NCBI GenBank assembly: GCA_051362555.1
Contig: CM120640.1
Location: 13,330,001-13,394,000 of the forward strand
Origin: Lingula anatina
Taxonomy: Eukaryota; Animalia; Brachiopoda
Direction of reading: 5' to 3'
DNA length: 64,000 nucleotides
Shown: piece by piece, positions 1 through 64,000 of the stretch
How positions within the stretch are numbered: position 1 is the first letter of the stretch
Layout of the letters: every line of letters starts with the position of its first letter
Position numbers and translations under genes: made by a program
Notes under the pieces: model-generated
What the model was told of the DNA's origin: nothing
Seen by the model: only the letters and a program-made list of their open reading frames with translations
Database searches by the model: none

Positions 1-1186
1 TCGGACAACTTTGCTGTACTCGATCGGGTCGCTAATGACGATGCTCTCTACGGTGGCCAATTTTTCTCTATATACGGGTCCGTATTCTTGAGAGCGTGTT
101 TGCTGCACCTTATGATATATGACAATAATGGTACCGGTGTTTTACTACATATGGAATCAGGTTCAAAGCTGTATTTGAATTGGAATAATGATAAAATACT
201 CTGACAGTGTTTTATTTACTAACACAGGGGTGTTTCTAGAATTTTATAAACGAGAGAATATTCTCCCTATCCTAAAAAAGAACTATCAGGCTTTCAATGA
301 GAAGGTGAAGGTGATCGCCCTTCGGGAAAAATGTATTTTTTTATGTAAGAATTCTGCAGGTATGCAATGTTCAGTATTTATTTGCATTACACAACTATAT
401 TAAACACAGACTACAAGGATTTTAAAAAAAACTAAGAACAGAAAGAAGGAAAAAAGGAAAAAGGGGATTTTAAGTAATAAATGCAACATCGTATGGCAAC
501 GTATTGGAGACAAATATTAACTACTAGTAATTTTGACAGCGTTGAAAAACGGTATTTCATGTAACGCTCCAGACACTGAGAGATATCCACCACCGTGCTG
601 TCAGGTCAGAACTTCATATTTTATCCATGCATAATAAACCAATGCAAGCCTACCTTGAATAATCTATTAAGCCCAAATCCATCTTTTTTTATATAATCGA
701 ACAGGGTACCCACTATAGGCAAGCCCTTAGGGCCAGGGATCTCGTGGAAGGGTCTATATTTGACTCGTTCGGAAGGCATATAGGAGTTTTCAGTGGAAGT
801 GTTGGCTCCCGCTGATGGCTGACTTTTGTCAAAGGGACACTGAAATAAAGGGAAATTGTCTATTCAGACCTGTTTATGAAAGAATTTTGTTGCACAATGT
901 ATACCCAGTCAGATTATATACCGGTTAAATTTAAAGTATCAAATACTTAAGTTAAATGAAACCAACTAAAACAGTTGATTTATTCCTAAGTGGTATAACT
1001 TTTTATTGAGAAATTATTAATCCACGTACAGCACTCACTTACTTTGCTAACTGGATCTTGGTGAGATGCATTAAGGTTAGTTGAAGAAGCGTTCTTCACA
1101 GTCTTGTCAAAAGCACCTTTCCTTTTCTTGGAGTAAAGCCATTTTGGCAAATTCCTTGCTAACTGAAATCTTCTAACGGTCGCCAT
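1..1186 (-). CDS. Cytochrome P450, mitochondrial clan (CYP10-like), 5' part; exons 1043-1186, 654-839, 1-108 (continues beyond window start)
   Basis: Spliced translation with GT-AG phase-0 junctions: MATVRRFQLARNLPKW...DPVSK|CPFDKSQ...KYRPFHEIPGPKGLPIVGTLFDYIKKDGFGLNRLFK|VQQTRSQEYGPVYREKLATVESIVISDPIEYSKVVR. It has an Arg/Lys-rich presequence, the P450 proline hinge (PFxEIPGPxGLP) and the YGPxYRE motif. The start could instead be the in-frame ATG at 1243. The CYP10 assignment is from recalled similarity, not a search. Confidence 0.85.
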
Positions 1187-2345
1187 TCCTTTTTGGTGAT
1201 TGTTCGACTTCTGAATTATTCTTAAATATACAATAGCTACCATTTAGGGCGTGCTACGTTTTTCCACCTTTGATAAACAGTATTATTAATTTTTCTCTAC
1301 TGAATTGGGGCAATTAAAAATGGTGCTACACCCGCTTTATAGCAAAAAAGTTGAGTATTGCACATACAGTGAAGGTGGATGCGATTTGTAAATTTTGAAA
1401 CTCTGTGTGACAAATGAGAGCAGAATGTGAGGTTAAATGTACGCATTCCACAGTTTTCAAAATTAATAACTTTATATAAACTTTCAGTGAACCGTTGCTT
1501 TGACTAAAATGTTTTTATCTATGACTTATAACGTTATTCTCCAAACTGTACATCTTGCTAGACATGTACTTACTTGATTTTGTCGCCTGTAAATGAAAGC
1601 CTTCAATATAGCCAGGGTGACCAAACTTATGATGAGCAAGCGTCCGTTACTTTTGACACGTTGAAACATCTATTTAACCGTGGACTGGTCTCATTCCTTT
1701 TATGGAAGGGAAATCTGTTATAATTGGATACATTATCGTACAAACTGAGTGGGAAGCCTGCTATCTACGTCATCTTAAGGCCAGTAGGTGGCTCTCCTGC
1801 AGGGATTTGGTCTGGATATGGATAAGGCGATTAGTCCATTTAAATGTGACAATTCTACCCAATTTTACCGGGCCATTGAGACAATTTCTTGATGTTGCTG
1901 TCAGCCAAGATATACCTATCTTCCCAGAAAATGCGTAAACTGTGGAAATATTTAGCTAAATCAAAATGTAACTTATAGATGAGATGAAGTGCGCTTAGTT
2001 AAGGTTTCTAAAGGCAGCAACGATATTTTGCCATGGAGGTGGCGAAGCAGTATCCTACTTTTTTTAAACCAATGTTTAACGAGACAGCGAAGATGGCAAA
2101 TGCACAAACACTGAACAGATAAGAAACACAACCTTTCACCCAAACAACAGCTGTGACCTGCTTAAGCAGTAAATGTCTTACATTGTTTACAATTCCTTTG
2201 TTTTTTTTAAACACATCAATACCCATAACTGTATCATTTCATATCCCATGTTTCAAGTACGAATCAACTTAACAGTTCATGTAACACTGTCATTAACCTA
2301 TATCAGAAAACTAAGAGCAAACAAACAACGGAAATTTAAGAGGTA

Positions 2346-2348
<3 letters not shown>

Positions 2349-2380
<32 letters not shown>
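2349..2380. repeat. (GA)n microsatellite
   Basis: Direct reading. Confidence 0.95.
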
Positions 2381-2382
<2 letters not shown>

Positions 2383-3871
2383 AAGCGAACGACAAAATAC
2401 ATGCATAAAATCCAATAAGAAATCACGCTTACTTAACCTGTCTTTTTGTTAAACAAAAGTTTAAAATAATTTATGGTGTGAGCAAATTTGCCGAATGGCG
2501 ACAGCTATAGCAACTGCGACGCCATAGACCGACAGAGATTATCAGAATATGTACTTATGTAAAGACCGATGGTGTTTCGCTTCTAATGCTATTAAATTAC
2601 ACAATTACACCCACGACGAGGATACCCTCTACCAGGACGACAGATTGATTTTACACAAGATATTCACAGATATGTCTTTAGATAAATGGATGGTCATTTG
2701 GTTCTCTGGCTTATGGAGAGGCCACATCGAGAGATTTTTTGTCAAAATTACGCGACAACAAAATTAATTTTGCGAAGCAAGAAAATCCTTTTAAGACATG
2801 CATCCTGATAATACATGTTGTACACTCCATGGAAGATGCACCGGTAGTGTATCAAGGAAGAAATCAGTAATACACTTCTCGCTGTTGACATTGGCTCACG
2901 TTAAACCGTCAATAAAATGAATGCAGACAACTGACGATATTACGGGTTGTTTCGGATTGACGTTTCTTTTCATCATTTTTGCATTCATTAAAAAACCCGA
3001 ATTCATTTTTAAGCCTGAAGCATTTTAATCTAACATTCCAATCCTCCAGGTTGTATTGTTACTGCTACAATTACAAAAATCAACAATTGATCGTTTTGCT
3101 GTGGTCACTAAAACATTTTCAAGTTTGTGTATTGAAAAATAAGCAACAGCGCCGTTTAAAATAAAAATATTGCCAGTATGGTTATATTAGTTATTCATGA
3201 CACTAAATGATAGTTGGCACAAAGTTTGAGTTCCTTAAAAATACATATATATTTGTTATTTGTTTACCATGACTTTAAATTATTTTAATTCAGAAATGGT
3301 TCATATACATACAATTCTTCAGCGTCGATGTCATTTGCTCCAGTGCCTCGCCGGCAATTTTAAAACTAATTTTTTTAATAATTTGCTTTCTGTCAACGTC
3401 TCTTTATTCCTAGAGTGGTCGGGATCTACAGTATATGGCAAAACACTGTGTCACTCATAACCTTGTCCTAATCCTTGTATCTTTAAATAGGCTGAATCAA
3501 CACACACACACACACATTACATTGACGATATGTTTTGTTATTTGCATCATTCAGTATTTACACACATGTAATTGCATATATTAAAGTGGATTTTATGCTG
3601 ATAGTTTACTGCAAGAAACGTACGTCTTCACGATACATGTACACATGTATGCACCATACAGTCCAGAAAAAAATTACAAGTTTAGTTGGTACATTAGTTG
3701 ATTTATGAAGAAATATATGGTAATAAGTACTTAAGTTTATATTAAAGGAATCCGGCGACACAAATTGCACAAAATGAGTAAAATATAAAAACTGGCATCA
3801 AGGTTCAGTCGCAGTGAAACTCCATTGAGCCCCTACCAAGCATTATGTTACTTAGCATTGTGTGATGTCTG

Positions 3872-5817
3872 CTATTGGTTGAAAGGAAAACAGCTCTGTA
3901 ATAAAGCGGTTTTTAGTGGCATTCTGTCGTCATAGAGTGTGGGAGCCTGCAGGATTATACCGAGAGTTCCAACCAAGCATGCTGTAGTGAAAATCCACAG
4001 AAAAAGCCGATCCAACACCATGGCTACATACCTCCAATCTTCTTTTACCTGAAATTATCGTAAAGACGTATGATTATAGTAACGCATTTCAAACCGAGCG
4101 TCGTTGACGTAAATGCACTATTTAAATCCATTTACTAAGCAGATGTAATAATATGTGGCTTGCTGGGTTTTAATATCACCGAATAAGACGCTAATTGATG
4201 GCTTAATGCTTCTCCTAATGGTGACGTCCGGATGAGTACAGACCTGGCTGTAATGATTTCATTTCTAATATTGATCTCACCTATCGCAATTAAACTTACC
4301 TCTGACAAAAAGTTATCACCTTTCAAATTTATAAATCATTCACAAAATTAATAACTCTGTGCACAAACAATTTTGTTTTTGCGAATAAAAACATACATTT
4401 TATTATTTTGTAATGCTATAGGCAGAGAAGAGACCTACTCTAAACTAAATAAAAAGAAGATATAAACAATTAATTCCCTTCCTATAGAAAAGCATAGGTT
4501 CAAGTAAAAAATTCATTTAAACAAGCGTAAGATAGAGGTTAAAAATACCAACCAAAAAGAACCGTAAAGCTGAAAGAAACTTGCGGGGAAAAGAAAACAA
4601 GCAAGCGCCATTCTTCATCCAGCTCCAGCCTTTGGGTGACTCACCATGTCTTCAACATCTTCGTTCTTTAGGTGGTCGGAGATAAATGTTACACCTTCCA
4701 ACGCTTTCTGGATGTGGACAGGATATTTTCGTTTCCTCAGTCCGGGGTTCCTTTCCTCCTGCCCAAGGAGCAAGATTTCTTCGTGACCCATATGATTTGC
4801 ATCGCAATTTTGTCGACTGTTTCCGAAAGCGTCTCGCATTTCCATTCCATTGCAAGCCCGCACCATCACCTTTGGCGTCTTTTCCCCTTCCGGCGTGGGT
4901 CGCCGCATCATCAGCAATCTCGGTAGAATCTGGAGGAAAACCTTCTTAACCCAAGGTGACATCACGTGGGTAGATGGACTTCGGAAGTGGACATTCAGCA
5001 CCACGACCGTCACGATAATTGACACAGATACCAGTATCATGGTGAAGAGCAGGTACTTGCCGATGAGGGGAACCACAATTGAAGTCGGCGGAATCAGGTC
5101 GGCCAATAGCAAGAAAAACACAGTGAGTGAAAGCAGAATGGAGATACACAAAGTAATCTTCTCGCCGCTGTCCGATGGGAGGTAGAACGTCAAAACAGTA
5201 AGGAAAGAAATAGCCACACAGGGGATTATCAGATTGACAGTGTAGAAAAGAGTTTTTCTACGCAAGGTTACGTTAAAAATAATAAAAGGATAAGGCTCAG
5301 GACAGCAAGTATAGTATTTTGCTTTGCGTCTGGCAGGAACACTTAGTAAGTCCCACTCGACACTGCGTGAATAGTCCTTCAGGTCAATGCCATAGCCGAT
5401 TTCATAGTCATCATTGTAATCATCTGGCTGGCATATATGCTTTAAATCCACTTGGAAACCATCGTATGTCCATGACCCAAATTGCATAATACAAGTTTGT
5501 TCATCAAAAGGGAAGAATTCCACGTTGATGGGACAGGCACTCTTGTAAATAGCGGGCGGCTCCCATTGCACCTTTCCTGTCGGATGAACGGTTGCTTTCG
5601 TCATTAAGGTGACCTCATAATTGCCATCTGCGCTGAAATTCGCAATGAACAACTGGGCTGATTACTCGTGTATTAACGGGGCGACCACGATCACTCTGTA
5701 TTCAATGCCTTGAAGTTTCGGGATTTGGGTAACATGACAACGGGTCACATGTAACAAAACTAAATAACTACATGTTTGTACACTAACATATGGGTTATAC
5801 ATCTATCTATCTATCTA

Positions 5818-5870
<53 letters not shown>

Positions 5871-8800
5871 TAGCTATGCGTTATGCCCAATAGGCATCAC
5901 ATACAAAGAGGATTGTGCGTTAGAATGACAAAGGAATATAAACTGTAAAGTAGAGAGTTTTGCTTCCAAACTATCTGGATAAACTTAACTCAATTATTCC
6001 AATCCTCTTTATGTGTTCAAAACACTTAAGATTTTCTCTTTCCAGTGCAGTGCAAACAAAACATGTATGCTACGAACAAGGGTAAAAGAAATGGGGAAAC
6101 ATGGCAACGAAGATAAAATTAAATGATGGGATCGTTTTTAATGACATAAATCATGCAACGTATCGGGGGAATGAAGACTGAAAAGTTTTGATTGATATCA
6201 GAGTTAATATATTCGAAAATTAGTATGTTTTACGACATGCATGGTCCATTAAAGCTGGTGCTAATGCTATACATTCAAAATGAAATAGAAATTTAGTTTT
6301 TTAGTGTTGCACCAGCTAGCTGAACTGAGAGATTACGTCATGTATCTCCATTCTGTTTCCTCTCCTTATAAGAAGATATTGATATTGCTGTCTTATGTGG
6401 CTGCATTCCAAGGGACCCGAGAAGACAAATTGCAGCAAAAAAATATTCAGGATGCTTTTGTACTTCTGAAAAATCTAAGAGTCTGAAATCAGAACTGAAA
6501 GCTGCCGTTAATTAGTGTCTATTTTAATGTAAAAATAAATTGTCTTGAGAAGATTTCATGACTAAGTACTAATTTCATGAAATGTATCTGGCATCATTAG
6601 TATATTTTCATATGTGATTTTGTAATGCAAAAATGATATTGCCACTGAGGATGATTTCAAAGGTCGAGCAACAGCTTTATCTTTTGTATTATCAATCCTA
6701 CCGGGGTATGACATATAGAAAATAATCGGCTGATTTTTGTTTCCTGACAAAAGCTAAATCTAGTTGAAGAGGGGAATGTCAGTAGATTGGACAAATACTT
6801 ATCGAAAACTAAAACTTCTGAAATGGCGAGCGATTTATGAAGCGACCTTTTAAAATATACCAGTGAAAGTACTACATTATAGACGTCGTGCGTCTTAGTT
6901 GAGCTGAGCAACGTCACTTACTTATTATACAACACTACATCCGGAAGCCAGATTCTGTCTGCAGGGACGTACAGGATATTCACCCCACCATAATCTTTAG
7001 GGTTCCACCGCAGTTTGTAGTCGTCCCATTCCTATGTGTTTAGAGAAACCAATTTGTAAGCATATCACATGAAATGCACACTTGTAAATTAAATTTTTGA
7101 CACATTATCTTATTCTTAAAGCTAAATGTGTAGATATTACTGGTCGTACGTAACAGCTATATATATATAACGGTTGAAAATTGCAGCTACAATTTATAGT
7201 GCTAAACGTAGATATGCGGAGGGCCTATTCGCTTTTACTCTGATGACATTCAATAGTGTGTTAAACTTTTTCTTTGTACAATTCAGAAAAGTTTAAGCAC
7301 AAGAGTGGGAGTCTTGAAAAGTGCAAGAATCTACCCTAACACAGTCCGTGGGCATGGGTTCAGGTTTCACATAGCTATGGGGAAAACTAATTATTTTTGC
7401 AAATCGAAACCTAACTCCTTGCTATTTTTCTTAGGACATTTTCCAGCCCGTACTTATTGATTTTCGTAATTAAATGATGACAAAATCCATAACAATCATA
7501 AATAAGTTGACGAAAACTCACACTTCAGCATCAAAAGCAAGGGTGTAAGTGTGTAAAAAACATTTGTAAATGTATATTCAAAAAACACATATAATTTATA
7601 TTGCCCTTTGTATGGCACTGGCAACAACGTCTGAAGCATCTGTTTGATCAGCTGGCAAGGTTGCAACAAGGCTCTATGTATACCAGCACAGAGGTTTAGT
7701 GCAACACTTCAAAATGGATTTTATTATAAACAGCAGATATCAAAGGTTTGAGGGCTTTCCGCGAATATGTTATCTATACTTTCATAACACAATGTGGTTT
7801 TAATTGTAGTTTAAGAACATTCTTTTCGGTAGTTTAAGTTTTAAAATAAAAACAAAATCATTTTGTGAGCGCTAGCTTACACTGCCGTAGTAGTCTAAAT
7901 TTACCGAAACATTTCTTTATACATTAGTGAATATATCCAGAAAACTTAATTCCAAACTAAAGTAATTTTTCAGAGCATGATTGACCAAAAAATTGCAATT
8001 TGCAATATATCATCACTTCCATTTTCGACAGGAATAGATTCTGAGAACTTGGGACATGCCAAATGCGCAAATCTCTCCAACAGGAAGGAGTCCGCCGACG
8101 TGCATTGTGTGGCTTGACCAGTGGAAATCGACAGCGAATTGCATTAGTTGTTGAAGCGGTCTCCTTGAAGACCTACTTACATGCATCAGCCACACGTTGG
8201 TAGTCATGATCTGGTTCTTCTCATCCTTAAGAATGAAGAAATCAGTGAGAAATAGGTTGTTGTTCAATTAATATACATGGCATGCAATTTACTTGAGATA
8301 AAACATGAAGAAAAACGCATCGAAAACGCTATCAAAATCCGTTCGATGGAGTGTTTCTAGACAATGATTCGCCCCTGAGCCTTAAAACGTATCATCTAAC
8401 ATGTAAAATGTTACTCGTGTAACCTAAGGAGAATACCAAATCATTGGACTTGATTAGTCTAATTTCGTGTCATATATTCTCCGTGCTCTTGGCTATAGAG
8501 AATTGATTCGAGTTATTGTTTAAAGGAGGCATTTGTGCACGAGCCGTTAATCGCCATTGGGTATATTCTAATTTAGAAATTTTATAAGAACTCAGCTGTA
8601 AGCTTTCTTATGCAATTGGGCAATAATTGGGCAATAATTCACCTAATAATTCACCATGTAACTCTTTCCAGCAGCTATGCCCTCGACTGGCATTTAATTT
8701 CCGTCGCTGATGACAATGTATATGCATTTTCTTTCGTAAGCGGTTTTCCAAAAATGAAATAAATTATTTCTTGAATATTAAACTAGACTGAGTATGAAGG

Positions 8801-11800
8801 GAATACTTACTACATCAATCAGTTGTGTCAACCGGAGTCCCAGTTTTACGGTCAGCTTATCGCTGTTATTCCCCACTGGACGGATAAGCTTATTATAGCC
8901 GCTTTTATACAGCAAGTCGTCATAAAGTCGCTTAGCATCTGCTGTTCCCTCACAAACTTGAAATGTCAAAAAGAAAAAAAAAACATAAAGTGAAGGAACA
9001 GATAGACCTTAACATCATTAGATGCAGACACTGATTTCATCCAGAACTCTATTGAGAATATAGGCTTAAACTAACATCCATCAACCAAAATCTATATAGG
9101 GTAAAAGAGCAATTATATAATGATGCGTGTAATAAATTGCGATTTACAACATTTTGTACATTCATTTCACGACTGTGTGTCCATAAACTGATTCAAACCC
9201 CTTAAGATATATCATATTTCTTTAAAAAAAACAAAATTTTTTCTCAAATATTATACTAATGTATACAATTACAATTTATGTAAAACTGTAGTTTAGAGAG
9301 CTTGTAAAATGTAAATGTACACATTTTAATGCTCAATAAAATTATTATTACTAATAGATAACATGTAATAAATATAAGCTTTTACCGTGAGTGTAGCACA
9401 ACAATGCATATTACAGATTGCTTGTGTATGTATTTTGGAAATAATTTACGTTAAAATGTTTGACCAAGATTAATCACAACAACAACAAAATTGAGATCGC
9501 ACAAGAGACTTGTGACGACGAAGGAATAACAAAGATTTTAGTTCGGAAGTACAGAAATGAAATAAGACAAGAAAAGTGCGCATGTTGAATGCTTGCCATG
9601 GGTTTTAATTCTAAAAAATGCATCGTAAACGCGATTAAAACTTTTTTGTGTAGTGTTTTCCGCCAGCGATTCGTCTATTACTTCTTTAACGTTCATTGAG
9701 ACAATTGCCAGTGGGCAAATCAATAGACATACTTCTCACGAGGCCCTAACTCAATTTTCTAGTTTTCAATCAGTTACAAGTATAATGAGACTAGTCAGTA
9801 GATATTTGAAAGGTGTTTTCGGGGATATCCCACAGCACCGAGAGAATCAATTTTAATGACTAATTATTACAAATGCTTATTATTTGGTAGCAGTGGATGA
9901 AAAAAATGCCACAAGATACGACAGAAATGTAAAATAAAGAAGAACTTCTAATCGATAACTCTGGATATAGATATATAAGATATTTTTCATGCGCATTAGA
10001 ATATAGTTGCTTTTTAAAATGCGTCTTTTTGAATAACATTATTTTTAGAAAGCACTGATCTGGCCTACTTCTTATTTTTTGGTATTCAAATAAAGAAGAC
10101 CGTGTCATAAGCATCCCAAGGTGCAAAGCTTTCTTCATGTTTGACAGTAAATCGAAATCTACCCCGCTTTGCGAAAAAACAAAGCAGCATTTCTTCCACA
10201 TTGATCCCGTCTGTATGTCCTAAATACTGCCAGAAAACACAGATACTAGTTCAATGAATTAAAAGGAACCTTCATCATTGCTTAACTCCATTACAGATAT
10301 ACGGGGGAAATATGTTGTTAATTCCGCGACAAAGCTGTAACGAAGAAAAACATGTACGTGTATTTTGTTTGACTAATCAGAATGACACGATTTCCTTTAA
10401 AATAAGGGCTAAGTTCGTTCGAACAGAAGGAAATTCTGAATCAGAAGAGATGCCAAGTTTATTTAGTTCATGTAGCACATATACCCCAGATTGTGCTACT
10501 GATCACCGGTGTATTATCTTTTAATCGTAGAATTAATGTCACCGATATTTTCATAGGGAAGGAAAAACGGCGCAAATATTGATCCCCCTACCCATAATGG
10601 AATATAAACATGTATCTATAGCTATATGCTCAAATAAATCTCATAAATCAAAAACGCCTGCAGTGCCTGTGCGGAACCCAGAGCTATGTGAATGCATGGA
10701 GGACGTCTCTTATCGGTCATTGTCGGTTTGAAAGATGTTTCAAACAAATTTTCTGCCATGAAGATAATTAATTCCAGGGTGGCCGTATAGTTCACACTTT
10801 GTCGCTGCTGTGTCTTACATCTCAAGCTGTATGTTCTTATTTTTCAATTTTCTCTCCTTAGCTACCATTCTCCTCATTCATCTCTTTTGTGGCCTATCAT
10901 CTTTATAATCTTTTTCATATTTCTAACTATCCTCGCCTCGTTACTGCACGATCAAGCTACCGGGTACTTACCTAAGATCATGGCGGGGTTATGCTGGATC
11001 TGATTATATTTCAATTTTTCAAGTAGTCTACAACTTGAATTATACATGTAGATGGAGCCGTTACCATTTGACATGGTTAGGTCTGGGTCTAATTTGTGCT
11101 AGAATCATTTAGCTCATTGTACTTACTCTACCTCCAGTGATACTGCCGTAGCAAGTGAAAGCTTTATACGTATAATGTACATTATGTACGTTGGTTATAC
11201 ATTTTTGTTGTTTCAATCTCTTTCCCGCGGTTTTGAACTTAGTACGTGTGTTTAGGCCAGGAGGAAATTTTCTAGCTAACCTGTGTATGTCGTTGACTTA
11301 CGTTTTGGTTCTTTTTTATTTTTATTTTATTTTATTTATTAATTTTATTTTAATTATTTTAATTTTTTCTTTGCAAGGTACATGTATTTAATATTTTTTG
11401 TATGATATTCTCAGACGACTTGCTGAAAAGAAACTGTGACTATAGATATTATTGGAGTAAACAATTAAGATATGCGTTCTATACCACATTTTCATGAGCC
11501 AGTGTATGGGTCTGAATATGTTTCATTGATCGCTCTCTTTGTCAAGAGAAAAATATCCTCTTGCTGCTTGTAAACGATAGTACTCCCCTGAGTTCAACGA
11601 AGGCTCTTGTCAGCTGATCTCATTAGACAGACCCAGAGGGAATGCTTGGAAATATACTCCAAACAGAAAAAAGTGTCAGTATATATTGTGCGTCATTTTA
11701 ATTGCTATTTTGCTAACTAGTTGACCTATATAGTTTTACTTAGATTGTACGAATTTTTTAACGCAAAACACGCGGTCTTTTAACAATTATTATTATTATT

Positions 11801-13890
11801 TGAGGGTTTTTTTCAATTATCACGAAAGGCAGCATACAAATGCCACTGTTTCATATGCGTCATTTATTATCTAATTGATTTCCTTTCCGTTTCTTCGAAG
11901 ACAGTATTTATATCGTAGGGATTCTATTTGATTATAAGCAGCTGATTTAATAATAAAAGTAAGTATTCACGTGCACATTGCTGTGGACTCTATGGAATAA
12001 TTAATGGATATAGATTAACATTATTCCTAGATGAATTATAACTCCTTTGGTGACTTTTTCATTGTCGAAATATTAATAATTGGTTAATGATATCCCAACC
12101 CAAGCGAAGATAGGGGAAGACACATACTGCATGAACGACAGAGACACTGTATTATTAATGAAAATAATAATCTTTATTTTAAGAGGGTAAAGCGTGTGAA
12201 GTTTACACTTATCTTCCACATTACCCTCTATTATCTCCGTATAATTTGTAATATCAGATTTGATTGCATCTAGTGCGTGTGATGTGCACATGCAACTTAA
12301 TCAATGAGTTAGTCGCAAACCAATTGTTGTTATCTCACTTCTCATGCCAACTTGCTCTTACTCAAATGCTCAGGCGTCCTCAGAAAATAAGAAAAAAAAA
12401 TCCCCATCAATGTTGTTTTCGACTAAAATGAAATTTAGCCCTCTTTCATGATATTTCCGATGTCTGTAGGAATCCTGAAAACTGAGGGAAATTAATACTT
12501 GTATAGCCATAATTCATGTACTAGTAAAGGTGAAAAAACACATGTAAAGATAAGATATTTATGTCCAAAGGGTGCATCAAGTGTTAAATTGCAATGCGCA
12601 GAGACAACCATCGATTAAGTTCACCTTTTGAGTTCACGATGTTTTACCAATGGGCTCAATAAGTGGACATCTCCATAATCTGGAACCACAATGGTATCTC
12701 TGCGCGATATGTTACTACGCGTTCAGGTCAGACTCTCTTCTCTTCCTCTCTCAAAAACTACTCTTAGCTTTGAATAATGAAAATATTCTACAGAAGAGAA
12801 CTCTGATAAATATTTTCATTTAATTTTTATGAGACAAATAACGAGGTGTAAGCAAAACTCACGACAGTCGCTTATTGCGATTCTCCTCTGCAATGGGAGT
12901 TAATGGAGAACAAACGCATAGTACACTTCAGCTTCAAATAACTTATTTAAAATTCCTTTGAAACATCGTTATATTTTAAAGATTTTCAATCCGTTTTATG
13001 CTTAGAACTATGCCTAAGTAAACTTCTTTTTAAATTTCATCAGACGGTTTTTATCATTTTTCTATGCTTGGCATTACTTTTGACTCCGAAGATGATCTTT
13101 AAATATTGTATTATCACTGTTTTATATTTTTGATGGGGGGGGTGGGGGGGGTGGTGGATTCATTTCGACGTCATTGAAGGTATCTACATACATAAAACTT
13201 GTGGTTAACGAGGTCATGCATGTACGACATTGGGATATAATTTTTAGAGGTTACATGGCATTCAGCCCTGGAACATTTTATGACCAGTGACTACACTTGG
13301 ATATATATGCAATCGTATTAAGCAGTCATCTTAGGATTTCAATACCAGTATACTAGTACTAGTGGTTGGCTGACCCAGTTATGCCATATTTTTTCGGTCA
13401 CCAGAAAATAAGGAGTAAATTACCGCAATATGTTTTGATGCATGTCGCATGTTCTTGTGCACGTTTTGTTATCCCAAATTCTAAATCTACTGAGTAAAAA
13501 CAGTGGAAAATATAGCACTATCTAACTTGATTTTTCCAGCTGATCTATATCAAATACTGCCCATCGGGTCATCGAACACCCTCACCAAATGGTCTCCCCT
13601 GTTTAAACACCCTGGGTACAAGGCAGCTGCCTCATACTGGGATCAATAAGCTGTTATTTGATTCTTTCGCATGGTATAACAAATCAATGACAACTATAAC
13701 AATATTTCTCTCACAATTTGCAGTCTAAAGGACGACAATAGTGTGTGTCAGCAATTGTTCGCAATGAAAAGAGGTTATGGTTATCGATCAAGATCGCGAA
13801 CGCGTTTATTTTCGTAATACCGAGAATATACTTACCTTTAAACGTGAACAACAGGATGACAGACGCTCCGAACACCATTCTGTTCACCAT
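3872..13890 (-). CDS. nAChR alpha subunit (gene A), 6 exons: 13836-13890, 8811-8956, 8181-8225, 6922-7031, 4645-5632, 3872-4048; 506 aa
   Basis: Signal peptide [18 protein letters not shown], then [43 protein letters not shown], Cys-loop [15 protein letters not shown], loop B WTYDG, loop [10 protein letters not shown] (vicinal Cys), TM1-3, cation-type GEK filter and TM4 exon [20 protein letters not shown]. All junctions are GT-AG with matching phases (1,0,0,2,0); the total of 1521 nt is in frame. Exon 1 is the least certain. Confidence 0.93.
5801..5868. repeat. (ATCT)n(AT)n compound microsatellite
   Basis: Direct reading. Confidence 0.95.
6327..6364 (-). promoter_or_regulatory. Intronic element complementary to the TM2 codons of gene A (candidate editing-complementary sequence, ECS)
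   Basis: Plus-strand gagagattacgtcatgtatctccattctg matches exon sense gagaagattactttgtgtatctccattctg (5134-5163), so the two pair in the pre-mRNA. A homologous element is present in gene B. Confidence 0.7.
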
Positions 13891-16262
13891 GTGATTTCCA
13901 TTGGACTAAGTGGTCAGAGCTCTTGCGCGTTAATGCCTGCGACAGGAAAAAACAATTCTTTTCATTTCTATAATCATTTTTCTTTACTCCAGCGTGGAAT
14001 AATTACTGGAAAAACATATGCCACATCGACATAAAAAAGCGTTTTCTTTGAACAGGACTTTTTCATTAAATGACAACTTTTAATTGCATAGTATGTTCCT
14101 ATACCAGCCATTATAATTTCTGTAACTATCTACATTCAGCAATACAGAAATAGATTACACATTCATCATAGAAAAATCAACACCAGGACAGTGGAACTGA
14201 CACTGTTCATTAGGCAACTAAAGCGCTTTTTGTTTAAGGCACACGCTCGGATATTTTTAAGATGATCAAGGATGTCTGTCAAATGCTCTGCACTACATTT
14301 TGCAACTTTTTGCTGTGCCTGCAGAATACGTACTTAAAACGCATTTAGCAACACGAGGTGCATTCCACTTATTTTTGTTTCTCTTTTTACTGATGAAATC
14401 ACTACGCAACGGTTACGCAGTATATCATAGCTAGGGCTACTAAACTGGTGATTTTCAAAAATATGCACCACAAATAAATAAAGAAATTGCAGTTTAAACA
14501 ATGAGAATTACGTATATGTGGTATTATTTTTATTATTACTGAGTTCTACTCTCGTCCTGGTCGTGAATATGTCGCTTTACATCGAAATGTATGCATGCAG
14601 AAGAATTTTACTTGATGAATGATTTGAGGTACATGTTTGCGCGCCTAAAACAAATAACTTACGTTCCAGTTCGTGTACCCGTGCCACGGTTGGGAGGCTC
14701 TGTCCTGACCAATGTCACGCGGTTAACTCTGTTTTCCTACGCTATCATGCCTATGGCACCCGGGGCAGTGATATCGTCCCAGACGTTTCCTCTCAACCCT
14801 CGCTTATTTCATCAAAGCTTCTTACTAGCTGCGTTACAGTTTTGGTAAACCATCTCGCTGTGCAGAGAACGTCCTCAAACTGGTGTCTAATTCAACTAAT
14901 CTTAAACACGCACTCGTCACTTTTTATAGTCAGTATATTCAATGAATGTGCCAGGGTTAATTCGGACCGTGCGAACAATGATTGAACAACTGCTAAAATT
15001 GAGAAGTATCTTCGATTATTTTAGCTGCCGCGCCACTACTCTCCTGATCAAATGAATTCCTTTTAGTGAAGCGACGGAGAGCATGTTCGATCGAGATCAT
15101 TCGTTATACTATCAAAAGCCTTTGTGTGTTGCACAACAAATGCAATGAATAGACTTCTGTGTGAGATAAATGCGTCTATGTTTATGCATCCGTAGAATAA
15201 TAAAAATAACTTGTTAATGCAGTTTTTGTTCTAAATTTCATTTTTCTTAAGCTTAAACCTGAAATAACATACCCTGCATTATAGATGAACCAAGATTAGA
15301 TATTAGTGCCACATAGGTCAATACTAACACCCAGAGGTTTGCCTATCATCAACGACATGTATGATTATCATCAGTGTTATCGTCGTATTATATCTATCCT
15401 TCTTACAGGTTTCTTGCTTTTTGTCAGATTTAAATATTTCATTGAAAGTAATGCAGGCTTCCTGGTTAGGCTTTTCATTTTCAGCTCCCGTAACATCGAG
15501 TGCATCCCATCACTGCTACCGAACCGGAATGACTAAATTCGTTAGTACACTAGCCAAAAGATCTGTTGCTTCAAGTCATGAAAACAATCGTGGCCGAAGA
15601 AATACTCTGTGGCTCGACAGATTGAAATCATATAGCCTCGATAAGCCAACGTAATTTCTTACTGCTTTAATTAATATAGCTTGCTTTGGTATAAATTAAA
15701 ACATAAGGAAGACGTTTCGCCATATCTGTGGACGCAAACTCTCCGTCTTTATAGGGTCTTCATTTTTGTCTATACCATCTTGTACATTATTAATAACAAT
15801 GGTAGCTACACATTAAAACAAATAAAACTAAAGTTATTATTATTATTATATTATTTATATCTATACGCACACTTTAACGGGTAGTGTGGTCCGATCTACA
15901 TGTACTGGTAAATTCAGGATCATTCGGTGCCGAGTCTGGTAGTTGGGTAGGCCTGGTCTTTGTCTCTACTCCCTCTCCCTGTATATGAGTGTCGTTTTGC
16001 TGTTACAGTTGTGGTGTATGACGCAGGCACCAATCCAATCTCCATTCCATAGAAAAAATATTCCCAAATGTTTCGGAAAAGCCCTGTCCTCACGATAAAA
16101 TATTGTAAAAGTCACCTTTAAACCTTCCGCCCACCATGCAGTTACTCTGTCCTCGCCGTATTGTTTGAAAACAAATTTTCCATTCTCTTATTTTCATTTC
16201 AGTTATCATCAATTACATCACTCTGATACATTTCACATGTGCATGAAAATCACTTATTTATT

Positions 16263-17230
16263 CAGGGGTGGAAAGAAGGTCAGAATTTTTCAAGTTTACA
16301 TTAACGGGCATCTATTTTTTATTGGAAGACGGTCAAGATTTTTCAAGATTTCGTTACTGCTTTCCGTGACTTTCTACAGCCCCCTTTACACTGGACAGCG
16401 TCCTTTCAACGTCCCGTAGTACGGCTCCGTTTGAGAGTAAAAAAATGATACTTAACGTGCAGACAACTGGCCGATCATTGAGCAATCATTCTGTAATCGA
16501 AGCGACCCTGTGCCTCCTTACTATACGGCCACAGCAATGCAAGTTTCACCTATAACTTAAAGGATGCAGAAAGGACGCCGGTGAATGTAGATGTCATGAA
16601 ACTATAGTCGCCTCGAGTGGTTTAGATCAAATCAAAAGCTGACAGTCATCCAAATTAACTATCATCAGTTGACAAGCTTAATAATTGCTGATGCAATTCA
16701 AAGGACTGGTAGTTTATCAGAGGGTACGCTAAAGGTCGTACACAATGAACTTGTTAAATACGCACCGTCACACTCCCCAAGCCAGGTAATGCCAGGTAAC
16801 TCGACCTGTAAGATTCTTGGTAGGCTTTAATATTTTTTCAATATCTCCCCCTTATTTCATGGGGTAATATTATTGGTATTCTTTATTGAACTTTTGATAT
16901 CGATATTTAAAACAAGTGAATTCAAACACGGTCGCTAATATTCATGAAATAGATCGCTTTCAGTGTATCTTGAAGCAAGCACATGTCCAGGCATTAATTT
17001 TGAGGAAGAAGATGACAAAATTTGGTTGAGGAAAAACGCAAAAAATTAAAGAGCGGTAATATAAGAGGAGAAAGAAAAGATTCGGAAAAGCTCTAATAAA
17101 TGCTTCCTACATGTAATCCTAATTGTGTGTGTGTGAGCGTGTGCAAGGGTGGAGATGGGGCAGTGGAGGATGAGCCAACAAAGATAATTTGGAAGACTGG
17201 CAGAAAATATCTCTGGATCCGCCCTTAGCG
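16263..17230. repeat. Composite decayed DNA-transposon remnants
   Basis: Left half of the 36885 MITE family at 16263 and right end (ctggatccgccct) at ~17213-17225, with a second repeat starting agccccctttacactggac at 16378 in between. Confidence 0.6.
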
Positions 17231-17503
17231 GTTACTGCATTCATCACGCTCACCTGTGTGTGGTAGAACTAGACCTATATACATTTGTACCTGTGATTAT
17301 GTAAATCGCTGCGTCCCACAGAAATAAGAAAAGGGCATATTGGTTACTCAGTTTTAAAAATGTTGTGATATGTTTGTTGTGTTGCCCAACCGGACCCAGG
17401 CTTTGAGCTGAATTTGACAACACCAGATCTCTTATCTGTATTATTTTTGTTTTTCCAGATTTGAAAAATATGTTGTTTACACTATGTTATTTACGTATAT
17501 TTG

Positions 17504-17506
<3 letters not shown>

Positions 17507-17556
<50 letters not shown>
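17507..17556. repeat. (AT)n microsatellite
   Basis: Direct reading. Confidence 0.95.
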
Positions 17557-17561
<5 letters not shown>

Positions 17562-18201
17562 ATAACATTGATTGGTATAGATAACCTTTGAATAACACAA
17601 ATTTAAAGATTAATTATTTTTAAATGTATATATTAATTTTTAAGTATTAAAATACTTCTGGTCTTTCTTTTAAGGATAGCAACTCTTCGTATCAGATTCA
17701 TATTACACAATAAATACATTGTTAACAACTTAAAGAAATACAATAAATTCTTTTTAACCACCAAATGGCTGTCATCACATTTATTCTGGAATCTTTACTT
17801 GCCATCGGACCACGTTACCTCCATAGATGACTACCCTCTGTAATAATTTCTTAACCGATTATGACAAATAACCGAATTTTTTTAAAAAGAAAAGAAAAAA
17901 ACAGGGACTTATGGTGAATGTCGGAACGGATTCATTAACCATTGGTAAGTACGGGAAAATATTCGTTAACCCCAGGAAAATCCATTTTGGCCAAAATGAA
18001 CAGGTGTTATTCCTTCAATGTCTTTTGGGCCAAAAGAGGCAGTGTTGGTTAGTCGGATGTGGTTTCAAAAGTTAGAAAAAGAAACGAAGATTTAAAAAAT
18101 ATCATGAGCAATGTCTCTGGGGACATCTTTAGTTTAAACGACTTATGCAATGCATGTTCCTTGTTCAGGATGCAATGAACGCGTAAAACTAATACCTGTA
18201 A

Positions 18202-18665
18202 AGCCCCTTTACACTGGACGCCGTCGTTTCTGCTTTACTTGCCGACAACTGGCCGACCATTGAGCATTATTCTGCTTGTGTTTCGTTTCTACGACCACAA
18301 CGATGCCAGTTTCATGGTCGCACAAAGGACGCAGAAAGGTCGCTGTGTTCGTAGAAAGGATGTTTCGTCGGATGTTTGGTCCAGCATCCTTCAGGACAAG
18401 CTCTCCAATCGAACCAGCCACCAGCAACTTATTTTCCTTAGTGGCAAACACTGGATATATTTGACATTTGACTACAAGAATTTGCAAATAAGTAAGTCCA
18501 AGTAGTAAGTTTGAAAAAATATATATATGTGTTTGTGTGCATGTGTGTGCGCGCGTGAGTGTGTGTGTGTGTGAGCGCGTGCGGGGGTGGGGATGGGGAT
18601 GGAGGATAAGCCAACAAGATTATTTGGAAGGCTGTCAAAAATATCTCTGGATCCGCCCCTGGTTA
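18202..18665. repeat. Second copy of the same composite repeat
   Basis: agcccctttacactggac...gacaactggccgaccattgagca...gcagaaagg aligns to 16378-16575; the GT tract plus ...tctctggatccgcccctg aligns to 17125-17226. Confidence 0.65.
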
Positions 18666-19257
18666 CTACAGGGATTGCGTTTGCTGAATTGCGTCAAATG
18701 TGCTTGTCATAAAAGAGCGACCTAACGGTACTAATTGTTGTTTGACAATAATAACCATGTAAGGTCTCCAGTACGTGCAAAGGGAGTGGATTGTCCCTTA
18801 CTTTTCTGAAAGTTTAATTCGCTTAGTAAGAGATATTACATCAGGATTTTATTTATTCATTTACTTATTTATTTATTTTACAAATAGGTTTTATATCATC
18901 TAAAAATCAATTTATGCCATGATTAAGGCTTCAAATCTCGGCCACGATTTGTCGTTTGGCCATTTTTTGTGATGGTAGGCCTTCATTAATGTACTTGTAT
19001 GATATACGCGAACGTGTAGTTATTGATGCTCAGCATCAATCTATGTCACTTCTAACTATCTCAACGGTCAATCTGTTCTGTTTTGGCAAATCATTAAAGG
19101 AATAGCGTTAATGACGTCATTGTCCACTCCTTCCAAGAGTTTATTACACAAATATAGCCTTCATATCATACAGTTAACAACAGCCGCAGCATTCTTCTAG
19201 GAGTCCACTGATAGCCAGTCAGTCCATGCGTAGTGGCTTGTAAAACAGTGTGACTTG

Positions 19258-19455
19258 TCATACGCGGCACAGTTCAAGTTTTGAGGTTTGGAGTGGCATT
19301 CTGTCGTCATAGAGCGTGGGCGCTTGTAGAATAATGCCAAGAGTTCCAACTAAACACGCCGTTGTGAATATCCAAAGAAAAAGCCTGTCCAGCACCATTG
19401 CCACATAGCGCCAATCTTCTTTTACCTACAAAAATAAGCATCCCTATATGGGTAG

Positions 19456-19500
<45 letters not shown>

Positions 19501-22500
19501 AATTTCATGCACATACATTGTAACTCCTTATAATTCCTTTTAATAAAATTACCAAAGTTAAATAATCAATCGATCAGTCTTATATTTCAATGTTAAAGTG
19601 TATTTAATCAAGTATTACATGTCAAGGTTCACCTAAACGTAATTTGAATTTTAGTGTATGGCCTCTTTATTATAAAATAATACTAATGAATTTGAATGTT
19701 TGTGCGAAATCACAACGGCGACTTTGAAGTAAAGCCATTTTTAAAATGCTGAAATCATAAAAAAATACTTACCCTTTATCTGGCCCATAGAAAAATCAAA
19801 CATTTAGTTCACACAAACGAAATACAAAAACAAATTCTTCACTGCAAAACGCTACTTTGAAATAAAAAGCTGTTTGATCAACAAAATAAAAGGAAACCCG
19901 CAGTTAGCGTAAAATGAAAAGAAATAAGATTACAAATGTTCAGGGGAATATCTATTTAAACGATTACCGGTTGGTGCGATGAAATGATCCCTGAAGCACA
20001 AGGGTTATTATTTATACAGCAAATGCGCAAAAATAGATATAAAAAGAACACAATATTTCTCAACCTCGGTGTGGAGACTGAAATCAAATACATGTAGGAA
20101 AAACAGTAAATAAATTGTTATTTTCATACATGGATGTAAAAGGCACGCAGAAAAAACACTAGCACTGTTAGAGCTAGGTAGCTGCTACAGTATCACACGA
20201 AGCACGCGATGTATTGTTTTCCTTTTCTTTGAACTCACCATATCTTCAAGATCTTCGCTTTTCAAATGGTCGGAGATGAATGCAACCCCTTCCAGCGCCC
20301 TCCGGACCTCTGAAGAATACTTTCGGTTCTTCAAAACGGAATTTCTGTCATCTTGTCCACGAAGGAGACTTTCTTCTCGACTGTGGCGCCTGTCGCCGAA
20401 GATTTCCCGTACCTCTACACCATTGCAAGTTCGCACCATCACCTTTGGCGTCTTTTCCCCTTCCGGCGTGGGCCGCCGCATCATCAGCAATCTCGGTAGA
20501 ATCTGGAGGAAAACCTTCTTAACCCAAGGTGACATCACGTGCGTAGATGGACTTCGGAAGTGGACATTCAGCACCACGACCGTCACGATAATTGAAAGTG
20601 ACACCAAGATCATAGTGAAGAGCAGATACTTGCCGATGAGTGGAACAACTAGTGACGTTGGTGGAATCAGGTCGGCCAATAGCAAGAAAAACACAGTGAG
20701 TGAAAGCAGAATGGAGATACACAAAGTAATCTTCTCGCCGCTGTCTGATGGGAGGTAGAATGTCAAAACAGTAAGGAAAGAAATAGCCACACAGGGGATT
20801 ATCAGATTAACAGTGTAGAAAAGAGTTTTTCTACGCAGAGTGACATTAAAAGTAATAAAAGGGTGGGGCTCGGGTTTGGAATTGTAGTATTTTGCCTTTC
20901 GCTTGGCTGGAACGTCTAAGAGGTCCCATTCCACGCTGCGAGAGTAGTCTTTGAGGTCTATTCCGTACCCAGTGGAAAACTCTTCACGATGACCATCAAG
21001 CTCACATATGTGTTTTAAATCCACTTGCAGGCCATCGTATGTCCATGACCCAAACTTCATAGTGCAGGTCTGCTCATCAAATGGGAAAAATTCGACATTT
21101 ATTGGGCAAGCACTCTTGTATATAGCTGGTGGCTCCCATTCCACTCTCCCAGTTGGGTACACAGTGGCTTTCGTCAACAAAGTCACCTCATAATTTCCGT
21201 CCGCGCTGAAAATTGTAATTGACAACTAAATTGATAAATTTAAGAATTTTGTCATTCTATGGTTATAATCCCTAAGCTAGCTCTCAGCCCGCAAATAGAC
21301 AATAAAACATAAATGAAACAAACCCCATGCAGAAAGGGAGTTAGTGAACATAAAAAAGCAACAAATGATCGGTACCACAGGTACTAAGCTTACTACTAAA
21401 AAAACGTGAATTATGCATGCTGGAACATTAAAAAACAATTATTTTTTAAAGAATCCCATGGAAAATTTGAAGGATGTATCCCCTAAAATATAAAAGCAAC
21501 CACAGATGAAAAGATTAGCAGTCCATGCATCGTGGAAAGGTCAAGTGCTTTAATTCCCGTCTCCGCCAGGTTACATCATAGATATTTTTTTTCCAAGATG
21601 GTACACATTAATATGTATATATATCCTTTCTGACTACCTGGATATACCGCTAGGAAAGAGGTTTATCTAGATACAGCTGTAAGATGAATTTTCTTAAATT
21701 AGAGACTAAATAACATCAGTCAAACACGACGTTTCGGTCCACCACCCACGGAAATTAATCACGATTTTTTGCCAGAATACGACGCTCAGTAAACAGGATG
21801 CTACCGTAAACCCTCGGGAGTAGATCCTGGTCGCAGTGAGTGGGAGTTGGGGGGGGGGGGTCTAATAAAAAAAAGCATTTCGTACCAATCTTCGTCTTTC
21901 ACAAGTATCGAAGCATGTTTTTCAACTGACAGTATGGTTGCAGGTCTTAAGATGTTGGCTGATGCCCGTAGGAATGTCTGATTTAACAACGCATCCCAAA
22001 TGTTTAAATGTTCTTTTCGTACCCCTGTAATGGTTTTTGATCACCTGTGATTTATATACCACGATTGTCGTTGGATTGGAGTACGGTCTTTAAGTTTTAC
22101 GAGTTGTTGTCTCAAGGTGTTTAGAGCTGCTGATTCTGCGCGAAATCAACATTCACAAGGTCCAAAGGTGGCGGACAGAAATGTCGTGTTCGACTGATGT
22201 TATTTAGTCTCTAAGTTAAGAATAATTCTGTTTTATCAATTTACCGATTGTGACATAAATAAGGCAATGGTCATATAAGAACATTAAAGTTACGGAACAT
22301 ACATGCATTTGGTATACACCAGATACTGACATGCGTATGACGCACGGGTAAGGTGAACAGGCGTGACTCCTGTACGCACAAATCGTACTTAAGTTGTGTG
22401 CAATTACATGTATCATTGCTCATGTCAGCATGTGGGTTAGAAACAGGCAATAGTTAAAATTTCCACAAACTGTGTTTGTTTCAATCCAATCTTTCAATAC

Positions 22501-25500
22501 GTGCTGGCATATTGTAGTTTTAGTAAAGCAAGAAAGACAAATATGAGGTGCCATTCGTGCAGCTAAATAATAATAATAATGATGAACAGACAGATCGTGT
22601 TTTCCTATACACCAAAGTGTAATAGAATGCCCGAAAGAAGACCAAATGGTCAACATCTACATGTATATATTCTATGACGCTACATGATTGAGGCACACGT
22701 ATTCTCTCAGGTGGCGCATGCATGTAAGAAGTCAGCGAAGCTGAGCGATTACGTCGTATATCTCCACTCTGCTGATACTCTCAACATCCTTAGCAGTTGT
22801 TAATTATAATATTTACACTCCTACGATGAGATAAGATGTTACCCATGCATCAAAAGATGCATATATATACTAGTACATTTGTACAGGGGATATGAATGTT
22901 AAAGTAAGCCACTCCTGCATAAATCGCTGAAAAAGCGTAGAGCCTGAAACGAGAGCTTAAACCAGTTTATTAGTAGCAGTGATTCACACGCGCGCGCGCA
23001 CACACGCACACACACACACACAAACTTAATACGGATTTCAAACAACAGCACTTGATTAGCTCTGATTTCTGTGAACTCATACATGTACACAGTAATATAA
23101 ATCAAAGCAAATCTAAGCTGTTTATTGCGGTTCGTTTGCAGCTGCATGCTCCTCTTTAGATAGCTGCACACAACGTTAGTGATGTCATTGATTTGGAACA
23201 TCTAAATGTCGACCCCATATTTAATATTTGTATTTCTACATGTGGCAAATGTTACATTTCTAGTTATGATGCGGTTTGAATAAACCTATTTCAATAAATA
23301 AGTATAGGCATTCCATTCCAAAGTATCAAAATATCACTCATTACTTAAAACGGTTATTCAAAAGAAAAAATTAAACATAAGCGAAGTGGCGATGGATAGC
23401 CCCATTGTGTTTTATTTTTTTCATAACTTACTTATTATACAGCACCACGTCGGGTTTCCATAGTTGTTCTGCAGGAACATATAGGACATCAATATTGCCG
23501 TAATCTTTGGGATCCCAGCGTAAACTGAGGTCTTCCCACTCCTAAGGAACAATTAATGTGATTGCTATATTATGCATGTTCAAATGAGCGCAATTACTGC
23601 TAAGGTTTGATTAGACTGAAAGTAAAGTAAGAAGCTTTTGATGGACCTAGAGAGAGGAAACATTTTATAAAATTCATAGCTAAAATTCTGGTTCAAGCTC
23701 ACGGTCTCAAGGAGAAATATAAAACAACTCCTGACAGCAAATCCGAAGATTTCCTTTGTGTGTTATTCATTATAGCATTGTGAAATTTGTTACAATAATA
23801 TATGAAAAAATGTTGAGTTTAAGAGTAAATAGATAAGCCCTATAATTTGGAACAAAATATAGCATTTTAATCTAATTGTTATATCTAGGAAACTAAATAC
23901 TTAAAATATTTGTCACAAAAAATACCCTGTGCGTCCAGGGTGTCCTGACCCATTTCAAACCCATGAATCAGACCAGACCATGTAGTCAGTGCATTTATTT
24001 ATACAGTTATATTCATCATGCGATTTCACACACATACCAGTACGTTAGGTTGCGTATCCATATTATTACCCAATACAGATTGTCAGTTGCCAACTCCAGA
24101 ATAGATCACATTTGGCATAAGCAGACAGTTAAATGTATATTATTTTATTTTTGTAGGCGAGAAGATGTGAGATGATGAAGGTAAGGTAGCTAAGTACGGG
24201 GAGAAGAATGATTTGCAGCACGGAAAACAATGATACGCATTCTTGTGCCGGTGTTATGCTGGCCACGAAACGGGGCATTTAATGAAATACTGAAGTGATA
24301 ACCTTTGAATCTTGTTTCATATTAACATTTACTACTGGTTCCAATTTCAAACAATTGGAGCAATGCTTTGCCAGATGGAATCTTCCTTCAAATGAGTTCA
24401 ATATTTTTTTTTCTTTTTTCAAACGGTATGTGTTAAATGTGTGAATCCAATAAAACTTTCCTTTCTATTGTAATTTGAAAGCTGCACTTACGTGTGTAAG
24501 CCAAACATTTGTGGTCATAATCTGATTCTTCTCATCCTATAAAAGAAAAATGGTTCAATGCACAGACATTTACATGAAAGTCAATTTTTTACAACAGTTT
24601 GGCAGAAAGCAGTCCTTTTAAGCATCAACAAAATAATGATTTTATCAATTGCTTATATTTCTATTTATTTTACTACAACATGGTTTTCTTCAGATATCTA
24701 CAAACATATACATGTATGGTATTTGATATATAATAGGTAATGAAAAATCGTGATTGCAAAGACACCCAATTAAGAAAACGTGGAGCACCATTCTTCACAT
24801 TCATGTAAATAAAACTTATTATAAAATCATTGCCAACATGCTTGGACCAGATGCTGGACTAAATACACGGGTGAATTGAAACGGCACTCTCTTTGCACTG
24901 CGCCGCACTGCACTGCACTACACTGACCGCTATTCTCACACTTACCACATCGATAAGCTGTGTCAGTCGAAGGCCCAGTTTGACTGTGAGGTTGTTATTA
25001 TTGTCACTGACAGGACGAATCAGTTTATTGTAGCCTCTTTTTTCAAGTAAATCTCTGTAAAGTCTTTTGGCATCGACTGTCCCCTCGCATACTAAAATTA
25101 AGAGTTAATAGCTTGCAAACAATATTCACAAAAAAAGTAACATATATATAATCAATCATTTGCAGCAAAGAGACCGTCAAGTACCGCCATCTATCAGCAA
25201 AAATCCCCATATTTATGCAAATACATTCTGTTTGTCAGCGAGTTTTATCAAAAAAATGTTATCTATACAATACAACCAGCACGCACTGTAGTAACAGAAT
25301 AGCAGAGGATTTAATAATGGATTTTCAGAATCTCGGTGCCTAGAATTGCATCATTCAGCATAGCTGCAATATAGCAGCTCTCTCTTGTAAATCGATTGCA
25401 GTGTTTTTCAAAAGACCCTAACTTAATCATGTCAGTATCTATTAATGCATCGGTAAAAGAAGCACGTCGCTGAATACGTTACTATCTAAGTCCTTTCAAC

Positions 25501-28500
25501 AGATCAACTGTTACAACATTATCGAAAAAGGCATTTTAAGAACCTTCAAGAATCTTCATCCCCAATGTGTTTAATAACATTTTATTTACACTTTGAAAGG
25601 GTTTTTGTGGAGGCCCTTGTATCTTTTTTCTCTTTTCAAAATACGAGCTCTTTAATCAGGCGAAGCACTCTCTTGGTCGACAGGAGCTCGTAAAAAGATA
25701 CGGAAAACATCCTTCCCCCCTTGCAGCCAATTTGGTGGTTAATTGGCATTGGCACGGAGTGGTTTGCTCTCAGCGTTCGCTGCTTCTATCCAATTGATCT
25801 AACATAAACCGAATACGCGACTGATCAACACTCCTAATTAGATTACAAGCCTGGTTTCAATCTGCAGCGGTTAATGCCAATAAATTCCGCAATTGGAAAC
25901 TCTCCGCTGCAGGGAAACGTTAATAAGAGTTTCATCTTAAAAGTGTTCTTTGCACTGTGTTAAAAAGGACAGTTGTAAATTGAACTTATGAAACTTTGTT
26001 TAAATATTTGGACAGACAGGCTGTGTTTCTAAGCACACATTTCTTCACTTTAGCCAAGTGATCGCATAAGGTTACTTGTCTTCCTTCAAAATCTCAACTT
26101 GCGTAAAAATGTAATTGTAAGCGAGGACGAGTTAGTAGTTGTTACATTACTGTAAAAAAGACGCTGCGTACCCGTGTACAACGGTACCGGTACAGGTTAC
26201 CCCAAAAGAAAACGGGAAGATGTACGACATCGACAATCCTGCATAATGCCTTTTTATTATAATATTTGTAGAGATATCTAAGAAGCCCCGCCATTTCGTC
26301 AGATCTGCCGGCGGTCCGTGACTTTTTGTGACAATGAAGACAGACTAGACAAGTGTGCAGCTTCCGTCTAGCTGCCTTTCTCGTAAGACTATGTCCACGG
26401 TCATATCATATCCCCACCGGGAATAGACTGCTTTTATCACTTCGATCTCGACTACTTCGGAATAGCTCACTTTTCCCGTCCCATTTTGTCGACAAATGAT
26501 AAATAGCGTTCCACCATGAATGGTTTTATTGATTTAACAATAGCAGTTCCGGTACTTCAAGGGATTATTGGAAATCCCTTCTCGAACCTGTCATTAATCA
26601 ACAATCCTTAAATGCGTACTATTAATTGTTATAGGTTAAAACCCCTTTAAAGATTTTAAAATTAATACAGGCATGTTTTAGATTTATGAAAAAAATTATT
26701 GGGTATTGTGTTATCATTGTAGTTTAAAAGCCCTACCTGTAAGCAAAATAAAAGGGACTTATTGTTATTTCATGCTTCAGAGGATATCCTTGCTGTTTGT
26801 TTCACTAAAGCGCTATAAGCTGGCATTAGAGACTGGTTTAAAGAGATTAATGGCTATCAAGTTTTTAGGGGAGCAGGATACTTTTGTCATAATGAGTATT
26901 AACGTACATAACCATTTTAAATTCTAAATTTCCTAGAGAAATGAGCACCTTTTCACACCTTCTTTCAAAAGACAACTACGAATATTGTCTTTCACGAAGG
27001 TTCCTGTCATCACGTCTGCAGGAACCTCCGCGATGCCCGTATTTCTCGTCAGAACATGTGTCCAGGTGATGCGTAGCACGAACTTTTTAGGAAAGAAATA
27101 CAGTGGCAGCATTTTCCTGTGGATAGAACGCTACGGGGTACAAGGTAAACAGTAAAGTCTAAGGGGCGATGATAAATCACGCGCTACATTTTTACAGACA
27201 AATCATGCTTCTTGATTGGTATCAATATCCCGCTCCCCAGGTATCCCAACAAGATACAGCTAACTGCACTGTTCCAAAGTTCAGCAAGGTAAGCTGCAGC
27301 CTGCTGGTATGCCAAAGTTCAGCGCGCGAAGTGATGAGTCGTCTGCGTTTAAGTCTGGCAGTTTGCGCACTGAATACCAAAGAAAAAAAATGAGTACCCA
27401 AAATAAATCAATTCCGTGAAGAACTTGGATCGGTATCAACCAAATGAAAGATACTGTTAGTTTCTCTATGCTGTGTGCTGTTTAGAAAGAAAGTGACTGG
27501 ACTAGTTAATTGTATGAGTGTGTCCATGTGCACGTAAACTAAAGATAAGAACTCTCACTTCCCAAAATACACAGCTCAAGTACTGACGGTAGATGTACCA
27601 GTTATCGCCAGCTTTCGTGAAACAACAGTGCTTGCTTAAAGATCAACTTGAAGTGTTTATGTTATATTAACATACATTTGGCCATCATCTGGGTTTACTA
27701 TCTATACAACAAACACGTTCATTCTGGCAATAAAAATACATTAAAAATAAGTTAGAAACAAAATAACTATAATCGCACATTACGCACGTCTGTTAAGAAG
27801 TGGCATATTTCAAAATTTTGTTAAAATGCAACTTTTCTATTTGTTCTTTGTTTACTTATCTTATTCGGTCTGTTAACTTTCGTCTTGTGGGGCCAAACCG
27901 AAAATGATCGACGGCTGCTTTGTACTGGATGATTTTTAGTCTAGCTGCTAAGGCAGTCCCACAGGTTACATATGTATTTTGATCTCAGTGCTGTCCGTCT
28001 GCACTGCTAGGTTTTATATTTATGTTTTATTAAAATAATTGTGTGTATCTTTTCAAGCGTTTAGATGAAAAATTGAGTGCACAATGAAAATTAAAAGCCC
28101 TAAACTTATCAACTCCGACTTTTTCTATACTTCTGTACTTTTACTCAAACATCGCATTTCCAGTGGGTTTCAGTGTTCAATTGCATAATGATTTAACGAT
28201 CGAACTTAAGAGAAGATTAAAGATTTCTCGACATTACTTAAATCTATCCGACGGTGCCTTGAACGGAATTTCAATCACTTTTTTGCATTTGTTATAGAAG
28301 TTGAAAATGGACACCAATAGCCACCAGAAAAAATAAACACCAGTCAGATATATCTTCATGAATAATAAATAGGGATGTAACCGGTCATGCATATCATTTA
28401 AGGGCATAGATTTATATTTCCCCGATGCCATTAACTACGTAAGGCCTGACGTAGGGATTATAAAACATAATTACTGCCACAGCTAGTGTTATAGATGTTT

Positions 28501-29668
28501 TCAGGTCAGCTTATTCAGCAGATTTAATTACAAAAAAAAATGTGTCTATCCGACCTTACTGCACCACGTTCACGTTTGGAATTCAACAAAGAATTTCAGT
28601 GTGCATGTAATAAGTATTACAATCTGATATACATTGCGACAAATATCATATTTCATTGCACAAAGAGAGACATTATCAAAGTTTTTGTGCGTTTAACATA
28701 ATGTTTATTGAACTGTTTTAAAATAATTGCTCAATAACAATGATACTTATGTTGTTATGTCGTCACTTATAAATGAAGAAATTATGGTAGCATTGTTTTC
28801 ATAAGTAAAGGCACAGTGTGGGCTATGAACGACACCACTTAGCTGTGCATAGACACTATAGTTATTTTTATAATAGGGCATATTTGCGCAACATAGGCCA
28901 CCTGAGTCCCGCCGTGACCCCGTGACTGTTGAATCCAGAGCCAATATTTGTTTGTTTGCTGTATACCCACGGGAGGTAGACATACGAGTAGTATAAATAT
29001 AGCACGCAAATTGAGATTTTCGCTTTACATTGTGTACTGAAATTAGGCCGTTCATACAGATCCGTTGTCTGAATTGTTCCCACAAGTGCCTCTAAACCCC
29101 TATACGGACTATATGCTGCCATCGGTCTTAAATCTAGGAGACTCCATGTTTACGGATTTTGGGGTCGCAGAAATAAAACATTCCATCAAACATAATATCT
29201 TATATGAAATTATTAATTAAACTTAGTGTTACTGATATAAATGGTGATATTCTAGTCACATGTATAAAGTAGTATTTAGGTGTAAAACATTTACAGTTTG
29301 GCAGCATGAGCTCTTTTGAGTCGTTAAAACGGCTCAGTATTTGCTGTATCCTATTTATTGAAAATTTTCTTTAGTACGGCACAGCTGTGAGAATAGGTCG
29401 ATATGCTATGTTATTTTATATCTCGTGTCTGGAGACGAATCAATGTGAACAGGCTTTTCACTCCATCGTCACAAACCTTACTCTGCAAAAAATGTATTTT
29501 TTATTCTGTAAGATAAAAAGAACACTTATTGGTTCATGTCAAAAGGATCCATTCCCGACATGCCATGCATGAAAATAAACCCTTACCTCTACACTCTAAT
29601 AAGAGAAGGCTCAACATGTGCAGAAGAACGGCCCGTCCTAGGCAATGGTTCACTTGTGACAGTGGCAT
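19258..29668 (-). CDS. nAChR alpha-derived subunit lacking vicinal cysteines (gene B, paralog of A), 6 exons: 29587-29668, 24946-25091, 24492-24536, 23432-23541, 20239-21205, 19258-19425; 505 aa
   Basis: Same exon sizes (146/45/110) and phases as gene A. Signal peptide [27 protein letters not shown]; Cys-loop identical to A; TM1-TM4 nearly identical to A; loop C reads YYNSKPEPH. The total of 1518 nt is in frame. Confidence 0.92.
19458..19499. repeat. (CA)n microsatellite just upstream of the gene B last-exon acceptor
   Basis: Direct reading. Confidence 0.95.
21686..22228 (-). mobile_element. Truncated Penelope-like retroelement (GIY-YIG region remnant) with inverted terminal segments
   Basis: Frameshifted minus-strand peptides [16 protein letters not shown]..(VVYK), [13 protein letters not shown] and [10 protein letters not shown] resemble the Penelope linker/GIY-YIG region. 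There is a ~61-bp inverted repeat at 21686-21746 / 22167-22228. Confidence 0.72.
22743..22780 (-). promoter_or_regulatory. Intronic element complementary to the TM2 codons of gene B (candidate ECS)
   Basis: Plus-strand gagcgattacgtcgtatatctccactctgct matches the exon sense strand at 20705-20736; it lies in the same intron as the gene A element. Confidence 0.7.
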
Positions 29669-32600
29669 CTCCCAGTTTTCATGCAACCTGTGAGCCTGCT
29701 TTTTAATAACCTCGGCGATACCAAAAATAACGTCAAACTGATGTTGTTTTCACTTTTAAGTGAAATAACTTATCCAAAGTTATTGTCCTGAAAATAACAC
29801 ACATTTGAATCAGTTAATATAAGCAAAGTTGATGACGAAGTGTTTTGAACAAGAAATGATAAAAAGACATTAGTTTGACAGTCGATATATGTAGGTCTCT
29901 GTAGTTGTGGGAACGATATCTTCGAAAAAAGCCTGATTTTAAAATTGAGCCAATCATTTAACTTTCACCGCAGGCTAAATAAAGATCCGCTTCAATGGAT
30001 ACAAACGGTATACTGTCTTACTCCCCAATAGGCAATAGTGTTTTGATTGATTAATTCAAGCTTCTTTAATAATTAGTGGAATTATCAATTTTTGTAAACA
30101 CGACGTATTCCATTGCTTGTTTTCCTTACATTTAGGCTTTGAAGCATGACACTGTACACTTTTGCAGCATTTCAGATAACGATAATGCCTTTTCTTGGTA
30201 AATTATTTATAGGATTTGATTTGAAGAACTGATGCACAAAACCACAGCTGTACCTGAACAAAGCAGTGATTTCCCACAATATTCAATACAGTCTGTGTAG
30301 AACATGTATATACTGAAATGAAGTCTCGTGCATCCATTCACAATGCAGTAAGGAAGGATACTAATGCCCCATTTCGATTCGACACTTTTTAATTGAAAAT
30401 AACCTCAACATGGCCGTTGGGATAGAAGGCAGGCAGAGTTAAAGAAATCGGTAGCCGAGTTGGAATAAGTATCGACTGGCAAGACTGGGTGATTGATAGG
30501 GCACGCTGGCGCTACCAATCTTCCGTTGATTGCTAAAAAAGAGTCTTTTGGGTGAGATGCTCGTGCATTATACACAGCTTAACTCTCCAATACCTATTTT
30601 ATATAGGAAGCCATATTTATCTGGCCCTGGGTGGGGAATTGGTGTATTGCACATTTTGTTAATTACTTATGAAAATGGTTTATTTATATTAATTTTCCGA
30701 AATCATTTCAACGTGTTTTCCATGATATCACAGGGTTTGGTTGAAATTATTTCGAGCTCTGCGTCTACCTGTATACAGTAGGTGCCGCAGATATGTACTT
30801 AATTAACTATATCTAAAGGCATTTGTTGATTAAAACAGAAGGTTTTGAGAGCAGACTACTTACTTTTGAAGAAATCTGTGCGTTGCATATATAAACAGAA
30901 GTACTGCCATGTATTAAAATTGATATCCCACGGCGTAAGACGCAATCACTGGAAATTGGATTGTCTCTCCCCGTCCTCTTCTACTGCTAACGACTCTGAT
31001 CAATGGTGGTTAACACCGATATTGTGCGATACTGGGACTCATGCTGTGAACGGTGTCAACTTGAACTTATTTCCAACCTCGCGTTCTTCGTTTTCCACAA
31101 TGAATTCTTTTAAGGCGAGTTTGAGGTAAATCTTGCTTACACCTGACTGGAGAGTCCTGCATAAAGAACCGTCGAGTATTTGCAAACAAACAGATTCTAA
31201 CCCCTTCTGATCAAGTGAGCCTCTTTGTGGAAACGAGGTAGAAGTATTGGATTGAGATCAATGCTTCGATCACAACCTTATGCATCCTGGCTATAGGAAA
31301 AACACTATCGACAAGATAAAATTTAACTTGAGTTAGATCATAATATATCTTTATTTATTTTAAGTCATCCATCTGTATAGTAGTAGTAGAAATGAATTTT
31401 TATATGTGTTCAATTGCTTAGACCGTTTCGTTTCTCATGTTTGACGAATCAAGATTTTACAAGAGGACACCAAATTTTACGTAGCTGTAAAATGTTCAAA
31501 CGGCTGTAGCAAACCAAAGCTGGTTGAAAGCGCAAATAGGCTTACAAGTACGTATGATCTCCCTGGTAACCAAGCCACTGCACAGTGCACTCTTGTGAGA
31601 AAGCGCACACACTGTGCAAGCGAGATATATTCAGAGTTAATTAGCTCTGCTGCTCTCCGCGAACTGCTCCTCAGATGGCGTATTTGCCATTAAATGCCAC
31701 ATTTCGACAATATATCACGGGAATAGGTTCAATTGTGCCTAATATATTATTCTATTTGACTGTACGTGTTTTGATTGAAAATACCAGTGGAGAGGCGGAT
31801 TGTGCGGTGTACACAGACTACCCAAGCACTCTATTGATCCTCCTTTATTTCATTATGCTATGCTTGAGTGGGCTCTTGCTAACTTGACTTCGCCTTAATT
31901 CATAACTATATTTGTCGCCAAACACCAGTCCGAAAAGAAACCTGAGCTCGAGAACATTGACTTCTTATTAACGAAAGACTGGGTTAAAATTATTATTATT
32001 TTACCTGATATGATGAAATTTCTGTGCGGAAGAGTAATCTCATCTTACTTTACTCAATAGATTGATGACATGTGTAGGCGGATTCTATGTGTAAATATTT
32101 CGAAAAATTCCGACAGATTATCTCTAAATACTTTATCGTGACTTACTCTATAAGCATAGGCTACTGTACGCATTCAGATATGATGGAATAAAGAAGTAAC
32201 CGTGGAATTCTACAGACACACAAAATGAAACGAAAAGCACGACAGTTTTGTTCGTGCCAGTGGCAGCTTAGGTGAGAGAGAGAGAGAGAGGGAGAGAGAG
32301 AGATTTCTCACCTAACACACTGCGATTAATAGAACGTGTTGTAATCCTCGCGACTGGAAAAGCACTAGAACATTTTTGTTGTTTTCATTTACCAGGACGA
32401 ACTTTTGAAGCGTAATTTGATGTGATATATCATTGATTTTCCACCCGTATTTACTTCAAACATTCGATGTATTTAGATTATCCGAAAAACGGTGGCGATG
32501 TTGCTGACATTAGGCTTATTATATAGATACTATACGTATTTGTGGCCCATTCTTGCGTAAATGGGTTAATAATTGAAACCATTCCCGCAGCGTTTATGTT

Positions 32601-34323
32601 AAACTAGATGCTAATCCATCTTAAGTTGAATTATTCCTTGTTCGTACAAATTTGAAAAAGTGATACAGTAAACACAGTTTATTATCAACGACAAAAGAAA
32701 TACAAAGCGCATGCAAAATACATCAGTTGAATTTTAACAAACTATAAAGTTTTGTTATTAAGTAATGTTTAAAAGCGTAATGAACCTGAGTAAAATGAAC
32801 AGCATTGAAATATTGCTCATGTAAACACAATACATATTTTCAAATTAATCGATTATAAATATGTTAATAGTTAAATACCCACTAATAAGTAAAAATATTG
32901 CAAAGGTCTGTTTTGTTCATGATCAGAACAAAAACAGTTGCCTAGCATATGAAACGCTATTCTTTTTATAAAAAGGCTTGCATAGCTAATAGATCCACTG
33001 CCTCTTTTCTAGTTCATTAAATAATTGTCAGCAGTAAGGAGCTGTATTGCCCACAAAACTAAATAGTGTCTTTACATAAAGACTGGTAAAAGAGATTTAG
33101 GAATAATAAGGGAATGAAGAGAGACAGAATGTTAGCGCAGAATGTTGACTGATGTCACGCTAATGTTAGAGATAAAATAACTGAGAATGCTATTCGTGTA
33201 CACTGTATTATCATCTTGTGTAAGAGGCCCCTTTTGCACTTATAGGCCAATATAATGCCGTGGAAAAACGTAAACTCACGAAGGCAGAGGCCCTCTCAAG
33301 GTGGCGAGTAACTTTTCGAGATAGTTTACTTGAATATGTCGAGTTACACCAACTGATTACAATTTCGTTTATATGAATAGGTCCATACAGTTTACAAGGA
33401 ATTGAAACCGTTTCTCAACGTATAAATATACCCGAAGACATAAGCTGAATATTTTACGGGGAATCATTAATCTTGTTTTCCTGGTACATGTACCAGGATA
33501 CGCTTTTTTGAGGTAATAAATTAAAGGCATCTTATCCGGAATTTTTCTTTTTAAAAAGCAGTTTTCTCCTACTCAAGGACCATTGTTCGACTCTTACATT
33601 TGGATTGAGTGTTTTATACAATTTGGATTTTTCAGGTATTAAATATTTCTCGTAACGATAAGAACGACATATACTACTGTACATATCAGACGGAAAATTG
33701 AAATGTTATTTTCGTTTTTAGGTCTGAATTTGCAGAGATATGTAGTTTTGCGGGATATGTAGACATTTTAAAAATATCTGACTTTGGGACAGTCGGAAAA
33801 TTGCAGTAATGAGGTACTTGGTATTGGGTGAAAATGTTTTGTATTGTGTAGGATAACAATGAATGTAATACCTTATAACAGAATTTGAAGTATTCAGGAT
33901 GTAAACATCTTAGATTTCAGATCGTTTTGAAGAATTTGACACCAGCAGTGTCCTGTCCTTTGAAAGAATCTTCCTTCGAAAGCCACGTTGTGGTATTTGA
34001 TTCTCTGCTGTTATAATTGATAAGTTTCTGCAATTCAGTATACAAATAAATCGCTTATCTTGAATGCTAGTAGTGTGTTTTATGTGGTGTAGATATGCAA
34101 ACCATGATACCAACATTTTTAAATTAAACATAGCAAAAAGGTTGAATACAAACAAAAAAAGTAAAGTAAGAAGAAAGGAAAGAAGGAAAGACCAGCAGTT
34201 CAATTGTGTGCAGTAATAATATTAAAATGCTTAAGCATAAAACAAAAAGAAAACGCTACGGGGATATATATCGAGGAGGATCCAGATCAATTGTTCTTAT
34301 TGATTGGCGACTGTAGTTCTTTT

Positions 34324-35616
34324 TTAGGCTTTGGTAGGTCCTCGATCAGCCAGAATATGGGGCCCATCAAAAAAGATCCCAGTTGCACCTCCGGCAGTGA
34401 CGATCATGAAGATGAAAAATAGTAAACGGTCGATCACGTGAGCTATGTATTTCCAATCCTGAAGTACCTGAAAGAGTTATTCAGATAAATCAATACACGT
34501 GAGTATCTCTCAGCAAAAGGCTTTATCTCTATCCATTCCTTTCTTTTTGAAGACAAACACTTTTTTTAAATGACTTAAAAAGGGACATACAAGAAGCCTG
34601 ATTATAATTCACTTACCATGGCTGTTTCATCCACGTTTTGCAGGTGATCGGCTATGAAAGCGACTCTTTCAGCGGAACCGATGACGTCACTGCTGATACT
34701 CTTTATATGACCCATGCACTGCGGGCAACTCCCGTCGTGGACCTGAAGAACTCCATCCGCCCATTTGGGCGACAGATCAGAATTTCCAAAAAAGGCAAGA
34801 TTGATCATTTTTTGATACTTTTTTCTCCTCTTCAATCCGCGAATATACAGAGCGTCGTGGTTGGGTCGTCTTATCATCAGAAGTTTGGGGAGGTAGTTAA
34901 GAAAGACTACTCGCACCCAGCGGTTCATTCGATGTGCTTTAGGAGACCTATAATGCCAATTAATTAGGATGACTGTGTTGAAGACTGATATGATATTCAT
35001 CAAGAACGTAAAGAACAGAAACTCGGCGATAAGAGGGACTGCTTCTGAGTTTGGTGGCAGAAGCTTAGACACAAGAATAATGAAGAAAACCAGAGAAACG
35101 AGAACTGAAATTGTCAATGTTATTTTCTCCCCTGCTTCTGCGGGCAGATAGAAATTAAAGACACTCAAGGTGGCAATAAGCATACATGGAATAATCAAAT
35201 TCACGATGTAGAAGAGAGTTTTCCTTCTTATTTTCAAAGTGTAAATTACTCGTGTTGTCTTAGTATTTCCCTTTTCGATCTCTATAATTTTTCCCTCTCC
35301 GTCGACTATGCCCCAGATTCCACTCGGCATGTAGTCCATTAGGTCAGTATTACTGTAGTTCCAGAAGACGCTCCCGTCGGCGTAATAACTTATGTACCAA
35401 TCAAACCCAAACTCTTCACTATTGTATGTCCATGAGCCAAAATACATATCACAAATCTGCTCATCAAAGGGGAAATATTTGACATCCAGTTGACATGAAC
35501 TTTTGTAGATAGCGGGCGGAGCACGAAGAAGATAATTCGAGCCACCTGATGTGTCGGAAATGTTACTGTATATGATAACATTTGACTTGTAGTCCTCTGA
35601 GAATTTGCCGTCGGCG
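34324..35616 (-). CDS. Gene C 3' cassette 5 (distal, most diverged): exons 34617-35616 and 34324-34467
   Basis: Phase-2 acceptor ctag|C GCC GAC GGC; Cys-loop CQLDVKYFPFDEQIC; TM1-3; donor GTAAGT; terminal exon VLQDWKYIAHVIDRLL...DRGPTKA*. ORF intact. Confidence 0.9.
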
Positions 35617-36884
35617 CTAGGTGGAACAAGAGAAAACAAAAAGTGCGTAATGACTCTTCAATCAAATGCGTGAGTTTAATCATAGAAAATTTATGTGGGG
35701 ATGTCAACCAATTCAGTGTTTACTTCGCGTGTGACAGTACAGAAAATATAGCGGTTAATAATAGTGAGCTGGTACCTGTTAAATGACACATCAGGGTTTA
35801 AATAAAAGGATGGTATAAAAGAACTGTCTCTTAAAGTAAACTATACAACCACGATGTAGAAGAAAACCCATACTTGTGTTTCTAAAATGAATTCTTTGGG
35901 AGAAGAAGTATAAAATAAAGTACATTATTTATTTGTAAAGTTTTTTTTACGCACATGCTGATACCGTGAGTATAGGAATTAAATCACAACATAAAAACTG
36001 CATAACTGGATGTGCATGCAAACAACTCTGCATTTCACATTTTTCGAGATTACAGGAAAAGGATCATTAATTTATTTTCTTCCTAAGCTATTTATCCACA
36101 CATGTTATGAAGACATACACTTTACAGTGCAGATACAATATGCTTTACATATAATGTATAATCAGTAACACAATTTGAGTACAAAATACTTGAAACAAAC
36201 ACATAAATGCTGCACCTTCGCATTCATCACACCTACACTCCTGCACACACCCAACCATATCTATATATATAATCAAATGTGCACTGTGTAAAGCGTTAAG
36301 AGACATCTATAATCCCCTGAGAACAGATGTTTCCTATTTTGTATTTTCGGTAGATGGAGTATTTTACTTGAGAAACTAACGGAGTGTTGATAGCTGTTTG
36401 GATGAAGCAGATATTTGAAAGCGATGTTAGTTTTCACCCCAAAAACGTTGCTGTTACGTCATCAGCTCGAATAAGCAAAATCACCCCAATGTACAGTATG
36501 TTTGCTGCGAGGACATTATCTCATATCATCACAATGTTCATTACGCATTCTTCAAGCGGATAAGGAAAAAAATGCTTACAAACCAAAACCTCTGTTATTC
36601 TGTCCTTTTTCTTGTGTAAAATTAACTTCAATCAAATGCTATTCAACTCCTTTAATGAGGCCAGGCGGTAACGTGAATAAGTAAGTAATCTTAGGTATCC
36701 ATTCTGATTTTATCGACACAATCGATATATTTCATTATGATGAGTTATCAATTAATTATATTACGACAACATATCGTTTATTTAATTGTTATATTCTGTG
36801 ATTGAAAAGCATCAGCTTTAATTGCATGTCACATTCTACATTTTGTAATCAGCCTACGCCCGTCTCGCTAAAATCCGACCTACG

Positions 36885-37052
36885 CAGGGGCGGATTGAGG
36901 CCGTCTTCTGGGTCTCCTGGAAGACGGTCAGATTTTAGAGTTTACATTTATGGATATCTAATTTTTTCTGTCGGAAGAGAGTCTAAAATAGAGGATGGAG
37001 CAACAAAGATAACTTGGAAGACTGTCAGAAAATAGCTCTGGATCTGCCCCTG
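36885..37052. mobile_element. MITE, 168 bp, CAGGGGCGGAT family
   Basis: TIRs caggggcggat/atctgcccctg with a 5-bp flanking direct repeat ctacg. Internal sequence recurs at ~16263-16340, ~17165-17226 and ~18600-18661. Confidence 0.8.
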
Positions 37053-38517
37053 CTACGTTATTGTTGCTTTACCTTTAAAACTCGCAAGGTAACGTTAAAT
37101 ATTATGATGTCACTCGAAGATCATCATAAATGTGAAGTTAAAAGGGTTAAAAACGTATTTGACAAGATAGTTGTTGGCAAAAAGGGTCGTTTTTAATGCA
37201 CGGTAGATATTGCTTTCAGTGAGATCAACACATAGCCCATGCAAAGCATGCATACTTAGCTAAAAACATAAATGCCACAACAAAGCCATCTTTAAACTCG
37301 CAAGATTACCACAAAAAGGTTTTCGTGTTTTTTATCACTTGTACCATCTCAATAATCTTTGTCCCAGTCTAAATTCAAATGACTTCCACGTGTAGTTTTA
37401 CAAAAAATAAATACTACCACAACATCTCTCTTCTTTCATGGAACTTTGTTGTTGAGAGTAATTGTTACTGGTTTCAGTTGGCGCTTTACTGCCGTAATCG
37501 CTACCTTCTCCTCTGAAACACGGTTCAGGTTCAAAGCTTAATGGTCAAAGAAAAAAGTTGTGCCCACCCCCTTTCAGCTGCTGCTCGATTTAGGTAAAGC
37601 ATCCTCTGTCTTACTGAGTCTATAACCGGTGTCTGTTTCGTTACGTGGGTAGATTAACTTCGCATATTTCTCCTTTTGAAGCACGTATATAGTCTCTGGA
37701 AAAACACAATCGAAGCTCGCACTCACACGGGTATGTTATGTATGAAAGGTTGGTGACCGAAAATGGAAATTAGTAATGATGGTCGATTGATATGTTATTG
37801 AGGACTAATATAAAGAGCTGAAAACGGGAAAATAACGGCTATGATATGAACATTGGTGGCGCCTCGTTAGACATACACGGTATGATACAATCAGGCAGAA
37901 TAATTTCCTCCGTTTAATTTTTATAGTGTTATGTTGTGTAGGCCCCCCTAGTGGTGGCGCCTCCTAGCGGAGGATACCAGGAGACGCTGGGCAGGTTGGG
38001 CAAGTAAGTTAATAAGTCAACTGTCGAGGTGTTTAAATGTAGACGAATTGAAGGTGATCAGCAGAATAAGTCCAGAAACCAAATTCCATCATGCAGATTT
38101 TGTCGTCGAATGGGAAATGGCGTATGTGGGCTCTTGTAAATGACCACATCAACCGGTAGCCAGGCAGTTCTTGTCGGCAGCGTTAAAATTAAAATGGAGA
38201 TAAGTGCGCTGCATATGTTGCATCCTTGAATTTAGTTTTGTGGGGAAAACTTTAAAAATTATTGATTTTATTGATTTTCATAAAAGGATTATTATGAAGT
38301 GAAGTCGAGTATGGAGTCAACACCACTAGCAGACCAAGATTGCCAGTATCTTATGCTTTCTCATGGAGCGTTAAGGTCGAGCACAGAAAACTTATCACCG
38401 TCTTGGACGAACTCACGCTTCACCATTATCGCCGAAAGCAAACTAAAATGATGACTGCGCTTATTTCTACAGCTTTTCTGTATACGTCAAATGATAGCCG
38501 GATGCCATTCTTAATTA

Positions 38518-38743
38518 CACACAATGGACAATAGAAGTGTCACCCCTACTGAACCAATACTTTGGGGGAGATAAATGACTGTGGAATGATGTACTCCTGG
38601 TATTATTTTATTATCATCAAATTTCACAAAATGTAGACCGGGCAATATAACTACTCAAGATCTGCCTACTTTGATTATTGATTACTTGATTATGATTTGA
38701 TTACTCTGATTCAGGGGGTGACACTTCTATTGTCCATTGTGTG
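38518..38743. mobile_element. Tc1/mariner-type MITE, 226 bp
   Basis: Perfect 29-bp TIRs cacacaatggacaatagaagtgtcacccc with TA on both sides. The TIR core aagtgtcacccc is shared with the Tc1 fossil at ~48690. Confidence 0.88.
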
Positions 38744-40520
38744 TAGTTGACATTAAATGGGTAAATCTTTGTGGTATTATGAAATTTTTATCACCCGATT
38801 CGTAATAGATTAGTAGTTATTAAAATACTTCTACTGCCAGCATCACGGCTAATAGCAATGACCAAATTTCCAAGGATTAAAGCAGGTGCTACAATCTTCA
38901 TTTTCTCTTTAAGCATAATACACGCTGAGTAAAATATCAAATATTATCAATTTTAAACATGCAAGGACAGCATTTGCGTGTTGGTTCTATCAAAGTAGAA
39001 TGAACTGAAGGGTGTTGCTGATATGCAGTTAATTTTAACACAGGTTGGGATAAGCGCGCAGTGCGTCAAACCAAAATATGTACGTTGTCCACATAGGTCT
39101 CAGACGTTGAAAACTGTCCAATAAAATGAAATTCTCCTCAAGATTATTCAAAAAGGGACAGTTAAATAATTATTTGAAATTCGAAACACAAATATGACGG
39201 CCCTGTTGACTAAAAAGGTATAATTTTGATGACAATGTTGAGGAACTTTCGTGTTTGGCGTGTGTAACACCAAAACCGTTAAGGCCACCCACTAGTTTTT
39301 ATTGCCCCATGACGGTTAATTTGAAATTTATTGATACATGTACAACTTAAATGTTTGTGAATAATTTTTTCTGAAAAAATCAACAATTGCTTCACTCATC
39401 AAGCACTAATATTGTAAATATACATGTATGTAGCAGGTCTCGTCGATCAAAAATGCTTAATGACGGGGGGAAGGGGGCGGGGGTGTTAAGCAAGAGTCAC
39501 AAAATATGGGCAAACCAAGTTAATTGCAAATGGGTTCCAGCAAAAGCAAAAGCACAAACCGCCTATTGCTATTTTGTTAAGCCCTGCAGTAGAACAGCAG
39601 GTGGTTTAATATTGGATTATTATTTCATGATCAATAACGATAAGCCAGAGGAGAAAAGGGCGTGAAGCATGGTGCAGTGGACTTCGTTTTCTCTTGCTAC
39701 TTATTTCTTAATTTCAAAACAAAACAAAACTAAGCACATTTTCTCTCAAATACGATCTATCACTCCTACGGCTTCGAAAGTGTATATTTTTTAAAGCTCG
39801 CTATGTTTGCTAATTCTAAGCTTGTGCTTTGTGCTTATCAGACTTTAAAGTGCACATTTTCTTGAATTTATTTCAAAATCTAAATAGCAGAAATACAAAA
39901 AAGGAAAGGGGTTGGTGCAAAATAGTTTCCTTGAGAACCGAGGTAGGCCTACATGTATTAAACTGCCTAAGACCCTGTGTGCAGATTCACTTAAATGCTT
40001 CTTGCATCTCTATAAGAGCAAGTACATCGAATTTTTGGACGAATTGCCAAATGTTTACCAATGCTTCAAAAACCAACGAATAACAAGGGTTTGAAAACGC
40101 CATGCGCTTCATTTTATTGATTCTAATTTTACTCAAGTGAAAATATAGTGAGTGTACTATATAATAATGAATGACTACAAATAGTCGTCAATTATGAAAT
40201 CATAATGAAAACAAACAAATAAACGTTACGACTTTAACATTTTTATCACTAATGTCCAAGAGATCTATTACCATTTATAGCGACATTCAGGTAAGAAATA
40301 TGCACATCTCAACGGAAAAAATTATTCAGATATCCCTTACTGTATTCATTATTTTCGTAATCACTGTAAAAATCCAAAATCAATAACAGCGCCGTAAAAG
40401 TTTTCTCTTTGACAACCACGTTACAGTCTGCTCAAAAATACTAGTTCCATCCTTTTTATTTTTTTTTTTCGTTCCTAAACATTTCCAGTTGAGACATTCT
40501 TATCATCGAATATCGCCATG

Positions 40521-41954
40521 TTATGAAGTTAACGCTTCTTGCCTATGAAAAATATGCGGAACATTAAAAAACAATCCACATGTTCCGCCAATGGTCACTA
40601 TGAAAAATAAATAAAGCAGCAAACGGTCCACCACCAAAGCAAAGTACTTCCAATCTTGAACTTCCTGAAATTATAGAAAGAAAAATCCTATTATGTGTAA
40701 TCGACATGTAATACCGAAACCTAATGAAATTTTATTACGCACCGTGCATTCCTACATACTTACATGTATGTACTGTGTAGTATGCATGTCTAGGGCTAGG
40801 CGCACGGTTACAGAGTTGAGTTCTTCGCTATCGCTATCTCATAAGCCATAGATGATCAGAAAAAAAAAGGAAAAGAGAAAGGACACACAGAGAAGGGTGG
40901 AGATAATATAAAGAGAGAAGGAAGCAGATACAAACTCACATTCTGGGTATCGTCGCTTTCCTTCAAGTGTCTAGCAATGAATGCAACGTCATTGGCTGCA
41001 TCCATCAACCTTTTTGGTACATTTCGCTTACTGCTCTCACGGCCATCTTTCGGATTTTGATTGCTGGCCGTCTTGTATATTTGCTCTGCCTTTGTAGATT
41101 TTGGTGCTTTTAAGCTAGTGCCCGTGACTTCTGTTGATAATGAGGACTCTTTCAATGTTGCCATCCACCTTTCCTCGGATGTTAATTGTTTCTCTGCTGG
41201 ACAGCCTCGTCTGTATTGGTTTTCGTGATTCGGTCGCTTAACAAGGAGCAGTCGTGGTAAGTAGTTCAGAAATACTACTCTCACCCACTTTGGCATACTG
41301 TGAGAATTTGGGGATCGAAAATGCCAGTTTATAGTCATTACAGCCAGAAGAACAGATACAATGTTCATGATGAAAGTAAACATGAGGAATTTGACTATTA
41401 GTGGGACCGATAACGATGTCGGAGGTAATAACTTTGAAATAAGTAAGATGAACACTACTAATGCGATAAGAATAGAAATGCTGAGGGCAACTTTCTCGCA
41501 GGCTTCACTTGGCAGGTAAAAAGTTGAAACGCTCAAAAAGGAAATCAATATACAAGGTATGATCAAATTAACAATGTAAAACAAAGTTTTTCTTCGAATC
41601 CGTATGTAATAAATAACTCGCGTCTCTGCAGGTTTGTCATCTTTGGCGGCTCGATACACAATGGCCCCCGGGCCTACTACAATATCCCAAGTACCACTAG
41701 GCATGTAGTCGGCCAGGTCTACTGTACTGTAATTCTTAAATGGTTTTTCTTGATAATACCAGTCGAAACCAACTTGTTCCCCAGTGTACGTCCAAGAGGC
41801 GAAATGCATTTCACATTCTTGCTCATCAAAAGGGAAATACTTGACATCGATTTCACATGAACTTTTGAAGATAGCTGGCGGGACGTGTAACATTGTTCCG
41901 TCTTCGTATACGACTACATTGGACCGGTAATCTGTTTGATATTTACCATCAGCA
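40521..41954 (-). CDS. Gene C 3' cassette 4: exons 40940-41954 and 40521-40664
   Basis: Phase-2 acceptor ctag|T GCT GAT GGT; Cys-loop [15 protein letters not shown]; TM1-3; donor GTGAGT; terminal exon EVQDWKYFALVVDRL...FHRQEALTS*. ORF intact. Confidence 0.9.
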
Positions 41955-44672
41955 CTAGAATTAATTAAAAGTAGTAAAATAAAACTCAACAAAAACAAAA
42001 CTTAAAAACATAATAAACTAAATATAAAGTTGTATTTAAAGGATTGCAATATACCAATAGCTAGAAATCATAAGAGTAAGCAAATAATGACAACACAAAC
42101 AGAAAGATTACAGTTTTAACAGATACAATTCTTACTAAAAACAAACCTACGTAAAATCCATGCATAAGATATTCGTTGAGTTAAAACATTGGAGTGCAGC
42201 TGGGAGATCAATGTGGCAACTGTGTGATAAATAACCTTGATAACATTCTACATGTACTTCTGTAAGGTGCTCTCACAGTGAAGTAACAGTGATTTGAAGA
42301 ATAACAGTTTTGAAGAACGATGGCATTTTGCATCTTTATGTTATTTCCATAACAAAAATTTCTTAAGTTGTTTGGATAATAATGGGAAATATTTGTGTGT
42401 TGTTTGTATCTTGGCTTTTCTACTGGTATCTTGGCTTTTCTGCTGCTCGCCGCTTCTCCCGATGGCCTACAAGTCAGCTTCGACATGAATGTGCAAAGTT
42501 GACATGTTTAGAGCACACTGTGTATGTCCAGACTGAACGTCTTTTTAACAAAGATAAAATTGCGCAGAAATTCATATCATCATCAACTGATTTATTTTGC
42601 CAACATCAGCGACAAGGCGGGAAAGCAGGGACTGCAGCTTAAAATGCACACAGGAGAAACTGGTCGATGAATGATATAGGTTGAGCAGGTTGAAACAATG
42701 AAACGTGGTCAGTATAATCTAAATACAACTGGTCATGTACATCCAATGTGGTTATTCAAAAATAAAGAAATTTTAAAGATGTAATATCTATATGTAATAG
42801 AAACTGGTTGCTTTCAACTACAAAAAACAGATAATGAGTTGAATAAAAAAAAACGGGCATAAGGATAAAGCATTCCCGTTTGCAAGCTTTTATTCTTGAA
42901 TATGATTGATGTACATTAGGCGAAAAACTGACATCTCTTCAAACTGGCTCAATTGAGATGCGACTTTGATTTGCTTGCTATGGTCCTTGTCGCTGTTTTT
43001 ATTAATAAAAGCATCCTAAATATTTCTAAATCATATTCATCTGGTGTTTCAATACATTTCTTTTTCTTTTAATCGACAAATCCGAATAAAATGTCTGTAC
43101 GGGGTATTTTTCATATCTCCATTAAACATTTGTATGCCCCATACCAAAAAGCTTGTAAAATGGCTATTCCTTATTATGTAATACAAAATACAAGGAAATT
43201 AGAGCAAAAGCATTCGGTACTACTTCCTAAATAAATATCCATTGTTTGTAATTATCAATTCTATCAAAGCAGGGTTTTTAGATGAAGCAGCTGGTTAACT
43301 CCCCTTTCTTCTACACGTACACGTACAAGTATAGTTGCATCTACACAATGAATACGTTTTTTACAATCCATGAGGTGAAATATACAGTCTTCTTTTTTTG
43401 CCTAGTACTGAAGATTCTATCTAAATACTTCCTAAAAAGGGTAATCCTAGCAAATCACTGAGCCCAACCAAGTAAACGTCAGCTAGTCGGTGGTCACACT
43501 TACATCAACAAGGAAACAAACCATGACGATTTCTACAGAACTCCTGAAATCTCTATCTCTAAATGTACTATTTTCACAACCGTGCAACAATTAAATTATC
43601 AAACATAACGTGTATCACACGCTATGCATATGTTTGTACTATATTTTGGACCCGAAACATAGGCTACACAAGTCTTTTTAACAATATTTCAAATTGGATT
43701 TAACTACATGTATATGCAACGTTTAAATAGACAATAGTATGCTAAGGGGGGCTCCTTAACGGCTGTATATCAGCAACAAGGTCAATTTACTTCATTCAAA
43801 TACCTCGACTAAACGATATACACAAACTGTTCCCCTATTAACAATATCCCCTTGGATAATACTGACAAATATTGCAATCACGTAGAATATCATGTACAGC
43901 AATTTCAAACATACAAATATCACCATCAAAGACCTTCATTTACGTTAACAATCACCGTAATTTCAATTTAAAGTAACATTAAGTTTTATATATATCCTAC
44001 TATCTCCGGGCAGCCTTATGAAATAAAAAGCAGAAAACAGGAATAAGTGGTGACTCCCGGAAATGAGGCGGAGAAAGTGGGGGCATCTGGATTCAAACGC
44101 ACCCCCACGCTCCCTACGTGGGTATTATTCAGATCGTAAAAAATACTATGACCGCTAAGTGAACTTTAAAAGCATTTTTACAAGCAAATAAGGACCTATA
44201 TATACTACATTATTCAGCATCATTAAGCATTTTAGGACAAGTTGAGGTTTTTCCAACATAAATTTACTACGTTGACTTATTCTGTAAAGGAAAACCTCGG
44301 CACAATAAGAATTAAGATCCCATATCAACATTTTACAGGTAATGTAAAATATGTAATTAGAAAAAGCTAATTTTCAATGTCAATAGCTTATTTCAATGAG
44401 ACTGAACCGTGTATAAGTTCGTGCATATTATAACTAAGTTACAACAGATGCTTAAAACAATTCACTTCTTTTGTCCCCCAAAAAGGTATCTGCAGTGTAA
44501 ATCTTGTACGCATTCAAGTGCTTCCATGTGTTGGCAGTTGTTGCAGTGTGAATACGTAAGTTTATTTCATGTATATTTGAGTTTGGATTTTTTTCATGTA
44601 AGAAAACGCGCGCAGCTCATGCGCGTGTTGGTGTGTGTGCGCGCGTATGTGTGTGAGAGAGAAACGTTTGAT

Positions 44673-45934
44673 TCATCCAGTTAAGGCCTCTTGGCGATGA
44701 AACAAGTGTGGAACATCAAAAAACATTCCCAATGTCCCGCCTGCGGTGACTATGAAAAACAAGTAGAGAACCAATCGGTCCACCACCAAGGCGAAGTATT
44801 TCCAATCTTGTACTTCCTGCAATAAAAAGAAAAAATTAAAATATACGGTAAAAGAAAAAATTTAGCACAGAAACATTCTCCGCAAAGTGGCTTAGTATTT
44901 TTTTCTTGAGAGAGAGAGAGAGAGAGAGACTTACATTCTCATATTCATCACTTTCTTTCAAGTGTTTAGCAATGAAAGAGACAGAATCTGCCGATCTGTA
45001 GATTTCTGGCAAATAGCGGCGGGGGTTGTTTTCATCCTCCATTTCATTATGGCCGTTCGTCATGTAAGAGTGTACACATGTGCTCTGACCACCTGAAGTT
45101 TCTTTTGATTCTAAATCTCGCATATTTCTCTTCGAAGTCGCCGGGGTCATCATTTCTGAACCCTGTTCAACTCCCTTTCGTTTCTCCCAGCCTCGACGAT
45201 ACTGTCCTTCGTGATCTGGACGTTTGACAAGGAGAAGTCTTGGTAAGTAGTTTAAGAACACAACCCTGACCCATGTTGGCATCCTGTGCGAATTTGGAGA
45301 TCTAAAATGCCAATTTATAGTCATAACAGCCAGGAGAACGGAAATTATGTTCATTATAAATGTAAACATAAGAAATTTTACAAGAAGTGGGACTGATAAC
45401 GATGTTGGGGGTAACATCTTTGACATCAGCAAAATGAACACAGTCAATGCGATCAAAATGGATATGCTGAGCGTTATCTTCTCACATGCATCGCTCGGTA
45501 GGTAGAATGTCCCAACGCTCAAAAATGATATCAATACACATGGTATTATTAAGTTCACGATGTAAAACAGAGTTTTTCGTCTTATTTTCAGGTAATAAAC
45601 CACTCGTTCTTGGGATGGTTTTCCGTTTCTACCTGGCTTATTAATGATAGCCCCCGGTCCTACAACGATGTCCCATGTGCCACTTGGCATATATTCAGCC
45701 AAATCAACAGTACTGTAATCTTTGTCATCGTTTTTATACCATACAAACGTGAGTTGGTCGCCAGAGTATGTCCATGAAGCAAAATGCATTTCACATTCTT
45801 GCTCATCAAAAGGGAAATACTTGACATCGATTTCACATGAGCTTTTGAAAATAGCTGGAGGCACGCGCAACATTGTTCCGTCGTTATACATGACTACATT
45901 AGAGCGGTAATCTGCTTGATATTTCCCGTCGGCG
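44673..45934 (-). CDS. Gene C 3' cassette 3: exons 44935-45934 and 44673-44816
   Basis: Phase-2 acceptor ttag|C GCC GAC GGG; Cys-loop [15 protein letters not shown]; TM1-3; 118-nt GT-AG intron; terminal exon EVQDWKYFALVVDRL...FHRQEALTG*. ORF intact. Confidence 0.9.
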
Positions 45935-47349
45935 CTAAAATAAAATATGAACAACATGTAGAGGTCAAACAGATAAAAGCATGTGCAATTAATCAATCAA
46001 TCAATTAATAATCAATTGAAAAATATTGCGATAAGTTCTAATATAAGCTTACGGTAAAACAAAATCCAATGGTTTTCTTATATTATTATGTCATACCTAT
46101 ATGCTTATCAAAACAGTTGCTACTTACATATACAATCTGTTCAAAAATGACTATCCGATAAGGCAGAAATAACACTCTCGCACACGATGTTTGTCGTTGC
46201 ATTCTTTTCAAGCGAAGTGCAGCAGATGAGAAAAAATAGTATGGAAAGAAGACCCGTGACTGGAAGTCAATCGCAGACTATAGTTCAGTGCTATTAGAAA
46301 AAAATCTACGTCAGAAGCTAAGCATACTACAGTAGTATATAATCTTTCACTATAGTTTCCATCCAGGCCAAGGCATTGCAGTGCGAAGTCTCGGGCCTGT
46401 TCCATCACACAAACTGAAATCACAGACGTCGGCTTTTGTATTATCGCTATCACTCAGTGTACTCTCAACAAAACCATGCGTCCTAGTCAACTGCACAGAT
46501 TGGACGACTAATTTCCATAGTTAAGTGTATGGTCTAATAGTGTTATCAAGCCAGCAAAGCTGTCACAAGTCACGTTACTTACGATTTAGTTACATGAAAG
46601 AGCTAAGACATATGCTTTATGTATATATTTATATACATATATATATATATATATTAGTGCTTCTCCAATACAGTTCTATCTGGGGTTGTCAAAGTGCCAT
46701 GACTCAAAATATAAGCATGATGCAGATATTATAGCCGAGAATATGTAGATATACTTAGTCATCCATATCAAAGCCACATTTACCTTTGTTTATAAAAGCA
46801 TGTTTGATTTATTAATTAGCACATGTCATTACGAGAGAGAGTGTGTGGGAAAGAGATAGAGAGAGTGGGAGAGAGAGAGGGAGAGTTTTACCATACCCGT
46901 ATATGGGTGGATACCAAACACATGTATAATACTGAGAAGCACGCATGATTCCTATAAAAATAACACGGTAAAACAGGTATCTTATTTTCGGCAATTTGAA
47001 GATATCGAATTCACATTTCCGATAATTGGTGCAAAATGGAAATGTTTTAAAGAAACTTTTCCAATTGTTAAAGGAGAATATCATATAATGAAACAAAAAA
47101 ACTTTATTTCACATCAATGATTTTAATATACGTATTACTGGTATGTAAAATACTATACGGCGTAACTGCATCTATGCCATACTGCTGTTCATATACATGA
47201 CAAAGTTGGAAAGGGACTTTGGCAATGGTATCCAAGTATGTATAAACAAAACACGCCATGCTTGTAATTAATTTGTAACAAATCTGTTTTAGAATGTATC
47301 TCTAATATGCTAACATATTCTTGTATTATCTAATACAAATTGATCTATA

Positions 47350-48719
47350 CACCCCTACCCAAAAAAGTTTTAACCCTACCGCAATAATGCACCTTGCTAC
47401 AAGGGTATCAATAGTTATAATTTTAGTATTACATAACAACTAGGCATCCGATCATCGTGTAAATTGCAGATGTGAGTAGTAGAACATTGACCTACCTAGT
47501 GTCACCAGTAACATACTCCAAAACCAATTATTTTTAATATGTAGCTCCTAAGTGGGATACATTTTTTACCAAGTGGTTGACATAGCAGGCAGTTTTGACC
47601 CTCCGAATTGCCAGAAGGTTGGATTGTTCCGTAAGGACCATTCAGAGGGATAGACAACATCATAACGAAACAGGCACATGGCAAAATTACTGGGTAAGGC
47701 CGACCGAAGGAAGTGTACCCAAAGAAAAGAAAAATGTCAATACGCCCTCTTCGTAGAAAACGTTTCATGACATTTAGGAACGTGACTGCAATATTTAACA
47801 AGAACAAGGCAAACTAAGTTTCTGAGCTTCCGTCAGAAGACGTCTGCACAATCGCCGATATTTTGGCAGTTTTTTTTAAGGAGACCAGTCATCACTGCCA
47901 GGAACCGTCTTCTTTGAATCAGCTGGTATACCGGAACTCTGGCATGGACAGCAGCCAATAACTAGGCTTTGAAATTGTTATCAGTAGCAAGCAAGCTCAG
48001 TGTTGTCAGAATTTATGGACGTGAAAGGGTTTGGAGAACAGCTGGTAAGAAGTATATTCCCAATTTCTGCCTTCGGTCGACAGGACTCGCCCAACCCAAG
48101 TTATGCATGCGGCGTATCGCCTACCATGGTGTAGGCGAGCTGGCAGTGGGAACCTTAACACAAACCCCTGCATCCAAGTACTGGAAAGGAAACTTAAGGA
48201 ATTCTGTCGAGAATATCTTTGGGGAAAATTATCCCCCGTTTATGTCTTATCATGGTAATGCTACTCCATGTACAGCCAATGCAACAGTAGGCTGGTTATG
48301 TGCGTACCAAATTTAGACCCCCCAATGGTCAGCTCATTCCCTGGATCAAAACCTCGTTAAGAATGTGTTAGGATATCCTCAGAAATGTATAAATGAGGGA
48401 TAATTTTGCAAACAAAAATGATCTGATATCTTTGCACCTTATGTGGAGCGCCATCACTGCGAAACATGACAGAACTTTTTGACCCCACGCACAGACGCGA
48501 CAGGTGCGTCCTCCAATCCAGAGGATACTTTACAAAATACTAAAATGTGGCTTTGGTTTTCTTTAATATGCTTAGTTTATTCATTGGTGGTACAATCAGT
48601 AAATTTTTGTGAAAAAATTCTATTTAGAAGTTGAATAGAGAATATATGTTCATGGCATGACTTTCTGTATCACTTTACGCATTGTGTTAGGGGTGACACT
48701 TTTTTTCTTAGTAGGGGAG
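47350..48719 (+). mobile_element. Degenerate Tc1/mariner transposon (transposase pseudogene)
   Basis: The frame at 47969-48380 gives RVWR...YHGVGEL...KY...PFMSYHGNATPCTA..TVGWL...*TPQWSAHSLDQNLVKNV, a decayed version of Tc1 QDNAPxH and WPxQSPDLNPIENxW. Degenerate TIRs (cacccctacccaaaaaagttttaaccct vs reverse complement ctcccctactaagaaaaaaagtgtcacccct) are each flanked by TA. Confidence 0.85.
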
Positions 48720-48949
48720 TATATATCTCAATATACACTGTATACATACAATAACGACGTTCTCTGCATTCCACGTGATTTAGAATAAAATTCTCGAAGA
48801 GAGTATTACATCCCGTTTGATATTTCACACTATACAACTAAATTAATTTCCCCCCGAGAAATCGGAAGTATAATTTTAATCGTTATGGCTGTTGATAACG
48901 GAGATTTTCTTTTTATAAATTAAGCAATTTGCGAATCCACTAATTTTAA

Positions 48950-48993
<44 letters not shown>
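48950..48993. repeat. (CT)n microsatellite
   Basis: Direct reading. Confidence 0.95.
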
Positions 48994-48995
<2 letters not shown>

Positions 48996-49312
48996 ACCGT
49001 TTATTTATCTCCCAGCAATTGGGCGCAACACCTGCGAAGCACTTAAAACAAAAACGGCTTCGAGGGATAACCCCACATTTGAAATGGTGAGCTGGAAGTC
49101 ATCCGGGTCACCACAACATCCTACATGTCACGCCATTTACGCGCTCTGCCAAGACATAATCTTGGGTTCTAAACTTGAACCACCAAAGGTGTCTCCTGCG
49201 AAATAATAATCATAACGTCCTCACAATCGATACCAACGTGGTATTCATAAGTCTATGCGCATGCGTGTACAGCTCTGTAAAATATACAACGAACTCTTCA
49301 AAACGAGGCATT

Positions 49313-50983
49313 TCACTTAGAATCACTTCCTATGTCAAATATCGTTTTGGCATTGAAGAAAATCCCCACTGTTCCACCGATGTTAACAAGCAAAAAGATA
49401 TAGAGTAGTAGCCGATCAATCACCATGGCAACGTATTTCCAGTCTTTGAGAACCTGCAAAATCAATAGAAAACATAGATTAGCTGTCAAATAAACCTGAT
49501 AAACCTTGGTGTATGTCCCAGCGGCCAGTGGTATTCTGAGAAAATATCCTCTGTTCGGACCAACCAGGTCAAACCAATATGATATAGGATGATCTAAGGT
49601 GGGTCTCGATCATGCCTCAAGTGATCAAGTTTCGACAATATTTATCAAATTCAAATTTAAGAATAAACATATTGCGTCACCTTATTAAATTCGTGTTTTT
49701 GGATGCATTATGTGAGATTGATGTATGGCCATAACGATCACTTGATTCGTTATACACCTATACGGCACGATATTGTAATAATAGACTTCCAATCTTGAAA
49801 TAAACTTATACTGGTCACGCCTTAGATTACCATTTTGGCATATAGAAAAATGGTTTTAAAAATCAATATTTAAGATGGTTTCATCACAATTTTTGTAACT
49901 AGTATTACGTCTGCTACATGCAGTAGGCCTGTATGATAAAAAATGAACATCTTGGATGCAGACCTTTAATTTGATCGTGTGCGTGTGTGTGTGTATGTGT
50001 GTGTGTGTGTGTGTTTTCAGTATTCTAGCACACTTACGTAAGAATGGTCCACTCGGTCCCGGACATGTTGAGATATAAAGTCTGTATTTTCAATAGCACC
50101 CAGCACTTCTCTTTTTGTGTCGGATCCACTTCTATCCTGGTATGCACTCTCAGTTTCTCTGCGGTCTGAGGAACTAGTCAATTTAATATCACGAATGTTT
50201 CTCTCCTTTTGTTTTCTCTTTTCTTCTCTCTTTTTGAGACCTCTCATATATTGGCCGTAATGATCTGGTCTTTTCATAAGGAGTAAACGAGGCAAATAAT
50301 TCAAAAACAATATTCTTACCCACATATTCATTCTGTGGGATCTCGGCGACCGATAGTGCCAATTGATAATAATCACAGTCGTGAAGATGGAAACGATGTT
50401 CATGATGAAGGTGAACAGTAAAAATTTGGCAATAAGAGGTATTGAGGATGATGTTGGTGGAAGCATCTTGGAGATCAGAAGTATGAAAACAACCAGAGAG
50501 ATAAGTAGAGAGACGCACAGCGTTATCTTCTCACCGGCGTCCGTTGGTAAGAAAAACGTGCAAACACTAAGAAAAGAGATCAATACGCATGGAATAATCA
50601 AATTCACTGTATAAAATAACGTTTTACGCTTGATTCGCACTGTATAAATGGCTCTTGTAAGAGTTTGCTTGCCATCTTGAGCTGGAATATGAATAATTTC
50701 TCCCGGTCCCTTAATAATATCCCACGTCCCGCTGGGCATGTAGTCACTTAGATCTAGCGTGCTGTAAACTTGACCCTCGCTTTCATACCAATGGAATCCA
50801 AGTTGCTCTCCACTGAATGTCCACGAGCCAAGTGTCATTGGGCAGTCCTGTTCATCGAATGGAAAATACTGTACGTCCATGTGACAGGTGCTCTTGTAAA
50901 TGGCAGGGGGAACATGCAACAAAGTCCCGTCGTAATATATGACCACATTGGACTTGTATGAGACCTGGTAATTACCGTCAGCG
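49313..50983 (-). CDS. Gene C 3' cassette 2: exons 50038-50983 and 49313-49453
   Basis: Phase-2 acceptor ctag|C GCT GAC GGT; Cys-loop [15 protein letters not shown]; TM1-3; donor GTAAGT; terminal exon VLKDWKYVAMVIDRLLL...IGSDSK*. ORF intact. Confidence 0.9.
49977..50014. repeat. (GT)n microsatellite next to the cassette 2 donor
   Basis: Direct reading. Confidence 0.9.
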
Positions 50984-52839
50984 CTAGAAAAGGACCGGAC
51001 CGCATCAGCAAACGCATTACGCAGTTTTAAAATTGATACTAAGAGCACCAAGAGCGCTTTCTATGTCTCCAGGAGACTTTGCACAGATGATATGGAAAGA
51101 TTATTTTGCTGATGTAAATTACTGTATTGAATTAGTACTAATTTAATTCTAGTTTCTAAGGAATAAAAAGAAACATACTAAATGTTTCAATTATGAACCA
51201 AAAATCAAAATAGTTCACAACCTAAAATAGATATACAATAATAGGTAATTTTTATAATAATTCTAAGTACCAAATAAATCAAGAAATACAAAATATATGC
51301 CTCTGCTATTGGGATAGAGCTACGCTGCGCCGGCTAGCTAATGTGGCCCTAACTGCATAAAGGCAAATTCTAAACAACAGGTGGCGATATGACGATTTTT
51401 TGCGACCAGAAACGTGCGACATTGCAGCTGCAGCACAGAAAGCATGCGACAACAACAAAAAAGGACACTTACACAGGGCCTGTGGCGGCACCTTGTGACT
51501 TGCAACACAAACAGAGCGAAATGCGCGTGGAAGAATATACATCACAGTACGTATACAGTGTATACAGTATATGTGTGCATTTTTTTTACCCATGTAAATG
51601 CCACCAAAACATCAATTAACTTTCATATGTACCTTTTAAAGATGATTATCCGGTTTCGTTCTTCGATTTTTGGGATGTCTCATCTGTTCCCCGTGTACAC
51701 AACTAGTCATCTTCGGTTTTCAATTTCCGTCTGCCACATTGCAGTGCCTTTAAACCAAGCTCATATTCACGACGTCTACATAATAGTAGTTTAACGTCCG
51801 CCAAGTCTACTAAATAGCGTATTGTGACAAACTATAAAATAATCAGAAGAGAACCTTCTTGTACAATATGATAAAAAGAACATTTTATGTTGCATCTTAT
51901 TTCATAGTACAAAGTTGACGTACTGCCATTGTGCAAATGATAAAATAACTAATAAATCACAATCATATAGATAAATACTTATATATCGTCACTGCATCTA
52001 GAAAGGCTTTATAGTGTACGTTTATTGTTAATCGGCAACTATATGCACCAGTACTAGTATCTCTCGAGAAAAAATTGATTAGCGCAAATTGTTACGTTAA
52101 ATGCGGGCCTTCAAGAACCAAACACCATTTTCTGCACAGCTTAATGTTACAACAATAAGACAATACGCGACAAGAGACTTCCACGTGCACACAGTTCATT
52201 ACTTACAATTGAATCATATAAAAATATTTTGAATAACAACTTTCATGGCGTTATCTTATACATCAGTTTCCTTAATTGCTATACAGAAACCCAACGACGT
52301 TTTATGTATATTTGCTTGACAATTTTGACCACTATATACAACACACATCTACTTTCACCACCAAGGAGAAACGGGTTTATACCAATCACTATACACATAA
52401 CCAACCTCTACGGCGCTGTGGATCCGCTCTTTGCTAACAAAGGGAGTATAGAGCCATTAAACAAATAAAATGGTTTCTGTCACTTTACATTGATGGATAC
52501 ATAACGGAAGACTACCGAATTACGCGCCGTTTTAATTTAACATTTGACTTTGAAATTACAATTGCACAAGAGAGGTAATGGTATCTCACAATGTATAAAA
52601 CTTGCCCACAGCAAGGATACAGCTACAGCAAAAATGTAGCTGGCCCTCTCGGACACTTTATGTGTTAAACTCGCACCAAAAGATGCAGTCTAGACACTAG
52701 TTTCATTACGGTCTACTTTCATTGGGTTTCATTGTTTTCACGATATATTAGTCAAAAGTTTGATTTTTCTAGTGCCCCTCATAATGGAAAATTGATAACT
52801 ATCTCTAAAATTAGTGTTTGGAAGAACAGTGTCTATTAA

Positions 52840-54318
52840 CTAGCTATGCGCTTTCACTGATCCCTCTCCAACAGCAGTGAATATATTGGGAGCTTGAAGA
52901 AATATGCCCGAAGTCCCAGCAATATTGACACCCAGGAATATCATCAGAAGTAGACGATCAATGACCAGAGCCACATACTTCCAGTCTTCTAAAATCTAAA
53001 ACAGAAGGAATATCAAAATTAATTTGTAAAGTTTAAATAACTTTTTGTTGAACTTTGTAGTCGTATTTTCAGGTATTTGGACCACGTTGTAAAACATGAT
53101 GACGATCACGCTGGAAAGCGCCCGATGTGCTGTCCCAAGGTCTTACATAAGGATTTCTACATGAGGTAATGGAACCAACCAATAGTTGCTAGTAACTTCT
53201 AATATTCTTAAGTAAGAGCAGAACAGTAATTAATGAGCGTCCATGGGTAAACGTGCGTATTGGATCCAATAGTGCCGTCCAAAGCCCAAAGACTGTTCAT
53301 ACTCACGTCATTGTATTCGTCTTGATCTTGCATGTGCTGGGCAACAAAACGGACATTATCTGCGGCATCATAAAAGTCCGCTGGCAAGCTATTATGTTCA
53401 GGACTGCGAGAGTTACCGTAAGTCCTCTTATTGCGATCCCGTGAGGGGGAGCGACCCAGATTGTGTAGTTCTGATAACTCAAGAAGTTCGTTTCTTGGGC
53501 TAGGCGTGTACAGGCCATATGGCTTACTGTCCCTGTTATGGTCAATATGAGTGTATATCTCTTGCTTTTGCTCAGCCCGCCGTAGGCCCTTAAGATACTG
53601 CTCCTCGTGGTTTGGTCTCTTCATGCACAGGAGCCGTGGGAGATAATTCAGGAACACAATTCGCACCCACTTTGGCATAGAGTGAGATCTGGGCGACCTG
53701 AAGTGCCAGTTGATGATGATCACAGTTGAGAATATAGACAATATGTTCATGATAAACGTAAAGAGCAGGAATTTGGCAATGAGTGGTATCGTCAGTGACG
53801 TCGGAGGAAGCATTTTAGACACCAGTAGTATGAACACTACCAAAGCGATAAGGATAGAAATACAAAGTGTTATTTTCTCTGCTCCGTCCGATGGTAGATA
53901 GAACACTCCGACACTTAGGAAGGAGATCAACACGCATGGTATTATCAAATTCACAGTATAGAATAATGTTTTTCTCCTTATCTTAATTGTAAATATAACT
54001 CTAGTTTCCATTGGTTTGCCGTCCTTTGGGGGGAAATCGACAATCTGCCCGGGCCCTCTTAGTATATCCCAAGTCCCACTTGGCATATAGTCATTAAAAT
54101 CCACTTCGGATAAGTTCATGTGCCACAAAAACCCGACTTGGTCGCCATTGAATGTCCACGAACCCATTCGCATTTCACACTCTTGTTCGTCGAATGGAAA
54201 ATATTGCACATCAATCTGACAGGCACTCTTGTAAATGGCTGGAGGGACGTGCAGCATGAGTCCATCTTTGTAGATTACTACATTAGATCTATAAGAAGCT
54301 TGGTATTTTCCATCAGCA
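52840..54318 (-). CDS. Gene C 3' cassette 1 (proximal): exons 53307-54318 and 52840-52995
   Basis: Phase-2 acceptor ccag|T GCT GAT GGA; Cys-loop [15 protein letters not shown]; no vicinal Cys; TM1-3; donor GTGAGT; terminal exon [17 protein letters not shown]...VKAHS*. ORF intact. Confidence 0.93.
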
Positions 54319-56083
54319 CTGGAAATAAAAATTACATTTAATACGAACAGCTGATACATGTACATGTATGCGGTCAGTGTTGCATTCAGTTTTAAATACG
54401 CATTCCCCATCTGTTATTTTTAAAGAACCCGTCTCTTCCCTGCTAGCATCGTGTCACTGCCCGTGAGTTACCCGATTCGCCATTTTGATGCGTCAAAGCA
54501 TGACCTGAGGAACAAAGCACATTTTACTCTCTTCATAAACTGCAAAGTGTTTGTTATGCAAGCGAAAGGTAATTTTTCATATAATGTGTTGGCAGTATGA
54601 AATGTAGTACCTGATAGTACGTGTATTGTCTTCATCTTAGCACAACATGCAATATACGTCAAAAATGGTTAAAAAGAATGTAACATTGACTACGTCTCTT
54701 ATAAATACTGGAAAACCACGATGTTCAAATAAATGTGTGCATAAACATTTGGACCAGTATGACCTACAAACGTCGCCTGACTACAATATGATAAAAAAAG
54801 ATTATGAAGATAAGTTTAGAGACAGGAACTGTCAAGTGTGAGACCAGTTTACATTTGGACGGTGCAGCATGGAAGTGACACAGAGAGTGAAAACACTGTT
54901 GCGCTCTAACACAAAATGCTAACAAAATATCTAAAACAGCCCTCCTGTGAAATTATCCATACTTTGGTGTATGGCGCTATTCTGTACCGTCTGCAAACTC
55001 TTGTATTTCTTTGTTTTTAGAGGGGGGATCAAGTTTGTAAATCAATAACGTGAATGACAAAGAGTATCAACACATAGCAGAAGAAATTAAATGTTATTAA
55101 AATAATTTTGACGTGTATAGCTTATTTTACCCAAGAGCACCTTACAAGTTAAATGGCCTTAGCCGACCATTATAAATTAACAAAAATCAGATAGTGTGAT
55201 AAATAATGATAATAATAATAATAATAAAAGTCTAATGGATATATAACAAAATTACTCAAAGTTATAAAATAAAGGTAATACAAAAACATAAAAAACAAAG
55301 GCTTACCTTCACCAAGAAGACTAACACGAAGAGATGAGAACTGGAACTTGAAAAAAGCTCGACAAAACCCCCGAAAACCCGCTGCGTTGTTCCAACGTAG
55401 AGGAAGTAAATACACCCGTGTCCCAGCATAGCACTAACAAGTAGCTTGCTGGAAAATGTCTCCTTTTACAATCTATATTACTGCCTCCTTATCACAATAT
55501 GAAAGATTTACGTTTTGGTTCAGTGGAATACACTAAAACAAATGAAATCGACTATAGGAAATGTTACTGGTAAGGCCTACGCGCGACCAAAAGCGTGGGA
55601 GGTGTTTGGTCGAGCGTAAGCTTCATTGTATGGCCTGCATAGGTAATTCGAAAATCATTATCATTTATTAGATTATGATAGCATTAAAAGAAACAGGTAT
55701 TATTTCAGTATGTGCGGCAGACATACAGTGAGCCATTTGCTTTTAATGACCCAGTATAAATGGTGTGGTACGAAAGTGACTAGCTCGAAATAGTTGTCTA
55801 TTTGTTTTAATGACGTGCGGTTAGGTTGTATCACATGCTATACCGTATGCATCCCGCACTCCGTAGACTGCTAACTGAGATAACTAATACTAAAGGACTA
55901 CTTAGTAGACAAGCAGGGTTGGGGGTTAGAAGTGGCTGTTGTATAGAGGGGAAAAAGGTATAAGTGAAGTCGACAAGCATACAACGTCCAATATAGCACT
56001 TATAACAACATGCACAATGAGTTTTACAACATGATACGAGGCTATACATCACCCATGCAATTATAAAAATATCAACCACTTAC

Positions 56084-59000
56084 TTGTTAAACAGGACAAT
56101 ATCTGGAGTCCATACTTTGTCCATGGGTACGCGGATTGACGAGATCCCTCCATAGTCTGCAGGGTCCCACACTAGCTGATAATCATACCACACCTGGGGG
56201 GAGATACAGGAGATTGGATTAGACTGGGTTCCCATCCCTAGATCGATCTAACAGGATCGGTCCATCTCCAGGGGGTCCCTCGCTAAATTGCTTTCAGCCC
56301 AAGAGGCTTAGACGTCTGGTACGCCTACTAAAGCTGCTAAGCGATAGTTAATTACCCCTATCAGACAGACATCTAAGCCGCCCAAGTTAATTGTAATTAA
56401 GCGAGAATCCCCTTGGAGATAGTTCGATCCAAAGTTAGTACGATATTCTCTGGGAATGGTCTCTTATTAGGGTACGTAGCATTTAAGTACAAACTTTATT
56501 ATGATGGAATGTTTCACAGAACAGCTTAAGTTAAAAATCGGTCTTTGCTTAAAACTGCTATGAATCTTAGCTCTAAGGGTGCTTTCCCAGAGATTTAGAT
56601 CGATCTAAAGATTAAGTTTTAGATCGACCTAACTCCCTGGGGGTTCACGCTAAATTGCAGTCAGCCGAGCGGGCACCATAGTTAATTACCCCCTTACAGC
56701 TTTTAGTAGGCGGGACAGACGCTTAAGCCGGCCAAGCTGACAGTAATCTAGTGAGACTCCCCACAGGGATAGATCGATCTAAAAATCTATGGAAATGTTG
56801 TATAAGTTGCGTTCCGCAAAGTATCTAACCTATTTTACGGCCTATGATCTTCTCGGCGATGTTTTTCTCTCCAGGATAGAAGCCCATTTAAGTATGTCAA
56901 CTACATTTATTGTGGGCCAATCGTTCGTAAACGGCATCACACCAATAATACGAAATCGACTTTACCTAATGACCATCAAACAAAAGCAGCATTACCTAGT
57001 ACCCATCCCCCTCCAAGAAAAATGAATAAAAAGATAAAACAAATTCATGGTGGCATTCGAGAGTATCACATCATGCAGGACGCGAGGAGCTTAGGCGCTT
57101 ACTTCACCAAAACTGCAAACAAATAATCATATAGGCTGTGTTTATAAACTTAAATGAACACGTTTAAAACAGGCAACTTTCTCACCACACCAGGTGTTCA
57201 CTTTTTTTAACCATAACCACTTATCAAAGAGTAAGACCATGTGAACAAAATTATGCATGGAAGTGGCCTTCTGAATCGGATTAACCCAAATACAGAAAAA
57301 AAACTTGCCTGGGATATTTAAGAGAAGTCTAATTGATAGCTATTGTGCAAATGCTAAATTGATAATGTTTTTTTCAATTTACAACTAAATTCAATGAATT
57401 AATCTATTTTAATTATTTAAAGGATAGAAATAATTGTATAAGTCCAAACAAGTGCACATAAGCTTCAGACAGAAACTGCATGGCTGACATGATAACCTCA
57501 GAGCCTGCCCTGGATCTGTCAGAGTCACAGAGAACGAAATTCACCTTGCAATGGACCCACATCTTCGATGAATTTTGTTGCAACCGTTAGAAATTGTAGT
57601 TAAATGAGACCCAATGAGAAACTCAAAAAAATCTTCTGACATGCCCAAGAATCATTGCGCTGACTTCATTTATACTGGCACAAGGATTTTCTGACAAAAC
57701 AAAGTACCCCTCAACTGCACTGTGCACAAATGGCAATAGTAATTTATTCCGATGTAATCTCAGCGAAATCACCCCTTTCGTAATCCGATTTTAACACAAT
57801 AGCATCTATAAGTGTAACAATCGAAAAGCGTATTGTTTATCGATAGCCATTTAAGATGCCATTAACAGGTAAAAGTGAATGATGTTTGTATATAAGTATG
57901 ATTTCCAATCGGTTATGTTTGTATACACAAGGTGCACACTATAAAGCACGCCCTTTTACTTCCCAGTTTCCTTTGGGCATAATCCCCAGTCATGTATACT
58001 TATTGATTAACTTTAGAATAGATTAAATAGGGCAGATACATTTAATTACATATTGTTGGAGGAGAATAAGACCGTTCTAAATGGGCACGGTCTTACAAAT
58101 TTGTCAAAGGTATATAGTTCCCTATTAGTCTATCAATCATAAAAATGTTAAGCATGAAGGCTTCACGATAAGGTCTTCTGAGTTCAGCAGCAGAAAAACG
58201 TATACTTTGATACTTAATTATTGATTTTAGAGAGAAAATGGCGCGAGTACAGGACATAATCAAGTAAAAGAGAAAGCTAGGCACTGAATTGTGACAATTC
58301 ATCATCAGATTTAGTGTGCATTGTTCTTTTTGTTTTCGACAAAAGGCGGTAGTCGATGTCTCCCGACTCTTGTCGACCTTCGGTTTAGACCACTGACAAG
58401 GGTTCAATTAATATTGATAAAAAGTAGTAAGATAATTGACAGAGAAATTGATCAAAATCGTTAGGTTAAAATAACCAAATAATTAGTTTGGTCTTTTCAC
58501 GCCATTTCGGTGCGCACAATGCATGGCTGTAATAGAAAGGTTATTTCAGTTCTCAAAAGTTCCTCCTGTTTTGGTATTTTGGCAGGTGCTTTGTTATCAA
58601 AGATTTGCATTACATAAACATTCAGATAACCGAAAGAAAGACATCAGGAAACGAATGTCTGCGCTAGCCATTATAAATGGTCACTGCGCCTCATGTATGG
58701 CGATGCCATACACTGCACCTGTTAAAATAAACCCACCAGTGTGACTTTCATCTTCCTTGCATACCTCATATGATTGAAAATGAGGATCACGGACTTCTTT
58801 CTTCCAAAAATGTGATCTTTCCTCTGGTATTCAGACTGGTTTGCACGCCGTGACCGACACCAGGCACTTGCCAACATTATACGATCATTACACTTGTGTT
58901 CGGAATTACCTCTATTATGAAATCTATGCACGTTCTGCCAAACCATTCTCCCACGCCAAACTAATTCATTGTAATAGCTTTAAGCCTTCTTCGCGCATCA

Positions 59001-62000
59001 TTAATCTATATTCAATTTGCCTCTGTTTTAACATCCCAAAACACCCGGCCCTGAATTATTCACTCCGTTTCCTGAGCAAGTACATGCATAAGCATACAAT
59101 ACATGTACAATTTATTCGTAATTAGGATTGCCTTGGATAGTATGAACGTTCGGTTGGGTTTTGTGGGTATATTACCACTCCCTGTTACAACAATGTATAA
59201 CAGAACGACTACATAAAATAACATGTTGCTGCTGTTGTTCGATATTCTCACAGATAAAGAATACTTAGCCTGGGGTGTTTGGTGATTCACACGTAGAGTA
59301 AAACAGACACGTGGCGGCGTGAAAGGTGCGGTTCACCAATATGTATATTGTGAAAATGGAGTGTTAAAATGGGCGGCTGTACATGTTCAGGGCCGTAGCC
59401 TGAGCAAAATGCCAGGGGGAGCAGTAAGCGGACACGAGGGGGCAAAGCCCCCGAGGGGGTGGGGTGGGTGTGGAAAATTTGTAAAAAACTGTATGTATAA
59501 TACTGCATTCTGGTGCATTTTAACTGTTATTTATTGCTCAATCAGAAGTCAAAAATTGTGGGTTCATTTTGCCATTTTGCCATATTTGCGCCTCAAATCC
59601 CAGGGGGGGCAGCTGCCCCCCCTGCCCCCCCGGAGGCTACGGCCCTGATGTTGCACAGGGCCTGCAGGCCTACGTATGCAAATGACCTGGCACTTGCATG
59701 TACGTGCGTGCTCAGTATGTAATGTGCCTGAGCGTTCTCTTGTATCCTCGATTCTCACATACCATATGAATAAGTGCATATATTTGCACGCACATATACA
59801 TGTATGTGCGTCTACAAGAGTGCATACATGTATATGGGATTTATTCAAATGTGCGTGATTGAGGAGTCATAATTTACCACACTTGGTTAGCTATAAACAG
59901 TATGTGGGAATGGTTGAATATAAAACATGATATTGTGAATTATTCTGAGGTCATCTTCAAGCTATATGAAGGCAACAAAGTCCAGACGAACTGTCTTGTC
60001 GATGTTTTTTCAGAATTGATACCGTTTCGTGGAAAAATGTTCACATCGCCACAATCAATGATTCGACTTCAAAGCTACAAGAATTCCAGATTAGACATAG
60101 GTCATACGGAAATGACGAGAAACTCCAAGTCCCAAGTGCATATTTACCCGTCATAATCACATAGTCGACTTCATTAACGGGTTTTCTGAGTTTGGAAACG
60201 AATACGTAGTGAATTTTAGCTAAGCTAGCAAGTGTACATGTCTTGTTCTTTTTTTTACTGCTGTGTGTATATTTCTTTCTGAAGTATATTTCGATGTTTG
60301 AAATATCTACACATTCGATCTGAGAAGCAACCACTGAATTATATGAAACACTGTAATGAATGCCTTCCTTTTATTTATCTGCCCTTTTGTCGACAGATAT
60401 GTTAAAGTCGTTATTACATGAATATGTGTAATTTACACTCCTCAGGGAAGAACAGTAGTAGCTTCGAATATTACCAGTTGATCTATTAAGATTGTTTTAC
60501 CGCTAGGGCCATTTAAGCCAATACTGGTCAATAAAGTCACTTACCGTTTGCAGCCATACGTTAGTCTTCATGATTTGATTCTTTTCGTCCTGCAAAAAAG
60601 ACGTCATTCATATGATAAATGGTCTTAAAATTGATACACGCATTTCTAATAGAGGTACAAATTAGCCAATTCGTTAACCCAGAGAAATAATAAACTGTTT
60701 TTGTGATATAACAGAATAGAATTAAATCAACATGTGGTGTTTACACGAACTAGTAACATTTTAAAAATATATAACACTTATAAAGACATAGTCTAGACAG
60801 TCGAAACGAGCAAATCGACCCGAAACTGATACCGCTAAAAAGAGATCAGCAATAAAGAACCGCAATGATGTTACAGATGCTATGCGATCCTTCGTTCTCT
60901 CTCATGGGTACAGTTTTATAAAAATCATTAAACACGGCAGAACATTCAATAAACAATAAATTATGATTAGCCGTAAATGCGGCCGTGATTCAGTGTGGGA
61001 AGTTGGGCGTCTGAGGCTGTCCTGATAAACACGCGGAAGGATATTGATCATGTAGTTCTTATACCCACGAAAGGGCACCAGGTGGAAGACGACCAAAAAG
61101 ACCAGTCGATATTTTTTGAATGAGGCTTTCAATTGTCAGACCGCACTTTGCTAGCGAACGAGTTCGAAAAGAAGCATTGGTTGTTATTAAACAACAAATA
61201 GTATTAGTTCACCAAACTGTTTCACTATTATCTACTGGCAAGCGTACAACCTACTTCCCGTCATAACTTCCTTAGAGTACAAGAAGTCTTCTAATCCCTT
61301 GACTTTAACAATATCACACAGTTTTGAGGAAACGCAACTTGTATATGCTTACGCTTATACCATGTAAAATGGATAAAATTTGTTTTAAGTGTTTTGGGAC
61401 AATTTCTGATAAAATTGCAGATAACTTGTTATATAGCATAATGAGTCCGGCAGTCTTTTAAATGCACCCCAATAGCAGCTGAGCAGGCCTTGGCTGTTCA
61501 ATCAGTGTTACATCCCATAAACTGGATACGCCAGACCAAATACAATTCTCAAGATCACGACATAACATGATACAGAAACTTCTGTGTTTAATGTCAACCA
61601 AAAAGTGCGCATCATCATATAACGATCCCTAAGTCATATCCAGATGGCGGAAAGCGAGTCTAATGGCGCAATCTGGCACATGGCGGTTACAAAGAAGAAT
61701 CAACCGCAAATAATTCCATTTTGCAAATTTAGAAAATGGGAGAAAATGTTTTGAGACCCTTCGCTGTTTGATATTCTCTTGAGATGCTTTGTGATTATGA
61801 AATTGCTACAGGTCTTGTACACCTGGCTTTATGTTAGTTTGTTTTAAACAACCTGCAGCCCCAATGGCAGGCCAAATCAGAAACATGATAACACACGTAA
61901 GTATCAGGTAGCTGTAATTGGCAAGTGGCACTTCGGATTACTGTTTTAAACTTCTTTACAGTACAGCAACTGTTGCTGAGTTGCTACTTCTAATGAGTAA

Positions 62001-63916
62001 CCCCAAATACAATAACCTCCACAAATCAGAAGTTGATTAGTTGTGTTTTTGTATGACCTTACTTCCTGACAAAATCTTAACCCTCTGTCTGAAAGCAAAT
62101 GCTGTATATCTTTACTTGTAGCGTTTTTTTCCTATGCTCGAACCTTTCAGTAGAGCAACGCATGGTGAGAACACCTAACTGCGTCTTTCAGCAGAAGCAG
62201 ATGTGCTCTTCACTGAAGACATTAAAGGAAAACATATTTTTTCTACTTGAACATTCCTGTAAAGATCATGCCCTGCTTTAAACCAACATCACTTCTCTCA
62301 GTGGAAACCACTTCAAGGCGCCTTTACGCACCCTTAGGCTTGTTAATTTTGTTTGGAAATCTGTCCTCATCATTGAGATCTAACAGTTACTTCGAAAATG
62401 TTGGATTAAAACAAACAGACTGTTGGGTTAGAAAATGTGTTGCGAGTTTGCGCGTGCGTCGAGTGTAAAACCAGAACGTGAAGAATGCTAGAACTTTAAC
62501 AGATTGATCCGCCACACAGAGGTTTATTAAATATTAACGGGGTATTCTGTGCTGAAGAAGGCAATGACAATTTGCGCAGGCGTTATATTCTGGTGGCAGA
62601 ATTGAAATCACAGTGGCAGCACAAGTGAATGAGCCTTCACAGTAACTGACTCTGGGTTAATAGGTACATTGTGTCGTATTTTAGGGTTGTTTAGATCATA
62701 ATGTGAGCTAGATAGCCACTGCTGCAATTCATGTCTGGAAGAAAATTCCTCTAGTTAGTTTCCTTTAATGGGTAGCTTGTACGTGTCAAAATGCATTAGA
62801 GATGGGATCTGCTTACGGCACTCGCAACGGAAATAATCTTAGCAAAAAATTAGTCTGATAAGAAGTTCACCTATTTTTTCATTTCTTATTGTGCGTCTAC
62901 ACGAAACATACTATTTATATCAGCGTGTTATACTGCGCCCCTTGGTTCTTAATTATTACGCCGTGGTTTGTATTGTCTATTCAACGTCGTGTTTTATTTT
63001 CCTTTTTTTGTTCTATCAGTGTAGCTTTAAAATGACAAAATACCAACGAGGTGTACACAGAAGGCGTACACTTTATAACCTACCACATTTGGTTTAAGCC
63101 CCATTTGTTTTGAATTCGATATTTTAATCAGAATCGTAAAACATACCCACTACTTCCACTAGTAATCCCACCGACTTCTGCCACGCAACTCTTCATGCTT
63201 ATAATATGAAATAATCAGATATACACTAAGATATTAATATAAATTGCACCCTTGACAGCCATATTTCGTCCTGTAAAGATCTATCTTCTTCCTCGACTTA
63301 CTGGTTGATAAGCAAACCGAGAGCCGTAAATCTGATAAGATGCTTTATTGAACAATTCCTCTGGACAGAAATGAAATGCACACTAACACGATGGTGTTTG
63401 ATAGTCCCAATCTCCAGGAGTGCTACAGCAGCAATTAATGTGTAATTCGTAGTAAGATGTAATAAATCAAAAATATGCGGTGCAATAATCACTTATGTGA
63501 TTCCTTTGAAATTGCACAGAATTCTGCTAATATAAGGTGCAGTAATGTTGAAAATAAGGGAAAGTAGTCGAAAAAGACAATAAACGTGTGTGTGCGTGTG
63601 TGTGTGTCTGTGTGTGTGTATACACACAAACAGAGAGAGATATGCTTGACCTAAAAAAGAATCAAGGATATTAAATCTGCGTTCTAAATCTTTTAACTAA
63701 GCACGTCGTTTACCATAGTTCTGAGGTTTCGAATATTTTAGCTGTCATAAACACATTATGAGTAACTACTTACCACATTGATGAGTTGAATCATAGTAAG
63801 TCCAAAATTGATCATTAGCTTGTCCGACAGGTTTTGCACAGGTCGTATAAGTGGGTTATAACCTGTCTTGTCAAAGAGGTCCTCCACCAGTTTGCTTTCG
63901 TCTTCGCTACCTAAAC
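56084..63916 (-). CDS. nAChR non-alpha (beta1-like) subunit, gene C: shared N-terminal exons 63774-63916, 60545-60589, 56084-56193; signal-peptide exon outside the window
   Basis: [26 protein letters not shown]...IQLINV | [15 protein letters not shown] | [36 protein letters not shown], typical of invertebrate beta1-type subunits. The last exon ends with a phase-2 donor AA|GTAAGT. Confidence 0.92.
56228..56795. repeat. Two adjacent copies of a ~200-bp palindromic (fold-back, MITE-like) element
   Basis: Copies at ~56230-56460 and ~56580-56795 share tagatcgatcta, ggggt..cgctaaattgc, tagttaattacccc and taagccg.ccaag. Each is internally inverted (ggcttagacgtctg / cagacatctaagcc; tctccagggggtccctcgctaaattgc / gtaattaagcgagaatccccttggaga). 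Confidence 0.75.
59388..59647. mobile_element. MITE, 260 bp, CAGGG-terminated
   Basis: Perfect 13-bp TIRs cagggccgtagcc/ggctacggccctg, flanked by a 5-bp direct repeat atgtt. Confidence 0.88.
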
Positions 63917-64000
63917 CTGAGCAAAAATGGAAGAGAATACAGCTCGTCAATGATAATATTTTGAAAAAAGATGTTAAGCCGGTAGAATGAAGGCCTGCGT

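What the first reader, a model, noticed from the sequence alone, without database searches (positions are those of the whole stretch)
5134..6364. Intron-exon duplex covering the TM2 pore codons of gene A: candidate A-to-I editing structure
Seen: intron 4 at 6327-6355 is the reverse complement, in the transcript, of GAG AAG ATT ACT TTG TGT ATC TCC ATT CTG (E-1' K0' I1' T2' L C I5' S I7' L; 5134-5163). It gives ~28 pairs, including a 15-bp perfect run, two G.U pairs, one mismatch and one bulged A at the E/K codons. Established: ADAR recoding of ion channels (e.g. the GluA2 Q/R site) uses such intronic editing-complementary sequences. Inference: editing could give E-1'G, K0'R/E, I1'V, T2'A, I5'V or I7'V at the selectivity filter and pore. 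I1'V plus T2'A, I5'V and I7'V are genomically encoded in gene C cassettes 4, 2 and 5 respectively.
Basis: partly seen in the sequence, partly recalled or inferred. Interest (0 to 1): 0.8.

Follow-up and report, generated by a model that had tools for sequence, protein, structure and literature searches.

The report
Intronic guide for receptor-pore RNA editing
Two duplicated acetylcholine-receptor genes of the lamp shell Lingula each keep a short intron stretch that is complementary to the codons lining the channel pore, and this predicted RNA duplex likely guides an editing enzyme to swap one pore threonine for alanine, likely the same swap already reported in a fruit-fly receptor, though editing was not seen in the few Lingula reads available.

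Summary
Gene A is a Lingula anatina nicotinic receptor alpha subunit (P0001). Intron 4 at 6327-6355 pairs with the TM2 codons at 5134-5163. Paralog B has a homologous element (22743-22771) that pairs with its own TM2. The two elements are 25/29 identical although synonymous sites in the ligand-binding part are near saturation, and 3 of the 4 differences keep the pair. So the duplex is under selection.

It is the only TM2 point difference among 518 near-identical homologue pairs. In a cuttlefish cluster it tracks spliced forms (109 of 113 contigs, against 0 of 15 unspliced). A fly beta2 Thr-to-Ala edit is published and maps to 2' by inference.

Against: no A>G site was listed in Lingula RNA at about 21 and 8 reads, nearly all from gene B, tissue unknown. 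That makes editing of 30% or more unlikely in the deeper sample but does not exclude the 2-24% seen in fly neurons.

Verdict: a likely ADAR editing-complementary sequence (0.7), a new member of a known kind.

The parts
6327..6355 (-). Gene A intron-4 element, core of the candidate editing-complementary sequence (predicted pairing extends 6323-6370)
5134..5163 (-). Gene A exon-5 target, TM2 codons E-1' to L8' (predicted pairing extends 5119-5166)
5154..5154 (-). First base of the T2' codon of gene A: predicted edited adenosine (Thr to Ala; residue 279 of P0001), 5' neighbour U, paired with 6335 in a 6-bp helix between the K0' bulge and the U x C mismatch
   Evidence: editing here is inferred from relatives
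4645..5632 (-). Gene A exon 5 (Cys-loop, YTCC loop C, TM1-TM3, intracellular loop); 100% identical to P0001
5633..6921 (-). Gene A intron 4 (GT-AG), upstream of the target exon; holds the element about 570 nt after the 5' splice site
22743..22771 (-). Gene B intron-4 homologous element (predicted pairing extends 22730-22780); 25/29 identical to the A core
20705..20736 (-). Gene B exon-5 TM2 target, identical in sequence to gene A's
20727..20727 (-). First base of the T2' codon of gene B: predicted edited adenosine, paired with 22751
   Evidence: editing inferred
20239..21205 (-). Gene B exon 5 (P0002; lacks the vicinal cysteines of loop C)
21206..23431 (-). Gene B intron 4; holds the element about 660 nt after the 5' splice site
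6466..6516 (-). Second intron-4 block shared by A and B (73% over 51 nt), branch-point-like and 3'-splice-site-like motifs; role unexplained
22927..22974 (-). Gene B copy of the second shared intron-4 block

Best explanation
Intron 4 of both Lingula nicotinic receptor paralogs holds a conserved 29-nt element complementary to the TM2 codons, and it likely acts as an editing-complementary sequence that lets ADAR recode Thr 2' to Ala in a fraction of transcripts, probably in neurons. Steps: (1) the element is predicted to pair with exon 5 once the exon is transcribed and before intron 4 is removed (pairing computed, timing inferred); (2) the result is an 18-20-bp helix, a U x C mismatch, a 6-bp helix and a one-base loop at K0', with the same imperfections in both genes (shown); (3) ADAR would deaminate the T2' adenosine, which has a 5' U and lies in the short helix (inferred from relatives); (4) after splicing, inosine is read as G, giving Ala 2' (established chemistry); (5) loss of the hydroxyl at the 2' ring would alter conductance, selectivity or block (recalled, untested).
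For: Best partners of TM2 among 4264 windows are the two elements; 0 of 200 shuffles reach either score; both helices form in whole pre-mRNA folds. The element is the best A/B match in four intron pairs (E 8e-6) and its core is 25/29 identical while 27 of 39 four-fold sites in the ligand-binding part differ. Three of four core differences only swap Watson-Crick and G.U pairs. Among 518 homologue pairs at 97% identity or more, T2'/A was the only TM2 point difference, in three lineages. In the cluster 99.5% identical to a pharaoh cuttlefish genome model, spliced 553-aa forms carry Ala in 109 of 113 contigs and exon read-through forms in 0 of 15, on both backgrounds of an independent V/G variant. 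Fly nAChRbeta2 has a published T>A edit followed 5 nt later by L>L (PMC4965139 table S4), placed in TM2 by PMC8505678 table 1. Lingula has 4 ADAR-like gene models (PMC6651903 table 1).
Against: No difference was listed at 5090-5172 in Lingula-labelled RNA: about 21-25 reads in X4, about 8 in X7, none in X1 and X2; listing needs 3 reads per run. P(2 or fewer of 21) is 0.027 at 30% editing and 0.18 at 20%. The exon strand is identical in A and B, so no two-sided compensatory change exists. No A:C mismatch lies opposite any exonic A. Oyster, scallop, Aplysia, Biomphalaria, octopus, mussel, limpet, spider and Daphnia cluster members with TM2, spliced Logan forms included, all read Thr. The cuttlefish count by distinct sequences is only 4 of 7 against 0 of 3 (Fisher p 0.2), contigs are not independent, and cephalopods edit widely. 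The abalone entry has no same-species genome control. Only 1 of 40 testable metagenome loci showed a credible similar element, and it lies downstream.
Confidence: 0.7

Rival explanations
1. The duplex is real and selected but acts on splicing or RNA fate rather than recoding: it would loop the intron-4 3' splice site and the first half of exon 5, slowing intron removal, masking cryptic sites, or working with the second conserved block.
For: No editing seen. A second conserved block with branch-point-like and 3'-splice-site-like motifs lies 150-190 nt upstream of the element in both genes (0 of 500 shuffles, by a one-point margin). X7 had reads in intron 4 (5632-5800) about as deep as in the exon. 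Mollusc orthologues have alternative exon-4 isoforms.
Against: The target is about 470 nt inside a constitutive exon and covers the codon that varies A>G-wise in relatives. No relic exon 4 was found in introns 3-4, with a weak 3-sequence profile. The intronic reads may be DNA. This role and editing are not exclusive.
Confidence: 0.18
2. The element is a relic: an ancestral editing guide or old inverted micro-duplication with no present function, kept alike in A and B by gene conversion.
For: A and B exons are homogenised in patches that include TM2 (0 of 27 same-residue codons differ) and a post-TM3 block with no known duplex (3 of 51), against 52 of 93 in the ligand-binding part, which looks like conversion. 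No editing seen.
Against: The intron flanks do not align, so a tract would be about 50 nt. Conversion does not explain why differences keep pairing, or why each element still matches the present exon sequence.
Confidence: 0.1
3. Chance complementarity.
For: TM2 codons are pyrimidine-rich and pair with purine-rich sequence by chance, as in loci L030 and L038, whose partners lie in a coding frame.
Against: Scores of 50.5 and 44.5 against shuffle means near 21 (0 of 200 each), at the same intron position in two old paralogs.
Confidence: 0.02

Closest known systems
Intronic editing-complementary sequences of ADAR substrates, e.g. GluA2 Q/R
   Same: Imperfect exon-intron duplex of about 30 bp over a pore-lining codon of a ligand-gated channel; must form before splicing.
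   Different: Here the element is in the upstream intron, 1.2 kb (A) and 2.0 kb (B) away; the GluA2 element is downstream (recalled). Editing is not demonstrated, and any level is unlikely to be near 100% in sample X4.
Drosophila nAChRbeta2 TM2 editing (T>A plus L>L; PMC4965139 table S4, PMC6369821 supplement, PMC8505678 table 1)
   Same: Same broad protostome alpha1-4/beta2-type clade and, by inference, the same 2' Thr: T-L occurs once in the beta2-type TM2 seen here; partial editing of 2-24% in fly neurons.
   Different: The fly sequence was not fetched, so 2' is inferred. Lingula's L3' codon has no third-position A, so the silent site has no counterpart. No guide element for the fly site appeared in what I read. 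One-to-one orthology is unresolved.
Insect nAChR alpha6 exon-5 editing (PMC1919356, passages)
   Same: nAChR recoding that the authors tie to flanking intron sequence forming duplexes.
   Different: Other subunit group; the passages invoke downstream intron sequence, and the sites are not the TM2 2' codon (that paper never mentions TM2).
Coleoid cephalopod recoding (PMC4384741 supplement: acetylcholine receptor activity enriched among recoded genes; PMC9068888 passages)
   Same: Lophotrochozoan nAChR transcripts are recoded; the cuttlefish homologue shows a T2'A pattern here.
   Different: Lingula is not a known heavy recoder; a dedicated conserved intron guide points to a selected single site. 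Site tables of the main cephalopod editome paper could not be read.

Membership tests
ADAR editing-complementary sequence (site-selective recoding) | Non-coding sequence in the same pre-mRNA forms an imperfect duplex of 20 bp or more over the site | tested here: met
   (computed pairing)
ADAR editing-complementary sequence (site-selective recoding) | Element conserved beyond neutral intron sequence | tested here: met
   25/29 between paralogs whose four-fold sites differ at 27 of 39; orthologous introns of other brachiopods not available
ADAR editing-complementary sequence (site-selective recoding) | Compensatory changes on both strands | tested here: inconclusive
   Exon strand identical in A and B; 3 of 4 intron-side differences keep the pair through G.U
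ADAR editing-complementary sequence (site-selective recoding) | A>G differences between RNA and DNA inside the duplex in this organism | tested here: inconclusive
   None listed at about 21-25 and 8 reads, mostly gene B, tissue unknown, no matched DNA, 4 of 9 runs laid
ADAR editing-complementary sequence (site-selective recoding) | Editing depends on the element and on ADAR | not testable with these tools
   needs minigene or knock-down
ADAR editing-complementary sequence (site-selective recoding) | Organism encodes ADAR enzymes | not tested
   Taken from PMC6651903 table 1: 4 ADAR-like gene models in L. anatina; not checked by me
ADAR editing-complementary sequence (site-selective recoding) | Target A has a favoured 5' neighbour (U or A; preference recalled) | tested here: met
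   5154 (T2') and 5145 (I5') have 5' U; 5159 has 5' A but lies at the bulge
nAChR alpha subunit | Cys-loop, GEK before TM2, vicinal cysteines in loop C (gene A) | tested here: met
   YTCC, Cys-loop and GEK in P0001; Pfam PF02931 and PF02932
nAChR alpha subunit | Vicinal cysteines in loop C (gene B) | tested here: not met
   P0002 lacks both cysteines there: a non-alpha subunit derived from an alpha gene

The most novel reading that the evidence does not exclude
Thr 2' to Ala recoding of the nicotinic receptor pore is shared by flies, cuttlefish, abalone and brachiopods and goes back to the protostome ancestor, kept by intron guides that turn over in sequence and position, which would make it one of the oldest recoding sites in animals. 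That the site is edited in Lingula as well as in fly and cuttlefish is likelier (about 0.6) than that it is inherited rather than convergent.
Probability: 0.25. Interest if true: 0.85.

Novelty: new member of a known kind. Interest (0 to 1): 0.68.

Why it matters
Recoding sites shared across phyla are rare, and outside insects, vertebrates and cephalopods few guide structures are known (recalled). A brachiopod guide kept through an old gene duplication, aimed at the pore residue that appears recoded in fly and cuttlefish receptors, gives a one-base prediction (5154, 20727) that can be tested by amplicon sequencing. It also offers a direct test of whether a recoding site is ancient or repeatedly reinvented. 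It shows that intron-exon pairing conserved between paralogs can predict an editing site from one genome window. No paper on this element or on Lingula nAChR editing appeared in the searches. Subscription papers and some editome tables were not visible.

Tried and rejected
No whole genome is held, so other Lingula paralogs (P0015, P0030, P0263) could not be checked for an element. No indexed RNA holder was listed; 4 of 9 same-label runs were laid, 2 of them with no reads; the other 5 runs remain unread. T>C rows elsewhere (5029, 5401, 5443, 5467, 5566) are at 100% among many other change types and outside the duplex, so I read them as paralog or population differences.

Gene C cassettes have no element: 18 to 40 of 40 shuffles reach their scores. 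No second duplex at matching positions of A and B was found for other parts of exon 5.

Of 80 metagenome loci, 22 had no usable TM2 match, 18 had under 500 nt of non-coding sequence, and 40 were tested. L030, L034 and L038 reached 1-2 of 200 shuffles. L030 and L038 were dropped because their partners lie in a coding frame. L073 (3 of 200, Ser 2') was not followed. One search stopped with a script error and was replaced.

A relic alternative exon 4 was not found, with a profile of only 3 peptides. The careful tree did not finish; the quick tree leaves deep nodes open. The label T278A for the fly site is recalled and found in no paper. No paper on the function of the 2' ring matched. PMC3048717 and PMC5499236 are not held. 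Supplement searches of PMC12634045, PMC5365144, PMC5319793 and PMC9068888 found nothing, and many files of the second and third were not searched. The scan's earlier notes held nothing.

Full report
Setting. The window holds a cluster of nicotinic acetylcholine receptor genes on the minus strand. Exon 5 of gene A (5632-4645) is 100% identical to P0001, named Lingula anatina acetylcholine receptor subunit alpha-like 1; gene B (exon 5 at 21205-20239) is P0002. A and B are sister duplicates within Lingula (support 99 in a quick tree), inside the protostome group that also holds cephalopod, gastropod and arthropod alpha and beta2-type subunits; deeper nodes are open.

The observation. Of 4264 minus-strand windows, the four best partners for the TM2 target all come from two places: this element and one at about 22780. 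An ungapped score centred on the 2' adenosine is 50.5 for A and 44.5 for B, against shuffle means near 21; 0 of 200 shuffles reach either. Both helices appear in minimum-energy folds of the exon 4 to exon 5 pre-mRNA.

The element is under selection. Gene B has a homologous element at the same place in intron 4. Across four intron pairs only two blocks align with E below 0.05: this element (78% over 49 nt, E 8e-6) and a block 150-190 nt upstream (73% over 51 nt, E 4e-4). Block shuffles reach neither score (0 of 300, 0 of 500), though only by one point. The duplication is old: 27 of 39 four-fold sites in the ligand-binding part differ, yet the element cores match at 25 of 29 (binomial p 5e-5 even at 50% expected identity). 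Three of the four differences exchange Watson-Crick and G.U pairs; the fourth lies at the K0' loop. Both genes keep the same mismatch and the same one-base gap. Limits: the exon strand is identical, so there is no two-sided covariation. The exon is homogenised in patches (0 of 27 codons differ over TM2, 3 of 51 after TM3, 11 of 21 between them, 52 of 93 in the ligand-binding part). That looks like gene conversion, so exon identity itself is not evidence for the duplex.

Direct test in RNA. Nine raw RNA runs carry the same species label; four were laid on 3850-5800. X1 and X2 gave no reads. X4 gave a depth of about 21 and X7 about 8 over 5104-5169. No difference of any kind was listed between 5090 and 5172; a row needs 3 reads in one run. 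At 5173, 25 of 25 and 9 of 9 reads carry gene B's letter, so gene A was likely hardly tested. With 21 reads, the chance of 2 or fewer edited reads is 0.65 at 10% editing, 0.18 at 20% and 0.027 at 30%. Majority recoding of B in that sample is excluded; low or neuron-restricted editing is not. Tissues are unknown, there is no matched DNA, and the animals differ from the window at several sites. This counts against the reading, mildly.

Which codon. Among 347 homologues and cluster members, 518 pairs are at least 97% identical over 200 residues or more. The only TM2 point difference in them is Thr/Ala at 2' (the three other differing pairs involve P0227 or P0228, whose models leave the frame after GEK). 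It occurs in three groups. First, a Logan cluster 99.5% identical to a pharaoh cuttlefish genome model (P0046, Thr): spliced 553-residue forms have Ala in 109 of 113 contigs (4 of 7 distinct sequences), exon read-through forms in 0 of 15 (0 of 3), and Ala sits on both backgrounds of a V/G variant; a related spliced form (P0129) also has Ala and a related read-through form (P0136) has Thr. Second, abalone entry P0213 has Ala where six genome models of other Haliotis species have Thr; that it is a cDNA is my inference, and no same-species control exists. Third, unnamed P0177 has Ala and the otherwise identical P0171 has Thr. Against generality: all oyster, scallop, mussel, limpet, Aplysia, Biomphalaria, octopus, spider and Daphnia members with TM2 read Thr, which excludes majority editing only where the member is a transcript. 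These are protein-level signs; no reads were seen.

Published parallel. Drosophila nAChRbeta2 has two edits: T>A at 3R:20337378 and L>L at 3R:20337373 (PMC4965139, supplement rows). A review table places them in TM2 (PMC8505678, passages), and levels in neuron classes are 2-24% (PMC6369821, supplement rows). Thr followed by Leu occurs once in the beta2-type TM2 of the arthropod proteins seen here, at 2'-3', so the fly site is inferred to be 2'. In Lingula the T2' adenosine has a 5' U, the neighbour ADARs favour (recalled); I5' shares that context but has no outside support.

Other genomes. Of 80 metagenome loci, 40 could be tested. One, L034, has a 15-19-bp helix over G-2' to T2' with a partner 665 nt downstream (1 of 200 shuffles); with 40 tests this is a lead only. 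Most loci hold little of the flanking introns, so blanks say little.

Mechanism and verdict. The best reading is an upstream-intron editing-complementary sequence that directs partial T2'A recoding (0.7). Pairing and conservation are shown; ADAR action, the edited base and the effect on the pore are inferred. Rivals are a splicing role (0.18), a relic kept by conversion (0.10) and chance (0.02). It works like the GluA2-type intron guide (recalled), but membership is not proven because editing in Lingula was not shown.

Literature seen. Passages: PMC1919356, PMC2064938, PMC8505678, PMC5850729, PMC9068888, PMC6651903, bioRxiv 10.1101/2020.01.19.911685 (no mention of Lingula or acetylcholine receptors). 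Term counts only: PMC6896357 (no mention of Lingula or editing). Supplement rows: PMC6369821, PMC4965139, PMC4384741. All others: search listings with abstract starts. Unread supplements and cephalopod editome tables may already list the cuttlefish site.

Noticed in passing
window 63915-33500, minus strand: Gene C appears to have one set of 5' exons (about 63915, 60590, 56190) followed by five exon-5 cassettes (54320, 50985, 45939, 41962, 35618) and a broken one near 38128. At least the first four are each followed by their own last exon and stop, suggesting alternative 3' halves of a beta-type subunit.
   Followed up: partly
window 6466-6516 and 22927-22974: Second intron-4 block shared by A and B, with a branch-point-like motif and repeated 3'-splice-site-like motifs; use as a splice site would give an early stop. 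The B copy can pair with intron 3 near 23730 (-34.5 kcal/mol); A has no partner at the matching place.
   Followed up: partly
window 21691-22222: About 530-nt element with 56-nt inverted ends (91% alike) in gene B intron 4, MITE-like; its hairpin nests inside the loop of the TM2 duplex.
   Followed up: partly
window 4850-5272 and the matching part of gene B exon 5: Patchy near-identity of A and B at synonymous sites from TM1 to after TM3, against saturation elsewhere: likely gene conversion of the membrane part.
   Followed up: partly
gene B loop C, about window 20890-20870: Gene B lacks the vicinal cysteines while gene A keeps YTCC: an alpha-derived non-alpha subunit.
   Followed up: no
window 5632-5800 and 4048-4245: RNA reads lie in gene A intron 4 (X7) and intron 5 (X4) at depths like A's exon: unspliced RNA or DNA carry-over.
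   Followed up: no
L034:1308-1325 with L034:646-664: Non-coding stretch downstream of TM2 pairs with the G-2' to T2' codons in an unnamed animal; possible independent editing guide.
   Followed up: partly
proteins P0024/P0121, P0027/P0203, P0029/P0208, P0060/P0300, P0069/P0216, P0014/P0346: Mollusc orthologues have two alternative versions of exon 4; no second exon 4 was found in Lingula A or B.
   Followed up: partly
protein P0177: Begins with apparent intron-4 read-through, runs on through the last exon, and carries Ala 2'; would fit editing while the upstream intron is still attached, if it is an RNA.
   Followed up: no

What the first reader, a model, noticed from the sequence alone, without database searches (positions are those of the whole stretch)
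20705..22780. The same TM2-pairing element is conserved in paralog B, with G.U-preserving substitutions
Seen: the intron 4 sequences of A and B otherwise look unalignable, yet both keep ctgag(a/c)gattacgtc(a/g)t(g/a)tatctcca(t/c)tctg (6325-6355 vs 22741-22771). The three internal differences each switch between Watson-Crick and G.U pairs against the unchanged TM2 codons, and do so only on the transcribed strand. The U.C mismatch at the T2' codon is retained in both. The element persists despite a ~540-bp Penelope-like insertion between it and the exon. Inference: selection acts on RNA structure, not on a DNA motif.
Basis: partly seen in the sequence, partly recalled or inferred. Interest (0 to 1): 0.78.

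Follow-up and report, generated by a model that had tools for sequence, protein, structure and literature searches.

The report
Intron guides editing of receptor pore
Two neighbouring acetylcholine-receptor genes of the lamp shell Lingula keep the same short intron sequence, predicted to pair with the pore-lining codons and likely guiding an RNA edit (Thr to Ala) at the pore residue that fruit flies also edit.

Summary
The element is real. Paralogs A and B (Lingula anatina nicotinic receptor subunits, minus strand) share a 31-mer in intron 4 (27/31 identical, E 5e-6). It is the best predicted partner of the TM2 codons in the whole window. The G.U pattern holds for three differences but is weak alone; two further differences break pairs. 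The Penelope label was not verified. Public RNA reads show one variant inside the duplex: A>G at 20727, Thr2' to Ala, in 7 of 36 reads (3 of 4 runs, perhaps only 4 molecules). No DNA run was laid, so an allele is not excluded. The same residue (T278) is, by my mapping, the published T>A edit of Drosophila nAChR beta2. An abalone record and spliced cuttlefish-like assemblies carry Ala where genome models and unspliced-looking forms carry Thr. Best reading: an upstream editing-complementary sequence for site-selective ADAR recoding of the pore's 2' ring (confidence 0.8). The mechanism is a known kind; what may be new is one recoding site shared by arthropods, molluscs and brachiopods.

The parts
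22741..22773 (-). Intronic arm in paralog B (candidate editing-complementary sequence); weaker predicted extension to about 22730
   Evidence: 26 of 27 core positions paired, 3 G.U, 1 U.C; pair probabilities 0.93-1.0 for paired core bases in a 2171-nt fold, about 0.4 for the extension
20705..20736 (-). Exonic arm in B: codons Glu-1' to Leu9' of TM2
   Evidence: translation and duplex
20727..20727 (-). Adenosine read as G in RNA: first base of the Thr2' codon (Thr288 of P0002), giving Ala
   Evidence: 7 of 36 reads in 3 of 4 runs; codon effect
6325..6357 (-). Intronic arm in paralog A
   Evidence: 25 of 27 core positions paired; probabilities mostly 0.96-1.0 in a 1391-nt fold
5132..5163 (-). 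Exonic arm in A, identical to B's; the matching adenosine is 5154 (Thr279 of P0001)
20239..21205 (-). Exon 5 of B (Cys loop to TM3-TM4 loop)
   Evidence: tblastn of P0002; spliced loose ends at both borders in 3 RNA runs
21206..23431 (-). Intron 4 of B, holding the element 2016 nt upstream of the TM2 arm
   Evidence: GT-AG ends in the sequence; spliced reads; distance
5633..6921 (-). Intron 4 of A, holding the element 1173 nt upstream of the TM2 arm
21686..22228 (.). 543-bp insert with 62-bp inverted ends (90% alike), predicted to close on itself; class not established
   Evidence: self-BLAST; end-to-end pairing in the fold; no Pfam or hammerhead match
19261..29668 (-). Paralog B, six exons, non-alpha subunit (no vicinal cysteines in loop C)
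   Evidence: P0002, named Lingula anatina; Pfam PF02931 and PF02932
3875..13890 (-). Paralog A, six exons, alpha subunit (vicinal cysteines present)
   Evidence: 100% identical to P0001, named Lingula anatina

Best explanation
The 31-mer is a conserved intronic sequence complementary to the TM2 codons of its own gene; it is predicted to pair with them in the unspliced RNA and likely acts as an editing-complementary sequence that lets ADAR turn one adenosine (20727 in B, 5154 in A) into inosine, recoding the pore-lining Thr2' to Ala in part of the transcripts. Shown: conservation, complementarity, expression and splicing of B, an A>G variant at that base in RNA reads. Predicted: the duplex. Inferred: that the variant is editing, that ADAR does it, that it depends on this element, that A is edited too, and that losing the 2' hydroxyl would change cation permeation or block of mixed pentamers.
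For: Conservation and pairing beyond chance (best and second-best partner of TM2 among 2558 windows, -48.0 and -43.5 against mean -13.5, sd 4.2). A>G on the transcribed strand at 20727: X16 1/5, X19 0/6, X18 2/8, X20 4/17; the only listed variant between 20660 and 20754. Of 39 exon variants visible to me it is the only amino-acid change in the conserved part (36 synonymous; one more is synonymous with its neighbour in the same codon; one lies in the variable loop). X16's read has one other difference, as expected of B; two X20 reads laid only on the short stretch fit paralog A (89% alike over 150 nt, 92% inside the short stretch, my inference). Context U-A-C, with 5' U favoured by ADARs (recalled). 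Drosophila nAChR beta2 has a published T>A edit with a silent Leu edit 5 nt further on, placed in TM2; the only Thr-Leu in its TM2 is T278 = 2'. Haliotis discus hannai record P0211 differs from genome-model P0029 only by S209G and T279A, both reachable by A>G. In a cuttlefish-like cluster full-length forms are Ala on 119 contigs and Thr on 4; forms whose C-terminus runs off at the last intron are Thr on 16 of 16. Lingula has 4 ADAR-like genes.
Against: No DNA run was laid, so an allele is not excluded; other partial-share variants of non-editing kinds occur in the same runs (20755, 20767, 20800, 20838). The 7 reads may be as few as 4 molecules (mates and duplicates). By the kind counts the site was probably not listed (X18 and X20 were in both calls; 18 rows were hidden); X15 had at most 2 of about 22 reads, X19 0 of 6, X12 no coverage. 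Ala at 2' is genomically encoded in several relatives and in window paralog 40859-42001, so an Ala allele is viable. 26 of 30 clusters examined show no Thr/Ala mixture, among them octopus and oyster clusters with many assembled members. No compensatory change was found. The mollusc evidence is protein-level, from unmatched and mostly unnamed records.
Confidence: 0.8

Rival explanations
1. The A>G reads come from a genomic Ala allele of B, of A or of a near-identical copy; the duplex exists but is not shown to be edited.
For: No DNA control; low counts; other partial-share alleles in the same runs; the RNA individuals differ from the window at about 2-3% of exon sites; Ala2' is hard-wired in Potamilus, Sinanodonta, Tubulanus, Dimorphilus, Paralvinella and Teleopsis genome models.
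Against: Share 19% overall, below a heterozygote's half (P 0.0002 pooled, reads not independent); seen in two studies whose animals differ at many sites; right kind of change, inside a 27-nt core of a 963-nt coding stretch, at the residue edited in flies.
Confidence: 0.1
2. The duplex is kept for another RNA-level job, such as bringing intron 4 ends together, timing splicing or hiding a cryptic site in the 1-kb exon; any editing is a by-product.
For: Editing share is low in these samples; unspliced reads at the intron 4 border are about as many as spliced ones in X15 and X20; editing and splicing are linked in insect nAChRs.
Against: The arm targets exactly the TM2 start, about 470 nt inside the exon and 690-1530 nt from the 3' splice site; unspliced reads also occur at the downstream intron, and no alternative joints were listed; only 1 of the 4 paired core adenosines shows a listed change.
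Confidence: 0.07
3. The element is a neutral inverted micro-copy of the exon made before the A/B duplication and kept alike by chance or by gene conversion.
For: A and B show conversion-like tracts in exon 5 (codons about 124-180 and 204-258); the G.U statistic is weak.
Against: The rest of all five introns is unalignable bar one weak hit; the element's flanks are not homologous, so conversion has little to act on; 27/31 identity would not survive the divergence seen at synonymous sites.
Confidence: 0.03

Closest known systems
Drosophila nAChR beta2 TM2 edit (T>A at 3R:20337378; PMC4965139 table S4; PMC8505678 table 1 citing Hoopengardner 2003)
   Same: Same receptor clade, same change, and by my mapping the same residue, Thr2' (T278).
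   Different: Different phylum; the fly has a second, silent edit in the next codon, where Lingula has no adenosine; I could not see where the fly's complementary sequence lies, so homology of the structures is untested.
Vertebrate AMPA receptor GluA2 Q/R site with its intronic editing-complementary sequence (recalled)
   Same: An intronic arm pairs with pore-lining codons and directs a site-selective recoding at the narrow part of an ion channel.
   Different: Unrelated channel family; there the arm lies in the downstream intron and editing is near complete (recalled), here it lies 1.2-2.0 kb upstream and about a fifth of reads are changed.
Distal intronic editing-complementary sequences of Drosophila (criteria in PMC5319793)
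   Same: Conserved, at least 20 nt, within 2500 nt of the site, stem of at least 20 pairs.
   Different: Conservation here is between tandem paralogs of one genome, not across species.
Shab/Kv2 recoding shared by insects, cephalopods and humans (PMC9989829)
   Same: One conserved channel residue recoded in several phyla.
   Different: That paper names shab as the possible exception to lineage-specific recoding; Lingula is not mentioned, and I could map none of its 41 'acetylcholine' rows to 2'.

Membership tests
Intronic editing-complementary sequence (ADAR site-selective recoding) | Conserved intronic segment of at least 20 nt within 2500 nt of the site | tested here: met
   31 nt, 27 identical between paralogs, 1173 and 2016 nt away; criteria
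Intronic editing-complementary sequence (ADAR site-selective recoding) | Forms a stem of at least 20 pairs with the exon on the transcribed strand | tested here: met
   Predicted only: 25-26 of 27 core positions paired, probability about 1.0 in whole-segment folds; no probing data
Intronic editing-complementary sequence (ADAR site-selective recoding) | A read as G in RNA at an adenosine inside the stem | tested here: met
   20727, 7 of 36 reads, 3 of 4 runs, perhaps 4 molecules; at most 2 of about 22 in a fifth run
Intronic editing-complementary sequence (ADAR site-selective recoding) | The G is absent from genomic DNA of the same animal | not tested
   Both read-laying runs went to RNA runs; no matched DNA was identified
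Intronic editing-complementary sequence (ADAR site-selective recoding) | Compensatory changes on both arms | tested here: inconclusive
   Exonic arm identical in A and B; only one-sided changes, 3 of 5 pair-keeping; no orthologous introns available
Intronic editing-complementary sequence (ADAR site-selective recoding) | Editing depends on ADAR and on the element | not testable with these tools
   Lingula has 4 ADAR-like genes; no functional test
Nicotinic acetylcholine receptor subunit | Ligand-binding domain with Cys loop, four TM helices, GEK motif before TM2 | tested here: met
   PF02931 and PF02932; best solved relative human alpha4, E 4e-144, with a near-identical TM2
Same recoding site as Drosophila nAChR beta2 | Homologous residue and same change | tested here: met
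   Fly T278 aligns with Lingula T288 at 2'; that the published coordinate is T278 is inferred from the Thr-Leu spacing and the TM2 placement
Same recoding site as Drosophila nAChR beta2 | Homologous RNA structure (common origin of editing) | not tested
   The fly ECS table was among the supplement files not searched
Penelope-like element (the insert) | GIY-YIG endonuclease or reverse transcriptase remnant | tested here: inconclusive
   Two open fragments (55 and 34 aa) hit no Pfam family; they are short and broken; a resemblance to Penelope GIY-YIG ends is recalled only
Penelope-like element (the insert) | Hammerhead ribozyme in the terminal repeat | tested here: not met
   No Rfam hammerhead match at E<=1 in 21200-23440

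The most novel reading that the evidence does not exclude
Thr2'-to-Ala recoding in this receptor clade is one editing site shared by arthropods, gastropods, cephalopods and brachiopods, either inherited from the protostome ancestor or re-invented several times, with other lineages fixing Ala in DNA. It would join shab/Kv2 as a rare cross-phylum recoding site, and Lingula supplies a compact cis-element with which to test it. A single ancient origin alone I put at about 0.2.
Probability: 0.55. Interest if true: 0.75.

Novelty: new member of a known kind. Interest (0 to 1): 0.62.

Why it matters
Position 2' is the narrow hydroxyl ring of the nicotinic pore; mutations there change organic-cation permeability up to twofold and Cs/K selectivity by 16-18% in the mouse muscle receptor (PMC2229089, abstract). 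A survey of 22 species found recoding sites to be almost all lineage-specific (PMC9989829). A site shared from flies to brachiopods, edited in some lineages and hard-wired in others, gives a direct test of whether recoding is adaptive, ancient or convergent. My searches found no report of mRNA recoding in Lingula.

Tried and rejected
No genome is held, so genome-wide repeat status and the introns of two further Lingula paralogs (P0015, P0030) were untested. The run search listed no indexed RNA holder; RNA runs came by species label. X12 laid no reads. Five other paralogs in the window show no exon-intron duplex above shuffles; one (44940-45945) scored 46 against a shuffle maximum of 49. The second weak intron match has no consistent pairing partner in A and B. 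Editing of the unpaired Lys0' adenosines (20732-20733) or of 20730, 20718, 20712 was looked for; no row was listed at the threshold of 3 reads from 2 starts. The Rfam SCARNA7 hit (E 0.039, far below gathering) is a CA-repeat artefact. Low synonymous divergence around TM2 was rejected as evidence for the duplex: it extends over two long tracts, and 8 of 16 RNA variants in 20430-20852 equal A's letter, as gene conversion would give. The tree is the quick one; the careful search did not finish, so no order of events is claimed. Paper searches returned nothing; supplement searches found no beta2 rows in the files covered. Two look-ups of earlier findings were empty.
Full report
Setting. The window holds a minus-strand tandem array of nicotinic acetylcholine receptor genes. 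Paralog A's large exon is 100% identical to P0001, named Lingula anatina; B matches P0002 exon by exon. A has the vicinal cysteines of an alpha subunit, B does not. In a quick tree of 67 rows A and B are sisters (SH-aLRT 99) within a clade of four Lingula genes, inside the protostome group that includes insect alpha8/beta2 (careful search unfinished).

The observation. They are the only strong match between the intron 4 sequences (E 4.6e-6); the other four intron pairs give nothing at E<=0.1, and intron 4 has one weak collinear extra hit (E 0.008). In unconverted exon parts about half to two thirds of synonymous codons differ, so neutral intron sequence should not keep 87% identity. The element is an inverted near-copy of the TM2 codons and occurs nowhere else in the window; both copies share the same departures from the exon, so they have one origin.

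The duplex (predicted). Exon-versus-intron pairing scores are 64 and 59 against shuffle maxima of 43 and 41; 0 of 5 other paralogs exceed their shuffles. Among 2558 windows of the transcribed strand the two elements are the best and second-best partners of TM2. In folds of the whole segments the core pairs have probability about 1.0 in A (1391 nt) and B (2171 nt), and the insert's inverted ends pair with each other, which would shorten B's loop. The G.U argument needs trimming: three A/B differences keep pairs, but a fourth opens a loop at Lys0' and a fifth breaks a pair in A; P is 0.01-0.07 for 3 of 3 and 0.07-0.35 for 3 of 5. The exonic arm is identical in A and B, inside one of two long tracts of near-identity that look like gene conversion, so covariation cannot be seen.

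RNA reads. Six RNA runs from three studies were laid; five held B, which is transcribed from the minus strand and spliced at both ends of exon 5. On the narrow stretch 20610-20870 one variant was listed between 20660 and 20754: T>C at 20727, which is A>G on the transcript and turns the Thr2' codon into Ala. Counts: X16 1/5, X19 0/6, X18 2/8, X20 4/17. Of the 39 exon variants I could see (18 rows were hidden, some recovered) it is the only amino-acid change in the conserved part. Limits: the 7 reads may be 4 molecules; X15 showed at most 2 of about 22; the site seems not to have been listed. The depth difference between the two calls fits two X20 reads from paralog A that fall below 90% likeness on the long stretch and pass on the short one; if so, both paralogs carry the change, but this is inference. 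Alleles at partial share also occur in these runs, and no DNA run was laid.

Relatives. Ala at 2' appears in 13 of the 120 best homologs, some from genome models. In 30 clusters of 90% identity (at most 15 members listed each), 4 mix Thr and Ala. One is a Teleopsis genome model among hoverfly proteins; one is unnamed (1 Ala, 1 Ser, 13 Thr). In Haliotis, record P0211 differs from genome model P0029 by two changes only, both reachable by A>G, one being T2'A; six genome models have Thr; that P0211 is a cDNA is my inference from its source. In a cluster matching the Acanthosepion pharaonis model, full-length forms have Ala on 119 contigs and Thr on 4, while four forms that diverge where the last intron would start have Thr on all 16 contigs, as does the genome model. 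These contigs are unnamed and not independent, and I saw no nucleotides. The octopus and oyster clusters show only Thr; assemblies report majorities.

Known work. Drosophila nAChR beta2 has a T>A edit and a silent Leu edit 5 nt on (PMC4965139, supplement rows), placed in TM2 by a review (PMC8505678, passages). The only Thr-Leu in fly TM2 is T278, which aligns with Lingula's 2' residue. Edited sites that are genomic G in other insects are described for alpha6 (PMC1919356, passages). A 22-species survey found few shared recoding sites and names shab as the possible exception (PMC9989829, passages and table S5-1 rows); Lingula is not mentioned and I could map none of 41 'acetylcholine' rows to 2', though partial octopus models cannot be mapped. 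Mutations at 2' alter permeability (PMC2229089, abstract only; PMC2219204, listing only). Lingula has 4 ADAR-like genes (PMC6651903, passages). ECS criteria come from PMC5319793 (passages). PMC6896357 (passages) does not mention editing or Lingula; PMC2064938, PMC3263464 and PMC9068888 were seen as passages. Hoopengardner 2003 was not seen; GluA2 Q/R and ADAR neighbour preferences are recalled. Searches found no report of this element or of nAChR editing in Lingula. Unseen supplements may bear on novelty: cephalopod editing tables (not searched), PMC5365144 files 13-69, PMC4965139 files 13-24 and PMC5319793 files 13-19, which may list the cephalopod site or the fly's complementary sequence.

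Mechanism. While intron 4 is still attached, the upstream arm would pair with the TM2 codons in a stem of about 26 pairs; ADAR would deaminate the U-A-C adenosine two bases from the conserved U.C mismatch; after splicing about a fifth of these transcripts encode Ala2', and pentamers would carry a variable number of hydroxyls in the 2' ring. Conservation, complementarity, splicing and the RNA variant are shown; pairing is predicted; editing, ADAR dependence and the channel effect are inferred.

Verdict. A real, selected RNA element, most likely an editing-complementary sequence (0.8). It is a new member of a known kind. Its interest (0.62) comes from the link to the same residue in flies and probably molluscs; the missing DNA control is the main gap.

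Noticed in passing
window 20431-20595 and 20665-20835 (B); 4858-5022 and 5092-5262 (A): Two tracts of near-complete synonymous identity between A and B inside an otherwise diverged exon; many RNA alleles of B equal A's letter. Looks like gene conversion homogenising the TM1-TM3 region while the ligand-binding domain diverges.
   Followed up: partly
window 6466-6500 and 22927-22961: Second weak collinear match in intron 4 (77%, E 0.008), 110-155 nt upstream of the element; no consistent pairing partner found.
   Followed up: partly
window 34327-63959: At least five more diverged nAChR-like genes on the minus strand; the one at 40859-42001 encodes Ala at 2' in DNA; degenerate fragments lie at 37613-38182.
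   Followed up: partly
protein P0211 versus P0029, residue 209: A second abalone difference (Ser to Gly in the ligand-binding domain) that is reachable by A>G and may be another edit.
   Followed up: no
window 21206-21260 and 20200-20238: Unspliced RNA reads at the intron borders are about as many as spliced ones in X15 and X20, so the intronic arm may be readable in these RNA runs.
   Followed up: no
window 16451-17239, 18233-18670, 36988-37052: Short dispersed repeats between the genes (69-88% alike).
   Followed up: no
proteins P0015 and P0030: Two more Lingula paralogs outside the window with the same TM2 sequence; whether their introns hold the element is unknown.
   Followed up: no

Follow-up and report, generated by a model that had tools for sequence, protein, structure and literature searches.

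In the brachiopod Lingula anatina, a nicotinic acetylcholine receptor (nAChR) beta1-like gene has a single set of front exons that RNA reads join to one of five tandem C-terminal cassettes, cassette 4, and that is likely spliced to each of the other four as well, each transcript likely ending after the stop exon of the chosen cassette. We put the probability of this reading at about 85%. In its favour are the splice junction from 56084 to 41954, reads on cassettes 3 and 1, spacers free of N-terminal exons, selection on the cassettes, the RefSeq models and the precedent of the nematode gene unc-49.

The gene lies on the minus strand of the window, i.e., the whole 64,000-nt stretch of L. anatina DNA that was analysed, which contains no N. 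One N-terminal exon set is followed by five two-exon cassettes, and the signal-peptide exon lies outside, past the window's end. The features are the following:

63774..63916, minus strand: shared exon 2 (mature N-terminus), 143 nt, AG/GT ends, same as in the RefSeq isoforms
60545..60589, minus strand: shared exon 3 (loop D region), 45 nt, spliced to the next exon in 28 (run X4) and 14 (run X7) reads
56084..56193, minus strand: shared exon 4 (loop A), 110 nt, its 3' end being the common phase-2 donor GTAAGT
52840..54318, minus strand: cassette 1, exons 54318-53307 and 52995-52840, open frame
49313..50983, minus strand: cassette 2, exons 50983-50038 and 49453-49313, open frame
44673..45934, minus strand: cassette 3, exons 45934-44935 and 44816-44673, open frame
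40521..41954, minus strand: cassette 4, exons 41954-40940 and 40664-40521, open frame
37740..38182 (lower end approximate), minus strand: decayed sixth cassette, tblastn E=6.6e-8, translation and acceptor read directly
34324..35616, minus strand: cassette 5 (most divergent), exons 35616-34617 and 34467-34324, open frame

Each cassette consists of one large exon and one exon with TM4 and the stop. All five begin at the same codon after an AG and have a phase-0 GT-AG intron at an identical position; when fused to the shared exons, none of them has an internal stop. They represent 74-75% of the full isoform, and the spacers between units measure 1856-4904 nt. The coordinates, the phase-2 donor at 56084 and the five open two-exon units given by the first-pass annotation were all borne out on re-reading, as was its estimate that the cassettes make up about three quarters of the protein. 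It had also placed no N-terminal exons in the 1.9-4.9 kb spacers and a full set in each of the neighbouring genes A and B, and here tblastn agrees: with the shared N-terminus and six other N-termini as queries, private N-terminal exons were absent from the spacers, each N-terminal exon being present three times in the window (in the cassette gene and in genes A and B). Between 56083 and 34324 every N-terminus match had an E of 0.006 or worse, the best of them being on the opposite strand.

The Pfam ligand-binding domain (PF02931, 1-216 of 216) and membrane domain (PF02932, 1-233 of 233) are complete in all five isoforms. In the alignment, none of the five cassettes has the loop C vicinal cysteines; M2 is of the cation type, with Glu at -1' in every one, and the 9' gate residue is Ile or Val instead of Leu throughout. 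This Leu-to-Ile/Val change across all five is new in this analysis; vertebrate alpha5 and beta3 probably have a 9' valine. The top database matches, among those listed, are named beta-like 1, and the closest solved structures for the cassette-4 isoform are human beta4 and beta2. A quick tree, in which the window's two alpha-type genes were the sole outgroup, separates these two with support 100. The predicted gene product is an nAChR non-alpha (beta1-like) subunit. Its isoforms would all carry one signal peptide, identical first strands and the same loops D and A, whereas loops E, B, F and C would vary, as would the Cys-loop, every membrane helix of the four and the cytoplasmic loop.

The same locus is represented in RefSeq by XP_013406813.1-XP_013406818.1 (isoforms X1-X6, automatic annotation models), in which all five cassettes are placed on one N-terminus. 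The window differs from these proteins by no residue in cassettes 1 (XP_013406813), 4 (XP_013406815) and 5 (XP_013406817), and by one residue each in cassettes 2 (XP_013406818) and 3 (XP_013406816). The five-isoform arrangement is already in RefSeq; a literature search found no paper on this Lingula cassette gene.

RNA reads from four of nine L. anatina runs (X1, X2, X4 and X7) were mapped to positions 40801-60800 only, a stretch outside which cassette 5 lies, using about 6% of runs X1, X2 and X4 and about 25% of run X7. Runs X4 and X7 come from different studies and different library types, X7 consisting of oligo-dT reads; in run X4 first mates lie on the plus strand, matching the expectation for minus-strand RNA. 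The junction from the shared donor at 56084 to cassette 4 at 41954 was found in 21 reads with 13 starts in run X4 and in three reads with three starts in run X7. It jumps 14129 nt and cassettes 1-3, shows GT..AG on the minus strand and has up to 75 letters on its short side. Runs X1 and X2 gave 0 reads at this junction and no depth on the four large cassette exons within 40801-60800. Among the 15 of 39 joints listed for this stretch, most of them from a repeat at 56219-56800, no junction leads from donor 56084 to cassettes 1, 2 or 3. The earlier proposal that the shared front is spliced to five alternative cassettes is thus supported as a mechanism, by the 56084-41954 junction, selection, the absence of private N-terminal exons and RefSeq, and one of its five junctions has been seen.

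Exon depths, which are approximate, differ between the two runs. Run X4 gave 22 for cassette 4, 2.9 for cassette 3, 1.3 for cassette 1 and 0.8 for cassette 2, the last two being near intron background; run X7 gave 5.2 for cassette 3, 2.1 for cassettes 4 and 1 alike and 0.4 for cassette 2, with 0 in the adjoining intron bins (about 37 reads covering cassette 3, about 13 cassette 1 and about two cassette 2). Shared exon 4 reached 47-48 in run X4 and 13-17 in run X7. Depth continues for 1.2-1.9 kb beyond the stop of cassette 3 and then falls to 0.54 (run X4) and 0 (run X7) before the acceptor of cassette 4; the 3' UTR of cassette 3 likely extends to about 43400-42800. Positions 43016 (five read starts) and 43306 (five ends) of run X4 were considered as a poly(A) site and dropped, as these reads may be copies of one fragment. 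The motif AATAAA is frequent in this AT-rich DNA.

The cassettes are 51-71% identical to each other in protein. Core pN/pS is 0.19-0.38 in all ten pairs and that of the extracellular half 0.22-0.43; dS is saturated in eight of the ten, and the two measurable pairs give a dN/dS of 0.09 and 0.12. Both ratios agree with the earlier view of selection rather than decay, with dN/dS well below 1, and as judged from the coding sequence, purifying selection acts on all five cassettes.

The sixth cassette, at approximately 38182-37740, carries AA where the acceptor AG should be, in addition to stops and frameshifts; when the five cassettes were compared with it by blastn, there was no match at E 0.01. 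This decayed copy with its dead acceptor is new in this analysis and is not among the six RefSeq proteins. It offers an example of how an unused cassette looks.

Could only cassettes 4, 3 and perhaps 1 be used, with 2 and 5 silent or recently dead? Cassette 2 has about two reads in run X7 and background depth in run X4, cassette 5 lies outside the read-covered stretch, one cassette of this locus has already decayed, and the A form of unc-49 is, in the available parts of its record, barely expressed and non-functional. We nevertheless regard such a restricted use as unlikely: cassettes 2 and 5 keep intact frames and splice sites despite a dS to the other cassettes that is saturated or about 2.8, their pN/pS is 0.24-0.38 and the RefSeq models include both. 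Moreover, the shared exon depth of 47-48 in run X4 is about twice that of cassettes 4 and 3 together (about 25), which would leave room for cassette 5. Quite improbable, in turn, is that some cassettes have private promoters and unrelated 5' exons, giving N-truncated, possibly dominant-negative subunits similar to CHRFAM7A. Exons of that kind would escape tblastn, and CHRFAM7A, in the available part of its description, is a case of an nAChR back-end duplicate that has been retained as a negative regulator (PMC4890170). However, the number of reads that join the shared donor to cassette 4 is about what depth predicts (21 junction reads for a depth of 22), and the five acceptors all keep the phase-2 position that fits this donor, in front of extracellular halves under purifying selection (pN/pS 0.22-0.43).

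Another route to the same isoforms would be partial trans-splicing of separate precursor RNAs, which short reads cannot tell from cis-splicing. Drosophila mod(mdg4) and lola are trans-spliced 3'-variable arrays, in which variable exons may lie on the opposite strand or be joined between alleles, whereas the Lingula cassettes are all on the same strand, in order, at most 21 kb from the donor. In run X4 same-strand reads occur in almost every intron bin between the donor and cassette 4, a pattern that fits a single precursor, and we give trans-splicing very little credence. In its favour, the regions tested yielded no RNA-pairing element by which a choice in cis would be guided. Dscam-type arrays have a single docking sequence and, ahead of every variable exon, a selector with which it pairs. 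Within the 600 nt after the donor and the 400 nt before each acceptor, such pairing was not supported, as 5 of 30 shuffles did at least as well as the best shared window in summed energy and 2 of 30 did so in the weakest partner; out of 376 inverted repeats, most of the 25 longest are microsatellites or local repeats. The window comes from a single assembly, and stacked alleles or separate genes with collapsed front exons could imitate the array. This artefact is largely refuted, and its probability close to nil, since the cassettes are far beyond alleles in divergence (51-71% protein identity, dS saturated), reads join a single donor to cassette 4 in a window without N, and the RefSeq proteins, which differ from it by two residues, yet place five cassettes on one N-terminus.

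For the preferred reading, one gene with a common front and alternative cassettes, the following course of events may be proposed. In the ancestry of Lingula, tandem duplication at an old intron would have multiplied the last two coding exons, and one copy would have lost its acceptor and decayed. The choice among cassettes would be made in cis, with 3'-end formation at an upstream cassette competing with splicing to a downstream acceptor, and would differ between samples. Heteromeric cation channels may use the five products as alternative non-alpha subunits, and differences between isoforms would alter agonist sensitivity, gating and trafficking. Going further, and tentatively, brachiopods might have evolved, independently of nematodes, a compound receptor gene of the cation branch, in which one promoter would serve five beta subunits; these would be distinct from each other in half the binding face and the whole pore, have an altered 9' residue, be devoid of the loop-E tryptophan, be switched by tissue or stage and be mixed in pentamers. 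If this were so, it would be the largest array of this type found described for a Cys-loop receptor, one in which cassettes can still be seen to arise and decay, and it would provide a natural series of chimeras on a constant N-terminus.

The design itself has precedents. The first-pass annotation knew of no whole-channel cassette array in a Cys-loop receptor; a claim of novelty fails, since unc-49 and avr-14 already have this design. According to the available parts of PMC8841521 and PMC11296113, in Caenorhabditis elegans unc-49 a common N-terminus under one promoter is spliced to one of three tandem C-termini, the forms being unevenly expressed and UNC-49B/C co-assembling. Both genes, as far as those accounts go, have a single copy of the N-terminal exons, tandem C-termini with the channel domain and their own stop, and splicing to a non-adjacent copy. 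However, unc-49 is a GABA-gated anion channel of nematodes with three copies, whereas the Lingula gene, with five and one decayed, belongs to the nicotinic cation-channel branch in a brachiopod and is not its orthologue by descent; given this difference, the Lingula array would have originated independently. Furthermore, the Cys-loop cysteine C167 of UNC-49 is in the shared part, in contrast to Lingula, where the whole Cys-loop and loop E are in the cassettes. The nematode glutamate-gated chloride channel gene avr-14/gbr-2 (AVR-14A/B) also combines, by alternative splicing, a shared front with different channel halves, but its two forms have an identical ligand-binding domain, to go by the title of Laughton 1997, and Lingula swaps about half of it.

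The same design was also sought elsewhere, as pairs of proteins identical before the boundary and less than 0.75 alike after it. Of 211 proteins, 125 had enough N-terminus, and among the 40 of 508 pairs listed only 14 pairs of Lingula isoforms fit. Six proteins among 143 further representatives, checked by motif, had doubled motifs; P0332, P0333, P0355 and P0417 were rejected because they also repeat N-terminal motifs and look like merged whole genes, and in P0335 only the binding domain is repeated. Among the matches listed (120 of 2884, 120 of 446, 120 of 255 and 150 of 16743), none was an orthologous cassette of a named brachiopod or phoronid.

Within the nicotinic family, the available part of PMC4890170 describes human CHRFAM7A as a duplicate of CHRNA7 exons 5-10 with its breakpoint in intron 4. 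On that description it resembles Lingula as a back-end duplication of an nAChR gene, but it is fused to foreign exons, has a partial binding site and is dominant negative, whereas the Lingula copies reuse the original front in full-length subunits. With vertebrate exons that probably measure 45 and 110 nt, this intron 4 may be homologous to the Lingula boundary. In insect nAChR alpha6 the alternative exons are the small single internal exons 3 and 8, in contrast to a terminal two-exon unit that makes up three quarters of the protein. The insect gene, in the accessible part of its description, has mutually exclusive duplicated exons, as in the Lingula design (PMC1919356).

The weight of the present case is limited by the fact that the design is precedented, the isoforms are in RefSeq and the functional roles are predicted ones. 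Molluscan nAChRs, as portrayed in the available part of PMC6896357, have expanded by retroposition and whole-gene tandem duplication. Beside these, cassette duplication constitutes another route of nAChR expansion, which surveys keeping one protein per gene would overlook. The five isoforms, including their common 9' gate change, represent a natural experiment on a constant N-terminus. Compared with the nematode genes, the design of a shared front and a swappable back would have arisen again, this time in a nicotinic receptor, where the boundary lies so far forward that binding loops are exchanged along with the pore.

The beta1-like nicotinic acetylcholine receptor (nAChR) gene studied here, on the minus strand, has a common front end followed by five tandem two-exon C-terminal cassettes (c1 to c5, acceptors at 54318, 50983, 45934, 41954 and 35616). 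The front end includes the following exons, in window positions:

63916-63774, minus strand: shared exon, part of the common front end
60589-60545, minus strand: shared exon, part of the common front end
56193-56084, minus strand: shared exon 4, carrying the common phase-2 donor

In each of the five cassettes, an exon of 946-1015 nt is separated from a TM4/stop exon by a phase-0 intron of 118-584 nt. The exon and cassette coordinates of the first-pass annotation were found to be correct, and none of the five models, once spliced to the shared exons, contains an internal stop. Of each protein, 74-75% is encoded by the cassette, and every isoform has complete ligand-binding and membrane domains. 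The large exon of c1 is 100% identical to a Lingula anatina protein, which assigns the window to this brachiopod. Furthermore, six consecutive RefSeq isoforms (XP_013406813-818, named X1-X6; automatic models) place the five cassettes behind a single N-terminus, which begins with either of two signal peptides, and our models differ from them by 0, 1, 1, 0 and 0 residues for c1 to c5; the five-isoform layout is already implicit in RefSeq. Isoforms X1 and X2 differ in their signal peptides and are identical in their cassette; the gene may have two alternative first exons, beyond window position 64000.

RNA reads of four of nine runs under the same species label (runs X1, X2, X4 and X7) were mapped to 40801-60800, a stretch outside which c5 lies, and 15 of the 39 joints were examined, most entries being taken up by a repeat at 56219-56800. 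Within this stretch no expression was found in runs X1 and X2. The shared exons were joined to one another by 28 reads in run X4 and 14 in run X7, and the donor at 56084 was joined to the c4 acceptor at 41954 by 21 reads (13 starts) and 3 reads (3 starts), respectively. This joint spans 14129 nt and passes over three intact cassettes; the array is therefore alternatively spliced. Approximate exon depth in run X4 was 22 for c4, 2.9 for c3, 1.3 for c1 and 0.8 for c2, the last two close to intron background, and in the oligo-dT run X7 it was 5.2 for c3, 2.1 for c4, 2.1 for c1 and 0.4 for c2, with 0 in adjoining intron bins. That c4 is the deeper in run X4 and c3 in run X7, two samples made as different libraries, suggests a regulated choice. 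Depth extends 1.2-1.9 kb beyond the c3 stop and falls ahead of the c4 acceptor, as would be expected of a putative 3' end specific to c3. In run X4, shared exon 4 has about twice the depth of c4 and c3 combined, and the remainder may belong to c5.

At 6 of the 110 positions of shared exon 4, between 56101 and 56172, reads of run X7 differ from the window, against 1 position for run X4; this suggests a high level of polymorphism, which could serve to phase front and back ends. The repeat at 56219-56800, built from some three units of 175 nt and bearing inverted arms, stops about 25 nt before the acceptor of this exon; all four runs cover it at a depth of 270-700 and show numerous loose ends there, which identifies it as a transcribed high-copy element.

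A tblastn search of the window, using as queries the shared N-terminus and six N-terminal sequences from relatives, found each front exon three times, in the studied gene and its two neighbours; between the donor and c5 it found no private front exon and no match better than E=0.006, the best of these weak matches being on the opposite strand, in agreement with the earlier claim that the spacers lack private N-terminal exons. Other features of the window are:

about 38182-37740, minus strand: decayed sixth cassette (tblastn E=6.6e-8)
25086-19285, minus strand: gene A, an alpha-type nAChR gene with the exon plan of the studied gene
8952-3908, minus strand: gene B, an alpha-type nAChR gene with the same exon plan

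The decayed cassette carries stops and frameshifts, and its acceptor AG is replaced by AA. Just upstream of it sits a MITE-like 34-nt inverted repeat (38513-38748; 97% complementary, arms 168 nt apart). Genes A and B lie downstream of the studied gene, forming a three-gene cluster; the vicinal cysteines of loop C are present in B and lost in A. Their large exons share 65-82% DNA identity in the extracellular part and 89-98% in a stretch of about 400 nt from TM1-3, where gene conversion may have acted.

Protein identity between cassettes is 51-71%. Outside the cytoplasmic loop, itself weakly conserved (pN/pS 0.54-0.98), pN/pS is 0.19-0.38 in all ten pairs; dS is saturated in eight, and dN/dS is 0.09 for c3/c4 and 0.12 for c3/c5, well below 1 as had been expected. 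In a quick tree of 54 rows the five cassettes form one group (SH-aLRT 99), separate from annelid, mollusc, nemertean, flatworm and arthropod beta1. A 29-row tree groups them with P0346, a protein encoded on a 1876-nt contig (support 100), and neither recovers nor rejects a clade of the five alone (p-AU 0.40). P0346 may derive from a related animal or represent a further copy; its identity to the four cassettes that rank among its best matches is 46-58%. It is a cassette-like single-exon product with a 9' Ile, and a close match to none of the five. Judging from these trees, with their long branches and a sampling without a named brachiopod or phoronid, the array likely originated on the branch that led to Lingula.

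Most likely it began with tandem duplication of the final two coding exons, the break falling in an old phase-2 intron that is also present in genes A and B; each copy would thus have brought its own acceptor, stop and 3' end. One acceptor would be used per precursor, the transcript ending after the chosen cassette, and access to a later cassette would require read-through of earlier 3' ends. Docking/selector pairing beyond chance was looked for and not found. Of the five-way splicing coupled to polyadenylation that the first-pass annotation had proposed, splicing to a distant cassette is directly seen at the c4 joint, among the 15 of 39 joints, while we infer the polyadenylation step, the joining in cis and the roles of the products. 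Altogether, we give a probability of about 0.85 to a shared front spliced to c4 and likely to each other cassette, likely ending after it.

When the products are aligned with human beta4 and beta2 and standard loop positions are applied, the shared exons carry loops D and A, and the cassettes loop E, the Cys-loop, loops B, F and C, the four helices and the cytoplasmic loop. All five cassettes keep Glu at -1', lack the vicinal cysteines and have His or Arg at the loop-E position that is Trp in 183 of 186 relatives. The 9' gate position is Ile in four and Val in one, and Leu in 195 of 196 beta1-like relatives compared (196 of 205 fit the pattern, with many near-copies among them). More distant representatives lack Leu at 9' in 24 of 110 M2 segments; the change is therefore rare for beta1, not for the family. 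In addition, c4 has Ala at 2' and c5 has Phe at 13', the latter present in human beta4 too. Effects of these changes on gating are predictions.

A literature search covering few subscription journals found no published account of this locus, or of any nicotinic receptor gene arranged as such an array; the words Lingula and isoform do not occur in the part seen of a lophotrochozoan nAChR survey (PMC6896357). CHRFAM7A is described as a back-end nAChR duplicate with a different outcome (PMC4890170). Where the Lingula design is absent, whole-gene duplication is the usual course, as in Ruditapes, whose second paralogue has its own N-terminus and is therefore a whole-gene duplicate; two beta1 paralogues, on contigs that are equally long, occur in each of Ruditapes (P0039/P0075), Mactra (P0027/P0194) and Mya (P0045/P0162). 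The claim that Cys-loop receptors offer no precedent does not hold, since the C. elegans GABA channel gene unc-49 and the nematode glutamate channel gene avr-14 already have a shared front and swappable backs. These belong to the anion branch and Lingula to the cation branch; unc-49 has three copies and avr-14 two, against five and one dead in Lingula, where the boundary lies earlier than in unc-49, because a Cys-loop cysteine of unc-49 falls in its shared part. The Lingula array is real and confirmed in part by RNA, and in design it is a nicotinic counterpart of unc-49 reached by convergence.
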